A stretch of DNA of 64,000 nt from Dipteris shenzhenensis (lineage: Eukaryota). The position numbers were made by a program, and so were the translations under genes. The DNA lies in the NCBI GenBank assembly GCA_047967505.1, contig CM106538.1. One strand, written 5' to 3'. The notes beneath the pieces were generated by a model. That model worked only from the letters and a program-made list of their open reading frames with translations, was not told the origin of the DNA and made no database searches. This document shows positions 1 through 64,000 of this stretch, one piece after another; position 1 is the first letter of the stretch, and each line of letters begins with the position of its first letter.

Positions 1-1905
1 GAGGATATAGGCTATACCAACCCAATATTGGGAAGATTATTGTGAGTAGAGATGTAATCTTTGCTGAACATTCGGCTTCTTCTCTTGTGGACTGCAAAGC
101 TAAACCATTCGGCTTCTTCTCTTGTGGACTGCAAAGCTAAACCAGAAGTTGACATGTTTAATGCCTTTGAATCTTGGTTACCTCTGCCATCCTCAGAAGA
201 GGCCTTTGATCAACAGCATGAGCCTCCTGCAGGCCCTCCAACAAGCAATGATCAGCCAGTACCCCATGCTGATTTGCAGGTTTCTCTTCCAGCACAAAAT
301 GATCCCACTATTCATGATGTAGTGATTGAAGAAAGAGCTGTCAATAGACAGGAAAGGCAAGTTCCCAGATGGCTTCTTGATACATTGAGGGACGCAAACA
401 AGATCAGCCTTTTGCTGCCCGGACAAGGTCAGGGAATAGACAGATGCATGGTCACTTTCTTGAGTTTGCACTCCTTGCTACAGCTTGCAATGAAGAGCCT
501 TTGTGTCATAAAGATGCTTTTGACAGCAAAGAGTGGATGGATGCAATGAGAGCTGAGTTACAATCCATTGCAAAAAATGACACATGGGAATTAGTAGATC
601 TCCCTCCCGGCAAGCATGCCATTGGTACGCAGTGGGTCTACAAATTAAAAAGGAAATCTGATGGCAGTATAGATCGACACAAAGCCTGTCTTGTTGCAAA
701 AGGGTATGCCCAACAACAAGGCATTGATTTTGAGGAGACATTTGCTCCCACATCCAGGATTACTAAGAAAAGAAAGAGTATCCCAAGGTTGAAAAGAAAG
801 GGTTTCAGTCTCAGAAGCCGAGGGTACTCAGTTTTCAAAGTCATATAAAGGCAAATCCCCATTCACTCCTGAACAGATAGCTGAATTCCGCAGAGATGGG
901 AAATGCTTTAGATGTGGGAAAGAGGGGCATATGGCTGCCCAGTGACCTGAGAAGCCTTCAGGTTCTAAGGAGCAGAAAAAGCCACAAGTACCACTGAGGC
1001 CAATGGTGGGAGCAGTCCCAGATGTTTTGGGTAGTACCTCAGACCCAAAGGAAAAAGAGCTTTTGCTATCATGGGGAAAGATAAGAGATCAGCAAGCATT
1101 AATCCTATTTGATCCACGGTCTACAGACAATTCCATTAGATGTGTCATTGCCATTGCAGCCCATCACCATTGGCAAGTGCACCAACTTGACATCAAGACT
1201 GCTTTTCTTCACGGGGATCTACAGGAAGAAGTCTATGTCACACAACCTCTTGGCTTTGAGGTTGTTAATTCTGAAAACAAGGTATGCTAGCTTAGAAAAG
1301 CCCCTTATGGTTTGAAGCAGGCACCCAGGGCATTGGTATGCCAAAATTCATGCACACTTACTATCCCTTGGTTTTCAGAATAGCCCCATAGAACCCACTC
1401 TTTATGTCCGTGGGAGTGGATTTGATTTTTTCGTGCTGATTTTGTATGTGGATGATATGCTCATCACGGGCCCAGATACTCAGCAATTTGCAGCTTTCAA
1501 GGCTGATTTGCAGCAGGTTTTTGAAATGTCAGACATGGGACAGCTCCACTAATATTTAGGCATTCAGTTTGCTCATGTTGAGGGGGGTATCATGATGTCA
1601 CAGTCCAAGTATATTGGACAGCTCCTTGATCGTTTTCAGTTCGAGGATGGCAAGCCAATCTCTACTCCAGTGGACCCTGGCTTCAAATTTTCAGCTCATG
1701 ATGGGAGCCCGCCCACCATGTGATATCATTCTTTATCAGCAGGCTGTTGGATGTCTCATTTACTTATGTCACACTAGACCTGACTTCGAGTATGCAGTAT
1801 CTCAGCTCAGCAGATTCATGCACATGCCCAGTTCACAGCATTGGTAGGCAGTGAAGAGAGTCTTCAGATATCTCAGAGGCACTCATGATTTAGCCCTCTT
1901 CTATG
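1..1905 (+). mobile_element. Degenerate Ty1/Copia pol fragment (integrase C-terminus to RT), interrupted by a Gypsy fragment
   Basis: WMDAMRAELQSIAKNDTWELVDLPPGKHAIG, LVAKGYAQQQGIDFEETFAP, HQLDIKTAFLHGDL, YVDD, TRPD; multiple stops and frameshifts. Confidence 0.9.
766..1132 (+). mobile_element. Ty3/Gypsy gag zinc-knuckle/protease fragment inserted into the Copia RT
   Basis: CFRCGKEGHMAAQ knuckle and WGKIRDQQALILFDPRSTDN protease-like motif (similar to WGKIRNQNCLFFFDSGAKAN at ~22610). The Copia frame TSRIT|TIRCVIA rejoins across it. Confidence 0.75.
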
Positions 1906-1959
1906 GTGACCAGGGTAACACTCAAGAAATGAACGAAAATTTCTCAAGAATGACAGAAA

Positions 1960-4000
1960 TTTTCTCTTAATGAAAGAGAATGACATTCTCAAATGTGGCT
2001 GTAGTATCCGGAGCAGCCACTTGAAAATGCAAGTAAAAAAGGCATAGTCTTCTTCCACGAAGTTCGCTGAAGCATCACCACCATCATGTGCATGAGAGCT
2101 GAATCGGAGACGGCCATGCTTGAATCCTTTTTCTTTCCCTTGGCAATTCTTTTCTTTCATTCTCCTATGTAGTGACCTGCCTTCTTGCAATAATGACGAA
2201 TGCCCTTTTTTTTGGGCTTCTCTGCATCACTCTTAGTCTTGTGAGAAGGCCGTCCAGATTCTGCTTTATGCTGATGTGTAGGCTGATTTGCGTGCCGCTT
2301 ATGCTGCTCCTTCCCTTTGGGCTTGAATTTCAAAAGCATGACATGCTCACCAGCCCGTGAAGCCATGTTCTTCCTGGTTTGCTCTTCTTGCAACAGAAGT
2401 CCTATCAGCTCGTGAAAAGTGAGAGGGTTGCCGCCCCCCCTCAATGACAAATTCAGCGAGAGCTGAAATCTGAGATATGACTTAGAAAGAGAATTCAGAG
2501 TAGTAGTTATCATCTCTGCATCAGGAATAATCTCATCTATATTCAACAATTGCTTCCTCAAGTCCTGAAGCTTGGTGAGTGATTAGACATTGAGTCACCC
2601 GCATCCATGTGAGTGTGCGATAACTCTCTCTTCAGGAAAGAGACCCTGGCATCATTGTGGGCTGCAATGCAAACATACTCTCCAAAATATCCCATGTTGC
2701 CTTTGAGGTCCTGCATGACCGAATGTGTGGAATAATAAACCTTTTGACAAAAAGAGAAATTACTGAAAGTGCTTGTGCATCACGTGAATCCCCACCTTTT
2801 CTGTTTCTGTGTGGGAGGCACAATTGCAGCAACCACTGCACCTAGGACTTGTCCTGCACCTTGAGCTTGTCCTCTACCCCTTCCTCCACCTTGTTGAGGA
2901 GGAGTGGCAGGTGCAACCACATTCTCTGGCCTTGTCTTATCCGAAGTGACATAATCCCACAAATGTTTGCCAACTAAAAGATTGCGTACCATAAACTCCA
3001 TAAAGAGTAATTGGTACCATCCAACTTATCCTCCTGTGTGAGGACGCCAAACACTTCATTGGGATTGTTCTGAGCCATAATTGCCAAAGAAAACAAAATG
3101 CAGCAAATGTGACAAGAAATATCCCTTCGTGGGATTTAGAGGTGCACAACACAAATCCCTTCCGGGATATAGATGCAAGCTGGCAATTGCTCAAAAAATC
3201 AGCCAATCAAAGGCTCCAAATGCAACAGCCCAAAAGCACAAACCCAACTGAAATTCTGCCAAATGTGCCTGCAAAACACCTGCAAAGTGTCCAAAAGCCC
3301 CAAATCTTGCAAAATTGGTGTCCAAGACTAAAAGCCCCAATTTGCAGGGTGAAATTGGGCTGAAATTTGGGCAAATATAGGAAATTTTTCAAAATACCCA
3401 ATACTCAAATCTGCCCCCAAAAATTGCTTGATCCAAGCGAAACACTGGCCCAAATGCAAAGTACTTCTGCCCCAAAAAATCAGCCAAGCACTGGCTCACT
3501 GCATTGTAGCAATTTCTTGTCAAAACTGCTTGCAAATTTCTCCTACAAAAAAATGGCACCTGTGCAATGCACATAGCAATGCTCACACAAATGTGCATGG
3601 GTTGGACCTGTAGAAAGAGAGTAGGGCTGTACGGCGAGCAGTATGAACTGTACGGCAATCTGTTGTCTAGTTGTACGGACGAGCGAAGGCAAGCTGTACG
3701 GGTAGGCACCGGTGTACGAACGCATCCGACAGGGAGCATGTACGGAGAGTAGCGGAGCAAGTACGGACAACTGCCTTCAGTTGTACGGCGGGTGAGCTGA
3801 TGACGTACGGGCATGTATGGAAGATTGCATAGGTGTGTATGGAAGGATTTCGTATAGTGTATGGACGGGTAGTGGGCAGATACAGAGAAGGCACGGGTCA
3901 ATGTAGGTTGGCGTACGGACAACGGTGGGAGAACGTACGGTCGCCGTACGGCATTGTTGCAAATGAGTGTATGGATGAAGCAGCACACTGTTTCATGTTT
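1960..4000 (-). mobile_element. 5' part of a Copia element (leader, gag, zinc knuckle), same family as 9794-15733
   Basis: Minus-strand VRNLLVGKHLWDYV, FIIPHIRSCRTSKATWDILESM, ELIGLLLQEEQTR, HYCKKAGHYIGE; GTACG-rich leader. Confidence 0.85.
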
Positions 4001-4054
4001 CTTGTTTAAAACATTTTTTGCACTCAGGTGACTCACCATTTGAGGGCATTGTTT

Positions 4055-4500
4055 TGTTTTAGGAGATGGAGGAAAATGCAATGCGCAAACCACCAAGAAC
4101 TTGGACCAAGGATCAATGTAAGTATGCAATCGAAAGATGCCCACGGTGTTGGTTGCATGACATGGTTTACCTCTATTTGAGATGACCTGGGAATTTGTGT
4201 ACCATATGTGGGGAGCATGCCTAGATTTCATCATCGAGGACGCTTATCTTGAAGAGGGAAGGAGTTGAGCTAATCTGACCTTGGAAGGGTCAGTTGGTAA
4301 GGATGATTTGCGTGACTAGGTGGGTCTAAAGGCCTAAGGTCAAATGGTTTAAAGGAATCCCAAGAAGGGGTAAAAAGGAATATCTAAGTGTGGCCTTACA
4401 AAATGGACATGTGGCAATCCAACGAGGGGCTGAGACTTGAGTAGAAGGGAGTGGGAGGGGAGGGGGCTGAGTGGAAGGGGGTGGAGAGTGGAAAAACCCA
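4055..4500 (+). mobile_element. 3' end of a chromovirus Gypsy (decayed chromodomain, PPT, start of LTR), related to 49798-55679
   Basis: 4062-4262 aligns by eye with 55020-55220 (cccacggtgttggttgcatg...catcgagga...gaagagggaagga PPT). Confidence 0.7.
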
Positions 4501-5289
4501 CTAATAAGCCCCGTTGCAGCAAAAAGCCGTTCCCTGCGCAGTCCCAAAACGGGAATGCCTGTTCCTAGGGATGGAACGCGTTCCTGGAACGTTCCCCAGG
4601 CGTTCCGAGTATTGGGAACGTTCTCGGTAGGCCCTCCACCTAGGAACGGCATTCCCACGTTCTAGGAAAACGGAACGCTGTTCCCTGGTAACTGTGGTTA
4701 GTCTTTCTGCTGCGCATACCCTCTGTTTTCTAACAACTCTAATCCTAATCCACCTGCTGCTGGCCGACCAAGTTTGGCTCTCTGCCGACCTGATCTGACC
4801 CTTCCTTAAGTCCTGGCCCACTCTTTCATGTGGCAGCCAGCCATTTGCTAATCTCTTCTGGAGGTATGCAGACCTGTTTGCAGCAATGCTGACTGGCAGT
4901 CAGCCTTTCTGCTGTCTACAAGCCTATTTCCATGGACCTCTGCTCACTGGAACTGCTGTGAAGTTCTCCAGCCCACAGGTCCTTGTGCTGCTGTCCTGTC
5001 CCAGCCCAATAAACACTTGGCTGGGCTATACACAGCCCCACAACCAGCCCCGACATTGGGCCTACTGTCAGCCATATCTGCTGACCGGGGTGGGCTCATT
5101 GGCTGCCCTAAACTGAACACAAAAAGCAGGACGCACGTGGCTGCCTGTATGCTACCCACGTGGCAGTCCTTCCAGTCCCTCTCCACATGCCCAGATAGCA
5201 CAATGCATAACCTTACTCCTACAGATATCAAGCCCCTGAGCTATCCTCATTTGGGGGTTTGTAGGTGGAGCATTCGACCCTATCTATTT

Positions 5290-5407
5290 AACATAGACCT
5301 CTGATTTTTTCTTGGACTTGTTCTTCATCTTTAAATCATCCCTCTTATTTTTGTAGTCCCTCGCATAATCTCCTGGCTGGTCACAGTAGAAGCATTTGTT
5401 CATTTTC

Positions 5408-5445
<38 letters not shown>
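5290..5445 (-). mobile_element. Degenerate gag zinc-knuckle remnant next to a (CT)n microsatellite (5412-5441)
   Basis: Minus-strand KCFYCDQPGDYARDYK; about 15 CT repeats. Confidence 0.5.
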
Positions 5446-5887
5446 TTCCCTTATCTTTTTTAATTTAGGATAATATACATTTGTAAGGAAAGGCATCTTT
5501 ACAAGCCTATAATTTTTTTGTTTGTTAACACCACTTCAATCAACCTCTCAACATGCATTTCGTTTTTTTGAATAAGAGTATGTTCAATGCCTTATGATTT
5601 ATTTGAACTGACTTCTTTTAATTGATTCAATAAGCTTGTAATCAACCTTGCTAAATCTGTTGCTCTTTATAAAATCTTTCATCTTTAATGAATTTCAAAC
5701 TTTGATCATGTTCCATTTTTATGATCTCATGATTTTGACACTTTCATATTCTCTTCTATGTATGCAAATGCAATTATTATTATTTGTTTGTCTTGCATTG
5801 TTGCTTCGATCTACACATCTTTAGAACCCTTTTGTTGGCTGTCTATTTTTTCAAAAATATTGAAATAGCATAAGGTGGATTGTTCAG

Positions 5888-5962
5888 AACTTCCTCCGTG
5901 GAGCACTAGCTCCACCATGTACAATTACAATAGAATTTTCTGATGCTGAAACACGACCTCAG
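5888..5962 (+). CDS. VPS26: VPS26 (retromer subunit) internal coding exon, N-terminal part
   Basis: ttcAG|AAC...CCTCAG|GTatcc; 75 nt, phase 0; translates NFLRGALAPPCTITIEFSDAETRPQ, matching the plant VPS26 N-terminus as I recall it (NYLLGAFKPACNISITFTDGKNRKQ). The ATG exon was not identified in the window. Confidence 0.85.
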
Positions 5963-7479
5963 GTATCCGTCTAGACTTTCATATATTAAAATTATTAAAA
6001 TTGCTACACCCAACACATTGTGTAGGATATAATTTCTATTGCATTTGAGAAATACATTAATAAATTCTACATATCTTGGTATGTGAACTGTAAAGCGATG
6101 CTGTATTTTTGGCTTGTAGGGCCATGCTGGGCAGGTTGTTTATGTGCTGTGGCCCCAAATACCTTGAAACTGTGTAACGATCATTATAAAACATACAAGT
6201 ACTTTCATAATGTTTAATCTTGTATGCCTTTTTGGCATCTTTTTTCTCACCGCCAGTTTCCTTTCTGCATACCAGTTGGATTTATAGATGTCTTTAGCTC
6301 TCTTTTACCATTTGGCAGTCCTTGAGGGCACAACAACAAATTTTCGACCATGTTCTTTCGGAATTTCGGACAGGCTTGTGGTCCAACCACGGCTGAAAAA
6401 CAGTCTCTTATTTCTTTTCACTGAAAGCAAACTGCCCATAGGCCCTTAGCTAAAGAAGATGGATAGGGATGGTACATGCCAATGTTGCTTGGGTACCCTG
6501 CAAGAGACAATGTAGCATGGCCTATGAAGGTGTTTGACGGTCCAATGGATTTGGAAGGCACATGCCCAGGATCAGGGCACATTTGCTTAGTGAGCCTTGT
6601 GTGTTTAGCTACTAGACAATAAAGACAAGGATGGCTGCATAGAAGCCCTCAAGAAAAAGTTTGAGTTTGAGAAAAATGTCAAATGTAAGTAGTTTTTCTA
6701 TGCATATATAGCTGAGGCTAAGTCAGTAGATGGCTCTAGAATGTTTGTGTGTGCTATTTTTTGCTGCTGCTAGACAGCACAATCCATTATAAAGATGTAT
6801 TTTCATGCTGGGCTGCCATGTGGCAATCTAGGAATAATCCTATAAACATAAGTGTGCTTGCTTTTGCTCGGTTTGGCCCTATAAAAGTACCAGGCGTCTT
6901 TTGTAACATCATCTCCGCAAATTAAAGATTTGTTCAGAGATGGTTAGCACATGTTTGAGCCTAAGTTGCATTAATTTGCTCGAATTTTTTTTTTCGATTC
7001 AAAAAAACGCGAAAAATCGCGATTTTTACAAATTCGAATACGTTCCTTCGATTTTGCATATAATCTCATTGTTTGTCAATTTTTCTTATCTCACGCTTGG
7101 TTCCTCAGCCGAGCATAAGAGATCTAAAAAGGAAAAGAAGGAGTTGTATGCGAGGGGATGGATGGGAGAATATGTCAAGCGATGGGAGAGCGCATATGCT
7201 CGTATCCATCTCGTCTGCTTTTGTATTGAAATCTAGAGCCTTGTGGGCTACAAGTGATGTTGTGTTGTAATTATTGAGATTGTGGATGATTTTTAGAGAC
7301 AATCTTGTGACTTGCAAATACTTTCAAGGCAACATCGAAGGGAACATCAGAAAGTTGAAAAGAATAATCGAATATGCGCAATTGAAGTTTATATTTTCAA
7401 GTCTCAAGGGTTGATCTAGCTATTATGTGTACTAATTCACGTCGATATATTTTAAAATTTCTGCATTAACTTTACAAGT

Positions 7480-7862
7480 CCACCTAATCCATTGAAAACC
7501 ACGTAAATCACTTATACCACTTAGTTCACTTAAATCACTTAAATCACTTAGTCCACTTAAGTCACTTATACCCCTTCATTCACTTAGATTACTTAAATCC
7601 ATAGAAAATTACTTAAATTAATTATACCACTTAGTTCGCTTAGATTGCGTTAATCACTTAAGTTACTTAAATCACCTAGTTCACTTAGATCACTTACACC
7701 ACTTAAATCACTTAGTACACTTAAATCACTTATACCACTTAATTCACTTAGATCACTTAACTTACTTAGTCCACTTAAATCACTTAAGTTACTTAAATCA
7801 TCTAGTCTACTTAGATCACTTATACCACTTAAATCACTTAGTCCACTTAACTCACTTATATG
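7480..7862. repeat. 9-bp-period minisatellite (CACTTAnnn)
   Basis: Runs of cacttaaat/cacttagtc/cacttatac/cacttagat; they produce the repetitive SDLSGLSDLS translation. Confidence 0.9.
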
Positions 7863-7927
7863 ACTTGAACCATCGTTGCAGAAGAAGAGTATTATAAAGT
7901 TATATATGAAGTTTACAATGTACATAA

Positions 7928-8827
7928 TTATGCAGTAGGATCCACATCTACCGTTCCCTGAGTGCTTGGTCCTGCACCCTGCGAATCTATATTAGTGAGG
8001 TCCTCAAAATAAAAAATATCGGTATCCTCAGTTGCATCCAAATCTCCAAAGGACTGTCTGTAGCGTGCAAGCTCAGACTCCAATGTTTGTACACCTGCTT
8101 GTAGGTCCTCGATCTCTTTGGCTTGTGATGCAACGCGATCTTGTAACTTCTCAGCAAGTAACACCTTCTTGACGGAGAGGTATGGCAGATGTGGCCAAGT
8201 CAACAAGATCACTGTGTGCCTCGGGAGTTAACACACGAGGTCTCTGAGACACGGGCTCTCTGTTCTCTGTCCTTGCTCGCTTGCGCTTTGCAGGATGTTC
8301 CTATGCTGTTTCTGACAAGTGATGCTTGTCATTCCAATCCACACGTCGATGCAAGCGTCGTAGACATACACCTGTTGGATGAAATACATGGGTATTTGTT
8401 GGTTATTGGGAATGCTTCCTTCCACCTCTATGAATCGTTGGAGAAGGATGTGGGCTAGGGTTTTGTGCTGCAAATATGACAGCTTGGGCTGTGCATATTT
8501 ATTCCTAGCACTTCCTGAACGAAGAAACAAGGTGTTTCTCACGAACTCTGATGGGCATAGTCTCTGTACTTGTTGAAGAGAGACCGGGTCGCCTTACATG
8601 GTATCATCATCCACTGGACCAGCAGCAAAAATACCTAGTCCCTCTCTGCCCAACATCTCTCTTTGCGCTTGTAAGATAGCCTGAGCCTCAGCGTGATTTA
8701 GCTGGTCTGCTAAATCAGCCTCTTGAGACACAAAAGCATCGTGTGGGCCCTCTTGGATTGGAGGTTGCTCTGGTTGGGGAGGATCTTGTGGGAGAATATT
8801 CTCTAAGTTCTCTCCCTCCATGCTCAT
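7928..8827 (-). pseudogene. hAT cargo ORF-B copy 1: unknown ~295-aa protein with C-terminal coiled coil
   Basis: Pieces 8594-8875, 8228-8542 and 7928-8212 join via one stop and frameshifts (MSMEGENLENILPQDPPQ...LQDRVASQAKEIEDLQAGVQTLESELARYRQ). A near-identical inverted copy lies at 27941-28781. Confidence 0.7.
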
Positions 8828-9262
8828 ACTTAGCCTAAAAAGTGACAACAAGATAAAATTAATTTGTAACCACAAATAATATTAAGTATTTAAACAATAT
8901 TAAACAATTAAATAATATTAAACCTATACAAACATATTTAAATATTTATTGTCGCATCATTTATCATATTTTAAAATTGGACCATCATTTTTATCGCAAC
9001 ATTCAGCTATACAAATAATATTTAAACATTAATTATTGCATCATTTATCATATTTGACAATTGGATCATCATTTTTATCGCATCATTTACTTATACAAAC
9101 AATATTTAAAACATTACTTATCGCATCATTTATCATGTCACTGTAAATATACAAACTGTTCGAACAATGGAGTGGATCCAAACTTGGATGATATATAAAA
9201 CTAAAAATGTTACAAGTTCCATGATCGGTCACTCATGTTACATCCCGGCGTCCAAGAAAGAC

Positions 9263-9793
9263 TCAGTCATTGGCTGGTCTAAGTCCTTGGTTTGGACTGA
9301 GTTGTATACCACATCTTGGAGCAATGTCAGAAATCCCACAAAAATCTGCAGTACTTGGATGTCTATTCGGTTCGGTTGACTTTCCCTGAACCGCAAATCG
9401 TCGTAAACGCCCGATAAGAGCTTCTGCGGGCCCCGTACTTGGCGATTTTCAAGATGTGATGAGACATGGCATACACATCATGTGCAACATCGAAAGGTGG
9501 GGGATTGGTGCAAAGGCACTCTGGAGCAACGTGACGAAATCTAGCAATGGAGCTTCGCACAGTGTTGGGGCTGTCACTGAGTAATGCGGGATAGTGCGTT
9601 CTAGTGCTGCATGGGGTCATCATTCCCCAATCAGAAATGCCCAGATACACCTCCTCGGATGACTCCAAGAAGTGTAGCATAATGTTTTGTGCATGCAAAT
9701 CATTATGTAGGACATTGTGTTGGTGCATGTACTGAATAGTGCGAACTAGTGCACTTAAAATATCAAATACATGCTGACGGACCCGTGGAGCTC
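9263..9793 (-). pseudogene. Cargo protein kinase copy 1, C-lobe
   Basis: YMHQHNVLHNDLHAQNIML, GISDWG, RHVAPE, DVYAMS; continues in frame from 15739 once the Copia and one TSD are removed. Confidence 0.85.
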
Positions 9794-12700
9794 TGTTAGA
9801 ATTATTGTTATAATTTAGCAGTGACCAATGTAATGTAATAAGTAGGTTAGGGGCACTTTTTCCTCATTTTAGAGGTTTTTCCCCCTAACCACAGCTAGTT
9901 CACTAACTACGGTTAGTAAAGGATAAGGTTTTGTCACTTAGACAAAACCTATCCCACTCTTCAGTTGTACTACACTCTTCTATTGCAACTATTGCTTTTA
10001 GCTCTCACTCTCCTACTCTCTTGCTCTCTTGCTCTCACACTCTGCTCTCTCTCCCTCTCCAACTCACATTTGGTATCAGAGCGGTGCTCCTTCCCGGACG
10101 TGCTCTCAGCTCCTTGCCCAAGCTCCTCCTGCAAGTCGAGCTGCCCAAGCTTCTGCTGTTGGATTGTCCCTACAGCCCGTCGCCCATATAATCATACAAC
10201 CGTGCATCGTCGTACAGCCCGTCGCCCGTACAACCGTACATCGTCGTATAGCCCATCGCCCGTACCTTCGCCGTACAGCCATACTGTTTCGTACAGCTGC
10301 CGTACGCTTGTCCGTACCTGCACGCGTTGATAGCGCCATGCGTACGCCCAGTCACTGCTTCAGCCCCTTGCTACGCACGTGATTCGTACAGCAGGCCGAC
10401 TTGTTGTAATTGTTTGTACGTACAAACTTCCAACAGCGCTAGCCAATAGGTCGTTCGTACAGACATTGTTCTGTATAGCTGTCGTACACAGCAGCCCATA
10501 CACAGGAGGGTACCTGTCCATACAACAAGGTTGTACATTCCGTACAGTTTCGTACTTTTGTACAAAGTGTGTCGCCAGCCTTCGTGTGCATTCAAGGTCT
10601 TCCTACAGGTACATTTTGCAGGGAGCTACTGGTTGGTAAATCAAATTTGAGGCAGATTTTTGCTTTGCAGGCCATTTTGTGGGCAGTTTGAACACATTTT
10701 GTGTATTGGGAATTTTGTCAAATTTGGGGCTTTTGCATTTGTTGCAGAGAATTGCAAAAATTTGGGGCTTTTGCAGGCAGAGTGCAATTTGTGCAACATT
10801 TGGGGCTTTTAGACCATTTGCCCCTTTCTAGTTGCAATTTCAAGCCACAAATTGGGGCTTTTGTGTTGGGAGAGCAATTTTGCAGGTTTCAGTTTACACT
10901 GCCTTTCTGTAAGTGTTTTAAAGCACTTTTGGCAGGTTTTGGGAGAGATTGGATGCTCTGGCAGATTTCTGACAGAGACATTACAGAGATTTGAGTTGCA
11001 TTTTCAGCTAGTGCTTGGCTGTATTTTTTGGGACTTGTGCACTCCATTCCCAGCAAGGGAATTCAGATTTGCATTTGCTGTATTTTCTTTCTCAGACATG
11101 GCCCAACAAAATCAGAATGATTTCCAGTTCAGTGGTCTCTCACAAGAGGATAAGCTGGATGGTACCAACTACTCCCTCTGGAGTTTTATTGTACGCAACA
11201 TTCTGATTTCCCGTAATTTGTGGGACTATGTAAATGGGGATGAGATCCAGCCAGCAAATGTGGCACCTAATACCCCTCCCTAGCAAGGAGGAGGCAGAGG
11301 TCGTGCATAGGGTACAGCTGTAGGACAAGTTATTGGTGCAGTTATACCTACCACTCCAGAGCAAAAGAGATGGGATTCATGTGATGCTTTAGCTTTGTCG
11401 TGTATTTCTCTTTCAGTGAAAAGATTCATCATTCCGCATATCCGGTCGTGTAAGACCTCAAAGGCAGCATGGGATATTTTGGAGAGCATGTATGCAGCTC
11501 GGAATGATGCCAGGGTGTCTTTTTTGAAAAGAGAATTGTCTCATACACATATAGAAGAGGGTGACTCCATGTCAGTGCACCTCACAAAGCTACAAGATTT
11601 ACGAGAGCAATTGCTGAATATCAATGAGATCATTCCTGATTCAGAGATAATTACCACCACTCTGAATTCTCTTCCTGAGTCTTATCTCAGCTTTCATACC
11701 TCGCTGAATTTGTCATTGAGGGGGCGTGCAAATCCTCTCAATTTTCAGGAGTTGATAGGACTTCTGTTGCAGGAAGAGCAGACCCAGGAAAAACATGGCT
11801 CACGAGCAGGTGAACATGCCATGCTTTCAAAATTCAAGCCTAAAGTAAAGGGACAAGCAAAGACATCAGCAAATCAGCCTTCCAGTGGTTCAGGAAGCCT
11901 TCTCAAAAGGCTAAGGGTGATGCAGGTAAGCCCAAGAAGAAGGGAATATGCCATTACTGCAAAAAGCCAGGTCACTACATTGGAGAATGCAAGAAGAGGC
12001 TTGCAAAAGAAAAGAAAAACAGCTCCGGTATGGCTGTTTCAGATTCAGCTCCTCATGCATCTGACAATGAGCAAGCTACAGCTAACTTTGTGGAGCACAA
12101 CTATGCCTTCTTGTCTTGCATTTCAGACTCTCAACTGGCTGCTCCGGATATTACAGCCACTTGTAATGATGACTCTTATGCTTTTCTGACATGCAGTTAC
12201 AATTCTTCCTAGGATGCATCAGCTTTCAGTGTCAATGAGACAAAATACATGGTATTTTGATAGCGGTTCCTCAAAGCATATCACTTCCAGGAAGTGTCTT
12301 TTCACATCTCTGCATCCACCTCCCGTTGGTAAAAAGGTCACATGTGCCAACAAGTCCTCCTATTCAGTTCGTGGTACAAGACAAGTTGAACTTACAGCCA
12401 TTGATGGCTCAACTTTCAAAATTTCTGATGTCTTGTATGTGCCTGGTATCACAAAAAATCTACTTTCAGTGTCCACTCTTAACAGAGCTGGATTTTTTGA
12501 AGATGACAAGTGTGCAGTCCATGACAGAGAGCATGACTATGCTTTGAGATTGTCTAGCACTTTGTTACGTGGTCTTTTTCAGCTTGACATGAATGAGAAA
12601 AGACTAGCACATGCTCTTGCAGTTTCCACTCCTACTGCTGCTATGTAGAATGCGGAGTTATGGCATGCCATATATGGACACATGCATTATGGCAGCTTGA

Positions 12701-15700
12701 TGACACTTCAAAAACATGCTATGGTTGATGCATTGCCTCCTCTTGAAACACCTTTTCCACATGCCTGTAAAGGGTGCATTCTTGGTAAAATGCACAGATT
12801 TCCTTTCAAGAAGGATGGATCAGTAAAAGCTGTTCGAAAATTATAGCTTATTCATAGTGATGTTTGTGGTCCCATGAGGACTCCATCATTGGGTGGTCAT
12901 CTTTACTTTGTCACTTTTATAGATGACTACTCCAACTACACTTGGGTTTATGGGCTGAAACGCAAATCAGAAGTGTCTATGGTTTTCAAACACTTTGCAG
13001 CCATGGTTGAAAATGAATCAGGACTCAAGATACATACATTACACACAGATACAGGAGGGGAGTATTTGTCTGCAGATTTTGATGCATTTTTGAAAGACAA
13101 GGGCATTGCACATCAGCTTACAGTGAGGCTAACCCCTCAACAAAATGGCAAAGTTGAGAGAAAAAATCTTACTCTTATGGAGATGGATAGATGCATGCTA
13201 AAAAGCAAAAGATTGCCTCACAAATTTTGGCTTGAAGGTCTCATGTGTGCCAATTATGTTTTGAATGAGGCTCCCACAAAAGCTTTGAAGACCAAGAGGG
13301 AGAAAGCCTTCTGTGAATCATTTTCATGTTTTTGGATGCCTTGCATATGCTTATGTGCCCGTTGAGTTTCGGCATAAGTTGTCTGATAAGGCAATCAAAT
13401 GCATTTTTGTTGGGTACAATGCAGAGAGCAAGGGCTACCGTCTCTACAATCCTGTCACACGCAAGATTATTGTCAGTAGAGATGTTATATTTTCAGAAAA
13501 TTCAGCTCACACTCAAGCTGAATTTGATATGCCTACTTCTTCCGATGATGTCTTTGACGGATTACTACCCATTGCCTTGGGTTCCCCTGCTGATATATCT
13601 GATGCAAATCGAAATTTCCAGATACCTTCACATGCTCCGATTCAGCCACAGGATGTCTTACCACCTCCACAAGCAGTGGAAGAGGTTGTTCAGCAAGAAA
13701 TTGCAGATATACATGCAGTAAAAACAGTTCCAAATTGGCTGTTACAAACTCTCAGGGAGAGTAAAATTGATGCTCCATTACCTGGCAGAACTCGGAGTGC
13801 TGTAAGGCATGGGGGGGGAGCTCTTTCAGTTGAATCAGCTTATGCAGGTACTCTTCTTGATGAGGAGGAGCCTGAGACATTTGAAGAAGCACAGGATAAT
13901 GTGCATTGGATGAATGCCATGCACGATGAATTGCAGTCCATTCAGAAAATTCAGACATGGGAAGTTGTCGATTTGCCACCAGGTAAACATGCCATAGGTA
14001 CACGGTGGGTTTTCAAAGTCAAAAGAAAGCCAAATGGGTCCGTTGATCGGTACAAGGCAAGGCTGGTTGCAAAAGGATATGCTCAGAAAAAGGGCATAGA
14101 CTATGAGGAGACTTTTGCTCCTACATCCAAAATGACAACCATCCGGTCAGTTATAGCCATGGCTGCAAATTTTGAATGGAATATTCATCAGTTGGACATT
14201 AAAACAGCTTTCCTTAATGAAGACTTGTTGGAAGAGGTTTATGTCAAACAACCTCAGGGCTTTGAAATTTCAGGAAATGCACTTCAGGTATGCAAGCTGA
14301 ATAAAGCTTTGTGTGGGCTGAATAAAGCTTTGTGTGGACTGAAACAAGCCCCACGTGCATGGTATGCCAAAATTCATGCCTTTCTGACCAGCAAGGGGCT
14401 GCACAATAGTCCAAGTGAGAGCACCCTCTACATCAAGAAGGATGGGGGGGATATTTTAGTCATCATTCTTTATGTAGATGACTTACTGCTCACATGGTCA
14501 AATGAGGATAATTTTGCAGATTTTAAAGCTGAATTGCAGACCACTTTTGACCTGTCAGATTTGGGGCTGCTACACTTTTATTTGGGGATCCGGTTCACTC
14601 AAGAGAAAAGTGGCATCGTTATGTCTCAATCCAAGTATGTGCAGAAACTCTTGGATAGATTCAACATGCAGGATTGTAAGCCCATAGCTACTCCCATGGA
14701 GTCGGGGCTGAAGCTTACAATGCACGATGGAGGTGAATCAATTGATGTCACACTCTACAGTCAAGCTGTTGGATGCCTCAGTTATCTTTGCAATACACGA
14801 CCTGATATTCAGTTTGCAGTTTCTCAGGTGAGCAGATATATGCACAGCCCAAAGACTATGCATTGGCAGGCTGTAAAACGCATCTTCCGTTATTTGCAAG
14901 GTACAAAGTCTTTTGGCTTGATGTTTCCCAGGGGGGGTGACTTGCAGATGCATGCCTACAGTGACTTAGATTGGGTTGGAGACTATGACACTAGGCAGTC
15001 CACAAGTGGCAATTGTTTCTTTTTGGGCAAAGCTTGTATTTCTTGGTTAAGCAAGAAACAGTGTACAGTGGCTACCTCCTCATGTGAAGCTGAGTACAGG
15101 GCAGCTTTCATAGCGACAGTTGAATGTGTTTGGCTGCGTCGTTTATTTGCTTATCTTCATCTTTCATTGGAGGGTCCTTCTCTAATTCTCACTGATAGTC
15201 AGAGTGCTAATGCAGTGGCAAAGAATCGTGTGTTTCATGCTCGCACGAAGCACATTGAGGTTCACTATCACTACGTTAGAGAGAAGTTGCATGCAGGAGA
15301 GATCAGTATGATCTATGTGTCAACACATGACAATGTTGCAGACATTTTCACCAAAGCACTTTCACGTGAAAAGTTTGAGGCATTTCGCAATGCCCTGAAC
15401 TTATCTCCTTTTGGTGATTGATCATTTCCTTGTACATGACATTGGCACTGCAGGGGGGTGTTAGAATTATTGTTATAATTTAGCAGTGACCAATGTAATG
15501 TAATAAGTAGGTTAGGGACACTTTTCCCTCAATTTAGAGGTTTTTTTCCCTAACCACAGTTAGTTCACTAACTACGGTTAGTGAAGGATAAGGTTTTGTC
15601 ACTTAGAGAAAACCTATCCCACTCTTCAGTTGTACTACACTCTTCTATTGCAACTATTGCTTTCAGCTCTCACTCTCCTACTCTCTTGCTCTCCTGCTCT

Positions 15701-15733
15701 CACACTCTGCTCTCTCTCCCTCTCCAACTCACA
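9794..15733 (+). mobile_element. Full-length Ty1/Copia LTR retrotransposon (decayed ORF)
   Basis: 275-bp TG..CA LTRs (9794-10068, 15459-15733); TSD AGCTC; PBS TGGTATCAGAGC at 10071 (tRNA-iMet); PPT aggggggg. Domain order gag, PR (WYFDSG), IN, RT (YVDD), RH; several stops and frameshifts. Confidence 0.97.
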
Positions 15734-15738
15734 AGCTC

Positions 15739-16300
15739 TAGCTGGCATTTCCGCATCATCTTTGTGAAACACCGGAGATGGTCGCTTTCTGTCATGTCCG
15801 AGGTAGGTTAGCCATCTTTCTAAATGATTTCCATTCCAGAAAAAAATAGTATCATTGGGTTATTGTCATAGACTAGACCTATTGCTCGGATGATGCCCGG
15901 ATGTACGACATCGCCCAAGCATGTGGCTTCTTCCAATGCGTTGGCCTTCAATGCATCAATGGACACAGAAACCCTCAGCACCTTACATGCATAAATCTTG
16001 TCTCTTTCAAAGGGAGTGACAAGAATATTGCACATGCTGACTGTTCCTTTCGTGCCTATGCCCACAGCTGCACTAGGTGTGAATCAGATGTCTCGTCGCT
16101 GAAGCAGTATTGGTCGCATGGGTCTTGGCACTTCTACATGATCACACAAGCCATGTGATGTGCTGGTCGCATGGGTCTTGGCACTTCTACATGATCACGC
16201 AAGCCATGTGATGTGCGCGGTGCTTGTGCAGGCGAGAATAAAGGAGATGGGAATGTATCTGCTGGTGCAGATAGATTGTGCATTTGTGGTGCAGGCGAAA
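15739..16300 (-). pseudogene. Cargo protein kinase copy 1, N-lobe
   Basis: GIGTKGTV (Gly loop), YACK, EE, HPGIIRAIG; frameshift in the A-run near 15845; then FWNGNHLERWLTYLGH...MPARA. Confidence 0.85.
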
Positions 16301-16424
16301 ATACGGGAGATGAAAACTAATCTGCACGTGTGGTAGGAGGCATAAATGGAGGCACAAAAGATGTGAAATGTGATCGTGCATGTGGTGGGAGATGTGAAAA
16401 ATGTTTGTTTGTAGGAACTCTTGG

Positions 16425-16770
16425 ACTGGCACTTATCTCTCTTAAGAGAGTTGTGTGTTACAGTCCAAGCTTAGTGATGTTTTCATAGATGCTTATTCTG
16501 GCACTCATCTCTCCCTTGAGAGTTGTGTGTTACAGTCTAAGTTTAGAGATGTTTTCAAGTACTTAGTCTGGCACTCAACTGTCCCTTGATAGTTGTGTGT
16601 TGCAGTCTAAGTTAGATATCATGCGACGTTGTCTTAGACACTTAGTCTGGCACTCAACTGTCCTTGGATAGTTGTGTGTTGCAGCCTAAGTTAGAAATCA
16701 TGCGATGTGCTTTTAGACACTTAGTCTGGCACTCAACTGTCCCTTGATAGTTGTGTGTTGCAGTTGAAGC
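16425..16770. repeat. Tandem array of five 70-79-bp units in the palindrome spacer
   Basis: ctggcact(c/t)a...agttgtgtgtt(a/g)cag at about 16426, 16498, 16568, 16647 and 16726. Confidence 0.85.
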
Positions 16771-16873
16771 CTAGTGTTAGATGGTGAAGTCCACGATTAG
16801 GTTATACCTAGGTCATTTTTTGTGTTTTGATTTTCTATAGTATGTTACATGATTTAAGGCTTGAGCTTGAGTT

Positions 16874-17186
16874 GAGAGGTTATACCTAAGTAATTTCTTA
16901 GACTGCTTGCATTGATTTTCTTATTGCACATGGCACTGAATTCTTTTTTGAATTCTGTGTTGCAGCTTACTGCATATGAGATGGCTCACGCAGGTGAGAA
17001 GTTGAATTCTTTTTTGAATTCTGTGTTGCAACTTACTGCATATGAGATGGCTCACGCAGGTGAGTAGAGAGGTTATATCTAAGTAATTTCTTAGATTGCT
17101 TGCATTGATTTTCTTATTGCACCTGGCATTGAATTCTTTTTTGAATTCTGTGTTGCAGCTTACTGCATATGAGATGGCTCACGCAA
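16874..17186. repeat. Nested direct repeats (three ~65-bp units; two ~130-bp units)
   Basis: tgaattcttttttgaattctgtgttgca(g/a)cttactgcatatgagatggctcacgca at about 16938, 17003 and 17130. Confidence 0.85.
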
Positions 17187-17676
17187 TCTCACAAAGTCTT
17201 AGAGGAAGGTGCTGAAAAACGAGAATGTACACTTCTTAATAAATGTCGATCAGGACATCATTGAGATAGCTTTCCAAAATGGTGAAAATGGTGTACAAAA
17301 TTTGGTGAGGACAATGGCAGAGCGTGAAGGGAGGACCTGCGTGATCGATTTTCAGATGTTTTCATAGTAGTCTATAGACCAGTATTTGTACCACTTAGCG
17401 ATGGAGGGCCGAGGATAACTCGGTCATATGTTGCATTCCACCCAATGCACCCACGTCCCCAGTCATATGTCGCATTCCACCCAACGTAGCCGCAAGCACC
17501 ACTGCAGCCACGCCACGCGTATGCACAAGTGCATCCACCACAACATATTGAACCCCGTATCCCTTTTTTTAAGATCTTTCATACCTAGAAGTTCTTCCTC
17601 CTTTTTCACATCTCCCACCACATGCACGATCACATTTCATCACATCTTTTGTGCCTCCATTTGTGCCTCCCACTGC

Positions 17677-18144
17677 ATGCGCAGACCAGTTTTCATCTCC
17701 TGTATTTTCGGTCGCACCACAAATGCACAATCTATCTCACAAGCAGATACATTCCCATCTCCTTTATTCTCGCCTGCACAAGCACCACGCACATCACATG
17801 GCTTGCGTGATCATGTAGAAGTGCCAAGACCCATGCGGCCCATACTGCTTCAGCGACGAGACATCCGATTCATGCCTAGTGCAGCTGTGGGCACAGGCAC
17901 GAAAGGAACAGTCAACATGTGCAATATTCTTGTCGCTCCCTTTGAAAGGGACAAGATTTATGCATGTAAGGTGCTGAGGGTTTCCGTGTCCGTTGATGCA
18001 TTGAAGGCCAACGCATTGGAAGAAGCCACATGCTTGGGCGATGTCGTACATCCGGGCATCATCCGAGCAATAGGTCTAGTCCATGACGATAACCCAATGA
18101 TACTATTTCCGTTCTAGAATGGAAATCATTTAGAAAGATGGTTA
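17677..18144 (+). pseudogene. Cargo protein kinase copy 2, N-lobe
   Basis: VGTGTKGTV, IYACKVL, ALEEA, HPGIIRAIGLV; inverted repeat of 15809-16330; premature stop at 18115-18117. Confidence 0.85.
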
Positions 18145-18465
18145 TTGGACCATCATTTTTATCGCAACATTCAGTTATACAAATAATATTTAAACATTAA
18201 TTATTGCATCATTTATCATATTTGACAATTGGATCATCATTTTTATCGCATCATTTACTTATACAAACAATATTTAAACATTACCTATCGCATCATTTAT
18301 CATGTCACTGTAAATATACAAACTGTTCGAACAATGGAGTGGTGGATCCAAACTTGGATGATATATAAAACTAAAAATGTTACAAGTTCCATGATCGATC
18401 ACTCATGTTACATCCCGGCGATGATATATAAAACTAAAAATGTTACAAGTTCCATGATCGATCAC

Positions 18466-19112
18466 TCATGTTACATCCCAGCGTCCAAGAAAGACTGAGT
18501 CATTGGCTGGTCTAAGTCCTTGGTTTGGACTGAGTTGTATACCACATCTTGGAGCAATGTCAAAAATCCCACAAAAATCTGCAGTACTTGGATGTCTATT
18601 CGTTTCGGTTGACTTTTCCTGAACCGCAAATCGTCGTATACGCCCGATTAGAGCTTCTGCGGGCCCCGTACTTGGCAATGGTGCACAAATGTTCAAGATT
18701 TTCAGGATGTGATGAGACATGGCATACACATCATGTGCAACATCGAAAGGTAGGGGATTGGTGCAAAGGCACTCTGGAGCAACATGACGAAACCTAGCAA
18801 TGGAGCTTCGCACAGTGTTGGGGCTATCACTGAGTAATGCGGGATAGTGCTTTCTAGTGTTGCATGGGGTCATCATTCCCCATTCACAAATGCCTACACC
18901 TCCTCGGATGACTCCGAGAAGTGTAGCATAATGTTTTGCGCATGCAAATTATTATGCAGGACATTGTGTTGGTGCATGTAATGAATAGTGCGAACTAGTG
19001 CACTTAAAATATCAAATACATGCTGACGGACCCATGGAGCTCTAGCAGGCATTTCCGCATCATCTCTGTGAAACACCGGAGATGGTCGCTTTCCATCATG
19101 TTCGAGATAGGT
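18466..19112 (-). pseudogene. Cargo protein kinase copy 2, C-lobe (inside an inverted segment)
   Basis: YMHQHNVLHNNLHAQNIML, RHVAPE, DVYAMS, RHPSTADF; opposite orientation to its own N-lobe. Confidence 0.8.
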
Positions 19113-19511
19113 CTAGAACAATTTGCAAAGATAAGTTCATTCCATTATTATCCTGCAACAATCTGTATATTCAAGCATGAGATCAAGTATTTGATTGAGT
19201 CCGAAAGACTCAATCATTATGTCCATGGAAAGCATAAGATATCCTCAACATCAGAGGTCTTACAGAAGGCAAGGGTTATATGGACAACATTTGGTTCTCC
19301 AAATCCTAATTTGAAGCGAAAGGTCACAAAAACAGACGCAGACACACTCACGAACTTCTATACTTCTTTGAGTGCAGTTGTGCCTAGGGGAACTCAAGAG
19401 CGAGAAGAAAGTATGACAAGCCTCAAGGTGGTGAGGGACAAATATGCGGACTACACTTCTATCATATTTCGTCCTGTTGAAGTGTTCAATGAGATGCTTG
19501 AAACGTGCATT

Positions 19512-22500
19512 GATTTTGGACTGGTTTTTCAGCCTCCTTCAGCTGAATTCCGTTTTTCTTCATAACTCCTCACCCGTTTGGATTCCTCAACTTTCGTTTG
19601 GCCCGATGGCTTCCCCTCTGCCTCCCCTTCGTAGTGATATGCTTTTCCCTCCGTGTGTTTGGTAGAACGGGCAGAGCTGAGCACTTCTTTTGCTGGTCGA
19701 ATTTGTAAAAGTGGCTTTTTCTGGACCTTTTTTCTTCTACCGCCTCTTGGGCCTCTCCTCTTGCAAAGCTACAGCTTTCTGTTGAATTTCGAGTGGTCCG
19801 ACGCGCTGGTTGACTGGTTTTTCTCAGTTTTGGAGGACTTTCCGGCGATGAAACTTCTCCAAAACCTTCTCAATGCATTCCTCTCTGAAGCACGCTTCTT
19901 TTAAGCCCAAGAACTCCCACTTCTTCGCGACAGAAGTGCTTCTTTTCGCATTTTTAAGTGGAATTCTTGCTGGTCGGCTCTTGTAAATGCTCTTTCTTCA
20001 TGCCTTTGCACTCCTCTTTGGCTGAGAATGCAATTGGGCATTGGCTACTATGTCCTCTTGGCGATTGAGGACTTGGTTCGAGTTTTCAGGGCTTGGTGAG
20101 TTGTGATTTTGCTACTGCAATTTCTTTTTGCCATAAGCTATTGGTTGGCCTCGTGTGCCGCCTCTTTCTTGGCTCACAGGTGCCCAGGCAGTGCTACATG
20201 AGTCATTCTTTGGTTGGGTACTTTGCTGATTTTATTTTGGAGCTTTGAAAAGCTTTGTGAATGCCATCTGGAAACCACTCAAAGAGAGTGCAGCTGGGGT
20301 GCAGTGTGATTGCATCTGGACAGCCAATGGAATTGCACTCGGAAAAGAGAATGCCTTTGGGTTGAGCCTATGGGTTAAGTGCACTTATGTGATGGTGTTC
20401 TATTCTTGAAAGCCTTGCGAAGGCTTAGTGAATTGGGGCTGCGTGCTCAGTTGCAGGGAAGGTCTCCCAGATGCAACTTGTAATCATTTCACTGTGAAAT
20501 ATAAAGAAATACCGAAAGGGGCGCCACGGTGTTTGGGGCCAATCGGGTGCACTTGTCTATGTCTGTTGAGCAGGGGCATTCTAGCCTCCATCCCTTTTTC
20601 AGTGGTTTTGTTTGTGAACAAATGGGTAAATGCCAAATGGTGATCATGCAATGGTTAATGGTTGTGATATATGCTTTGTGAGCTGTAAATAAGTACTGAA
20701 GTGATTAAAGGTTTAGTTCCATTGCCCTCTGAGTGATTAGAGGCCGGTTTCATTGGTTCCGTTGCCGGGACACCACACACTCTTTGTCAAGAGGTGGGCC
20801 TCGGTAGTTTGGTGGAAGGATATCTTTGCTGCACTTTTTGACAGCTGAATATTACAACCATAAACATGGTGAGTACCCATGAGCAAGAGAGCTCCACAAC
20901 TCCTCAAGCCTTAATGATCCAGCTAGTGTACAGCTGCAGGGAGCACAACAAATGCCTTTTGAGCAAGCCACACATGAAGCTACAACTGAGCTCAACGGTG
21001 ATACTAGTTCTAGCAGTGAGTCAGATGATGCTACTATGTTGAGTGCACAGCTTGCAAGTGCAGTGACTGCTTTGACTCAGCTGGCTCAAAATTTGGCTCA
21101 GATTGTGCAAACAAATGCCAAGAAGAAGAAGAAATCAAGAAAGCACAAGAACGGAAAGAGTGAGTACACACATGCATCAGCTTCTCATGGCAGACCGCAC
21201 ACTAATGCATCAGTTTCCCATGAGGGACAGCCATCAAAAATGACTCAGAAAGTGACTTCCAAGAGAGAGGAATCGCCCAAAAGAGCACTTGAGAAAGAGG
21301 TACAAAAAGTACATCCAGTGCAACAGTATGAGCAGCCAGCACAAGGCCTTGGTTTGGGTATTTCTACTCCTCAAAATAATAATGTGCAGTCCATAAATGT
21401 GGCTCAACCACCTCAGCCATATTTGAGGCAGCAACCTGAATATTTTGGTACAGATTCTATCTTTGATGCTATGTTGATTTCACCGCCAATTGGGCATAGA
21501 AAGCAAGCCATGTATGACAATGTGGGAATGCAGCCAGGCATGCAAGCCACAGCATATGCTCCCAAGCCTAATGTTCAGCCAAGCATGGCTCTCCCTAGTG
21601 AAGGGAATGCTGCAAATATACAGCCATCTTTGGGACAGCCAATATCAAATGTATATAAAGAATTTAAGGATGGTGGTTCTCATGTCAAGTTTGATACATA
21701 TAATGGAGTACAGGACAGGTACAAAGCCCTCACATTCCTTCAACAGTTTGATGCTGCATTTCTTGGGGGTTTGTTTACAGAAGCATCCAAGATGAGGAAG
21801 GTTGCCACATTTTTGAAAGGCAATGCACTTAAGTGGTACACTAACCTTATGCTTCATGGAGATGCACCTGCTACTTGGCTGGAATTTAAGCAAGTGTTCT
21901 CTTCTACTTGGCTTACTCCAACTTTTGAAGTTGAAGTACTTTCACACTGGCATGACTTGTCATACAAACTTTGCAAGAATCTTGATGATTACACCCAGAG
22001 GTTTTGGGATGTTTTGCTACCATTGAGCTCTTACAGGCATGTTTCTTTGAAAGAGCAAATAGAGAGGTACTGTTGTGGATTGCCTAGTGAGCTACGTGAT
22101 TATTGCATCAAAACCAAGGTGGGTTCTATGACTTAATTAATTGAGAATGCAAGGACAGCATATGCATGGATGCAGGAGAAGAATGTGGGCTTTATGGACA
22201 GCAAGAAAGAAGACAACAAATGGGCTGCCAAACACCAGGATAAGGACATCAAATCTGAAAATAAAAATTATGGCAAATGACCGTTTCAAAAGGGAGGAAA
22301 AGCCCAATTCAAAGCTGGTCAAAGGCGTGGACAGCCTAATAAACAGCCCCGTACCAAGTTATCTGATGAAGAGAAAAAGTCACTCATGGAGCAAAACAAA
22401 TGTTTTATATGCAAAGAAGAGGGACACCGCTCTTATGATTGCCCATTCAAGAAAAGAGACAGGTCAGATGATGATAAGAATGGTGATAAACAGGCTGATC

Positions 22501-25500
22501 GGAAGGGCAAAAAGCCTAAACCTTCTGCAGGACTTCTTCCAGATGTGATTGGGAGTTTGCCACATGCACATGATGAAGAGGAAATGAAAAAGACTGAGAT
22601 GTGCAGAGCATGGGGAAAAATCAGAAATCAGAATTGTTTGTTTTTCTTTGATTCTGGGGCAAAGGCAAATTTCATAACTCCTGATATGGCAGGAAGGCTT
22701 GGCATCGAGCCTGAGGAAATGGGGCCATCCGGCATGTGTGAAATGGCCAACCCTGAAGTCAACACACCTGTCACTCCTATCATTGGCAAGTTGAGGATGC
22801 ATATCCAGGAATATCAGGATGCAGAGGACTTCTACATTATGCCTTTGCCAGAGTGCGATGCTTTGCTTGGGATGCCTTGGATGTACAGGGTGGGGGTTGA
22901 TGTGCAGATGAGAAACAAGAAGATTTCTATAACTCATAGAGGCAAAAATCATGTACTTGATGTAAAGTTGAAAGGGGAGTCCATCCCTGTAGTTTCAGCT
23001 TCTTGTATTTCCAATGTAATAAAGCGTCATATTTCAGCGTACTTGATTTTTGTCACAGAGGACAGCCAACCAGTTCAGGAGGGCTCTACTCTTTCTGCTT
23101 TAGATAGAGAAAGGGCTGCTTTTATTTCAGATTTTCAGGATTGTTTCTCAGATGCACTTCCTCAAGAATTACCTCCCAAGAGGCCCGAGGATCATCAAAT
23201 TGATATAATTCCAGGAAGCTCACCGCCTAATATACCTCCCTATCGTGTCAGTAAGGCACAACAGGAAGAGATAATGTCACAAGTGAAGGAACTCTTAAAA
23301 AAGGAATTAATACAGCCAACTTCCAAGTAATTCTCCTTACTGTTTCCCTGTGTTGCTTGTGCAAAAGAAGGATGGCAGTTGTGTATTGATTATAGGGCTT
23401 TGAATAAAGTCACAATTAAGAACCGTTTTCCAATTCCACGCATTGATGATATATTGGATCGGTTGGAAGGTTCCTCAATGTTCAGTTGTATTGACCTTAA
23501 AAGTGGATACCATCAGATAAGGATACGGCCTGAAGATGTCTACAAGACTGCCTTCCGCACTTCATTTGGCTTATATGAGTTCCTTGTGATGCCTTTTGGT
23601 TTGACTAACGCACCTGCCACTTTCAATAGAATGATGGACAGAATTTTTAGAGCACACAGAAAGTTTGTGGGCACTTTCTTCGATGACATCATTGTGTTCT
23701 CTAAAAATGAGCAGGAGCACAGGAAACACCTCACTATTGTGTTTCAAGAGTTGAAAAGACACAAGCTATTAATAAACACCAAGAAAAGTGAGTTCTTTAT
23801 GCATGAGATTCATTTTCTTGGTCATATAGTGTCAAAGGATGGAGTCAAGATGGATCCTGCAAAAGTTGAGGCCATAAGGAGTTGGCCAATTTTGAGAAAT
23901 CTGCATCAAGTCAGAAGCTTTCTTGGGTTGTGTTCATACTATCGGAGGTTTATAAAGTACTTTGCAGAAATTGCTTCTCCCTTGCATGCTTTACAAAAGA
24001 AAGCTGTACCGTTTCGGTGGGGACCAAAGGAGAATGCAGCTTTTGAAGAGCTGAAGCAAAAGTTGTGTTCTGAACCCGTTATTATCTTGCCAGATCTTGC
24101 AAAACCCTTTGCTGTAACTTGTGATGCATGTGGAAACAGCATAGGAGGCACTTTGATGCAGGATGGCAGAGTGGTTGCATATGAGAGTAGAGTTCTCAAA
24201 GATGCTGAATTGTACTTGCAGATATACGAGAAGGAAATGTTAGCAGTGATACATGCTTTGACCACATGGAAACATTACCTTCTTGGAGCTGATTTTTATG
24301 TGCAGACAGATCATCAGTCACTTAGATATTTTCTCACGCAGAGAAAATTATCTGAAAAGCACATGAGATGGGCTAACTTCCTCTCAATGTTTCATTTTCA
24401 AATTGTACATGTGCCGGGTAACAAAAATGTCGTGGCTGATGCACTTTCCAGGAAACCACAGCCTGAAGCAGTCTCCAAGAAACCCAGTGTTTCAGCAGTG
24501 AGCATTGCTTACAACAATGTGTTAGATGTGATGAAAGATCAGTATGTTAATGATGCTGATTTTTCAACTATTTATGATCAGCTTTCTGATGGTCAAAGGC
24601 ATGATCACTATATGTTGAAAGAGGGTTTCATTTTGATGCATGGACGACTCTGTGTCACTGATCAGATGCGACAGAAAGTCATAATGGAAAGTCATGCTCC
24701 TCCATAGGCAGGACATAGGGGAATTACAGCAACAATTACAGCAGTGGAGCAATACTTTTATTGGCCATCTTTGAGGAAAGATGTGGAAGAATATGTGAGA
24801 ACATGCATGGTTTGTCAGAAAGTAAAGTTTGACAGGCAGAAGGCACCTGGGTTGTTACACCCTTTGCCAATTCCGGATAGACCATGGCAAAGCATAGCTA
24901 TGGATTTTGTGTTTGATCTTCCACGTACTCCTACTGGACATGATGGATTGTGGACAATAATTTGCAGGTTTAGCAAACAAGCCCACTTTGTGCCAGTAAG
25001 AAAGAAAATTACAGCAGATCAAATGGCCAAATTGTTTTTGCAGCATGTCTTCAAGTATCATGGGATGCCTGAATCCATAATCAGTGATAGAGATCCGAGG
25101 ATGACCAGCCTCTTTTGGAGAGGACTGTTTGAAAATATGGGCACTACGCTGAATTTTTCATCATCTTTTCACCCTCAGTCTGATGGACAATCGGAGCAGG
25201 AAAACTCTACCATCTTGGATATGTTTAAATGCTATGTCTCAGACCACAAAAGCAAATGGGATATATACTTACAATAATACGGTGCACACATCCACAGGTA
25301 AAGCACCTTTTGAAATAGTGGAAGGTGCCAGGAAGATACCTCCCATTTTGCATAGAAAAGAGAAAATCTTCGAAGCTGATCGTTTTGTGGAAAGCCTTGA
25401 AGAGGCTTACAAGAAGATCAAATATGCCTTGCAAAGAAGTGAAGACAAGCAGAAAAGAGCAGCAGATAAGCACCGCAGGGAATTGCTATTCACAGAAGGT

Positions 25501-27940
25501 GATTGGGTTTTGCTGCGTTTTCAGAAGGCAAGGCTGAAAAATAAGAAAGGCAAGGAAAGGTTGTACACAAAGCTGAACATGCGTTACTATGGTCCTTTCC
25601 AGGTTTCTGAAAAGATAAACGAGGTAGCTTGAAGTTGCCTCCGCATTGGAAGATACATAATGCCTTTCATGTGAGTTTATTAAAGCAATATCATGGAGAT
25701 ATTCCCGAGGATGTACCTGATGAGGTGCAGCCTGAAGTGGAAGAACAGGATGAACTTCTGGTCCCAGAGCAGATTCTGGCACACAGAGATAGAAAGCTCA
25801 AGGGTAAAGTTATCCGTCGCTACTTGGTAAAATTTCAAAATTACCCATCACTTGATGCGAAATGGATGGAGGAAGGTGAACTGGCAGATTCACATGGGAT
25901 ATTGCAGCTTTACCTTGATGCTTTCCAATTAGAGCCGACTACGGTCCGGGCTCCTACAGGTAGTTCAACAGAGCGAGCGTCTGGAGCATTACCTGATGTT
26001 TGAGAGGGGGGTAGCACCTCCACTCCCTCAGTACAGACGGGCTCACTGTGATTTCATGAGGTCGCTTGATGACACTGTATGTTTCATCCGAGATACTGAG
26101 CTGACAGTATTTCTGCTGTGAGACTTCATGATATTGATGCATCTTGACTATTGATCGCCGAGGATCACATAGATTTTGAGCAGTATATATGGATGGATGC
26201 ATGCCTCTCCTAGCCATATTTTCATGGTCTCTGTATACTATAGCTGCGGCTTTCTTGTATACTCTTTTATGCTATATTTCATGCTCGCTCCTGTGTTTTG
26301 GGGCAGCAAACTGTGGTTTGCTGTTTCAAGAGAGGGGTATGTCACGGGGGCGTGAAATTCTAAGTACTTTAATGTACTACTAGACCGTGACAACTTTGGT
26401 TTTAAAAGTCCAAGCGTGGGCTTAATAATGTGTAATTAAACGCGGCATGGTGCCTAGCACATAAGCGTAATTAATCCCTAGGCCCAAAGGCATTCCAAGG
26501 AATTAAAAGAGTGGTTGTTGGGAAATGATGATGTGGCATTTTTAATGGGCCCCCTAGAGGGCCATGTACCTTCAGTGGCCCCCCTAGAGTTCCAGGTGGC
26601 TCTAGTGCCTTCTACATGCTCCTTTGCCATTCCTGGACCTTCCTGGGCCTTCTAAACTTCACATGTGTGGTTTTCTCTCTCATCTTCTCCCTTTGTTGAG
26701 ATTTTGGACTGGTTTTTCAGCCTCCTTCAGCTGAATTCCGTTTTTCTTCATAACTCCTCACCCGTTTGGATTCCTCGACTTCCGTTTGGCCCGATGGCTT
26801 CCCCTCTGCCTCCCCTTCGTAGTGATATGCTTTTCCCTCCGTGCGTTTGGTAGAACGAGCAGAGCTGAGCACTTCTTTTGCTGGTCGAATTTGCAAAAGT
26901 GGCTTTTTTTGGACCTTTTTTCTTCTACCGCCTCCTGGGCCTCTCCTCTTGCAAAGCTACAGCTTTCTGTTGAATTTCGAGTGGTCCGACGCGCTGGTTG
27001 ACTGGTTTTTCTCAGTTTTGGAGGACTTTCCGGCGATGAAACTTCTCCAAAACCTTCTCAATGCATTCCTCTCTGAAGCACGCTTCTTTTGAGCCTAAGA
27101 ACTCCCACTTCTTCGCGACAGAAGTGCTTCTTTTCGCATTTTTAAGTGGAATTCTTGCTGGTCGGCTCTTGTAAATGCTCTTTCTTCATGCCTTTGCACT
27201 CCTCTTTGGCTGAGAATGCAATTGGGCATTGGCTACTATGTCCTCTTGGCGATTGAGGACTTGGTTCGAGTTTTCAGGGCTTGGTGAGTTGTGATTTTGC
27301 TACTGCAATTTCTTTTTGCCATAAGCTATTGGTTGGCCTCGTGTGCCGCCTCTTTCTTGGCTCACAGGTGCCCAGGCAGTGCTACATGAGTCATTCTTTG
27401 GTTGGGTACTTTGCTGATTTTATTTTGGAGCTTTGAAAAGCTTTGTGAATGCCATCTGGAAACCACTCAAAGAGAGTGCAGCTGGGGTGCAGTGTGATTG
27501 CATCTGGACAGCCAATGGAATTGCACTCGGAAAAGAGAATGCCTTTGGGTTGAGCCTATGGGTTAAGTGCACTTATGTGATGGTGTTCTATGCTTGAAAG
27601 CCTTGCGAAGGCTTAGTGAATTGGGGCTGCGTGCTCAGTTGCAGGGAAGGTCTCCCAGATGCAACTTGTAATCATTTCACTGTGAAATATAAAGAAATAC
27701 CGAAAGGGGCGCCACGGTGTTTGGGGCCAATCGGGTGCACTTGTCTATGTCTGTTGAGCAGGGGCATTCTAGCCTCCATCCCTTTTTCAGTGGTGTTGTT
27801 TGTGAACAAATGGGTAAATGCCAAATGGTGATCATGCAATGGTTAATGGTTGTGATATATGCTTTGTGAGCTGTAAATAAGTACTGAAGTGATTAAAGGT
27901 TTAGTTCCACTGCCCTCTGAGTGATTAGAGGCCGGTTTCA
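19512..27940 (+). mobile_element. Ty3/Gypsy chromovirus, 5' LTR truncated
   Basis: 3' LTR 26340-27940 (TG..CA, after PPT aagagagggg); 5' LTR remnant 19512-20752 equals 26700-27940. Gag with CFICKEEGHRSYDC, PR FDSGAK, RT FFDD, RH, IN, and chromodomain EQILAHR..YLVKFQNYPSLDAKW. Confidence 0.95.
20754..20771 (+). promoter_or_regulatory. Primer-binding site, tRNA-Glu-like
   Basis: TGGTTCCGTTGCCGGGAC follows the LTR CA after a 1-nt gap; its reverse complement GTCCCGGCAACGGAACCA matches the plant tRNA-Glu 3' end as I recall it. Confidence 0.75.
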
Positions 27941-28781
27941 GCAACCTGCAGTCCAATAGGGCTCACAAGGTGCTTTTGTGCCTCAAGAGGCTGATTTAGA
28001 AGACTAGCTAGATCACACGGAAGCTCAAGCTATCTTACAAGCGCAAAGAGAGATGCTGGGCAGAGAGGGACTAGGTATTTTTGCTGCTGGTCTAGTGGAT
28101 GACGATACCATGCAAGGCGACCCGGTCTCTCTTCAACAAGTACAGAGACTATGCCCATCAGATTTCGTAAGAAACATCTTGTTTCTTCATTCAGGAAGTG
28201 CTAGGAATAAATATGCACAGCCCAAGTTATCATACTTGTGGCACAAAACGCTAGCCCACATCCTTCTCCAACGATTCATAGAGGTGGAAGGAAGAATCCC
28301 CAATAACCAACAAATACCCATGTATTTCATCCAACAGGTGTATGTCTACGATGTCTTGCATCGACGCGTGGATTGGAATGACAAGCATCACTTGTCAGGA
28401 ACAGGAAAGGAATGTCCTGCAGAGCGCAAGCGAGCAAGGACAGAGAACAGAGAGCCCGTGTCTCAAAGACCTTGTGTGCTAACTCCCTAGGCACATAGTG
28501 ATCTTGTTGACTTGGCCACATCTGCCATACCTCTCCGTCAACAAGGTGTTACTATCGAGGAGTTACAAGATCACGTTGCATCACAAGCCAAAGAGATCGA
28601 GGACCTACAAGCACGCGTACAGACGTTGGAGTCTGAGCTTGCACGCTACAGACAGTCCTTTGGAGATTTGGATGCAGCTGAGGATACTGATATTTTTGAT
28701 TTTGAGGACCTCACTAATATAGATTCGCAGGGTGTAGGACCAAGCACTCAGGAAACGGTAGATGTGGATCCTAGTGCATAA
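27941..28781 (+). pseudogene. hAT cargo ORF-B copy 2 (5' end cut by the Gypsy insertion)
   Basis: REMLGREGLGIFAAG...IEELQDHVASQAKEIEDLQARVQTLESELARYRQSFGD; inverted repeat of 7928-8767. Confidence 0.7.
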
Positions 28782-29136
28782 TTATGTACATTGTAAACTT
28801 CATATATAACTTTATAATACTCTTCTTCAGCAACGATAGTTCAGGTGATATAAGTGAGTTAAGTGGACTATCGATGTTGCCTTGAAAGTATCTGCAAGTC
28901 ACAAGATTGTCTCTAACTATTATGTATACCAAAATCATCCACAATCTGAATAATTACAACACAACATCGCTTGTAGCCCACAAGGTTCTAGATTTCAATA
29001 CAAAAGGAGATGAGATGGATATGAGCATATGTGCTCTCCCATCACTTGACATATTCTCCCATCCATCCCCTCGGATACAACATTATATCCGATATAATTA
29101 GAGCTTCATCCACTGCTCACCTATCATATTCTTCTA

Positions 29137-31217
29137 TCACTCTATTTCGCATTCTACTTCGACTTCGTTGTTGTCACTAAGTAGCTCAAGCTCGTCTTCC
29201 TCTTCACTAAATGCACCCTCAATAACTAATTCTATAGTCAATCGTTGTCCAGCAATTCTCATTACAACGGCTTCACTTGCTGTCCTAGCCGCAATATTAA
29301 ATCCTTTTAACAATCGTAGATTTCCAAAGCAAAATACCAAATCTGCAGCTCTTGATGGCTTTGAGCGATTGCGTCTCTTAGAATGAATAAAATCGTATGC
29401 ACTCCAATTTTGCTCACATGCATCCGATGATGCAGTAACAGAAAGCATACGAGTTGCAACATGCTGTAACTCCAATGTCTCTCCACCATATTCCTTCCAC
29501 CAAGTAGGTGCAATAGTCGTCTTAATAGCATCAAGATTCCAAGGATCTCCAAAAGAGCCTTCGCGATTCGTATATCTCACTCGTTGCTGGTAGGCCAGTT
29601 TTCCTTGATCTCCAGGAAGTAACTTTTTACAAACCTCTCGGAAGTTACTTATGACTTCAGGATTCTGTGATTGAGCATGCATTTGATATTGTGGATGCAC
29701 TGCAAACGCAGCTCCATGCAAAGGGGTGTGCATTTGCTTCCATCTCTTATTGGCCAAATATACCACTTGTTGCTTCTCCCTAGGAGCAAAGCGCATAAAT
29801 TCTTCAACTTGTCGTATTGCTTCTGACATCTTCCAATACACTTTACCCATAACAAAGGCATCAGCATTAACTGTCCTCAATACTGTTACAAATGGTTCTA
29901 CACCTTCTTTTATTCTTTTAACTTTTTTCAGAATATAGATGATTGTACAAGATGTACACATTTAGAGCCCAGTATTGCGTACTGCGTCTTTTTTTCTAGC
30001 CAATTCGCCCATCGTCTATCAGCAACAGTCTCGACTAAAGCTTGATGCACTTCCAACAATCTAGCAAGAACTAGAAAAGAAGTGGCAAATCTAGTTTGAT
30101 GAAATTGCCTGAGTTGCTTCACAGAGTGCTCTCTGAATACTGCATGCAAGTATTGATGACTCTTTATAAAACTCACTACGATGTTAGCATCTTGCAGTGT
30201 TGGTTGCACAAATGGCAATTGTCAAATATCCTTCAACAATAAGTTGAGAGTATGAGCGCCACATGGCACCCATGTCAGAGTGGGATATTTTGCCATGACC
30301 ATCTCACCTGCGATCTTGTAATTCGATGCATTATCTATTACTAATGCAGTAACATTCTCACTGCCACCAACTTTGCGGATTGCTCTTTTGTATATTTTTA
30401 CAATATATGTCGAAGTTTTTTCTTTTAGAGACGTGTCAATACTCTCCAAAAATATAGTTCCCTTGGGAGTAATGCACATTACATTTATCAAGGGTCTGGT
30501 CTGCTTGCTAGTCCATCCATTAAACGCAAGAGTGCACCCATATATAGGAATAAAGTCTAATATCTTTTTTTTCAAGCAATACGCCACAGTTTGTTTGACT
30601 CTATCAAGATGATCGGTACGCATTTTATTATAATCTGGCAAAATAAATCCTGGTCTAGCACATGATTTCAAGGCATTACGAAACGTGTCATCTCTCATGA
30701 CATTGAATGGTATACCATTTTTAACAAATGCTTCTGTCCATCTTAAGTGCTCTTCATGCACTTGTCAAAGAAATCCATCCTCCATAGAAGATTGTTCTCC
30801 CTTTTTTCTCTTCTTTACCTGACAGACATTAGTCGCATCAAAACTCACCTGCGACCCGCTTGCTAGCATATCTACATCACCTTCATGTATGGATACACTC
30901 CTCGCATTTATTGGTGCTTCTCCTTCAACCATCTCATCAACCTCAGTGCTCGCATCTTGTTGATTTGCACAATTTCTTATTAGGGTTGGATTAACCACTT
31001 TCTTTACTTTCTCTAAATACGATTTGCATAACGGAAGAATATCAGACGGAGTGCATGTGCAAGCTCCAACGTCACTGCCTATTCCGAGAAAATGTTGCTT
31101 GATGCGAGTAGAACCACCTGTGAATTTGTGTCCATAATATTTACACTGCAAGAAAGAGACCGAGGCATGTACTTTTTGTATCTTCGTCACGTATGACCAA
31201 ATCTTGCTGCGCACCAT
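29137..31217 (-). pseudogene. hAT transposase (BED finger, DUF659-type catalytic region, hAT dimerisation domain), disrupted
   Basis: MVRSKIWSYV..CKYYGHKFTGGSTRIKQHFLG (BED); TLAFNGWTS, VIDNASNY, WVPCGAHTLNLLLKDI, TRFATSF; WWKEYG..ATRMLSVTASSDACEQNWSAYDFIHSKRRNR. In-frame stops near 30765 and 30222; frameshift near 29945. Confidence 0.92.
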
Positions 31218-31559
31218 GCTTTTGAAGTTGCCAAAAACAAAATGCAAAAAAAACTAATTTGAGTATACAATAGAAACATATTGCAATACACATTTTATAA
31301 AAAACAACACATATCCTTTGAAAAACACGTTCAAGCATGCAATATATTAATTGTCATTCAATCACGCTCTTTTAAAATAATTCACATTCTATTGAAAGAA
31401 TATTAAATATTCATTCAAAAGAAAGTGTAAGAATGAGACAACTCTTCTAAGAACTTTTAAAACTTTCAATTCGTACACTTTAAAACTCTTTGTATTCTTT
31501 CACATTCTATTCAAAGAATATTACATATTCATTTAAAGAAAGTGTGAGAATACAAACAC

Positions 31560-32900
31560 AATAAAATCATATTTCTCACATGAGGTCTAGGGAACTCAAC
31601 GAGAAGATCCTAAAACTCCCACATACAAAAATTTTCACAAGAGATCTAAGGAACCCAACAAGGAGATCTTAAAACTTTCACAAACTAATTTAATAATTTC
31701 ATAAACACGAAAACAAGCCCAGTTCTCACAAGAGATCTAAGGAACTTAACAAGGAGATCCTAAACTCCCACATACAAAAATCTATTCACATGAGATCTAA
31801 GAAACTCAACAAGGAGATCTTAGAACTCCCACAAACAAATTTCATAGACACAAAAACAAGCCCATTTATCACAAGAGATCTAAGGAACTCACCAAAGAGA
31901 TCCTAGAACTCCCACGTACAAAAATCTATTCACATGAGATCTAAGAAATTCAGCAAGGAGATCTTAGAACTCCCACAAATAAATTTCATAGACACAATAG
32001 CAAGTCCATTTATCACAAGAGATTTAAGAAACTCACCAAAGAGATCCTAGAACTCCCACGTACAAAAATCTATTCACATGAGATCTAAGAAACTCAACAG
32101 GGAGATCTTAGAACTCCCACAACCAAATTTCATAGACACAAAAACAAACCCATTTATCACAAGAGATCTAAGGAACTCACTAAAGAGATCCTAGAACTCC
32201 CACGTACAAAAATCTATTCACATGAGATCTAAGAAACTCAACAAGGAGATCTTAGAACTCCCACAAACAAATTTCATAGACACAAAAACAAGCCCATTTA
32301 TCACAAGAGATCTAAAGAACTCACCAAAGAGATCCGAAGGAGATCTTAAAACTCCCACAAACAAATTTCATAGACACAAAAACAAGCCCATTTATTACAA
32401 GAGATCTAAGAAACTCACCAAAGAGATCCTAGAATTTCCACGTACAAAAATCTATTTACATGAGATCTAAGAAACTCAACAAGGAGATCTTAAAACTCCC
32501 ACAAACAAATTTGATAGACACAAAATCAAACATATTTCTCACAAGAGATCTAAGGAACTCAACAAGGAGATCCTCAAACTCTCACAAAAAAATTTATCTC
32601 ACAAGAGATCCAAGGAACTCAACAAGGAGATTCTAGAACTCCCACAAACAAATTTCAAACACATAAATATATAAATTATTTTTATCACAAGAGATCGAAG
32701 GAACTCAATAAAGAGAATTTAGAACTTCCACAAACAAAGTTCAAACACATAAATATCTAAAATATTTTTATCACAAGAGATCGAAGGTACTCAATAAAGA
32801 GAACCTAGAACTCCAACAAACAAAAGAAAAGACCAAAACCAAAATCCAAACAAGAGATCTCAGGAACTCACAATGAGATCCTAAAGTTCCCTGATAAAAA
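31560..32900. repeat. Subterminal tandem repeat array of the hAT element (144-bp higher-order unit)
   Basis: tctattcacatgagatctaag recurs at 31781, 31925, 32069 and 32213 (period 144). Each unit has two gagatctaag(g/a)aactca sub-units; copies degenerate at both edges. Confidence 0.9.
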
Positions 32901-33504
32901 TCTATCTTGTTTCGGACCTTCTAGATTGCTTTCACAACCTTGAGGACCGTTCTCCTTCTTTTCCTTTTTAGATGTCTTATGCTCGGCTGAGGAACCAAGC
33001 GTGAGATAAGAAAAATTGGCAAACAATGAGATTATATGCAAAATCAAAGAAATGTATTTGTCCTAATATAAGTTTATTCGTACAAATATGTGGTGATGAT
33101 GTGGCGATTTATATAAAAAACGTGACGTGTCACCGTTTTTTTAATCGATTTTTTCTTCCATTCGAATCATTCGAGCAATTTTCTCGATTTTTTCGAATCA
33201 CAAATTCGAATTTTTCTACTTAGGTTTGAGCTGCTCTAGGCCTCCAAAAACTGGACGAAATCTTTGTTTTAGGCTTCCTGGCCAGATTGGTACCAAATCC
33301 ATTTCACCTACTAGGATTGGAATGCCAGGGGCCAAAAGGGTGCTAGAAAGAAATCGTTTTTGCTGTTTTTCACCTCTTCCAGGGCTGTTGCTGCTGATTT
33401 TGACTGCCAGACTGCTTGGAAACTGCTCCAAATTAATTCACATACTTGGTTGCTGCTGCTCCAGGGTTTCGAGAGCCCTCTGATCAGTTAACTGTCTCCT
33501 AGAC

Positions 33505-33951
33505 GCCCTACAGTTGTCTTAGAACCTTCAGAGTTTCTTGTCTTGCTGCAGCTGACCTTTCTGTGAGCCAGGAATAGATGAGGTTGGCTGTTTGTTGGCC
33601 TTCTCCCTACTAGGACTCCTTTGAAGCTGCCAAGACAGACTTGGCTGATTTTCTCTCCTGCCAGGACTCCCTTGGAGCTGCCAGGTTAGAACTTATCAGC
33701 TAGATACGGAAGAAAGGTCTCCCAGAAGCCCTACAGTTGTCTTAGAACCTTCAGAGTTTCTTGTCTTGCTGCAGCTGACCTTTCTGTGAGCCAGGAATAG
33801 ACGAGGTTGGCTGTTTGTTGGCCTTCTCCCTACCAGGACTCCTTTGAAGCTGCCAAGACAGACTTGGCTGATTTTCTCTCCTGCCAGGTCCTGCCAGGAC
33901 TCCCTTGGACTGCCAGGTTAGAACTTATCAGCTAGATACGGAAGAAAGGTC
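33505..33951. repeat. Tandem duplication, ~223-bp unit
   Basis: gccctacagttgtcttagaacc starts at 33505 and 33728; both copies end in gatacggaagaaaggtc. Confidence 0.9.
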
Positions 33952-34314
33952 GCCATGGAATGCTGCATTGGACTGGGATGCCTTTCGGAGTCTGGAACTG
34001 TTTGCATAGCAGGACGGAAGTGCCTGTGAACAGATTATTCAGTTGGCCGTTTTGGTCGGATGCATGAGAGCTTTTACTGTATTTTTAATTCCTTTTGAAT
34101 AAAAGATAAAGAAATACTGAAAGGTTCGCTAAATTTTAGGGCCAATGTGGTGTCTGGTGCAGACAGGGGCAATCTAGCTTTTCAATATTGGCTTTGGAAT
34201 TGTTTGTGTGTGTTGTGGATATTTTTGAAGTGGCTGAAAGTTAAGTATTTGCTGATTGTATCTCTTCATTGCCCTTTAGATTTCCCGAAGGCCAATTTCA
34301 GACTTATCAGATTG

Positions 34315-35507
34315 ATCAGGAGGTACGGGGATCGTACCTCAAGACGTAGATTGCCATGGCTTGCATTGTCTTCCTCTATGGCCCTAGCAATTGAGGGTGA
34401 CCCGATGCTGGTACGCACATACAGGCATGTGGTTTGAGAGATTGGGGCTCATGTGAATAGACTTCCCCCCTTCTAGTACAGTATTGTCGCGCCATTTCTC
34501 CCACTTAGGTATCACAAGGTTAACCTGGTCATACACAAGGACCTCGTGCAACTACACACATCCCGGATTGTGTGAACTCCTGGTGTCTACAGAGACCACT
34601 ACCTAAGATATCTCTGACGAGGGTTTAATTGATTCTCCTGGGTACACTCGGATTCACCTCTCCCATTCACTTAGGATCTCTATCGGACATTTTTGGGTTT
34701 CTTCGCATTGACTTCGCATTGAGAGTGGATGAGCTGAGGGAGTACCCAGGCAGAGGCGCATATGTACTTTGTGCGATTCACAGGAGATTGAGTTTCATCT
34801 TCAGATGTCCAGTATAATACGAGATCCAAGGTCGCTTTTGCAATCTCTTTAGAAATAGCTTTGGGCTCCTCTCCCGCTTCCTCAATTTCCCAGACTAGAG
34901 ATGTTTGGCTGCCTTCATCCATGAGGCACGCTAGACATCGGGGGCGCTTACATCACAAAGATAGGGACCGGACGCACGGGCAGATTTTTCTTAGAGCCTG
35001 ATCACCAGCCAACCCACACAGGTGATCGCCCCATAGGCCTCCGTCGACACGATGGGATCCAGAGCCATCGACATGATGTATCTGACTGAGGATAGACACG
35101 GAGATTAGTAGAGACATCCCCTCCATGTTCAAGGCAGGGGTGCGTTTGCAAGGGTCACCGTAGCCTTGGTGCGACGCAGAGCCTCTGCTAGGAGATCACG
35201 TCCCACAACACCCACGGATAGTCGACAGCACCCTATCTCTGATTTTATTCTACCACTGTCCCACTAGTCGCTAGGTTCTCCGTGATATTGGGGCCTGCTT
35301 TGTACTTTGATGATATGATGATAGCTGATGGGGAGGGTCATATCGACATAATGTTATGATTGTGTATTGATGTTCTTTTATGACTATGTAGCATATAGCA
35401 TGTAGTTTTGGGTGTTGATACTCGCTTAGTAGCTCCACCCTTCTAGCTTGTTTTAGATGAGGTTTCTCATAGTCTCATAGACCCATCGGTCTTCCGAAGA
35501 CTTTAAT

Positions 35508-35556
<49 letters not shown>
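34315..35556 (+). mobile_element. 5'-truncated RTE-like LINE ending in a (CT)n tail
   Basis: Homologous to 41505-42730 (LPWLALSSS; gacccatcggtcttc..gactttaataaa); followed directly by about 22 CT repeats (35511-35555). Confidence 0.8.
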
Positions 35557-35559
<3 letters not shown>

Positions 35560-36299
35560 CATTCTTATTCTTATTTTCTACTTTTTTTCTTCCTTTTTGT
35601 TGTTTGGTTGGGTTTTCAAAGCTTTGTAAGCACTGGGTTCTCCCAAGTGATTCCGAAATCTTTTGAAACCCAATGGTAGCTTATGCTTGAGTACTGATGT
35701 GCACATAAGCTACAAAGTTATTATTATTCTTTATTTTTCTCTTTTACTCTTAATTTTCTCTAAAATGGCTTATAAACTCTCATTTTGTTGATTCTTTAGC
35801 TTGTTCAATAAAAAATCTAATTTGTAAGATTTGATATATTCTAGTCTTATGAATGTATATATCAGCTTCACTCCCATTCTCTCCACTCTTAATCCTTTTC
35901 CCATTTCTCATAGGTGTCTCCAATGCAGTCCCAATGAATGATGAAGAAGGAAATTGCAATGTCATCATCCTTGCCTTTCGGCAAGACAAGAAGTGTTCTC
36001 TTTTGCTCAATGGAAAGTGGCATCCAATCGATTCCTCATATTTGCTTTGACCAGGTTGGGCATGTGCTCCCAAACTCTAGGCTAAGCTTTGCATTTGGTT
36101 AGGGTGAAGGTCTCGAATAAATAGAAAGAGGAGAAGAAAATGAAATCCCACCACAGGGTATCCCGGAGGGGAAGACTGATAGATAGCCTAGAAATTACAC
36201 TCGGAAGTGTTTCACTAGGGAATCAAGCTTCATCAACATGTGTACACTTCACAACCATGCATGTGTGTGCAGACTAGCAAATAGACTATCTCAACAATA

Positions 36300-38672
36300 T
36301 AGAAGCAACTCTTATATATTTCCGTCCGTCCACAAATTGGACAAGATACAATACCAAAAGGTTCTCCTACTATATGCTTGACACCTCTAGATCTCTGAGC
36401 TTGGGTGCTCCATTGAGCTTATGTAGACTCTTTGTCCAAAGGATCTCTTTCACCTTGCTGTCGGGAAACTCAGCCTAGGTGGGGAGCTCCTTGAGCTAAG
36501 TCTGCAGCCCTTTGTAAGTCACCTTCACCTCCTGTGTATAGGCCCAAGAATGGTTCTCCTACTCTTGCTCTTGGATTGTTTCTCCAAATGATGAGGTAAT
36601 GAGGCCCCTAGGGCCACTAGGGCCACCTTTTATAGGGCTGGAGCCCCTGGCCAAAAACCGACCCAGATGGCCGACTTTTTTACCCCTACCAGCTGACTTT
36701 AGCGGGAGGTCTATAAACGGCCCCCCAGAGCTCATTTGCTTGATTTGGTCGGCCTTGCCTGGCCATATGGCTTCCATCCGTTGCCCAGGAAGTCCCACCC
36801 TCTATCCTTTGCCCCAAACCTGCCCATAGGGTCCAAAACCTTTGTTGAACCTATGGTTTTGAAATGTTGTCCCCCTCAAGTCATAGCCATCGTCTGATCC
36901 TAAGTCTTCAGGTCTTGTTGAAGAATCTTCCTCTGCTTTAGTAACACCAACGAAGCATCCAAATGACTCTAGGTACTCGTCACTGTCCATCACCTTCATA
37001 AAGGATCCAGACTCCTCTTTTGACCACTTCTTAATGTCTGGCATTCTCATATCTAATCTCAGTAGCATTGGAGTTGCCATCAAGAAAAGTTCTCTCACCG
37101 CCACCTGAGCTGACTCCTCTGACTTTGAGTTGGTGCCCTTCTTCTTCTGATAGCCTTCTTCTTTTTGCAATCTTTCACAAATGTCCTGGCTTATCGCAGT
37201 AGAAGCACTTCTTCATTTGAAGAGTTTTCTCCGTCGTCAGATTTGGGCTTGCCTTTACCAGGCTTACCCTTGCTCTTTCCTTTGCTCCTGTCCTAGGCTA
37301 TCAGGGCCTTGTTATCCTTATCCACAGCATCATACTTCTTTTCCAGAGCTTCTTGCTGCAGCAATAATGGAACCACCTCCTCAAAAGTCACCGGTGCCGC
37401 CCTATGCCGTGCAGTCAGCGTAGTCACAAAACTACTATAGCTCTGGGAGCATTCCTAGCAACAACCTTGTCATCCTAGTCGAGCTCAACTATTGCCAATT
37501 GATCTTCATCTTGGTGATGTGTTCTTGTACCGATCCCCCTTTATTCACCCTCATGCTGTACAGTTTTGTCTCGAGGTCCAAGATTCTCGTTTCATTGTCG
37601 AGCTCATACATATCCCTCAATGTCTTCCATGCCTCGAAAGAAGTGTTTGCCATCTGAATATACGGCAACACCATATCCGCCGTCGTACCCACAATGATAG
37701 CCAAGGCTTCCACATCCCGGATATGCGATGCTCTCATTGATACAACCTGCGTGGTCCGGTGCTGTTGTCACCGCTGGAGAAGATGATGTGGCTAGAGTAT
37801 ACGGTGGCCTAATGTATGAGCTCCATCCTCATCACAATCCCCACGACTCCCTCAACACTAAGTGGCTCTGAACCTTCATTTTCCACAGGGTAGTTGGTCC
37901 TGTCGAGCTTAACTATCTCAGGATAATTTGGGATCTGGTATCTATTGGCCATAATAATGAACTGAAGAAGCAACTCTGATATATTTCCGTCCGTCCACAA
38001 ACTGGACAAGATACAATACCAAAAGGTTCTCCTACTACATGCGTGGCACCTCTAGATGTTTGAGCTTGCGTGCTCCACCGAGCTTATGTAGACTCTCCGT
38101 CCAAAGGATCTCTTCCACCTTGCTGTCCGGAAACTCAGCCTAGGTGGGCAGCTCCTTGAGCTAAGTATGCAGCCCTGTGTAGGTCACCTTCACCTCCTGT
38201 GTATAGGCCCAAGGATGGTCCTTTTGCTGCTCCTTCCTTCTCTTGGATTGCTGCTCGAAGTGATGAGGTAATGAGGCCCCTAGGGCCACCTTTCATAAGG
38301 CTGGAGCCCCTGCCAAAAAACCGACCCAAATGGCTGTGGTCTTCAACATGAAGACCAAAATGTTCAAACAGCAATGCCAACTATATTAACAAGGAGGCAT
38401 GAGGTACATGGAGCACTGCCCCTCGCCAAAGGGAGTTGGGTTGAAGAAGGAAAGAAGACAATATGGCATTATGCCAAACATAAAGAATGCTCATGAACCG
38501 ACTCTTCTGCCCCTACCAGCCGACTTTAGGGGGAGGGCTATAAATAGCCCCCGAAAGCACATTTGCTTGATTTGGTTGGCCCTGCGTGGCCGCATGGCTT
38601 CCATCCATTGGCCTAGGCAGTCCCACCCTCTATCCTTTGCCCCAAACCTGCCCTTGGGGTCCAAACCTTTGC
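36300..38672 (-). mobile_element. Degenerate Copia-derived element: gag remnant between ~550-bp direct repeats
   Basis: 36300-36845 resembles 37968-38672 (the second has an insertion). Minus-strand KLDRTNY, NTSFEAWKTLRDMYE..LYSMRV, CFYCDKPGH; no pol. Confidence 0.65.
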
Positions 38673-39639
38673 TGTATTTTGTATGTGAGGAATGCTTATA
38701 ATTTTATCATGTCACGATATTTTTATTAGGCATGACTTCTTTGAGGCAGCTTGTTTATTTTGAGTGGAATTCATGGCCTGAATGTAATTTTTGGGGCTAC
38801 ACAAGTTAAAGTCATAGTTTTGGATGATTGTTTTTGGGATGATATTGGCATAGTGCTTGATGTGACAAAGCCCTTTGTTATCATATTTCAGCTTTGGAGG
38901 CTGCAGCATGTCTTGGATCCAAAATTGTAAGGATAAGAAAAGAGACAAACACAGAGCTAGTATAGGGATGGAGTAGACATTGAGGCAAATAGCCTCAAAC
39001 ATGGATAATAGAAGGAAAGGCAATAATGGATCCTATATTACAAGTAGAAAAAATGGTTATTTGATTTGGAGGATGCACAGAAGGACATGTTCGAGGTTTC
39101 CTTCATTTTTGGGTGGGAGGATTATGGCAGATGCTCCATTGTGGTATAGGTTGGCCATCTATATACCTAGCTAGGGAGTCAACTCCTTGCAAATGTGAGT
39201 GCTTGTGGAAGTATTTTGGGAACATTGCATCCAAGAAGAAGAAGAACTTGCTCGTTATATAGAAGGCGAATGACGTTGTATTGCAAACTTTTGTTTGCTA
39301 ACCAATTCGGGTGGAGTACACTCTCGAGCCATGTATTGGATTACATCCCATTGTAGCTTACATGGATGCACTAGTAGTTGGTCCTTTTGAGGATCCCAAG
39401 CTTGAGAACAATGGTGTGTGTGTGTGGGGGGGGGGTGGTGGTGAAGGAGCCCTCTATGCCATGTTGATCCCTTGAGGGCCAAGGCTTCAAGCCTCTATTA
39501 GGTTATCTCTTCGGAGACTAGAGAGGAGAGAGGGGTTAGATAGATTGATCAGGTTGAGCACCAACATCACTCTAGTACCGATTTCCTTCCTCGACAGCAC
39601 CAGCTCTCACTAGAGCAAGAGCCACGTCGACAGAGGTCC

Positions 39640-39856
39640 TCTCTTCTATCCTTAGCCGTTATGTGCTTTGCTTTTTTGTACTCCCCATAGAGCAACAACC
39701 TGTTGTATCTCTTTGTTGACATTCTTATCTCAGACATCAGCCTTGGATCTGAATGCCTGCTTTAATGAACCCATCCCTTATTTTTCATTGTACTTGGTTC
39801 TTTTCAGTCTCATAGACCCTTCCGTTTTTTGAAGACATTGATAAACTTTCTCTGTC
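39640..39856 (+). mobile_element. Short 3' end of the same RTE-like LINE family
   Basis: cagtctcatagacccttccgtttttgaagacattgataaactttctct resembles the 3' ends near 35470 and 42690. Confidence 0.5.
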
Positions 39857-39989
39857 TTACCACTCACTGACACTCAGGTGTGGTTTGATTATGCACGCAC
39901 ACTCTATGATATCCCAAATCAGCTAGTCCCTAACCTCACATATGCCACACCCCACATCTTGCATCCTCTTCACTAGGGGGGGGGGGGTA

Positions 39990-42840
39990 AAGGATGCCGT
40001 AATGAAACTTCATAATGGACGAGCGAAGGATCATGAGGGACTATGCATTGAGCTCATTGCATATGGGATTAACCTCCTAGCCCCGATCTTAGCAAAGCTA
40101 TTTAATGAAGCTGTTTGTTTGGGGTTCCCACGCACTTGGACCATTAACACTATCTCACCCATTCACAAGGCAGGGGATGCCATGAGCCCGGAGAACTACA
40201 AGACCTTTATGATTGGACATGTCATGTCCAAGATTTATGCATCAGTACTTGATTCTGAGGTTAGCAGATTTGTGGAGTGTTGAGGACCTAAAGCAGCAAG
40301 ATAGGCCGGATTCTGGCGTGATCATGGGACCATGGACCACATTCTCACGCTCAGATGTATCATCGAGGAGGTCAGGGCACGGAAGCAGAGGGTTTACTAT
40401 TGCTTTGTGGATTTCTGCACGGCATTTGACACGGTTCTGAGAGTCCGCCTCATACGGCGCCTACAAGATTTGGGTTACGACCAGGAGATCATTTGGGCTG
40501 TCATGGCACTTTATGAGAGTTTCAGGCAAAGTTTGGGAAGGATCTGGATGGAGAGACGAGATCATGAGCACTATCGGGGTCAAACAAGGGTGTACATTAT
40601 CACCTACCTTATTTGGGAGAGACTAAAATGAAATCGTTTAGACTTCACAAGCAGTTGTAGCTTGAATGAAGAGATTTTGGACTACTTTTTGATTAGCCTT
40701 CTCCTTTAGTGCTAGCCTTCATCATGGCTAAGTCTGCCCTTCACCTCTGGAGTGTCGATAGAAACTCAGTACGAAGACTTTGTATAAATGGATCCTCAAG
40801 TATGTGTGGGTGCGTGGATTTGTATGTGTGAGAGCATATTTTTATACTATGGTCTATCCCTACTGTTGGGCGCTGACGACGTCAGTGGGGATGTCATAGT
40901 AGCTAGTCCCTGCTATGCATGATGGAGTTTATGGTTTTCAACCTTATGAGTGACTATCATGAGATTGAAACTGCACTATGTTGTGTTTTTAGAGAATGAG
41001 TTTGGGAATGTTCCTGGATTCATCTAGGTATATGTCCATTATCACCTACCTTGTTTGGCCTCTACATTGATGAGCTACATTTCATAGTGAAGATGGGTAG
41101 TTTCATAGTGAAGATGGGTAGTTTCATCATACACTTATCTTGGGGTTGTCTTTTCCGGACCCATCTTCACTATGAGACCCACGATGCAGGCACGCTTGAG
41201 CAAAGGATATGCTTCATTGGCTAGACTAGAGAGGCAGTGCTTCCGCTCTCACTTTCAGGATTCACGGACCAAAGGGTTTCTTTTTGACTCCTTTGTCCGT
41301 CCAGCGGGGATGTATGGCAGTCCATGCTGGGGCCCCAACTTGTCGGATACAGAGTGGGCCAGGGTGGAGCGGCTACAGGTTCTCATGTTATCACGGATGA
41401 TCCGTGGTAAGCCATCTGTTCCTCATGAGATTATTCGGGCGGAGTTTGGGTCACCCCCATTAAAGCTAGATGCTGCATTTCAGGTCATCACGTATCTGTA
41501 CCGAGTCAGGGAGTATGGGGATTACACCTCTGGGCGTAGCGCGCTACCATGGCTAGCACTATCCTCTTCTACGGCACTTGCAGCAGGAGGAGACCAGAGG
41601 TGCTGGTATGCATGCACAGAGATATGGTTTAAGGGACTGGGGCTCCATATGGACAGACCTCCATTCCAGTACAGCATGGATGCTCTGTTTTCTCCCCTCC
41701 TATCACACGAGGTCAACGAGGTTATCCGTGAGGATCTATTACAGCTACACACATTCCGGACCTGGTCGGGCCCGAGCGATCTTCCAGTGAAGCTGGGCTT
41801 CTACAGAGATCACTTCTTACATATCACAGCGGAGGGTTTCATTGACCCACTAGGGTACACTCAGATTTACTTACCCCACTCATTGAGGATCTCTCTTGGG
41901 CAGTTTCGGGTCTCTTCATACAGACTTCATATCGAGAGCGGCAGAGCAGAGTGACTACCCAAGGAGAGGCGCATATGCACTTTGTGTGACATGCAGGAGG
42001 TTGAGACAAAGGAGCACTTCATCTTCAGGTGTTCTGTTTACTACGAGATCCGCGGACATTTCTACGTCTCTTCAGAGACAGCTATGGGGTTTTGGCCCGA
42101 TTCATCTCCTACGCAGACCAACGATGTTTGGCAGGTTTCGTTCATGAGGCACTTAGACACCTTGAGAGGATACTTTGAGCACGGAGACAGGAGCACACTT
42201 CTTCCTTGGTTGATCCCTCTCAGAGCTCTATCACGGAGTTTTTCTAGCCAGATCAAATGACACACACAGGACGAGGCCTTGACATGACCGTGATTTGGAG
42301 CCTGTGACCCAACAGCTCAGACAGAGGGTTGACACACATATCACACTTGGGGACATCCCCTCCCTGTTTAGAGTCGGGTATCGCCCAACGGGGGTCACAG
42401 TAGCCCTAGTTAGACGTAGAGCTATGACCAGGAGACATGCGAGGGCTGCACCTCTGTGTGGCCCACAACACTCTATCGCCAATTTCATGCCCCCATTGCC
42501 TCATCCACCCTGATGTCTTGATGGTGATGATGATGATGATGATGATGATGAGATAGTCGACTAACGACATGACATGACTATGTTGTACTTAGGAATTAGT
42601 ACTGACATTCTGCATTTTTTGCATTTGCATTGGTGTGGATGCTCGTTTAGGAGCTCCACCACCACAGCTCGTTTGTACCAGGTTTTTCACAGTCTCATAA
42701 ACCCATCGGTCTTCTGAAGACTTTAATAAACTTTCTTTCTTTCTCTCTCTCCCTCTCTCCCCCTCTCTCCCTCTCCCTCTCCCTCTCCCTCCCCCTCTAT
42801 TCCCACCCCCCTCCGCCCCCCTCTCTGTTCTCTCTCTCTT
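39990..42840 (+). mobile_element. RTE-like LINE ORF2 (RT plus C-terminal Cys/His finger), rearranged, with CT-rich tail
   Basis: PIHKAGD..ENY, DHILTLRCIIE, CFVDFCTAFDTV, GVKQGCTLSPTLFG, CTLCDMQEVETKEHFIFRC. Unrelated insert at ~40617-41035; (GAT)n at 42524-42550; ends aataaa followed by a CT-rich tract. Confidence 0.85.
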
Positions 42841-43976
42841 TTCATGCATCATGTACTTGGCTCTTGAGTTGTGTCTATTTTGTATTGAAGTGATGGATTG
42901 TGGAGATGTGAGCCATCACTTGTGTTATCCCATTTTCGTATTTTGCATATTATATGCTCTATGATCTATAGACTATCGTTGATCATATGATGAGATTCTA
43001 TCGCATCTTATCTGAATAGTTTAAGAAGTCAAGATTTTTATGGGGGTTACAGTGTTTTGTTAGAGAGAGTTTCTTGAGAGCCCTTGTCAAATCACTGTTG
43101 CCTGTGAATGTAGGCTCTCTTCTCCTTGCTGATTTTCAGTTCAGCCAGCTTCAATCCTCTTCTTCCAGGGACTTCAATTTGTAGCTTTATGTTCTCCTCT
43201 AGCCAATGCCATATTCCAATTTCCATCTCCGAGAAACATCTTTCAGCAGTTCTTTCATCCTCTCTTTAAATGACATCCCTTCTTGAGTTTTCTAGGCACC
43301 CTTTCTTGAAAATCGCAATGCCTTGCTCTTCTAAAGTTTCAGATTTGCAAACACAGCACCTGTTGTCATGTAAACCTTGTTTCCCCAAATTATGCCAAAA
43401 GAAGCCTTCAAGAGAGTCCTATGTGGATTAATAAAAACTTGGACTCACTAGCATGCAAATTGCAATGTTGGAGAAAATCCCTAGACATAAAGAACAAACT
43501 TTGTAAGGGTATATCTCAGTTTTTAGGATGATTATTCTTAAAGGCTATGGTCTTGTAAGCTCCTTTGTCAAAGGAATAATTTGGGCATGAATTTCCTAAT
43601 CTGCAGACTATTTGTCCATAGCTTAGTCCATAGCGTGTCGTAGTGTTCAAGGGTTGGTTAGTTAGGAAAGGATTGTTACTCTACTTTGTAACTCTTTATT
43701 ATATATCCTAGATTCCTCCTATCTATCATTTCCTCTATCCTGAGCATTGCGTCAATTTTTATTATGTCATGATTCCCTTCATTCTTGAGGAAAATTGTGA
43801 ATTTTAAGTTTTCATTTATATTTGCTCTCAGAACTTGCAATACCTGCAGAATTTTCAACATGTATGTACAACCCCCACTTGAACTTGTATTATAAAAAGA
43901 TGTGCTTGTATGGTAACCTTACTATATTTATATATTTTCTTGAGTAATTCTCACATTGAGCTACTTTTGGGTGCAG

Positions 43977-44051
43977 GCAACTGTGAGGAAGGAAAATGGG
44001 CAAATGGTTTTGGTGCCTCTTTTTCAGAGCCTTGAAAGTTTAGTAGGACAG
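43977..44051 (+). CDS. VPS26: VPS26 next coding exon
   Basis: gtgcAG|GCA...GGACAG|GTttgc; 75 nt, phase 0; ATVRKENGQMVLVPLFQSLESLVGQ (cf. VPS26 VPxKKDNGQxxMxPLFQSQETIxGK). Confidence 0.9.
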
Positions 44052-46299
44052 GTTTGCAACTCTAGCTCTAGTACTTTGCTTTAATTAGCATGTCACAATA
44101 AAAGTATTTCGTAGGAAGAAAAAGGTAAAGTTAAGGAGCAATATGTATAGATATAAAGATATTATACTTATAAAATTGTCTCTTCTTTACCTATGTGGAA
44201 AATTAGGAAGGGTTGTGGAATTCAGACAAAAATCTATGCTCTTTGGGTTGTGGTTCTGTAAGAAGAGGAACAACCTGGAGAGGGTATATGTCTCTTCCCT
44301 CCCTCCTTCAATCTTGATAGCTCTCGTGCCAATGAGTACAATGCCAAAATCCGAATAATCTAGGAGTTGGTTATGCTTGCATGTGTTATGGATAAACGTG
44401 TCTTGTTTACTATTTCCTTCTGTATCTGCTTTTTTGTTTGGATATTCGTATTGCTTTCTTTTGGCTCTATTAACCTTTTGAGCATTGGATTCTCCAAAGA
44501 TTTGGACATGTTGATCAAAGCAACCTATGGAATTGCAAGGCAAAACAGTGAACAAAGAAGAAATCCTTTGTTATAGAAAGAGAAGCTAACGAGCAGGTTC
44601 AAATTGATTGAATTATTAAATCCTCCAACTCTTCAACAACTTAGGGATGATGGTGGATATCCTTCATCCCATCTAGTCTTTGTTTGTACCAAACCAATGC
44701 TCATGAAAACTTTGGTTGGAAGGTTTTGGGCCGCAAACTAAAACTGTTTTTTTTGGGTTAATCACATTGCCAGTGTAATATGAATAAATGTAAACGAAAC
44801 CTGGTCTTGTTCTTTGACACTTGTAGCGATAAGGATTTGACAACAAGTTTCTACCTCACTGCAAGAGACCATTAAGGGGAAAAGATTACTCAATCTGGCA
44901 TTGTGATTCTGGTTTGAAATGCCAAGAGTAAGATAGTGTGGACTATCAAGGCTGTGGTGGCCTTAGGCTGCGTACACTTTAGGATGCAAAGCTGTACCCT
45001 TTTGTGTAGGTTGAGCCCACCTCAAGACCGACTTTCAAAACATCATATCATAATGTACTTTGTTGTTGGATGCTGCGTAGAGGCCATGTTTTTATTGTAT
45101 ATTCTTTGATAATTATACTAGGTAGCTTTTAGCTGTGTTTATGCGATTCTTATTCAAGCTTAGGGCTGCTCTAGTAAGATGATTACAAATGATCTAGGGG
45201 TGGGCTGATGATCGTGAGTTAGTGGCTTATTGAGAAGTTGGAGGGCATATTGGATTTCCTTCGAATTATCCTTTGTATTTGGACATTGATAGAGCTAGGA
45301 TCCTTTCTTGAACTCACAATTCTATAAAAAAGAACTAGTCCATGTGTTTCAAAGACTAGAAGCAAAGTGCCTATACTCCAAAGGCAATTCACAATTCGTT
45401 TGATTTGCAAATTTGATGGTGGCCTTACTTTTTCCTATATGTTTTGTATAGTTAAGCAAATTAATAAGATTTCCTTCGAGATACTACCTTAGTCATCTCC
45501 ATTCTTCTAAGGCCCCATGGGCTCTTTAACAATGGCCTTCATCCTTAATGGTTTATTTAGCATCCATGTGTGGATTCATAACCCATATGGAACAATAATG
45601 CCTACAACTCTGGCTCGTCAAAGTGTGGAAACTAAGAAAGATCTCCTCTTAGGGATCTACATCTAAGGTGGCGACCCACTGCCCCTAGATGGATGAATAC
45701 TTACCCAAGGGTGAATGATGGGTATGTGCTTAAAATATGCGCCTAGGTGTAGCTTTATGAGGACTAGCTATGAATACTATTCAAATGAGAGTTGCTAGCT
45801 TGGGCCTTGGCTATGAGTTACGTTTGGAAGGCAGTGCTACTTATAATCTATGAAAAGTCCTCGATGTTGAATTGGATGGACTTAATCTCCACCCCTCTGA
45901 AGCATGTTTGAAGAGAGCGAGAGTAATGATTGGTGCTAATGACCATTGCCGATTTAGATTCTTGCAAAGTGCATTGTTTTCCTCTCACTTGGTTACTTAA
46001 AGTTAAGAGGGCTTCCCTTTATGATTGTGGCTTTCTACCCTTGGTTTTTATGATGCTCAAGAGCTGTACAAGCAAGTTTTAAAGCTTTACATGTTTGTTT
46101 TTCAAAATTTCTTCGAGCCATGGGTTGGGAGTTGTGCAACCAAGATAAAGTTTTCTTGATACGTTTTTGCTTTCAATCCATAATAGAGTAGCTATCTTGA
46201 GCATTAAAAATGCAATAAATAATTCTTACTTCTATTAAGTATTAAAGAAAAACCGTTAGAGTAAGCTCCATACGGGATACATCATGCAATGCACAAAAA

Positions 46300-46915
46300 G
46301 CTCAAGAGCCAAAAAGAAAGGGTTGAGGCTGATAGTGCCATCTCAATCTGGTAGAAACCTTCGAGAAAAAGGGAGAACCCCTCCAAACTCGAAGAAATAT
46401 AGTCCTTCTAGAAGAGGCTGCCCGTGAAGAGCCCTGCATGCTAGCCCATATGGCTATCGAAGTGTGAACCGTGTCAGTCCAAATACCTGTGAACACTTGT
46501 GATGGGTGTATCTGGGTGCCATCCAAGGCCTCAGTACATCAGGCTCTCCAAATGTGCCAAGAGGAAATGCTAGCCAAAATCTCCCAAGAGGTGTCCACTG
46601 AAACATGAGAAGCTCTGAAGGGAGTAAGTGGTACATCCTGCAGAGAGCAGGGCTCTATCACCTGCCGGCGGACCGAGAGTGCCCAAGAAGAAGGCTCACC
46701 CTCATAAAACACCTGGGGCACACCTGGGGCCCGGTAAGAGATAACCATGCGACCGAGCCCCAAGTCATGAAGAAAGGGGAAGTGTGAAAGATGCTGAGTA
46801 TCCGAGCAACCCCTTTCTAAACAGTCCTCGCCTAACTGCAGTCCCAAAGGCAATGTCGCACTGACTCCTCTGCAGAATGACAACGAGGACAAGTGGGATC
46901 AGCCCCAAATCGTGA
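46300..46915 (-). mobile_element. L1-type LINE ORF2 3' fragment
   Basis: Minus-strand CPRCHSAEESVRHCLWDC (zf-RVT-like) followed by WEILASISSWHIWRA; frameshifted. Confidence 0.65.
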
Positions 46916-47346
46916 TCTCCATAGGTTCACTCTTATGTAGTTTCTTGTTTTTATGGTTTCAAAATTTGTAATCTTGTCAATCCAGCTCCTATTAAATGAT
47001 TAATCTTGGAAATATATGTTAAACTTGTGCTAAGGATATAATTCATCTACAAGAGCCATCTAAACATTAATTGAAGTGGAATTTATAGCTTACACAAGTT
47101 CTTTTGTTAATCTGTATGTTCGTTTATTTGTTTGCATTGAATTGGGCCTCATGAAACGATTCTACATGTGATATCATCTAAGCAATAATACATGGATGCT
47201 AGCTACATTTTCGACGTGAGGTGAACGGCAAAGATGTTGAAGTTTAACAGATACATTGAACCATAGTAGGTCATAACTTAAAATCTTATGATTGAGATTT
47301 TTGTACAGGAATAAATTTAAAGTTTGTATCTGCCTTGTTTATATAG

Positions 47347-47419
47347 GTACGCATTGTTCCTCATCCTGGAAAGAGAATTGAACACCAAGGGATAAAGCTT
47401 GAGCTGCTTGGCCAAATAG
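47347..47419 (+). CDS. VPS26: VPS26 next coding exon
   Basis: atatAG|GTA...CAAATAG|GTttgc; 73 nt; VRIVPHPGKRIEHQGIKLELLGQI(E), containing the VPS26 signature GKxxEHxGIKxELLGQIE. Confidence 0.92.
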
Positions 47420-48089
47420 GTTTGCCATTTTTTCTTATATGAGACATGATTGCATCTACTCTTGCCATTGGCCACTCCCCCCCTCCCCCCAACCACCTTC
47501 TCATCTTGTTGCCTTCCCCACCCTCTGCCCTCTCTCTCTGAATTTATATCTTGTATAGCTGAGTGTTGATTCTTTGGTTTGCATGCACAATGGTGGGTTA
47601 ACCCTTATGCAACAAGCTGTAAGTTATATTGGTATTCATGTTTACTGATTTGTCCATGTCACAAGATTTTACTGTGGCATACTTGTTCTCATTTTCAAGA
47701 TTGTCAACCTCTTCTTCCTTTATATGTCCTCTTGCATTCTATCGTTAGGGATGATGGTGAACACATGGCTTACCTAGTTAAGTCCATGAGGAATGTATTG
47801 ACACATTGTTGGAATTTGGATATTGCTCTCCATCATGTGTTATGTGTGAAAAACACCTTAGCATCACTTTTTAAGTGTCTATACATCAATAAATAGGATA
47901 AAGGTATGTGGACATTTGGAGCGCATCTAATCGTCAATGGTTTGTTTTTCAGAAACCTCAATGTAGACGCAACTTGCATTGAAAGATTCTCGAGTGCAAA
48001 AGATTGACTTCCTACAAAGCTGAATATAGCTGAGTATAAGCTCAAGCACCCTTGGCCTGAAGATATATCTTCCTAGAAGACTTGAGAAA

Positions 48090-51000
48090 TGTGATCAAAA
48101 GGAGAGATGGAGAGCAAGCCACAAACGTACTGAATAGAAGAGATTGGAAAAACATACAAGAGGTGAAGGTTTTGTCCAAGTGACAAAACCTAAACCTATC
48201 CACTAACCGTAGTTAGGGATCCTGACTGTGGTTAGGGAGGAAAACCTCTAATGAGGCTAAAGTGCATCTAACTCACTTATTAACTACCCATTGATCACTG
48301 CCATGAATTATGGCGATAATTCCAACACCCCCCTGCATTGCCAATGTGATGATGTACAAGGAATAGATCAATCACCAAAAGGAGATAAGTTCAGGGCATT
48401 GCGAAATGCCTCAAACTTCTCACGTGGAAGTGCTTTGGTGAAGATGTTTGCAACATTGTCATGTGTGGAGACATAGATCATCTTGATCTCCCCTGCATGC
48501 GACTTCTCTCTCACATAGTGATAATAAACCTCAATGTGCTTCGTGAGCATGAAACACATGATTTTTTGCAACTGCTATAGCACTCTGACTATTAGTGAGA
48601 ATTGGAGAAGGACCCTCCAATGATACGTGAAGATCAGCGAATAAGCAGCGTTACCATACACACTCAACTGTTGCTCTGAAAGCTGCCGTGTACTCAGCTT
48701 CACATGGGGAAGTAGCCACAGTAGATTGTTTCTTACTTAGACAAGAAATGCAAGCATGTCCCAAAAAGAAACAATTACCACTTGTGGATTGCCTAGTGTC
48801 ATAATCTCCAGCCCACTCTGAGTCACTGTAAGCGTGCATTTGCAAGTCACCCCCCCTTAGGAAACATCATCCAACAACTGGCTATAGAGTGTGACATCTA
48901 CTGATTCACTTGCATCATACATAGTAAGCTTCAGCCTTGGCTCCATGGGAGTGGCTGTAGGCTTGCAATCTTGCATGTTGAGCGGATCCAAGAGCTTTTA
49001 CACATACTTGGATTGAGACGTAATAATGCCATGTCTCTCTTGTATAAACTGGATCCCCAAATAAAAATGTAACGTGTCCAAATCTGACATGTAAATGTAG
49101 CTTTTGAAATCTGTAATTTTTTCATGTGATCTTGTGAGCAACATGTCATCTACATAAAGAATGATGACCAAAATATTCCCCCCATCCTTCTTGATGTAGA
49201 GGGTACTCTCAGTTGGACTGTTATGAAGCCCCTTGCTGGCCAGAAAGGCATCAATCTCAGAGTACCATGCACGTGGGGCTTGTTTCAGCCCATACAAAGC
49301 TTTATTTAGCTTGCAAACTTTATGTGCATTACCCGAAATTTCAAAGCCAGGAGGTTGTTTGACATAAACCTCTTCCAACAAGTCTCCATTAAGAAAAGCT
49401 CCAACTGATGAACATTCCAATCAAAATGTGCAGCCATAGCAATAACTGATTTGATAGTGGTCATCCTGGAAGTAGGAGCAAATGTGTCCTCATAATCAAT
49501 GCCCTTTTTCGGACCATAGCCTTTTGCAACCAGCCGTGCCTTGTACCTGTCAATGTTTAGTTTGAAAACCCATTTGGTACCTATGGCATTCTTGCCTGGT
49601 GGCAAATCCACAAGATGCCAGGTCTGATTTTTCTCAATGGACTGCAACTCATCTTTCATGGCATTTATCCAATGCACATCGTCCTTATCTTCTTCAAAAG
49701 TGTTAGGCTCTTCCTCATCAAGAAGAGTACCTGCATAAGCTAATTCAATAGAAAGAGCCTCCCCTTCGCGCCTTGTTGTAGGCAAAGGAGCATCAAGTGT
49801 TACGCTCTAGCCGAGGTAGCATGACCTCGGAAGAATCAGTCGACATTTCCCTTAAAGGATCTATGTTTGTAATTATTTGTTTGCGCTTCATGTAAATGAT
49901 CATGAGGGAATTAATGTCAAGGTCCTAGGTGAGGGTTGATAGCACCAGACTAGGTGGATCTAAGGCTAAGGGCCTAATGTAGGAAATGTGCCTAGGGGCA
50001 AAGAATTTTAAAGCATCCCAAGAGAGGGGTGAAATGTTGCATTGGGAAGGCTCTATGATGATGACATGTGGCATCTAGATCCATCTAGGGAGATGGGGCT
50101 TGTTGAAGCTAGAGAGAGAAGAGAATGAATTATTCACGTATGTTTTTTCGAACTGTAATTCTCTGTTAGCTTGTGTGCTTCAGCAAGGTTGGATGGGAGG
50201 AAAGAATTGGTGCTGCTCCTGTGATCTGCAGTAGGAATAGATATAGTGTCTAATAAATTGGTATCAGAGCCCAAGGGAAGAGACCAAGGGAAGGGGTTCG
50301 TGAGCTGTGACGAAAGCTACGAACGGTGTATTGTTAGTGCTATCAGTTGAAGGGTGTATCACTTGATTGGTGATAGCGGACAGCAGGCGTGGAGCGTAGG
50401 TGTGGCGACTCGACTACTTGTGACCTCCGCACGATGGACAGACGGGACCATCGCTGACCTGCGACGTGTTCGACGAATGTTTTAGGTGTGATCACGAAAT
50501 AACCCGTGAGCAAGGTGTTGGCGCTGCCGTGGTCTACGACGGAAGGTTGGCACTGCCTGTGGTCTACGATGGAAACAATGATAGCATGACCGGAGGCCTT
50601 CGATGATTCGTGGATGGGCGACCTGTTTCCAGAGAACGTAGGCAAGGATAAGAGGCCACGCAAACAAAGATTATGAAAGGCTTTGACGGAACGCACTTGT
50701 GAAAGGAAGCATGACAGAGATACGTATCGAGGGATTCCAAGGTGCAGCACGGCGTGATGCATGGTGGAGTGTTATTCGACGAGCAACTGGCCACGTATTC
50801 AGGACTTGGATAGCGAGGGCGAAGCTGAACGCATTTCCCTGGGTCGTGCACGCAGTGGGATTGTGTAGACAGTACGGGAGACTGTTGGTTGGATTTGCAT
50901 GGATCCAAGAAGGCTGTGACGAAATCGTTGATGACCAGGGAGCTCTCTTTGACCTCCATCAATTCCGTGTTTTTTTTTTTCCCTTGATTTAGTCGGTTGA

Positions 51001-54000
51001 TGCTCTGCTTTCATAAACATGATCTTGTAAGTGATTAGTCTGTAGGAAACTTTGATGCTATAGCAGGGACAGATTATGCTTGGGATTATGCCTATGTGCT
51101 TCAGTCAGAGTTAGTTTGCAGGAGCTTTCCTAGTATAGGAAAAAGCGCTATTTGGGATATATGCCTGTGTCAAATGCCTAGTCAGTGTGCATGTGGGATT
51201 GCAGGAATTCCCTAGTATAGGGAATTGTGTCAGAGTGCCAGTACACTGAATTGCGTCAGTTTGTAAATATAGTTTTTTAGCGGTGTTATTAAAAAAAAAC
51301 AAAAGACAAAACAAAACACCCATTGAACTGAATGGAAGCAGAAGAAGGGGCTTCCAGGAGGGGCCCTGGTGAGTTAGGAGTCCGGCCGACCCAGCAGGTG
51401 TCGCGCCAAGTAGCTCATACCTTATCTGGCAGGATTGCATTGCTTGAGGATGCCTTGCAACAGTTATTAGCGCAGCAGTTACAGGCCAATGCGGGGCAGT
51501 CTGAACTTAGGAGAGCGATACACAGTATGTCTGCCAGACCTTCTTGAGAGGAGAAGGGAAAGGCTCCAATGGAACTGGAGTAATGGAACTGGAGTCTAAT
51601 GTCCATACGGTCGAGCCTAGGAAGGCTAAAGTACCAAATATTGCCAATTACAGGCCAGAAAAGTATTTTGGTCGGATGAATGACCGTAGTTCCGATGTCA
51701 TTGAGACCTGGTTACACAAATGGGACGAGGCGTTCGCCATTTGTGAAATCAGAAATGACATCAAGAAGATCCGCGAGGCCACCCACATGTTTAGTGAGGC
51801 AGCGGATCGGTGGTGGATTAAACAACAAAAAGATGGTATAGCATCCACTACCTGGGAGGGGTTTAAAAGAGAATTCAGGAAACACTTCTTACCTCCTGAC
51901 GAAGCATCCCGAGCTTGGGATCAATATAGGAATCTTCGTCAGAGAAATTTATCGGTGGCAGAATACACTGATAAGTTTCGAGAGAGTGTAATGAAGGTTA
52001 ATGAACCCCTGTCTCAATCAATCCAAGTGAAAGATTTCATATTTGGATTGAATGATCGAATAAAAATGGAAGTTCGGGCTAAGTACGCGAACACGTTAGA
52101 TGATGCAATAGCCATAGCCCTGAACTATGAAGATGCCAAGGGCAGCAGGCCAAGTGGGTTTGCACAGGTCGGTGTCTTGCGAGGTGAGAAAGATATACCT
52201 CAGGGACCGTTGGTTTCCGTGATGGAAATCCGAAAAGCTCAAGAAGAGTTTTTATTCCTTTGCACATCATCAGTAGAGCCGGTTGATGATTCTTCGGCTA
52301 GCACTAATGTTATGCAAAGTGGTGAGATGGCCAAGTTGACTAATCTTATAACATAGGAGTTCTCTGAATGTTTTAGGGATAAACTACCTTATGGGTTACC
52401 TCCAGAGCGGAATGTTCAGCATAAGATTGAGCTAATCCCGGGGACAGAACCTGTAAATAGACCTCCCTATAGAATGAGTTTTACTGAAGAGGCGGAGGTG
52501 CGTAGACAACTGGAAGAATACCTCAAGTTGGGGCATATTCAACCAAGTTTCTCACCTTTTGCTTCGCCATTGATATTAAAGAAAAAAAAGGATGATACGT
52601 TTCGCCTCTGTATAGATTACAGAGCATTGAATAATATCACTGTTAAGCACAGGTATCCGATGGCTCGGATTGATGATTTGCTAGATGCATTACATGGAGC
52701 CGTGATTTTCAGCAAGATAGATCTTAAGTGTGGCTACCATTAGATCTGGATTAGAGCCGAGGATATGCATAAAACCGCTTTCAGAAGCAGGTTTGGTAAT
52801 TATGAGTTTTTGGTAATGCCCTTCGGACTTACCAATGCTCCAGCTACATTCGTCATGCTTATGAATGATTTACTATGTCCGTATATCGGAAAGTTTGTAG
52901 TACACTTTATTGACAATATTCTAGTGTTCAGTAAAAGTATTACTGAGCATCGTGAACACCTGAGAATAGTGTTTAGTACTTTGAGGAAAGCCAGTCTTTA
53001 TGTAAATAAAAAGAAAACTATACTGTGTATGGTTAGGCTTGAATATTTAGGATTCATAATTACTCCACAGGGGGTAGAAATGGATCCGAAGAAAGTGGCT
53101 GCGATACTAACTTGGCCAATCCCTGAGAGTCTGACAGCGTTGCGATCATTCTTGGGGTTCGTCCAGTTTTATAGAAGGCATATCAAAGGATATTCCGAAA
53201 TAGTATCGCCATTGACTGATCTGACCTCAGATAAAGTATCTTTTATATGGGGACGGAATCAACAAGAAAGTTTTAACACCATAAAACAAGCTGTGGTCAC
53301 AGGACCGGTGTTAAAAATAGTTGATCCCCAGAAACCGTTGTTCCTGGAAACCGATGCAAGTGGCATTGCGGTAGGAGCAGTTCTCCTTCAAGAGGGAAGG
53401 CCAGTAGCCTTTGAAAGCAAGAAGCTTTCTCCCTCTCAAAGGAATTGGCCAACTCATGAATTGGAGTTGTATGCTGTTATCCATGCTTTGAAAACATGGA
53501 GGCATTATTTATATGGTTCAGAGTTTTATGTGGATGTGGATGTGGATCATGATACTCTGAAACATTTTTGTAAACAGCCTGACTTGAGGGGCTGCTAAGC
53601 TAGGTGGGCATAGCTTATGCAGGAGTTTATTTTAACGATTCGGTACCGAAGAGGAAAAGATAATAAGGTTACTGATGCGTTGTCTCGCATTATGCACAAC
53701 CTGAGTTTCACGGTATTAGAGAGTGCTCTAATGACCGAGATCAGAGAAACTCAAAAGGTGGACAAGTTTGTCCAGAGCTTATGGCCTAAGGCTCATGTGT
53801 TAAAACCCGGGGAAAATAAAAAGGATGACCTGGCATCCAGAAAAGGCCAAACTTATGCAAGATATACCATAAGGGATGGTATGCTGAAAAGAAATGGCAA
53901 GGTTGTAGTACCTAGTCAGAACGATCTTAGGCAGAGAGTCATTCGACAGTGCCATGATAGCCCATGCGCGGGACACCCAGGAGTCGAGAAGACATATGAT

Positions 54001-57000
54001 CTCGTGAAGCGAGATTTCTTTTGGCCAAAGATGAAAAAGCATATTCATGAATATGTGACACGGTGTTTCTCGTGTCAGGTAAGTAAGGCCAAACAGGTGA
54101 AGCCACCCGGACTTTTACAGCCCTTGGAAATACCACTGAGTAAGTGGGAGAGCATTTCCATGGACTTTATTGTAGGGCTGCCTACAACACAAGGAGGGTA
54201 TGATTCTATCCTTGTGGTGGTTGATCGTCTAACCAAGATGGCTCACTTCATTCCGACTAGAGAGTCTGTTAGTGCCCCGCAAGTGGCGGATTTGTTTATT
54301 AGACATATATTTCGTCTGCATGGATTGCCTAGATCCATAGTGTCAGACAGAGATGTCAGATTTACCGGTCATTTTTGGACAGCGGTATTTGAGACACTAA
54401 GGACTGAGTTGGGAATGAGTAGTGGGGATCATCCTGAGACCGATGGTCAGACGGAGAGAGTCAACCAGACTTTAGAGGATATGCTGAGGGCATATGTGTC
54501 ATTGAGGCAACATACATGGGATAAGTGGTTGTTGTTGTTGGAGTTTGCCTACAATGATAGAAAACATTCCTCTACAGGGTTCAGTCCGTTTGAGCTGAAC
54601 TATGGTTATAGACCAGCAAATCCAACTATAGTTGGAGTACCTCAGAAAGTACCTAGTGCTGCGAACTTTGTAGTTCAGATGTGGGAGATGCTAGCACTTG
54701 TGAGAGCTAATATCCGCCAGGCTATGGATAGAGCCAAGGTGTATGCGGATGAAAACCGGTCTATAAGAGTATTTAAGGAAGGAGAAAAAGTTTTTCTCAG
54801 AGTTCCTTCGCACTCGAAGTCGTCGACTTCAGGAGAGTGTGCTAAGTTATCACCTCGATAGTGTGGGCCGTGGTTAATTCTAAAGAGAATAGGCAAGGTA
54901 GCCTATAAATTAGAATTGCCACAGGGGTGTAAGGTGCACCGGGCTTTTCATGTTTCGCGCTTAAAGAAATTTTTACATACAGGTGACTCACTAATCAAAG
55001 GTGTGGTTTTGTTTCACGAGAGAGAGGATAATGCGAGGCGCAAACTAACAAGAATCCTGGACCGAGGAACAATGCAAATACGAAATCGGAAGATACCCAC
55101 GGTGTTGGTTGCATGGCATGGTCAGCCTCTATCCGAAGCTACTTGGGAATCCGTGTACCAGTTGCGGAGAGTGTTCCCAGAATTTATCATCGAGGAGGTT
55201 GATGTCTGAAGAGGGAAGGAATGTTATGCTCTAGCCGAGGTAGCATGACCTCGGAAGAACCAGTCGACATTTCCCTTAAAGGATCTATGTTTGTAATTAT
55301 TTATTTGCGCTTCATGTAAATGATCATGAGGGAATTAATGTCAAGGTCCTAGGTGAGGGTTGATAGCACTAGACTAGGTGGATCTAAGGCTAAGGGCCTA
55401 ATGTAGGAAATGTGCCTAGGGGCAAAGAATTTTAAAGCATCCCAAGAGAGGGGTGAAATGTTGCATTGGGAAGGCTCTATGATGATGACATGTGGCATCT
55501 AGATCCATCTAGGGAGATGGGGCTTGTTGATGCTAGAGAGAGAAGAGAATGAATTATTCACGCATGTTTTTTCGAATTGTAATTCTCTGTCAGCTCGTGT
55601 GCTTCAGCAAGGTTGGTTGGGAGGAAAGAATTGGTGCTGCTCTCGTGATCTGCAGTAGGAATAGATATAGTGTCTAACATCAAGCTTACTCTCCCCAAGA
55701 GTTTGGAGCAGCCAATTGGGAACCGATGTGGCTGCATGTATCTCTGTAATCTCTTGCTTGACAGCATCTTCCACTGGCTGTGGAGGACCCTAAATCAGCC
55801 GGTGGCTGAATTGGGGCATGTGGAACATGACGAGCTTGCTGCAAGTTATGATTTTGAGCAAGGATGTTAGAAGCAGAACCCAAAGCAATGGGTATTAACC
55901 CCTCGCAAACATCATCTAATGTAGAATAAGCTGACACATTAAACTGAAATTTTTTAAAAGATTACATCTTTGTTGACAAAAATCTTGCGTGAAGCAAGAT
56001 TGTAGAGACGGAAACCTTTGCTCTCTGCACTATACCCAACAAATATGCATTTAATTGCCTTGTCTAACAGCTTATGTCGAAACTCAACAGGCACATGGGC
56101 ATATGCAACACATCCAAAGACACAAAAATGTTCCACTGAAGGCTTTCTCCCATGCCAACCTTCATAAGGAGTCTTTGTTTTTAAAGCCTTAGTGGGAGCC
56201 CGATTCAAAACATAGTTGGCACACATGAGATCCTCAAGCCAAAATCTGTGAAACAACTTTTTGCTTGTGAGCTTGCATCTATCCATCCCATAAGAGTTCG
56301 ATTCTTCCGCTCAGATTTGCCATTTTGCTGACGGGTAAGCCTCACTTATGCTGATGTGTGATGCCTTTCTCTTTCAAATAAGCCTCAAATTCACATATAC
56401 TCCCCCCCTCTATCTGTGCGTAGAATCTGAACCGTGAGGCTTGTTTCATTCTCAACCTTTGCGACAAAGTGTCGAAAATGCTTAAATACATCTGATTTTT
56501 TCTTTAAACCATAGACCCAAGTGTAATTTGAGTAGTCATCAATAAATGTGACATAATAGAGATAACCACCCAATGCAGGAGTCCTCATGGGACCACAGAC
56601 ATTACTATGAATGAGCTGTAATTTCTCATTGACATTGAAAGCACATGAATCCTTAGAAGGATCATAACTTCAAGTCAGAAAAGCATAAGAGTCATTCTCA
56701 GATGTGGCTGTAATATCTAGAGCAACCATGTGAAAATTAGGAACTGCAAGTCAAAAAGGCATACTCTTCTTCCACTAAGTTGGCTGAAGCATCACCACCA
56801 TCATGTGCATGAGGAGCTGAATCTGTGACAGCCATACCTGAATCTTTTTTCTTTTCCTTGACAATTTTTTTCTTACATTCTCCTATGTAGTGACCCGGCT
56901 TCTTGCAATAATGACAAACACCCTTTCTCTTCAGTTTGTCAACATCATTCTTAGCCTTGTGAGAAGGTTGTCCAGAATCAGCTTTACGTTGATGTGAAGG

Positions 57001-58081
57001 CTGATCTGCATGCTGCTTATGCTGCCCCTTCCCTTTGGGCTTGAATTTCGAAACCATGGCATGCTCACCAGCTCGCAAAGCCATGTTCTTCCTGGTTTGT
57101 TTTTCCTGCAACAAAAGTCCTATCAACTCATGAAAGGTGAGAGGGTTGCCACCCCCCTCAATGACAAATTCAATGAGGTATGAAAGCCAAGATAAGACTC
57201 AGGAAAAGAATTCAAAGTGGTAGTGACCATCTCTGAATCTGGAATGATGTCATCAATATTCAACGATTGCTCTCTCAAATTCTGAAGTTTAGTGAGGTGC
57301 TCAAACATAGAGTCACCCTTATCTATGTGAGTATGAGTCAACTCTCGCTTCAAGAAAGAGACCCTAGCATCAAGGGCAAATATAAGAAAAGCCCCAAATT
57401 GTGCAATCAAATCAACCCAATGTGCAAATGTGTGCCTGTGAGCACACCAAACTTCCAAATACACCTGCAATGAGAAATACAAAGGGAACGTGCAGCTGTA
57501 CGGAAGCTCTTGCAGTATAGAACACGAGCGCATGGGCTTGGTGTGCAAATGGTGTATGATCAGCGTATAGGGTACGTACGGCTACACGTGCACACTTGCT
57601 TGGTGTAAGGACGATGTACGGTCAAGGTACCGCCAGTGTACGGACAATGGGCGGAGGCTGTACGCCAAGATGACAGGACCGTGGAGCAGCGTGCCACTGA
57701 TTTGACGAGTTACTGTACGGCAGGACCCTACAGTTGTACGAGATGTGTAGCGGACTGGTATGGCTATTGGTCTGGGGATGTACGTAATCGTGTACGGCTG
57801 ACGATGCTGCAAACTAGCGTGACGATGGACTCGATGTTCGGAAGTAGAGAGGCAGGCTTGACGATGAGCTCTAGGTCTGGGAGCAGAAGCAAGCTTTGAT
57901 ACCAAATGTGAACAAAAGGAGAGATGGAGAGCAAGCCACAAACGTACTGAATAGAAGAGATTGAAAAAACATATCCTAACTGTGGTTAGAGTGAAAAACC
58001 TCTTATGAGGGAAAAGTGCCCCTAACTCACTTATTGACTACACATTGATCATTGCCATGAATTATGGCAATAATTTCGACA
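48090..58081 (-). mobile_element. Ty1/Copia element (same family as 9794-15733) with internal deletions and a nested Gypsy
   Basis: LTRs 48090-48327 and 57907-58081 (the latter internally deleted); TSD AGAAA (48085-48089; 58082-58086); minus-strand PBS TGGTATCAAAGC; pol ends FRNALNLSPFGD. Confidence 0.93.
49798..55679 (+). mobile_element. Ty3/Gypsy chromovirus nested in the Copia
   Basis: 458-bp LTRs (49798-50255, 55222-55679); TSD TCAAG; PBS TGGTATCAGAGC at 50259; PPT gaagagggaagga. Gag, RT, RH, IN and chromodomain-like LVAWHGQPLSEATWES. Confidence 0.96.
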
Positions 58082-59638
58082 AGAAATCGGTTCTATCATT
58101 GCTTAATTAAAGTGGCATAGTACTTGGATACGGTAGAAGTGTGATAGTTCAAACAAACTTTGTAGATTTTTGGACAAATTGGCTTGGAGCTAAAATCAAT
58201 GAAAAACTTGAGTTGTATCTTTTTACCTTGGACTATAATTTCTACTTTTTGAATATTGCTTAACGATTGTTACCATAAAGTTGTGCTTAAATGTTTGTTG
58301 TAGTCTCGTCTTGGTTTGTGAGTGTCAAAGATTAGCGGGTGTATCATGCTTCCTCTAATCATTCGTAAGGGCAAGATGGCTCAATTGTTTCTCACTTATT
58401 GACTTTCAAACAAAGAGATTAAGGTTGTGATTAAAATCATGCGTGCAACTGCCTCAGAGCAATAAACTGCACCTTAGATATATCTGCTATAAATTTGGAG
58501 GGTAAAGACTTAGTGCTTAAATGACACCTCCATAGTAAAACCAAGGTTTTAAATAATTCTCACATTCAAAATGTGGTGCTTTCTACGAAGAAAAATTACT
58601 CTTTCTGAAAGCTTTGCACCAGTTCAATGGAAGTGGTGTTCATAATCAAAGTGGGTGTTAATTACCTTTTCTCCCATGAAAATAAACTCTCTCTACATGT
58701 AGTTGTTTTTGTAGGGATATATTAGTCTTGTGTGGCTCAACTTAAGGAAGGAGACTAATATATATGTCCTGTTTGGAAATACTGTGAAATACCTTCTTGT
58801 AGTACTTGACTAAATTCCCACACAATTTGAGAGTATTTGATGCAAAAAACGTGCTAGAAGAGTAGATTATACATTTCCAAGAATTAAGGGAAAATTTTTG
58901 CCATTCAATTGTACTCACAATCATTTCAAACAAATATCAATGAAATTGACTTGAAGATCTAATCTTTACTTAGAGACTTTGTTGCCCTGTTGACATTAAC
59001 TCAATTAATGTTTTCACAATTTCTTTACATTCCATGAAAGTTTCATTTTTCATGGCAATTCACCACACTGCTACCACTAGACAGCTTTTGTTGCCCATTT
59101 TTTTTGGCACTTTGGCTCTATGCAAGCAATTGCTTATAGTCTTTTACTTTTTCTCTCAAAGAGGAACTCAATACTAGTCTTTTTCCAAAATGAATACAAG
59201 ATATCTTTCAAAAACCATGACCTACTCAAAACCAAAAAGAAAACTCAACAACTCACCAAGCTTGCACTCTGTTGTGAGTGCTATGAGTGTCTTTTTTGAA
59301 TACTTTGATTTTGTCTATGAAGATGGCTCAAGTTCTTGGGTGTTCTAAAGAGAGAAGATTTAGATAGGACCATTTGAATCAGAGAGGAATCCGTCAACTT
59401 ATCATTTTAGATGTAGTACTAGGTTCTTTGTATAGACCTCACTTTTCTTCAATAGATTCGATCTAGAAGATTGTTGCTAGTCTCATTGCATATCCTTTCA
59501 ATGGCTTGCCAATGGTTTCTTTGGGACATACTTGCTAGTTCACTAACTACAAAGCTAAGCTCCGACAAAGTGTTGGTTGGATAAATCAATCTCCTAATAG
59601 CTGCTCTATAAAGTGTGGGATGAGATCCTGCTCCTGCG

Positions 59639-60042
59639 AATGCCCCCCCCTCCCTCGCTCCCGTCTACCCCCCCTCGCGTTGCGCGGCCCTCCCCTCCCC
59701 CTCCTCCCTCACCGTTGCCTCCCGCTCCCCTCTCCTCCCCCTCTGCCCGTCGTTCCCTCCCCCACTCCGCTCCTCCCCTCTCCACTCTCCGTTCCCTCCC
59801 CGCTTCCCCGCCCCGCCTCCCTCTCCGCTCTCAGTCCCCCCGCCTCCCCCCCCTCGCGTTGCGCTACCCACCCCCCCCGCCCCCTCCTGTCCCCCCCGCT
59901 GCGGCGCAACGCTGTCCCCCCCTCCCCCTCCTTCCTCGCCTCTCCTCCCCACCCCCTCTCGTGCGGCGCTGCCACACCTCCTCCCTTTCCCCCTTCCTCT
60001 CCCCCTCCTTGCGCTTCACTACCTCTCCCCCCCCGCTTCCCT
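59639..60042. repeat. C-rich polypyrimidine low-complexity tract
   Basis: About 400 bp of C runs with a repeated ccccccctcgcgttgcgc motif. Confidence 0.9.
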
Positions 60043-60375
60043 GTATCTCTCCATGTACCAAGGAGATGTGCATCTGCTTTGGTAGAGGAGACATGCGTGT
60101 ACTTGGGTACACAGATTCAGACTATGCAGGGCATGTGGATAATAGGAGATCCACTTCTGGTTATGTGTTCACCTTTGCAGGTAGTGCAGTGTCGTGGATG
60201 TCTCGCGCACAGAAGTGCATTGCTTTGTCTACCACAGAGGCTGAGTATGTTGCAGCCACAGAGGGTTGCAAGGAGGCTATATGGCTTGATCGGCTAGTGG
60301 GAGATTTGGAGATTCATACAGGTGTACCGACACTGCATAGTGATTCCATGAGTGCTATTCAGCTAGCACGGAATC
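60043..60375 (+). mobile_element. Copia RNase H fragment from a different family
   Basis: GYTDSDYAGHVDNRRSTSGYVFTFAGSAVSWMSRAQKCIALSTTEAEYVAATEGCKEAIWL. Confidence 0.9.
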
Positions 60376-61003
60376 GGTGCGGTATGGTGGCCACGAGCTC
60401 GGAACCGGTGGCCCAGATGGACCCCCCCCCTCCATCAGCCTACCGCGTAACACTGACAGAGCACTAGGTCTCCTTGGTGAAGCAGGCCGCCACGGACTTC
60501 TCCCAGACATCCGTTTATGGGAGAGTCATTGGTTACTTCCCTTCACGAGCAGACATCAGGGACTGGTTGTAGTCCACCCTCTACCTTGAGGACAGCCACA
60601 TTGAGGAGGTTGCACTCATGGGACGTGGTATCTTCTGGCTCAAGCTCTCCTCAGCACAGGCTGCGAGCGATATGGTCAGGCGATCCCCTACTTCTGTGGG
60701 TGGGAAGATCATCCTTATGGTCCCATGGTATAGGGGTTTCAGTGTAGCAGACTTCGATGCCCGCTTCCGCATTCCTCGCCATCCAGTTACCCTCATCTTC
60801 CCAAGCCTCGCAACCGAGCTTCGCCCGATCATCAAGGACCTGGGGGCGCACTTTGACTAGCCTATGCAGGACATCTACGTTGATGCGGCGGCAGCCCAAG
60901 GGGTGCCACGTGTCAAAGTGGCAGTCCTAGATCCGCAGAGTATCCCCTCGGAGTTCGAGATCGAGACGGACACAGGTGTGGTGACGCAGCGCATTGTGGT
61001 GAC
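60376..61003 (+). mobile_element. GC-rich L1 ORF1-like (DUF4283-type) fragment
   Basis: EVALMGRGIFWLKLSSAQAASDMVRRSPTSVGGKIILMVPWYRGF resembles the plant L1 ORF1 pattern (LGxGxFxxxF..PW); a few stops. Confidence 0.55.
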
Positions 61004-63315
61004 GCAGCACATCACTTCCAAGAAGAGCCTTTTTGCATCTTTGCATCCTCCTCCTACTAAAAAGAAGGTGACTTGTGTAAATAATTCTTCTTATTCAATG
61101 TGTGGAGTGGGAGACATAAATGCCACATCCACTGATGGCACAGATTTTAGAATTGCAGATGTTCTCTATGTGCCAGGGATAAAGAAGAACTTGTTTTCAG
61201 TGTCCTCTCTTAATAGAGGAGGATTTTAGGTTGTATTTCATGATGCTAAGTGTGCAGTCAGAGACAAAGAGAATGACTATGCTTTGATGTTGTCTGGCAC
61301 TTTGTATCGGGGTCTTTTTCAGCTTGATTTATATGAAAAAAAGATCCGATCTTGCATTATCAGTGAGCACTCCCACTGCTGCGATGCAGAATGCAGAGTT
61401 ATGACATGCCAGGTATGGGCACATGAGCTATGGCAGCTTAATGACACTACAGAAACATGATATGGTTGATGCATTGCCTCCTTTAGAGTCACCTCCTCCT
61501 CATGCATGTGAGGGTTGCATCCTTGGCAAGATGCATAGATTTCCTTTCAAGAAGGATGGTGCAGTGAAAGCTACATGCAAATTACAGCTTATTCACAGTG
61601 ATGGCTGCGGTCCCATGAGGACACCTGCTTTTGGGAGTTATCTTTATTATGTTACATTCATAGATGACTTCACCAACTACACTTAGGTCTATGGTCTCAA
61701 GGCAAAATCAAAAGTGTTTATGCATTTCAAACACTTTGTGGCGATGGTTGAGAATGAGACAGGACTCAAGGTGTAGACACTTCGCACAGATCGAGGGAGA
61801 GAGTATATGTCTCATGAGTTTGAGGCATTTTTGAAGGAGAAAGGCATCACGCATCAGCTTACAGTGAGGCTTACACCTCAACATAATGGCAAAGCTGAGC
61901 GGAAGAATCGTGAGTTGTTTATTATCTATGAAATAAGCAAAAACATTATATTCTAAATGTTGAAAAGCTTTTTAAATTTCCAAAATGATCATAAAATGTT
62001 TTTGAACTAGAATATTTTACAATATACAGAAGAATCTTATATTAATTAAATTATAGGATAATTATCTTCATTCTATCTTTTAAATACTATTTTATTTATT
62101 ATATACATCCAATAAAGATTTAAAGAATTTAAAACCAGATCGATTTAAATCTAAGGACAATACTCGAATTGCCAAATATATAATGATAAAAATAGAAAAT
62201 AATGTGTAATGATAAAAATACAGTGTGCAATGTGTTTTGATATTTAAATGAAAATATCAATTAACAACACAATGCAATTAACAAGAGCCGAGGCTGAAGC
62301 TTACTATGTATGATGGAGGTGAATTGGTGGATGTCACACTTTATAGTCAGGCTGTTGGATGCCTTATATACTTGTGCAATACACGGCCGGATATTCAGTA
62401 TGCAGTATCTCAGGTGAGCAGATATATGCACAGCCCAAAGACAACACATTGGTAGGCTGTAAAATGCATCTTCAGATATTTGCAAGGCACAAAGTCTTTT
62501 GGTTTGATGTTTCCTAGGGGGGTGACTTGCAGATGCATGGTTACAGTGATTCGGATTGGACTGGAGACTATGATACTAGGTAGTCCACTAGTGGTAATTG
62601 TTTCCTTTTGGGCAAAGCTTGCATTTCTTGGCTGAGCAAGAAGCAATCTACAGTGGCTACTTCCTCATGTGAAGCTGAGTACAGGGCAGCTTTCACAGCG
62701 ACAGTTGAGTATGTTTGGCTTCGATGTTTGTTCGTTGATCTTTGTCTCTTATTGGAGGGTCCTTCTCCAATTCTCACTGATAGTCAGAATGGTATAGTAG
62801 TGGCAAAGAATCCTATGTTTCGTGCTCACACGAAGCACATTGAGGTTCATTATCATTATGTCAGAGAGAAGTTACATACAGGGGAGATCAGTATGATCTA
62901 TGTGTCAACGCATGACAATGTTGCAGACATTTTCACCAAAGCACTTCCACGTGAGAAGTTTGAGGCATTTCGCAGTGCCCTAAACTTATCTCCTTTTGGT
63001 GATTGATCACTACCTTGTACACCACATTGGCACTGCAGGAGGGTGTTAGAATTATTATTATATTCTAGGCGGTGGCCAATGTAATGTAATAAGTGGGTTA
63101 GGGGCACTTTTCCCTCTTAGAGGTTTTTTCCCCTAACCACAATCTTATCTCTAACCGTAAACTATGGTTAGTGATTAGATAGGGTTTTGTCACTTAGACA
63201 AAGCCCTCATCTCTTTCATTGTACTTCACTTCATTTTCCGTACACTTTGGGAGTGACCTACGTTCGGCTCACTCTCTACTTGCTCACTCTTGCTCTTGCT
63301 TCCATTTTTCTCACA
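61004..63315 (+). mobile_element. 3' part of the recurring Copia family, with an AT-rich filler (~61911-62285) replacing IN-RT
   Basis: HITSKKSLFASLHPPP, CEGCILGKMH, TFIDD; RH ending FRSALNLSPFGD; 3' LTR 63044-63315 (tgttagaattatt..ctcaca). Confidence 0.9.
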
Positions 63316-64000
63316 GGGATGTCCTAGAGTTACATAAACTTGCGTTGAGTGGGCTGAGAGATTCACAATTGCACATTGTTCTCCAAGGTTTAAATGCACT
63401 ATGATGATTCAAATCTGAATACAAGGAAATCCTATGCATGTGGACAAGCGGATGGTTGCTAGTGGTCATGGAACAATCAGTGGTTGTACGAGTCTTTTGG
63501 TGCATAGTATTCAAGGCTTGTTCGTGCGATCTTTGGAAATTTTTGAAAGTTTGAGGTGCGAGCTTTGAAAAAGAAATCTGAAATTTGAAAAAAGGGAGAA
63601 GGGGAGGTAAAACATTCACATGACATGTAAAGAAGCATAGGATCTTCTACGGATCCTCTTCAATACAAATCTTCAAGAGGTCGATCAACTCTCATCTGTT
63701 GTGAGAATCAAAGATGTATTCCTATTGCTGTAATTCTGTACTACTTCCCTCTGCCAAACGCCCTTCTTGGTTTAGCGAGGGTAGTACAGCCTATTTGGGA
63801 AGGCCTCCATAAGGGCGGCTCTATGGTCCATCAGCCCTAAGAATGGCCTGCAATAAAACCAGCATAGAATGCTAATTGAGTTTACTGGTGCAATAACATT
63901 TGTGATGCTGTCCATTGCTAGCCTTTGCTGTAGTGAAATAGCCATGGAGTGGTCTTAAAAAATTCTTTATTAAAGGGATGTACTAGAATAACTTAACTTG

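What the first reader, a model, noticed from the sequence alone, without database searches (positions are those of the whole stretch)
6961..33223. 26-kb hAT unit is a giant palindrome carrying a two-gene cargo in each arm
Seen: one 8-bp TSD (GTTTGAGC) and short TIRs enclose two inverted arms, about 7044-16400 and 17603-33050. Read inward from the right end: terminus, 144-bp array, transposase, segment A (29080-28871), ORF-B, spacer, kinase. Read inward from the left end: the same order, but jumping from the subterminal block (7143) straight to segment A, so array and transposase are missing. Established: 8-bp TSDs and a BED/DUF659/hATC transposase define hAT elements, whose TIRs are normally short. 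Inference: this is either a foldback-type hAT with kb-long gene-bearing arms or two inverted elements that moved as one macro-transposon. It may represent an undescribed family that mobilises a kinase plus a partner protein.
Basis: partly seen in the sequence, partly recalled or inferred. Interest (0 to 1): 0.88.

Follow-up and report, generated by a model that had tools for sequence, protein, structure and literature searches.

The report
Dead, partly palindromic hAT composite transposon
This 26-kb block is one old, inactivated hAT-type transposon insertion whose inside is an imperfect mirror-image duplication of a kinase gene and a partner gene, later broken up by two retrotransposons and a rearrangement; it resembles structures known from maize Ac elements.

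Summary
The outer frame is real. An 8-bp target-site duplication (GTTTGAGC), 8-bp inverted termini (7 of 8 match) and matching subterminal motif clusters bound 6961-33223. A DUF659 + hAT-dimerisation transposase lies in the right arm.

The "giant palindrome with two genes per arm" is only partly true:
- Four blocks are inverted at 93-95% identity: a, b, c (ORF-B) and E (kinase 5' part).
- Block D (the kinase 3' two-thirds) is in direct orientation. The right-arm kinase therefore has its N-lobe on + and its catalytic part on -.
- The right ORF-B is cut at its 5' end by a Gypsy element that has no target-site duplication and has unrelated flanks.
- A Copia element with a 5-bp duplication sits in the left kinase.
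- Every ORF, the transposase included, carries stops or frameshifts. No lesion is shared between arms, so their common ancestor had an intact ~330-aa kinase and an intact ~300-aa ORF-B.

ORF-B belongs to a small, unnamed, Pfam-less family (19 proteins found).

The left arm equals the right arm minus exactly 29082-32951 (transposase + array). There are no inner termini.

Best reading: a composite or foldback hAT derivative of the kind made by alternative transposition of maize Ac, now a fossil. Other copies could not be searched because no genome was held.

The parts
6953..6960 (.). left copy of the 8-bp target-site duplication GTTTGAGC
6961..7036 (+). left terminus: TIR CTAAGTTG plus TCGA-motif subterminal region. 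It is a shortened inverted version of the right end.
7037..7143 (-). block a' (inverted copy of 32952-33058, 95.3%)
7143..7338 (-). block b' (inverted copy of 28871-29081). It abuts a', so 29082-32951 is missing from this arm.
7496..7866 (.). 9/18-bp minisatellite (about 41 units) found only in the left arm, between b' and c'
7928..8827 (-). ORF-B, left copy (pseudogene). It has the full 5' end, one stop after ...DDDTM, two 1-bp indels in the middle third and a further stop.
8874..9136 (.). AT-rich spacer with 18-bp and 84-bp tandem repeats between kinase and ORF-B. Block D starts inside it at 8976.
9233..16119 (-). kinase, left copy (pseudogene). Lesions: ATG at 16119, TGA at codon 12, 1-bp deletion near 15840, Copia insertion in the exon, 20-bp deletion, late TGA.
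9794..15733 (+). nested Copia LTR retrotransposon: gag, rve and RVT_2 domains, 275-bp LTRs 96.4% identical, 5-bp TSD AGCTC
15812..16401 (-). block E: kinase 5' part plus upstream sequence, left arm of the central inverted repeat. A 53-bp tandem duplication lies at 16111-16216.
16402..17601 (.). unique centre (1.2 kb) with 66-79-bp tandem repeats. No ORF with a family match was tested here.
17602..18141 (+). block E': kinase 5' part, right arm. ATG at 17833. Pkinase N-lobe (profile positions 5-75) on the + strand. TGG>TAG stop. It ends at the breakpoint 18141, followed by TT filler.
18144..19116 (-). block D, right copy: kinase 3' two-thirds on the - strand, that is DIRECT relative to the left copy. 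Lesions: 1-bp insertion, 4-bp deletion, HND>HNN, 63-bp tandem duplication.
19117..19510 (.). segment y: unrelated to the left arm, with an open 132-codon frame on +. It is a repeat in run X1, where a contig runs on past the Gypsy insertion point.
19511..27940 (+). nested Gypsy/Ty3 LTR retrotransposon: gag, protease, RVT_1, RNase H and integrase domains, 1241-bp LTRs 99.0% identical. No target-site duplication, and the two flanks (y and ORF-B) are not contiguous.
27941..28781 (+). ORF-B, right copy (pseudogene). It is 5'-truncated at the Gypsy edge and has three stops, but keeps the family's reading frame throughout.
29137..31217 (-). hAT transposase pseudogene: degenerate BED-like finger, DUF659, hAT dimerisation domain. 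At least 2 in-frame stops in the first 400 codons, then frame changes.
31571..32907 (.). 144-bp tandem array with degenerate 60-94-bp sub-periods
32952..33058 (+). block a
33059..33223 (+). right terminus: TCGA-motif cluster and TIR CTACTTAG
33224..33231 (.). right copy of the target-site duplication GTTTGAGC

Best explanation
This is a single, ancient integration of a composite (foldback-type) derivative of a DUF659-class hAT transposon.

Origin (inferred). Both outer ends are the same kind of end. From each end an arm runs inward through the same internal sequence (a, b, ORF-B, spacer, kinase) to one central fusion region, and no inner termini are present. Alternative (aberrant) transposition of a hAT element, followed by re-replication and end-joining, yields this kind of product. 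Abortive gap repair with strand switching could do so too. The product is two fractured copies from the same terminus, in inverted orientation, inserted as one unit with one 8-bp TSD. One arm lost exactly the transposase plus the array, a Ds-like internal deletion.

State at the split of the arms (shown). The parent sequence carried an intact, intronless, stand-alone kinase of about 330 aa and an intact ORF-B of about 300 aa, co-oriented and convergent with the transposase.

Later history (order shown by divergence):
- The unit decayed neutrally.
- A Copia element landed in the left kinase.
- The right arm was rearranged, so that its kinase 3' block now lies in direct orientation next to a foreign repeat, y.
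- A Gypsy element that lacks a TSD now joins y to a 5'-truncated ORF-B. This is most simply explained by recombination between two Gypsy copies with loss of what lay between them.

Present state. The unit encodes nothing functional. At most it could act as a hairpin-RNA source against its own family (inference only).
For: - One TSD and one pair of ends. GTTTGAGC flanks both sides and the TIR matches 7 of 8. Subterminal motif clusters occur only at the two outer ends, and no internal TIR sits with such a cluster.
- The left end aligns as an inverted, shortened right end. The a'|b' junction equals the right arm minus 29082-32951.
- Inverted blocks a, b, c and E differ at a pooled 108 of 1769 sites, 6.1%.
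- The arms carry private insertions: Copia with TSD AGCTC in the left arm only, a minisatellite in the left arm only, Gypsy in the right arm only. The palindrome is therefore old and is not a read or assembly hairpin.
- Relative ages by K2P distance: arms 0.049-0.072, Copia LTRs 0.0375, Gypsy LTRs 0.0098.
- No inactivating lesion is shared by the two kinase copies or by the two ORF-B copies. Their ancestor was therefore intact.
- ORF-B is a real family. There are 12 hits at E<=1e-3 among 1.84 billion representatives and 19 proteins with the profile. The full-length members of 269-297 aa are colinear with the right copy.
- The Gypsy element has no TSD (TGCAT or GCATT versus GCAAC). In run X1, segment y at 97% identity continues into sequence that is neither Gypsy nor ORF-B.
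- Precedent. Maize composite insertions consist of two fractured Ac copies, both derived from the Ac 5' terminus, in inverted orientation and flanked by perfect 8-bp TSDs (bioRxiv 10.1101/2020.01.07.897926, sections 15 and 16 read; model in eLife PMC4270019, abstract and section 6 read).
Against: - No other copy, donor site or empty site could be examined because no genome is held. The time and manner of origin are therefore inferred from anatomy alone.
- A fresh composite insertion would have identical arms that include the transposase. Here one arm lacks 3.87 kb, which needs an extra deletion or a deleted template.
- The direct orientation of block D is not predicted by the model and needs a further, unresolved rearrangement.
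- Block D differs at only 30 of 886 sites (3.4%) against 6.1% for the inverted blocks (Fisher p=0.003). This could mean D-right is a younger copy. However, its coding part differs at 27 of 600 sites (4.5%, p=0.15), and the low value comes from an AT-rich stretch with 3 differences in 286 sites.
- The Gypsy element without a TSD could also mark an assembly jump between two Gypsy copies.
- The family might naturally have long inverted ends, in which case identical ends prove less.
Confidence: 0.5

Rival explanations
1. In-situ origin. An ordinary hAT element with naturally long (about 180-270 bp) inverted ends inserted here. The inverted duplication of b, ORF-B and kinase arose afterwards within the element, for example by palindrome-forming repair or template switching.
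For: - The rearrangement of block D and the TT filler at 18142-18143 show that template-switch or end-joining events did occur inside the unit.
- Homology between the outermost 76 bp (left) and 165 bp (right) is patchy, unlike blocks a to c.
Against: - In the left arm, a' abuts b' exactly where the right arm has a, then 3.87 kb, then b. This is what a deleted copy of the whole right arm gives. An internal duplication would have to land precisely at the inner edge of a'.
- No trace of a different left interior remains.
Confidence: 0.15
2. Macro-transposon. Two separate neighbouring elements in inverted orientation, one autonomous and one a deletion derivative, moved together using their outer ends.
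For: - The arms differ by a Ds-like internal deletion.
- The arms differ at about 6% of sites.
- Synonymous changes are somewhat in excess between arms, 32 of 85 coding changes. dN/dS is 0.48 for the kinase and 0.36 and 0.69 for the two ORF-B segments. Separately evolving functional copies would give this pattern.
Against: - No inner termini are present. No TIR with a subterminal motif cluster lies anywhere between 7200 and 33000.
- The centre is a simple continuation of one arm.
- The synonymous excess is not significant once the observed transition bias is modelled (p=0.07-0.09).
Confidence: 0.12
3. Family-typical foldback hAT. The two-armed, gene-bearing architecture is the normal transposing form of an undescribed hAT lineage that carries a kinase and ORF-B as accessory genes.
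For: - Both genes were whole and intronless in the arms' ancestor.
- Pieces of block D (18296-18661, about 90% identical) and of the centre occur in contigs of run X1 at depth about 3, so parts of the cargo region exist elsewhere.
- Capture of whole genes is unusual for hAT (PMC3260210, passages read).
Against: - There is no second copy in the 64-kb window.
- No related locus was found in JGI metagenomes, where the only hit is a 27%-identical kinase, or in viral contigs.
- The arms are unequal.
- X1 holds only 6% of the sampled words of the centre.
Confidence: 0.1
4. Assembly artefact. The palindrome, or part of the interior, is a mis-join, for example a hairpin read or a jump between Gypsy copies.
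For: - The Gypsy element lacks a TSD and its flanks are unrelated.
- The right-arm kinase is incoherent.
- No independent reads of this genome were available.
Against: - The arms differ at 6.1% of sites and carry private insertions and tandem duplications. A hairpin artefact would give identical arms.
- The matching TSD and cognate ends tie the two outer halves to one locus.
Confidence: 0.05

Closest known systems
Composite insertions made by alternative transposition of maize Ac/fAc (sister-chromatid or reversed-ends transposition plus re-replication; Zhang et al. 2014 eLife PMC4270019; Wang et al. 2020 bioRxiv 10.1101/2020.01.07.897926)
   Same: - hAT superfamily.
- Two fractured copies derived from the same terminus, in inverted orientation.
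- Unequal arms joined at one internal fusion.
- The whole is flanked by a perfect 8-bp TSD.
- It may carry non-transposase DNA.
   Different: - The maize cases are recent laboratory alleles with identical arms, a known donor and linked megabase duplications.
- Here the arms differ at about 6% of sites, one arm has an extra 3.87-kb deletion, and the interior holds two once-intact genes.
- The donor and any linked duplications are unknown.
Ds2 and Ds-like elements with filler DNA, and compound Ds elements (Du et al. 2011, PMC3260210)
   Same: - hAT deletion derivatives that keep the ends and replace or lose the transposase.
- LTR retrotransposons nested inside decaying copies.
- Occasional foreign DNA between the termini.
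   Different: - Maize filler is short and consists of gene fragments with introns.
- Here the passengers were two complete intronless ORFs, and the structure is two-armed.
Double Ds (one Ds inserted in inverted orientation into another; recalled, and mentioned in PMC3260210)
   Same: Inverted repeat of hAT element sequence inside one unit.
   Different: Double Ds keeps four termini and an inner TSD. Here only one pair of termini exists.
Mu killer (inverted duplication of a partial MuDR that silences the family; recalled from memory, not read here)
   Same: A palindromic transposon derivative that could give hairpin RNA against its own family.
   Different: It belongs to a different superfamily. 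No expression or small-RNA data are available for this locus.
Foldback elements with long inverted arms (FB, Galileo; PMC4168063 seen in the search listing only)
   Same: Kilobase-long inverted arms bounded by one TSD.
   Different: They belong to the P and FB superfamilies with 7-9-bp TSDs of other kinds, and their arms are built of tandem repeats, not genes.

Membership tests
hAT superfamily | 8-bp target-site duplication | tested here: met
   GTTTGAGC at 6953-6960 and 33224-33231, abutting both termini
hAT superfamily | short terminal inverted repeats with subterminal short repeats | tested here: met
   CTAAGTTG / CTAAGTAG match at 7 of 8 positions. TCGA-type hexamers cluster only at the two ends. 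The terminal pentamer does not fit the YARNG consensus that I recall.
hAT superfamily | transposase with the hAT C-terminal dimerisation domain (and DUF659 in this subgroup) | tested here: met
   PF05699 E=2.7e-8 and PF04937 E=2.2e-34 on the - strand at 29137-30764
hAT superfamily | N-terminal BED zinc finger | tested here: inconclusive
   PF02892 scores E=0.12 and 12.8 bits, below the cut-off of 20.6. It sits at the expected place, and a Cys position reads Tyr.
hAT superfamily | intact, active transposase | tested here: not met
   At least 2 in-frame stops in the first 400 codons, followed by frame changes
Alternative-transposition composite insertion (maize Ac type) | two inverted, fractured copies that start from the same kind of terminus | tested here: met
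   The left end plus a', b', c' is an inverted copy of the right end plus a, b, c
Alternative-transposition composite insertion (maize Ac type) | one TSD around the whole unit and no inner termini | tested here: met
Alternative-transposition composite insertion (maize Ac type) | donor-site footprint and a linked duplication or deletion | not testable with these tools
   no genome held
Macro-transposon of two complete elements | inner termini of both elements retained between the outer ones | tested here: not met
   No TIR plus motif cluster lies inside the unit. The lone 8-mer at 29177 sits in the transposase C-terminal tail without any cluster.
   None in the window, none in JGI metagenomes, none in viral contigs. 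The source genome could not be searched.
Perfect palindrome with the same gene order in both arms | every shared block in inverted orientation | tested here: not met
   Block D is a direct repeat. The right kinase halves lie on opposite strands.
Eukaryotic protein kinase (Pkinase, PF00069) | N-lobe, catalytic loop, DFG-like and APE motifs | tested here: met
   Pkinase E=4.4e-11 for the left C-part; N-lobe E=3.2e-6 and right catalytic-loop piece (profile 98-132) E=5.4e-5. HNDLHAQN, DWG and APE are read. The best PDB relative scores only E=2.4e-4. Both copies are inactivated.

The most novel reading that the evidence does not exclude
An undescribed hAT lineage whose autonomous elements carry two accessory genes next to the transposase. 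One is a very divergent stand-alone protein kinase. The other is a member of the unnamed, Pfam-less ORF-B family (conserved core plus C-terminal coiled coil). This locus would then be a two-armed derivative that was mobilised as one unit. The kinase and ORF-B would be a transposon-borne functional pair, for instance modifying host or transposase proteins, rather than captured debris.
Probability: 0.15. Interest if true: 0.7.

Novelty: new variant of a known kind. Interest (0 to 1): 0.36.

Why it matters
Palindromic composite insertions of hAT elements have been shown mainly in maize laboratory alleles. An old natural example in another genome would show that the process leaves lasting products, which can reach 26 kb once other elements nest inside.

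The more interesting residue is the cargo. hAT elements rarely carry foreign genes. Here two complete intronless genes were present when the arms split: a kinase with no close relative, and a member of a small conserved family without name, Pfam model or recognisable fold. If intact copies link them to the same termini, this would be a hAT family with accessory genes. If not, the locus is an ordinary transposon graveyard in non-coding DNA.

Tried and rejected
SEARCHES THAT FOUND NOTHING USEFUL
- Source genome: not held. Earlier scan notes: none for this genome or these sequences. The word search gave only unrelated bacterial items.
- Word-indexed protein searches found nothing for ORF-B at near lengths or for the kinase piece at longer lengths. 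HMMER later found ORF-B relatives, so these blanks reflect sensitivity. The kinase was not searched with HMMER because the single job went to ORF-B.
- JGI metagenome scan with the kinase: 1 locus, a 27%-identical unrelated kinase.
- Viral contigs: no hit for ORF-B or for the kinase, so there is no sign of a giant-virus origin, despite one viral cluster among the Atlas look-alikes.
- Sequencing runs: one listed holder (X1, contigs, share 0.06) and no RNA holder listed. When laid it covered only fragments, so it neither confirms nor contradicts the internal joins.
- The 18-nt continuation of segment y in X1 is absent from the window.

ORF-B FUNCTION
- No Pfam family passed the cut-off in any of the 7 homologues scanned.
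- 0 of 10 clusters carry a name.
- The AlphaFold model has mean pLDDT 68.2.
- Foldseek against the PDB gave 0 matches at E<=0.001.

OTHER READINGS TRIED
- Segment y ORF: no Pfam hit. Atlas recognition was below threshold.
- I first read the middle of ORF-B as an intron. The homologues show it is coding, and the left copy is frameshifted.
- Purifying selection between the arms: the apparent dN/dS below 1 is not significant under the observed transition bias.
- D-right as a younger copy: not robust.
- The internal TIR-like 8-mer at 29177 was rejected as a chance match. About 4 are expected in the window, and this one has no motif cluster and lies inside the ORF.

NOT DONE
- VPS26 host gene: only the three + frames of 1-6960 were scanned. 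The - frames and the right flank were not.
- Literature searches for kinase-bearing hAT elements listed nothing relevant. This covers only the held open-access library.
- Supplementary files of the maize papers (junction sequences) were not seen.

Full report
1. OUTER FRAME

The unit 6961-33223 is bounded by GTTTGAGC on both sides (6953-6960 and 33224-33231). Its termini are CTAAGTTG and, read on the other strand, CTAAGTAG, a 7 of 8 match. The 8-mer occurs 5 times in the 64-kb window against 2.66 expected, so the significance lies in both copies abutting the inverted termini. Short TCGA-type hexamers total 48 hits in the window. They reach 4 or more per 200 bp only in 7001-7200 (4) and 33001-33200 (9). 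The unit therefore has one cognate pair of ends and no inner ends.

The right arm holds a transposase on the - strand, with DUF659 at E=2.2e-34 and the hAT dimerisation domain at E=2.7e-8. The BED finger is only a sub-threshold remnant (E=0.12). The gene is dead: two in-frame stops fall in the first 400 codons and the frame changes further on. This is a hAT element by TSD, TIR and transposase.

2. WHAT IS AND IS NOT PALINDROMIC

Self-comparison and pairwise alignment give four inverted blocks:
- a, 7037-7143 / 32952-33058, 95.3%.
- b, 7143-7338 / 28871-29081, 94.9%.
- c, 7839-8769 / 27940-28870, 93.2%.
- E, 15812-16401 / 17602-18141, 94.4%.

Pooled, these blocks differ at 108 of 1769 sites.

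The left end aligns as a shortened inverted right end. The a'|b' junction is the right arm with exactly 29082-32951 (transposase and 144-bp array) removed.

Block D does not fit. It is 8976-9793 plus 15739-15811 on the left and 18144-19116 on the right, and it is a direct repeat (BLAST; a second program). It holds the kinase from the hinge to the stop, plus part of the spacer. In the left arm, E and D form one colinear kinase gene on the - strand. In the right arm the N-lobe is on + (17833-18117, Pkinase profile 5-75) and the catalytic-loop part is on - (18894-19112, profile 98-132).

Both right-arm breakpoints map to the same position of the gene, after ...LERW. The joins are 18141, then TT filler, then 18144, and 19116|19117. 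Beyond D lies a 394-bp segment, y, with no counterpart in the left arm.

3. NESTED ELEMENTS

- 9794-15733 is a Copia element: gag, integrase and RVT_2 domains, 275-bp LTRs 96.4% identical, and a 5-bp TSD AGCTC. It sits inside the left kinase exon.
- 19511-27940 is a Gypsy/Ty3 element: gag, protease, RVT_1, RNase H and integrase domains, with 1241-bp LTRs 99.0% identical.
- The Gypsy element has no TSD: TGCAT or GCATT on the left against GCAAC on the right.
- Its right flank is ORF-B starting at about codon 19. The left arm runs on uninterrupted through that point.
- Its left flank is y. In contigs of the one public run that shares words with the centre (X1, share 0.06), y occurs at 97% identity in a 1299-bp contig of depth 10.6. 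That contig continues past the Gypsy insertion point into sequence that is neither Gypsy nor ORF-B and is absent from the window.

The two Gypsy flanks therefore never were neighbours. The simplest account is recombination between two Gypsy copies with loss of the sequence between them. An assembly jump would look the same.

4. THE TWO PASSENGER GENES

The kinase is an intronless, stand-alone domain of about 330 aa. It has a G-loop, a catalytic HNDLHAQN, DWG in place of DFG, and APE. It is very divergent:
- Pfam Pkinase E=4.4e-11.
- Best solved relative E=2.4e-4.
- No word-sharing relative among longer proteins.

ORF-B lies about 400 bp downstream on the same strand, convergent with the transposase. 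It is a real family:
- phmmer against 1.84 billion representatives gave 12 proteins at E<=1e-3, the best at 49% identity.
- A profile search gave 19 proteins among 3891 candidates.
- Full-length members have 269-297 aa and are colinear with the right copy over its whole length, so there is no intron.

The family has no recognisable annotation or fold:
- No Pfam match passes its cut-off in the 7 proteins scanned.
- 0 of 10 clusters carry a name.
- The AlphaFold model is of moderate confidence (pLDDT 68.2).
- It has no PDB fold match (0 at E<=0.001).

The ORF-B protein has an acidic N-terminus, a conserved core, a basic stretch and a C-terminal coiled coil.

5. STATE OF THE GENES

- Left kinase: TGA at codon 12, a 1-bp deletion, the Copia insertion, a 20-bp deletion and a late TGA.
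- Right kinase: TGG>TAG, the split with inversion, a 1-bp insertion, a 4-bp deletion and HND>HNN.
- Left ORF-B: a stop after DDDTM and two 1-bp indels with a further stop.
- Right ORF-B: 5' truncation and three stops.

None of these lesions is shared between arms. The sequence from which both arms descend therefore had both ORFs intact.

Between the arms, dN/dS is 0.48 for the kinase and 0.36 and 0.69 for the two ORF-B segments. With the observed transition bias, 32 synonymous changes out of 85 is not significant (p=0.07-0.09). Neutral decay after the split is sufficient to explain the data.

6. ORDER OF EVENTS

K2P distances are 0.049-0.072 for the arms, 0.0375 for the Copia LTRs and 0.0098 for the Gypsy LTRs. 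Block D is less diverged overall (30 of 886 sites, p=0.003). Its coding part is not clearly so (27 of 600, p=0.15), and the effect comes from an AT-rich stretch. I therefore do not claim that D-right is younger.

The arms' divergence and their private insertions and tandem duplications exclude a hairpin-read artefact for the palindrome itself.

7. INTERPRETATION

The unit has these features:
- one TSD;
- one pair of ends of the same kind;
- two inverted arms of unequal length meeting at a single unique centre;
- no inner termini.

This anatomy matches the composite insertions that alternative transposition of maize Ac produces. Those contain two fractured copies, both derived from the same terminus, in inverted orientation and flanked by a perfect 8-bp TSD (bioRxiv 10.1101/2020.01.07.897926, abstract and sections 15-16 read; model in PMC4270019, abstract and section 6 read).

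I take this, or an equivalent strand-switching repair product, as the most likely origin (about 0.5). It was followed by a Ds-like 3.87-kb deletion in one arm, neutral decay, the Copia insertion, an unresolved rearrangement of the right kinase, and Gypsy-mediated loss.

The rivals are:
- an in-situ duplication after insertion (0.15);
- a macro-transposon of two elements (0.12), disfavoured by the absence of inner ends;
- a family-typical foldback element (0.10);
- an assembly error (0.05).

Whether the kinase and ORF-B were true cargo of the parent element or donor-flank DNA swept along cannot be decided without other copies. Capture of foreign genes by hAT elements is rare and usually fragmentary (PMC3260210, abstract and passages read). 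That makes two complete ORFs the most unusual feature here.

8. LIMITS

- No genome was held.
- There is no second copy in the window.
- No related locus was found in JGI metagenomes or viral contigs.
- The look-up of contigs encoding the ORF-B homologues was closed.
- The host gene (VPS26) was not verified (one search covers only the + frames of the left flank).
- Supplementary files of the maize papers were not seen.
- The TIR consensus of hAT elements and the Mu killer parallel are recalled from memory, not tested.

Noticed in passing
window 19117-19510: Segment y has an open 132-codon frame on + with no family match. In run X1 it is a repeat (depth 10.6), and a contig there shows the site without the Gypsy element. 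It is probably a piece of another, unidentified repeat family.
   Followed up: partly
window 7496-7866: A minisatellite of about 41 units of 9 bp (18-bp super-unit) is present only in the left arm, between blocks b' and c'. The right arm has a single seed unit at 28860-28871.
   Followed up: no
window 16426-16763: The centre holds 72-79-bp tandem repeats. Each unit contains CTAAGT...ACTTAG, the same hexamers as the element's termini, 17 bp apart. This may be chance.
   Followed up: no
window 16111-16216 and 18357-18483: Arm-private tandem duplications. A 53-bp unit doubles the kinase start region in the left arm. A 63-bp unit doubles the kinase stop region in the right arm. An X1 contig lacks most of the latter (it skips 18342-18420).
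   Followed up: partly
window 1-1700, 1995-3042, 48133-49764, 55678-57372, 61006-63230: Further degraded relatives of the nested Copia element, 75-86% identical. The window is dense in retrotransposon remains.
   Followed up: no
window 33494-33577 and 33717-33800: An 84-bp direct repeat (97.6% identical) lies just outside the right end of the unit.
   Followed up: no
window 15734-15746 / 10069-10082: The Copia primer-binding site TTTGGTATCAGAGC, as I recall, matches the plant-type initiator tRNA-Met 3' end. This hints at a green-lineage genome. The only run sharing words is labelled algae metagenome.
   Followed up: no

Follow-up and report, generated by a model that had tools for sequence, protein, structure and literature searches.

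Two decayed copies of an intronless HND/DWG protein kinase gene amid nested retrotransposons

Layout of the kinase locus

The stretch of DNA analysed here (the window) is 64 kb long and, as found by tblastn of the kinase fragments, holds exactly two copies of a kinase gene, which are ~95% identical and correspond to an intronless, single-domain ORF of ~306 codons. The copies lie head to head, 1.2 kb apart, each within a unit of ~1.5 kb that is composed of ~280 bp upstream, the ORF and ~290 bp downstream. In the repeat map, this arrangement appears as a direct repeat (8976-9794 plus 15734-15808 against 18144-19112) and an inverted repeat (15809-16401 against 18144-17602). The features of the interval are as follows.

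7037..8881, no strand assigned: internally deleted hAT-like copy, 'H' ORF on the minus strand, abutting the 3' side of copy A
8976..16401, minus: kinase copy A
8976..9262, minus: 3' UTR of copy A, with AT-rich tandem units of 84 bp at its end (TRF, 84-bp period)
9263..9442, minus: copy A C-terminal tail, PSTGPAEALIGRL...RHPSTADF...GLRPAND (translation)
9444..9793, minus: copy A C-lobe with alphaE, catalytic loop HNDLHAQN, ISDWG, HVAPE and DVYAMS (translation, Pfam)
9794..15733, plus: Copia-type LTR retrotransposon inside the copy A ORF, LTRs 96% identical
15734..15846, minus: copy A hinge segment FWNGNHLERWLTYLGHDRKRPSPVFHKDDAEMPARA, frame offset from the N-lobe (translation)
15847..16119, minus: copy A N-lobe from the first Met, MRPILLQRRDI*F... 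(translation)
16120..16401, minus: copy A 5' flank, common to copy B (inverted-repeat arm; repeat map)
16402..17601, no strand assigned: 1.2-kb spacer between the copies (repeat map)
17602..19112: kinase copy B
17602..17832, plus: copy B 5' flank, inverted counterpart of 16165-16401 (92% identity)
17833..18143, plus: copy B N-lobe and start of hinge, MRPILLQRRDIRFMPSAAVGTGTKGTV...PMILFPF*NGNHLERW (translation, Pfam)
18144..19112, minus: copy B hinge, C-lobe, tail and 3' UTR, a block inverted relative to its own N-lobe
19113..19510, plus: sequence X, flanking copy B (open frame >130 aa)
19511..27940, plus: Gypsy-type LTR retrotransposon beside copy B, 1241-bp LTRs 99% identical

The ORF of copy A closes on a TGA stop codon at 9263-9265, and its tail ends at the same place as the kinase family described below (GLRPFDE/D, then stop, in alignment A3). 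Downstream of this stop, 8976-9250 matches 18144-18420 at 97.5% in self-BLAST, and the likeness to copy B ends at ~8976. Tandem duplications of 53 bp (16111-16216) and 63 bp (18357-18483) were found in the copy A 5' flank and the inverted block of copy B, respectively, while the spacer carries 72/79-bp and 66/193-bp tandem repeats and is without a counterpart in either arm. The open frame of sequence X matches no Pfam family, and X has no counterpart beside copy A. The right-hand breakpoint of the copy B inversion is exactly the 3' end of the unit.

Contigs of a related organism (run X1; word share 0.06, contigs only) include one that joins 18141 directly to 19112 on the opposite strand, which is the uninverted join between N-lobe and hinge. 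Pieces of the kinase, the spacer and sequence X are present in this run and nothing covers 7000-9525, a hint only, as contig cover is not copy number.

Lesions and decay of the two copies

The sequence-only reading that preceded this analysis had described two local copies, both disrupted, and this was borne out, with every lesion placed in the translations and alignments of A and B. The frame of copy A is broken by an early TGA at 16084-16086, by the loss of 1 nt from a T-run near 15845 and by a 20-nt deletion near 9443, which puts its tail out of frame with its C-lobe; in addition, the Copia insertion interrupts its ORF. In copy B, a TAG at 18115-18117 replaces the hinge Trp, the segment 18144-19112 is inverted, 4 nt are deleted near 18893, the catalytic loop and the DWG motif show D>N and D>E changes, respectively, and the stop codon is lost. 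No lesion is common to both copies; therefore, the frame of their common ancestor was open.

The copies differ at 38 of 822 nt (11, 12 and 15 by codon position), and their decay is near-neutral. Neutral evolution of the copies with no intact member had been named beforehand as an outcome that would count against the sequence-only reading; locally, for the window only, this is the pattern found, with a dN/dS of 0.53 between A and B and no intact kinase copy in the 64 kb.

Motifs and profile matches of the kinase domain

Read through with an X at each break, the gene aligns end to end with family proteins and is intronless, and its ORF begins 18 residues ahead of the first Gly of the Gly-loop. 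The motifs YACK, EE(AT), HPGIIRAIG, HVAPE, DVYAMS and RHPSTADF are common to both translations, the N-lobe of copy A holding the VGIGTKG Gly-loop, YACK, EEAT and HPGIIRAIG. VGTGTKGTV occurs in copy B only (VGIGTKGTV in copy A), and YMHQHNVLHNDLHAQN and ISDWG occur in copy A only (HNNLHAQN and ICEWG in copy B). The motif list of the sequence-only reading was thereby recovered except for PFWNG, which as written is in neither copy (PF*NG in copy B, the asterisk being the stop; FFWNG in a shifted frame in copy A). Since the listed motifs are split between the copies, the "complete domain" claimed from them is a composite of A and B.

By Pfam, the C-lobe ORF of copy A (9363-9863, which also includes 23 LTR-derived and ~25 out-of-frame residues) matches Pkinase at 4.4e-11 (43.1 bits, cut-off 31.7) and PK_Tyr_Ser-Thr at 36.6 bits (cut-off 23.1); the HMMER/Pfam check proposed earlier thus came out above the cut-offs of both PF00069 and PF07714. 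Pkinase matches below the cut-off were obtained for three of the seven kinase fragments (1.1e-6 for the copy A N-lobe, 2.1e-5 for the copy B N-lobe, and 5.4e-5), and another three of the seven matched no kinase family, these fragments falling below the Pfam cut-off because they are short. The Pfam families matched by the window fragments are all kinase-like.

Of the features of the eukaryotic protein kinase (ePK) domain, both copies have the Gly-loop, beta3 Lys and alphaC Glu as G(T/I)GTKG, YACK and EEAT, which fall in conserved columns of the family described below. The catalytic loop HNDLHAQN of copy A keeps the catalytic Asp and Asn, and HNNLHAQN of copy B lacks the Asp; likewise, DWG in copy A keeps Asp and Gly with Phe replaced by Trp, and copy B has EWG. 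HVAPE, DVYAMS and NRHP, the last aligned to the RP of that unnamed family, are also present. The gene departs from the ePK pattern at the HRD Arg, which is Asn, and at the catalytic-loop Lys, which is His. The whole intronless kinase domain with these two substitutions and with DWG for DFG, as first proposed from the letters, was thus confirmed.

An unnamed kinase family

A HMMER scan of 1,835,955,588 proteins with a profile of the C-lobe of the window gene returned 71 matches at E<=1e-3, of which 15 reached <=1e-10 and none <=1e-30, the best standing at 3.9e-26 among these 1.84 billion representatives. A C-lobe profile that finds only 71 of 1.84 billion proteins places the gene far from mainstream kinases. 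HN[DN][LFI] is present in 40/71 matches, DWG in 31/71, HND and DWG together in 25/71, and HNDxH (Asn for Arg, His for Lys) in 15/71; canonical H[RGSC]D..K/R kinases account for 17/71. All 12 members in alignment A2 match Pkinase and PK_Tyr_Ser-Thr (best 8.4e-18). The marks of the family are the hinge [YF]WNGG, HND[LF]HxxN..LHF, G[IV]xDWG, HVAPE and a C-terminal GLRPFxx (more broadly GLRP[FIL]xx, then stop), and the motifs of the window gene fall in conserved columns of alignment A3 and place it in the family, its hinge being FWNGN against WNGG.

In blastp, the read-through is 30-34% identical to full-length or near-full-length H-type members over ~300 residues (E 1e-38 to 1e-51), in alignments that extend to their C-termini, and the C-lobe alone is ~40% identical to the best relatives; the shorter fragments P0003, P0004 and P0020 align only in part. 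The tree groups the window gene with the H-type members (P0001-P0010, P0013-P0018, P0074, P0079, P0088-P0091 and others) at a support of 94/82 and sets the whole family apart from five canonical outgroup domains at 100/99. The sister clade of the H-type members is termed S-type (P0039, P0042, P0045 and others).

These distances bear on the origin of the gene, as it could be a fragment or retrocopy of an intron-containing host kinase that was acquired by Pack-type capture or retroposition and then duplicated. The intronless ORF, the compact unit and the transposon-rich region are consistent with this, but no parent was found, with 0/91 word-sharing candidates scored in a longer-protein search; the best relatives, at ~30-34% identity over the whole domain, are themselves short intronless ORFs; the ORF is present whole, from Met to stop; and no poly-A tract or target duplication was seen at the unit ends. 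We therefore regard capture as very improbable, in agreement with the earlier judgement that the gene does not look like a captured host exon. Nor was it taken up recently from an annotated host kinase, as no match was better than the 3.9e-26 given above.

Long forms of the family have a ~120-residue helical N-terminal domain, which in the predicted model is connected to the kinase through a linker of ~30 residues with low confidence. This domain was modelled at a pLDDT of 84.7, has no PDB match at E<=0.001 (best E 0.98, TM <=0.34) and has no counterpart in the 1290 ORFs of the window (best E 1.3). A likeness to Crinkler-type systems, as suggested earlier, found no backing, as neither a Crinkler header nor another N-terminal domain is present in the window, and Pfam gives only kinase-like families in 12 family members. 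An MLKL-like candidate was also rejected, as the window is without the N-terminal four-helix bundle of the MLKL/HeLo type.

The best relatives of the window gene lie on contigs of 1.4-3.2 kb, and the top matches of the HMMER scan occur only in Logan/ENA assemblies. The H- and S-type members looked up, within a collection of ~15 billion proteins, come from Logan, ENA and JGI/IMG, two having an unnamed NCBI record, and none bears an informative name or organism, with generic automatic labels only. In a full-text literature search, no description of the family motifs was found. Such a lack of informative names would be uncommon for a normal host gene, which counts against the preferred reading given below, and is in line with genes that are masked or overlooked in annotation.

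This distribution, intronless and mainly in environmental and SRA assemblies, could also point to a remnant of an endogenised virus, for example a relative of giant viruses, or to a gene exchanged with such viruses. On one IMG/VR contig, L002, there is a kinase whose loop reads HNDLHTGN and whose hinge reads YFNGG, together with the small chain of ribonucleotide reductase, a helicase, glycosyltransferases and DUF5767, and one neighbour cluster in the protein atlas is 83% viral (a lead only). However, the L002 kinase reaches only 22.4 bits against the H-type profile, does not match the S-type profile at all and has DFG rather than DWG; the two scans of viral contigs gave no true member (one weak relative out of 437 pattern matches in one, none out of 44 in the other), and the surroundings of the copies in the window contain no viral gene. 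A viral origin is thus unlikely.

Neighbouring transposons and the question of carriage

The Copia element (LTRs 9794-10068 and 15459-15733, ends TG..CA; gag-PR-INT-RT-RNaseH ORFs at 11311-15421) is flanked by a 5-bp target-site duplication (AGCTC, 9789-9793 and 15734-15738), and the corresponding site in copy B is empty. The Copia was therefore inserted into the kinase ORF and is not the carrier of the kinase, and its LTRs are the sole LTR pair around kinase sequence. The Gypsy element beside copy B has flanks TGCAT and GCAAC, which are not a target duplication; given these non-matching flanks, the adjacency of copy B to the right-hand hAT copy across the Gypsy is secondary. The hAT-like element, which occurs both deleted and in an autonomous form with DUF659 (2.2e-34) and Dimer_Tnp_hAT (2.7e-8), contacts copy A only, which lies 150 bp from its 'H' ORF.

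A tentative alternative is that the kinase is cargo of a mobile element, either as a small non-autonomous cassette or as part of the hAT-like element, with the two copies as decayed insertions. The sharp unit ends, the different flanks (J/H beside A, X beside B) and differing 5' spacer sequence, the inversion breakpoint at the 3' end of the unit and the nearby 'H' ORF of an element with autonomous and deleted forms are in line with such carriage. So are an ancestral ORF that was intact at duplication with both copies decaying later, a family that is intronless and missing from named proteomes, and the unit pieces in contigs of the related organism. Against it, neither the unit nor the unit plus hAT is bounded by a TIR, LTR or TSD; all seven local alignments of candidate end pairs score within the range of 200-300 shuffles; the hAT-side candidate terminus k-mers have no inverted partner within the window; and no helitron, CACTA or poly-A end signatures were seen. 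Moreover, a single local inverted duplication accounts for the two head-to-head copies, the hAT association is limited to one copy and the Gypsy-separated adjacency is secondary.

A gene between termini with a target-site duplication, as expected of transposon cargo, is thus not found in the window, and the sequence-only description of a transposon-borne, dedicated accessory gene was not supported: the Copia lies within the ORF, the Gypsy beside B and the hAT at A only. Most likely, the transposons of the interval are later insertions or neighbours rather than carriers.

Interpretation and significance

Our preferred reading, which we put at roughly 55%, is that the locus holds two pseudogenes produced by local duplication of a member of an undescribed eukaryotic kinase family, with the transposons not acting as carriers. 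One stand-alone kinase gene of ~306 codons, without an intron or another domain, would have been the source of both; its ~1.5-kb unit would have been duplicated locally, head to head, after which the copies would have decayed independently. Copy A would have received the Copia retrotransposon and three small lesions, whereas copy B would have been inverted in part, gained a stop codon and lost 4 nt as well as two catalytic Asp residues. The gene itself would represent a deep-branching member of the family.

As the Gly-loop, beta3 Lys, alphaC Glu, catalytic Asp/Asn, Mg-binding Asp, APE and subdomain XI Arg are kept, the intact ancestor was probably an active phosphotransferase and, being a non-RD kinase, presumably would not need activation-loop phosphorylation. 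The His for the catalytic-loop Lys, together with Gln at +4, could also indicate a pseudokinase.

The compactness of the unit, with ~280 bp on each side of the ORF, sharp ends and different flanks, runs against the preferred reading of a local duplication; with the breakpoint at the 3' end, it would also fit a small mobile cassette. A broader proposal, which we consider rather doubtful, is that the HND-H/DWG kinases are a selfish or mobile eukaryotic family of intronless single-ORF cassettes that move, or are moved, between genomes and thereby escape curated annotation, the window copies being cassette remains whose mobility may have been supplied in trans by a DNA transposon, for instance the hAT-like neighbour.

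The locus is ordinary, two dead gene copies amid nested retrotransposons, and its value is the family to which it led: a conserved intronless eukaryotic clade with HND and His for Lys, DWG, a WNGG hinge and a fixed GLRPFxx end, which adds a sister clade and, in the long forms, a predicted new helical N-terminal domain. If the family is active, it would be a new branch of the kinome; if it travels with mobile elements, it would be a rare enzyme as transposon cargo in eukaryotes; and if the cassette proposal is true, it would be an example from eukaryotes of a kinase that serves as the dedicated cargo of a transposon.

Comparison with known systems

The window gene has its hinge, its catalytic loop, DWG, APE and the GLRPxxx terminus in common with the H-type proteins and, like the short forms among them (P0001, 308 aa; P0088, 313 aa), is without an N-terminal extension. 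It differs from the H-type proteins in its identity of only 30-34% and long stem branch of 1.31 changes per column, in the Gly-loop (GTGTKG against GEGAF[GA]) and at loop position +4, which is Gln rather than the Arg or Lys of most members.

A kinase-domain gene that travels with a mobile element has a precedent in the Spok meiotic-drive genes of Podospora, carried by the giant transposon Enterprise (the subject of PMC8092012), and an excerpt of another study reports that the Spok kinase domain confers resistance and is said to be closer to eukaryotic-like kinases (PMC6660238). The likeness is one of concept only: SPOK is fungal and multi-domain (coiled coil, nuclease, Cys cluster and kinase), whereas the window gene is single-domain and without a demonstrated carrier.

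CK2 is a constitutively active kinase. In human CK2alpha, Trp replaces the DFG Phe as in the window gene, one passage speaking of "D175 from the DWG motif" (PMC10108397), so DWG is compatible with an active kinase; no closer tie to CK2 was seen, and CK2 is absent from the best 60 PDB matches.

The bilobal fold is common to the family and the ePK superfamily (PF00069 / PF07714), with an AF2 model of member P0002 at a pLDDT of 85.2, and the Gly-loop, beta3 Lys, alphaC Glu, catalytic Asp/Asn, Mg-binding Asp, APE, alphaF Asp and subdomain XI Arg align. The nearest solved structures are the tyrosine kinases FGFR2, MET, MerTK and Abl (best match FGFR2 at 3.6e-14 by sequence; FGFR2, MET and MerTK at ~1e-11 by fold), at only 13-18% identity. 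AAR/RAA and PxxW are marks of Tyr kinases, and the window gene has neither. Unlike the ePK consensus, the family has HND for HRD, DWG for DFG and a WNGG hinge, and its catalytic-loop His stands where Ser/Thr kinases have Lys and Tyr kinases Ala.

The loop form H-x-D-L-H-x-x-N without Lys is shared by the window gene with Kdo/WaaP, APH and EcKL (PF06293, PF01636, PF02958). The copy A C-lobe matches Kdo at 7.4e-4, EcKL at 2.5e-3 and APH at 4.5e-3, and among the family members 4/12 match APH and 2/12 match Kdo, all of these below the curated cut-offs, while Pkinase scores far higher. Unlike this comparison group, the family retains the APE, alphaF and subdomain XI features of true ePKs.

Two disrupted copies of one kinase gene

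Translation, self-comparison and a protein-to-DNA search of the 64-kb window reveal that 8976-19112 holds two copies of one short gene, copy A (8976-16401) and copy B (17602-19112), each broken in its own way.

Parts and lesions of the two kinase gene copies (parts of copy A by translation, its 3' sequence by a tandem-repeat scan)
Copy A, N-lobe: 16119 (first Met) to 15847, minus strand
Copy A, hinge: 15846-15734, minus strand
Copy A, C-lobe: 9793-9444, minus strand
Copy A, tail: 9442-9266, minus strand, with a TGA stop at 9263-9265
Copy A, 3' sequence: minus strand, about 290 bp past the stop, ending in AT-rich 84-bp repeats
Copy A, lesions: CGA to TGA at codon 12; 1-nt deletion in a T-run; Copia insertion; 20-nt deletion
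Copy B, N-lobe: 17833-18143, plus strand
Copy B, remainder of the gene: 18144-19112, minus strand, a block inverted relative to its own N-lobe
Copy B, lesions: hinge TGG to TAG; inversion; 4-nt deletion; catalytic-loop Asp to Asn; Asp to Glu in DWG; stop TGA to TCA

Flipping the inverted block of copy B restores ...GATGGTTA / ACCTATCTCG..., with no base lost or gained at either breakpoint. The uninverted, intron-free arrangement is also seen in a 273-nt contig that links 18141 to 19112 on opposite strands and comes from X1, a DNA sequencing run of a related organism (share 0.06; no placed contig at least 99% alike to the window). A search of sequencing runs gave X1 as the one DNA match and no RNA match. 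The X1 contigs, whose depths are unsuitable for ranking copy number, give no cover over 7000-9525 and 15420-16261.

Copies A and B are both dead and were inactivated separately, which confirms the sequence-only reading that the gene is present twice and disrupted both times. Given that the two have no lesion in common, the reading frame of their common ancestor was open for about 306 codons. The copies show 38 differences over 822 aligned coding bases (11, 12 and 15 by codon position; 29 transitions), with a dN/dS of 0.53 from 13.5 synonymous and 24.5 non-synonymous changes; as the changes are few and the transition bias strong, the decay is not clearly different from neutral.

Transposons around the kinase copies

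The window is rich in Copia, Gypsy and hAT-type coding remnants, with a G+C content of 36-48%; Rfam gave 0 matches over its whole length. The elements around the two copies are as follows.

Transposon features around the kinase copies
9794-15733: Copia-type LTR retrotransposon within the copy A ORF; 275-bp LTRs, 96% identical, with TG start and CA end
19511-27940: Gypsy-type element beside copy B; 1241-bp LTRs, 99% identical, young
27941-33058: hAT-like element, right copy; transposase ORFs (DUF659, 2.2e-34; hAT dimerisation domain, 2.7e-8)
7037-8881: hAT-like element, left copy; an internally deleted form without 29082-32951
8826-8228, minus strand, and 28008-28490, plus strand: 'H' ORF (MSMEGENLENILPQDPP...QGDPVSLQQVQRLCPSEF...), common to both hAT-like copies, without a Pfam family

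The kinase had been read from sequence as a possible accessory gene carried by a transposon, and some features of the locus would fit such cargo: the kinase unit (the duplicated stretch of about 1.5 kb, in copy A 8976-9793 plus 15739-16401 and in copy B 17602-19112 once its block is flipped back) is compact and sharp-ended with different flanks at the two copies, the inversion breakpoint of copy B coincides with the unit end, and no family member has an informative name. The anatomy of the copies gives this interpretation no support. AGCTC stands on both flanks of the Copia element (9789-9793 and 15734-15738), and copy B keeps just one AGCTC at the equivalent ORF site, so that the kinase was the target of Copia. 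A scan of the boundaries detected neither a target duplication nor poly-A nor CACTA-type ends at the flanks of the unit itself. Terminal inverted repeats were sought between the outer hAT ends and the inner ends of the kinase arms, between the hAT end and the AT-rich boundary, and between the two ends of the kinase unit, and the local-alignment score of every pair fell inside the range of 200-300 shuffles; a k-mer search of the whole window found no inverted partner for the candidate end at 33050-33075. The Copia, Gypsy and hAT-like elements are insertions or neighbours of the kinase and probably not its carriers, and the claim of a transposon-borne accessory gene is unsupported at this locus and the less likely reading.

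The hAT-like copies are mutually inverted and about 93% identical, and only the left one adjoins a kinase copy; neither terminal inverted repeats nor an 8-bp target duplication were found for them. In the right copy the 'H' ORF contains internal stops and is interrupted by the Gypsy insertion at the place corresponding to 8769 in the left copy. The Gypsy flanks, TGCAT and GCAAC, are unlike and form no target duplication, which points to two elements having recombined or to a subsequent rearrangement; the two sides of the element were probably not neighbours originally. For the Copia pol ORF the closest match is a JGI protein (69% identity); named plant, algal and oomycete proteins reach only 33-50%. 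Divergence amounts to 4.6% between the kinase copies, 3.6% between the Copia LTRs and 1.0% between the Gypsy LTRs, giving the order duplication, Copia, Gypsy if rates were equal.

Several other sequences lie in and between these elements. The left hAT-like copy has a 9/18-bp tandem array of about 41 units (7496-7866), and the right copy, close to its transposase, a satellite-like array of about 7 units of 144 bp (31550-32825). The interval 19113-19510, part of which is covered by a contig of the related organism, contains a frame that stays open for more than 130 aa (…LIESERLNHYVHGKHKISSTSEVLQKARVIW…), matches no Pfam family and recurs nowhere else in the window. An X1 contig over 19341-19512 has 31 extra nt that do not align to the Gypsy LTR.

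An unnamed family of atypical kinases

The window fragments match the Pfam protein kinase family. Profile A1, built from two rows of the window's own C-lobe (193 positions), was run with HMMER against 1,835,955,588 representative proteins and recovered 71 at E<=1e-3, 15 of them at <=1e-10 and 0 at <=1e-30, which places the window gene far from mainstream kinases. HN[DN][LFI] is present in 40 of these hits, HNDxH in 15, HNDx[STN] in 19, DWG in 31 and HND together with DWG in 25, and 17 are canonical kinases. A protein-atlas search with a window fragment returned generic kinase clusters only, and a word-based search for longer C-lobe relatives gave 91 candidates, of which 0 scored.

The best-scoring of these hits make up a genuine family, marked in its N-lobe by G[ER]GAF[GA], a conserved Lys, EAT and H[RMP]GI[IV], followed by the hinge [YFL]WNGG, the catalytic loop HND[LF]HxxN[IV].LHF, VY.G[IV][AG]DWG, [VM]APE and RP, and by a C-terminal SGLRPF[DENQ][ED] directly before the stop. 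When the window gene is read through with X at the breaks, about 300 of its residues can be aligned with full- or near-full-length members of the H-type, the HND-H/DWG/WNGG group, at 30-34% identity and E of 1e-38 to 1e-51, with a common end point; the family proteins P0003, P0004 and P0020 align in part only. A 32-row maximum-likelihood tree places the window with the H-type (94/82), recovers an S-type sister clade (98/92) and splits all of them from five outgroup domains of canonical kinases (100/99); the stem leading to the window pair is long (1.31), and the tool warned of long-branch joins. Taken together, these observations support the atypical, intronless and not-recent-host-capture part of the sequence-only reading: the loop is HNDLHAQN and relatives are few, the read-through and the X1 join are collinear without introns, and no relative among the proteins scanned is close enough for a recent capture.

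Both short and long forms of the family are known. Among the short ones is P0001 (308 aa), while the H-type long forms (443-473 aa) are predicted to have a helical N-terminal domain of about 120 residues, joined to the kinase by a low-confidence linker of about 30 residues. This domain is carried by P0002, P0005, P0007, P0074 and P0077, and models m1531472805e9 and mf2eee025abe3 show it as a confident helical bundle (pLDDT about 85); a search of the window found no trace of the extension. Against PDB folds, Foldseek gave the domain 0 matches at E<=0.001 (best E 0.98), and this fold search ruled out an MLKL-like kinship proposed from protein-atlas neighbours. The S-type proteins, of about 500 aa, have their own long N-terminal region, lie on contigs of up to 17 kb and have no informative names. 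Within the family at large, P0016 and P0079 are encoded on records of 8.5-9.2 kb, and P0039, P0215 and P0228 on records of 15-17 kb.

S-type members (alignment A4)
P0039, P0042, P0045, P0063, P0049, P0068, P0069, P0043: HNDLSPxN.MLHF, [IV]CDWGM, WWNGGS, C-terminal CFRxTxI

Occurrence of the family

All H-type members looked up come from Logan or ENA assemblies and are without a name; those of the S-type were traced to JGI/IMG, ENA and Logan, with NCBI as a further source for two, and have generic, automatic labels only. Scans of three further collections yielded no true family member. JGI metagenomes, scanned with alignment A2, gave 596 pattern matches and 1 relative, which was rejected because it is a kinase of 798 aa without kinship to the family, its motifs being HNDLNAKN and DFG. 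Prokaryotes, at one genome for each of 185,579 species, gave 600 pattern matches and 1 relative at 26%, whose motifs HNDFHPKN and IDWE are presumably those of an aminoglycoside-phosphotransferase-type protein. Among viral contigs (IMG/VR) the S-type profile found 0 relatives in 44 matches, and one contig encodes at 9143-11254 a weakly related 704-aa kinase (22.4 bits) with an HNDLHTGN loop, YFNGG hinge and DFG. That contig also carries a ribonucleotide reductase small chain, a helicase, glycosyltransferases and DUF5767. Full-text literature searches with the family motif strings found no description, nor was the family found in the literature on transposon-borne kinases and captured or additional ORFs. 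The interest of the locus is modest; what merits further study is the kinase family that it brought to light.

Inferred activity and comparison with known kinases

Non-RD kinases, unlike RD kinases, do not depend on activation-loop phosphorylation, and the ancestor of the two copies, as a non-RD kinase, would likewise have been independent of it. Its sequence retains the Gly-loop, the beta3 Lys (YACK), the alphaC Glu, the catalytic Asp and Asn (HNDLHAQN), the Mg-binding Asp (DWG), APE, the alphaF Asp (DVYAMS) and the subdomain XI Arg, all in conserved family columns of the alignment, and it was probably a soluble, single-domain, active phosphotransferase. The Trp in DWG is compatible with activity, because D175 of human CK2alpha belongs to a DWG motif (PMC10108397).

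The nearest solved structures are tyrosine kinases, by sequence FGFR2 (3.6e-14) and by fold FGFR2, MET and MerTK (about 1e-11, 13-18% identity). In lacking the Lys, the H-x-D-L-H-x-x-N loop of the window gene also resembles that of eukaryotic-like kinases; Kdo, EcKL and APH match the fragment below threshold. The closest published concept found is that of Spok, the genes with a kinase domain that the Enterprise element carries in Podospora (PMC6660238, PMC8092012), to which the window kinase bears a resemblance of analogy and not of relationship.
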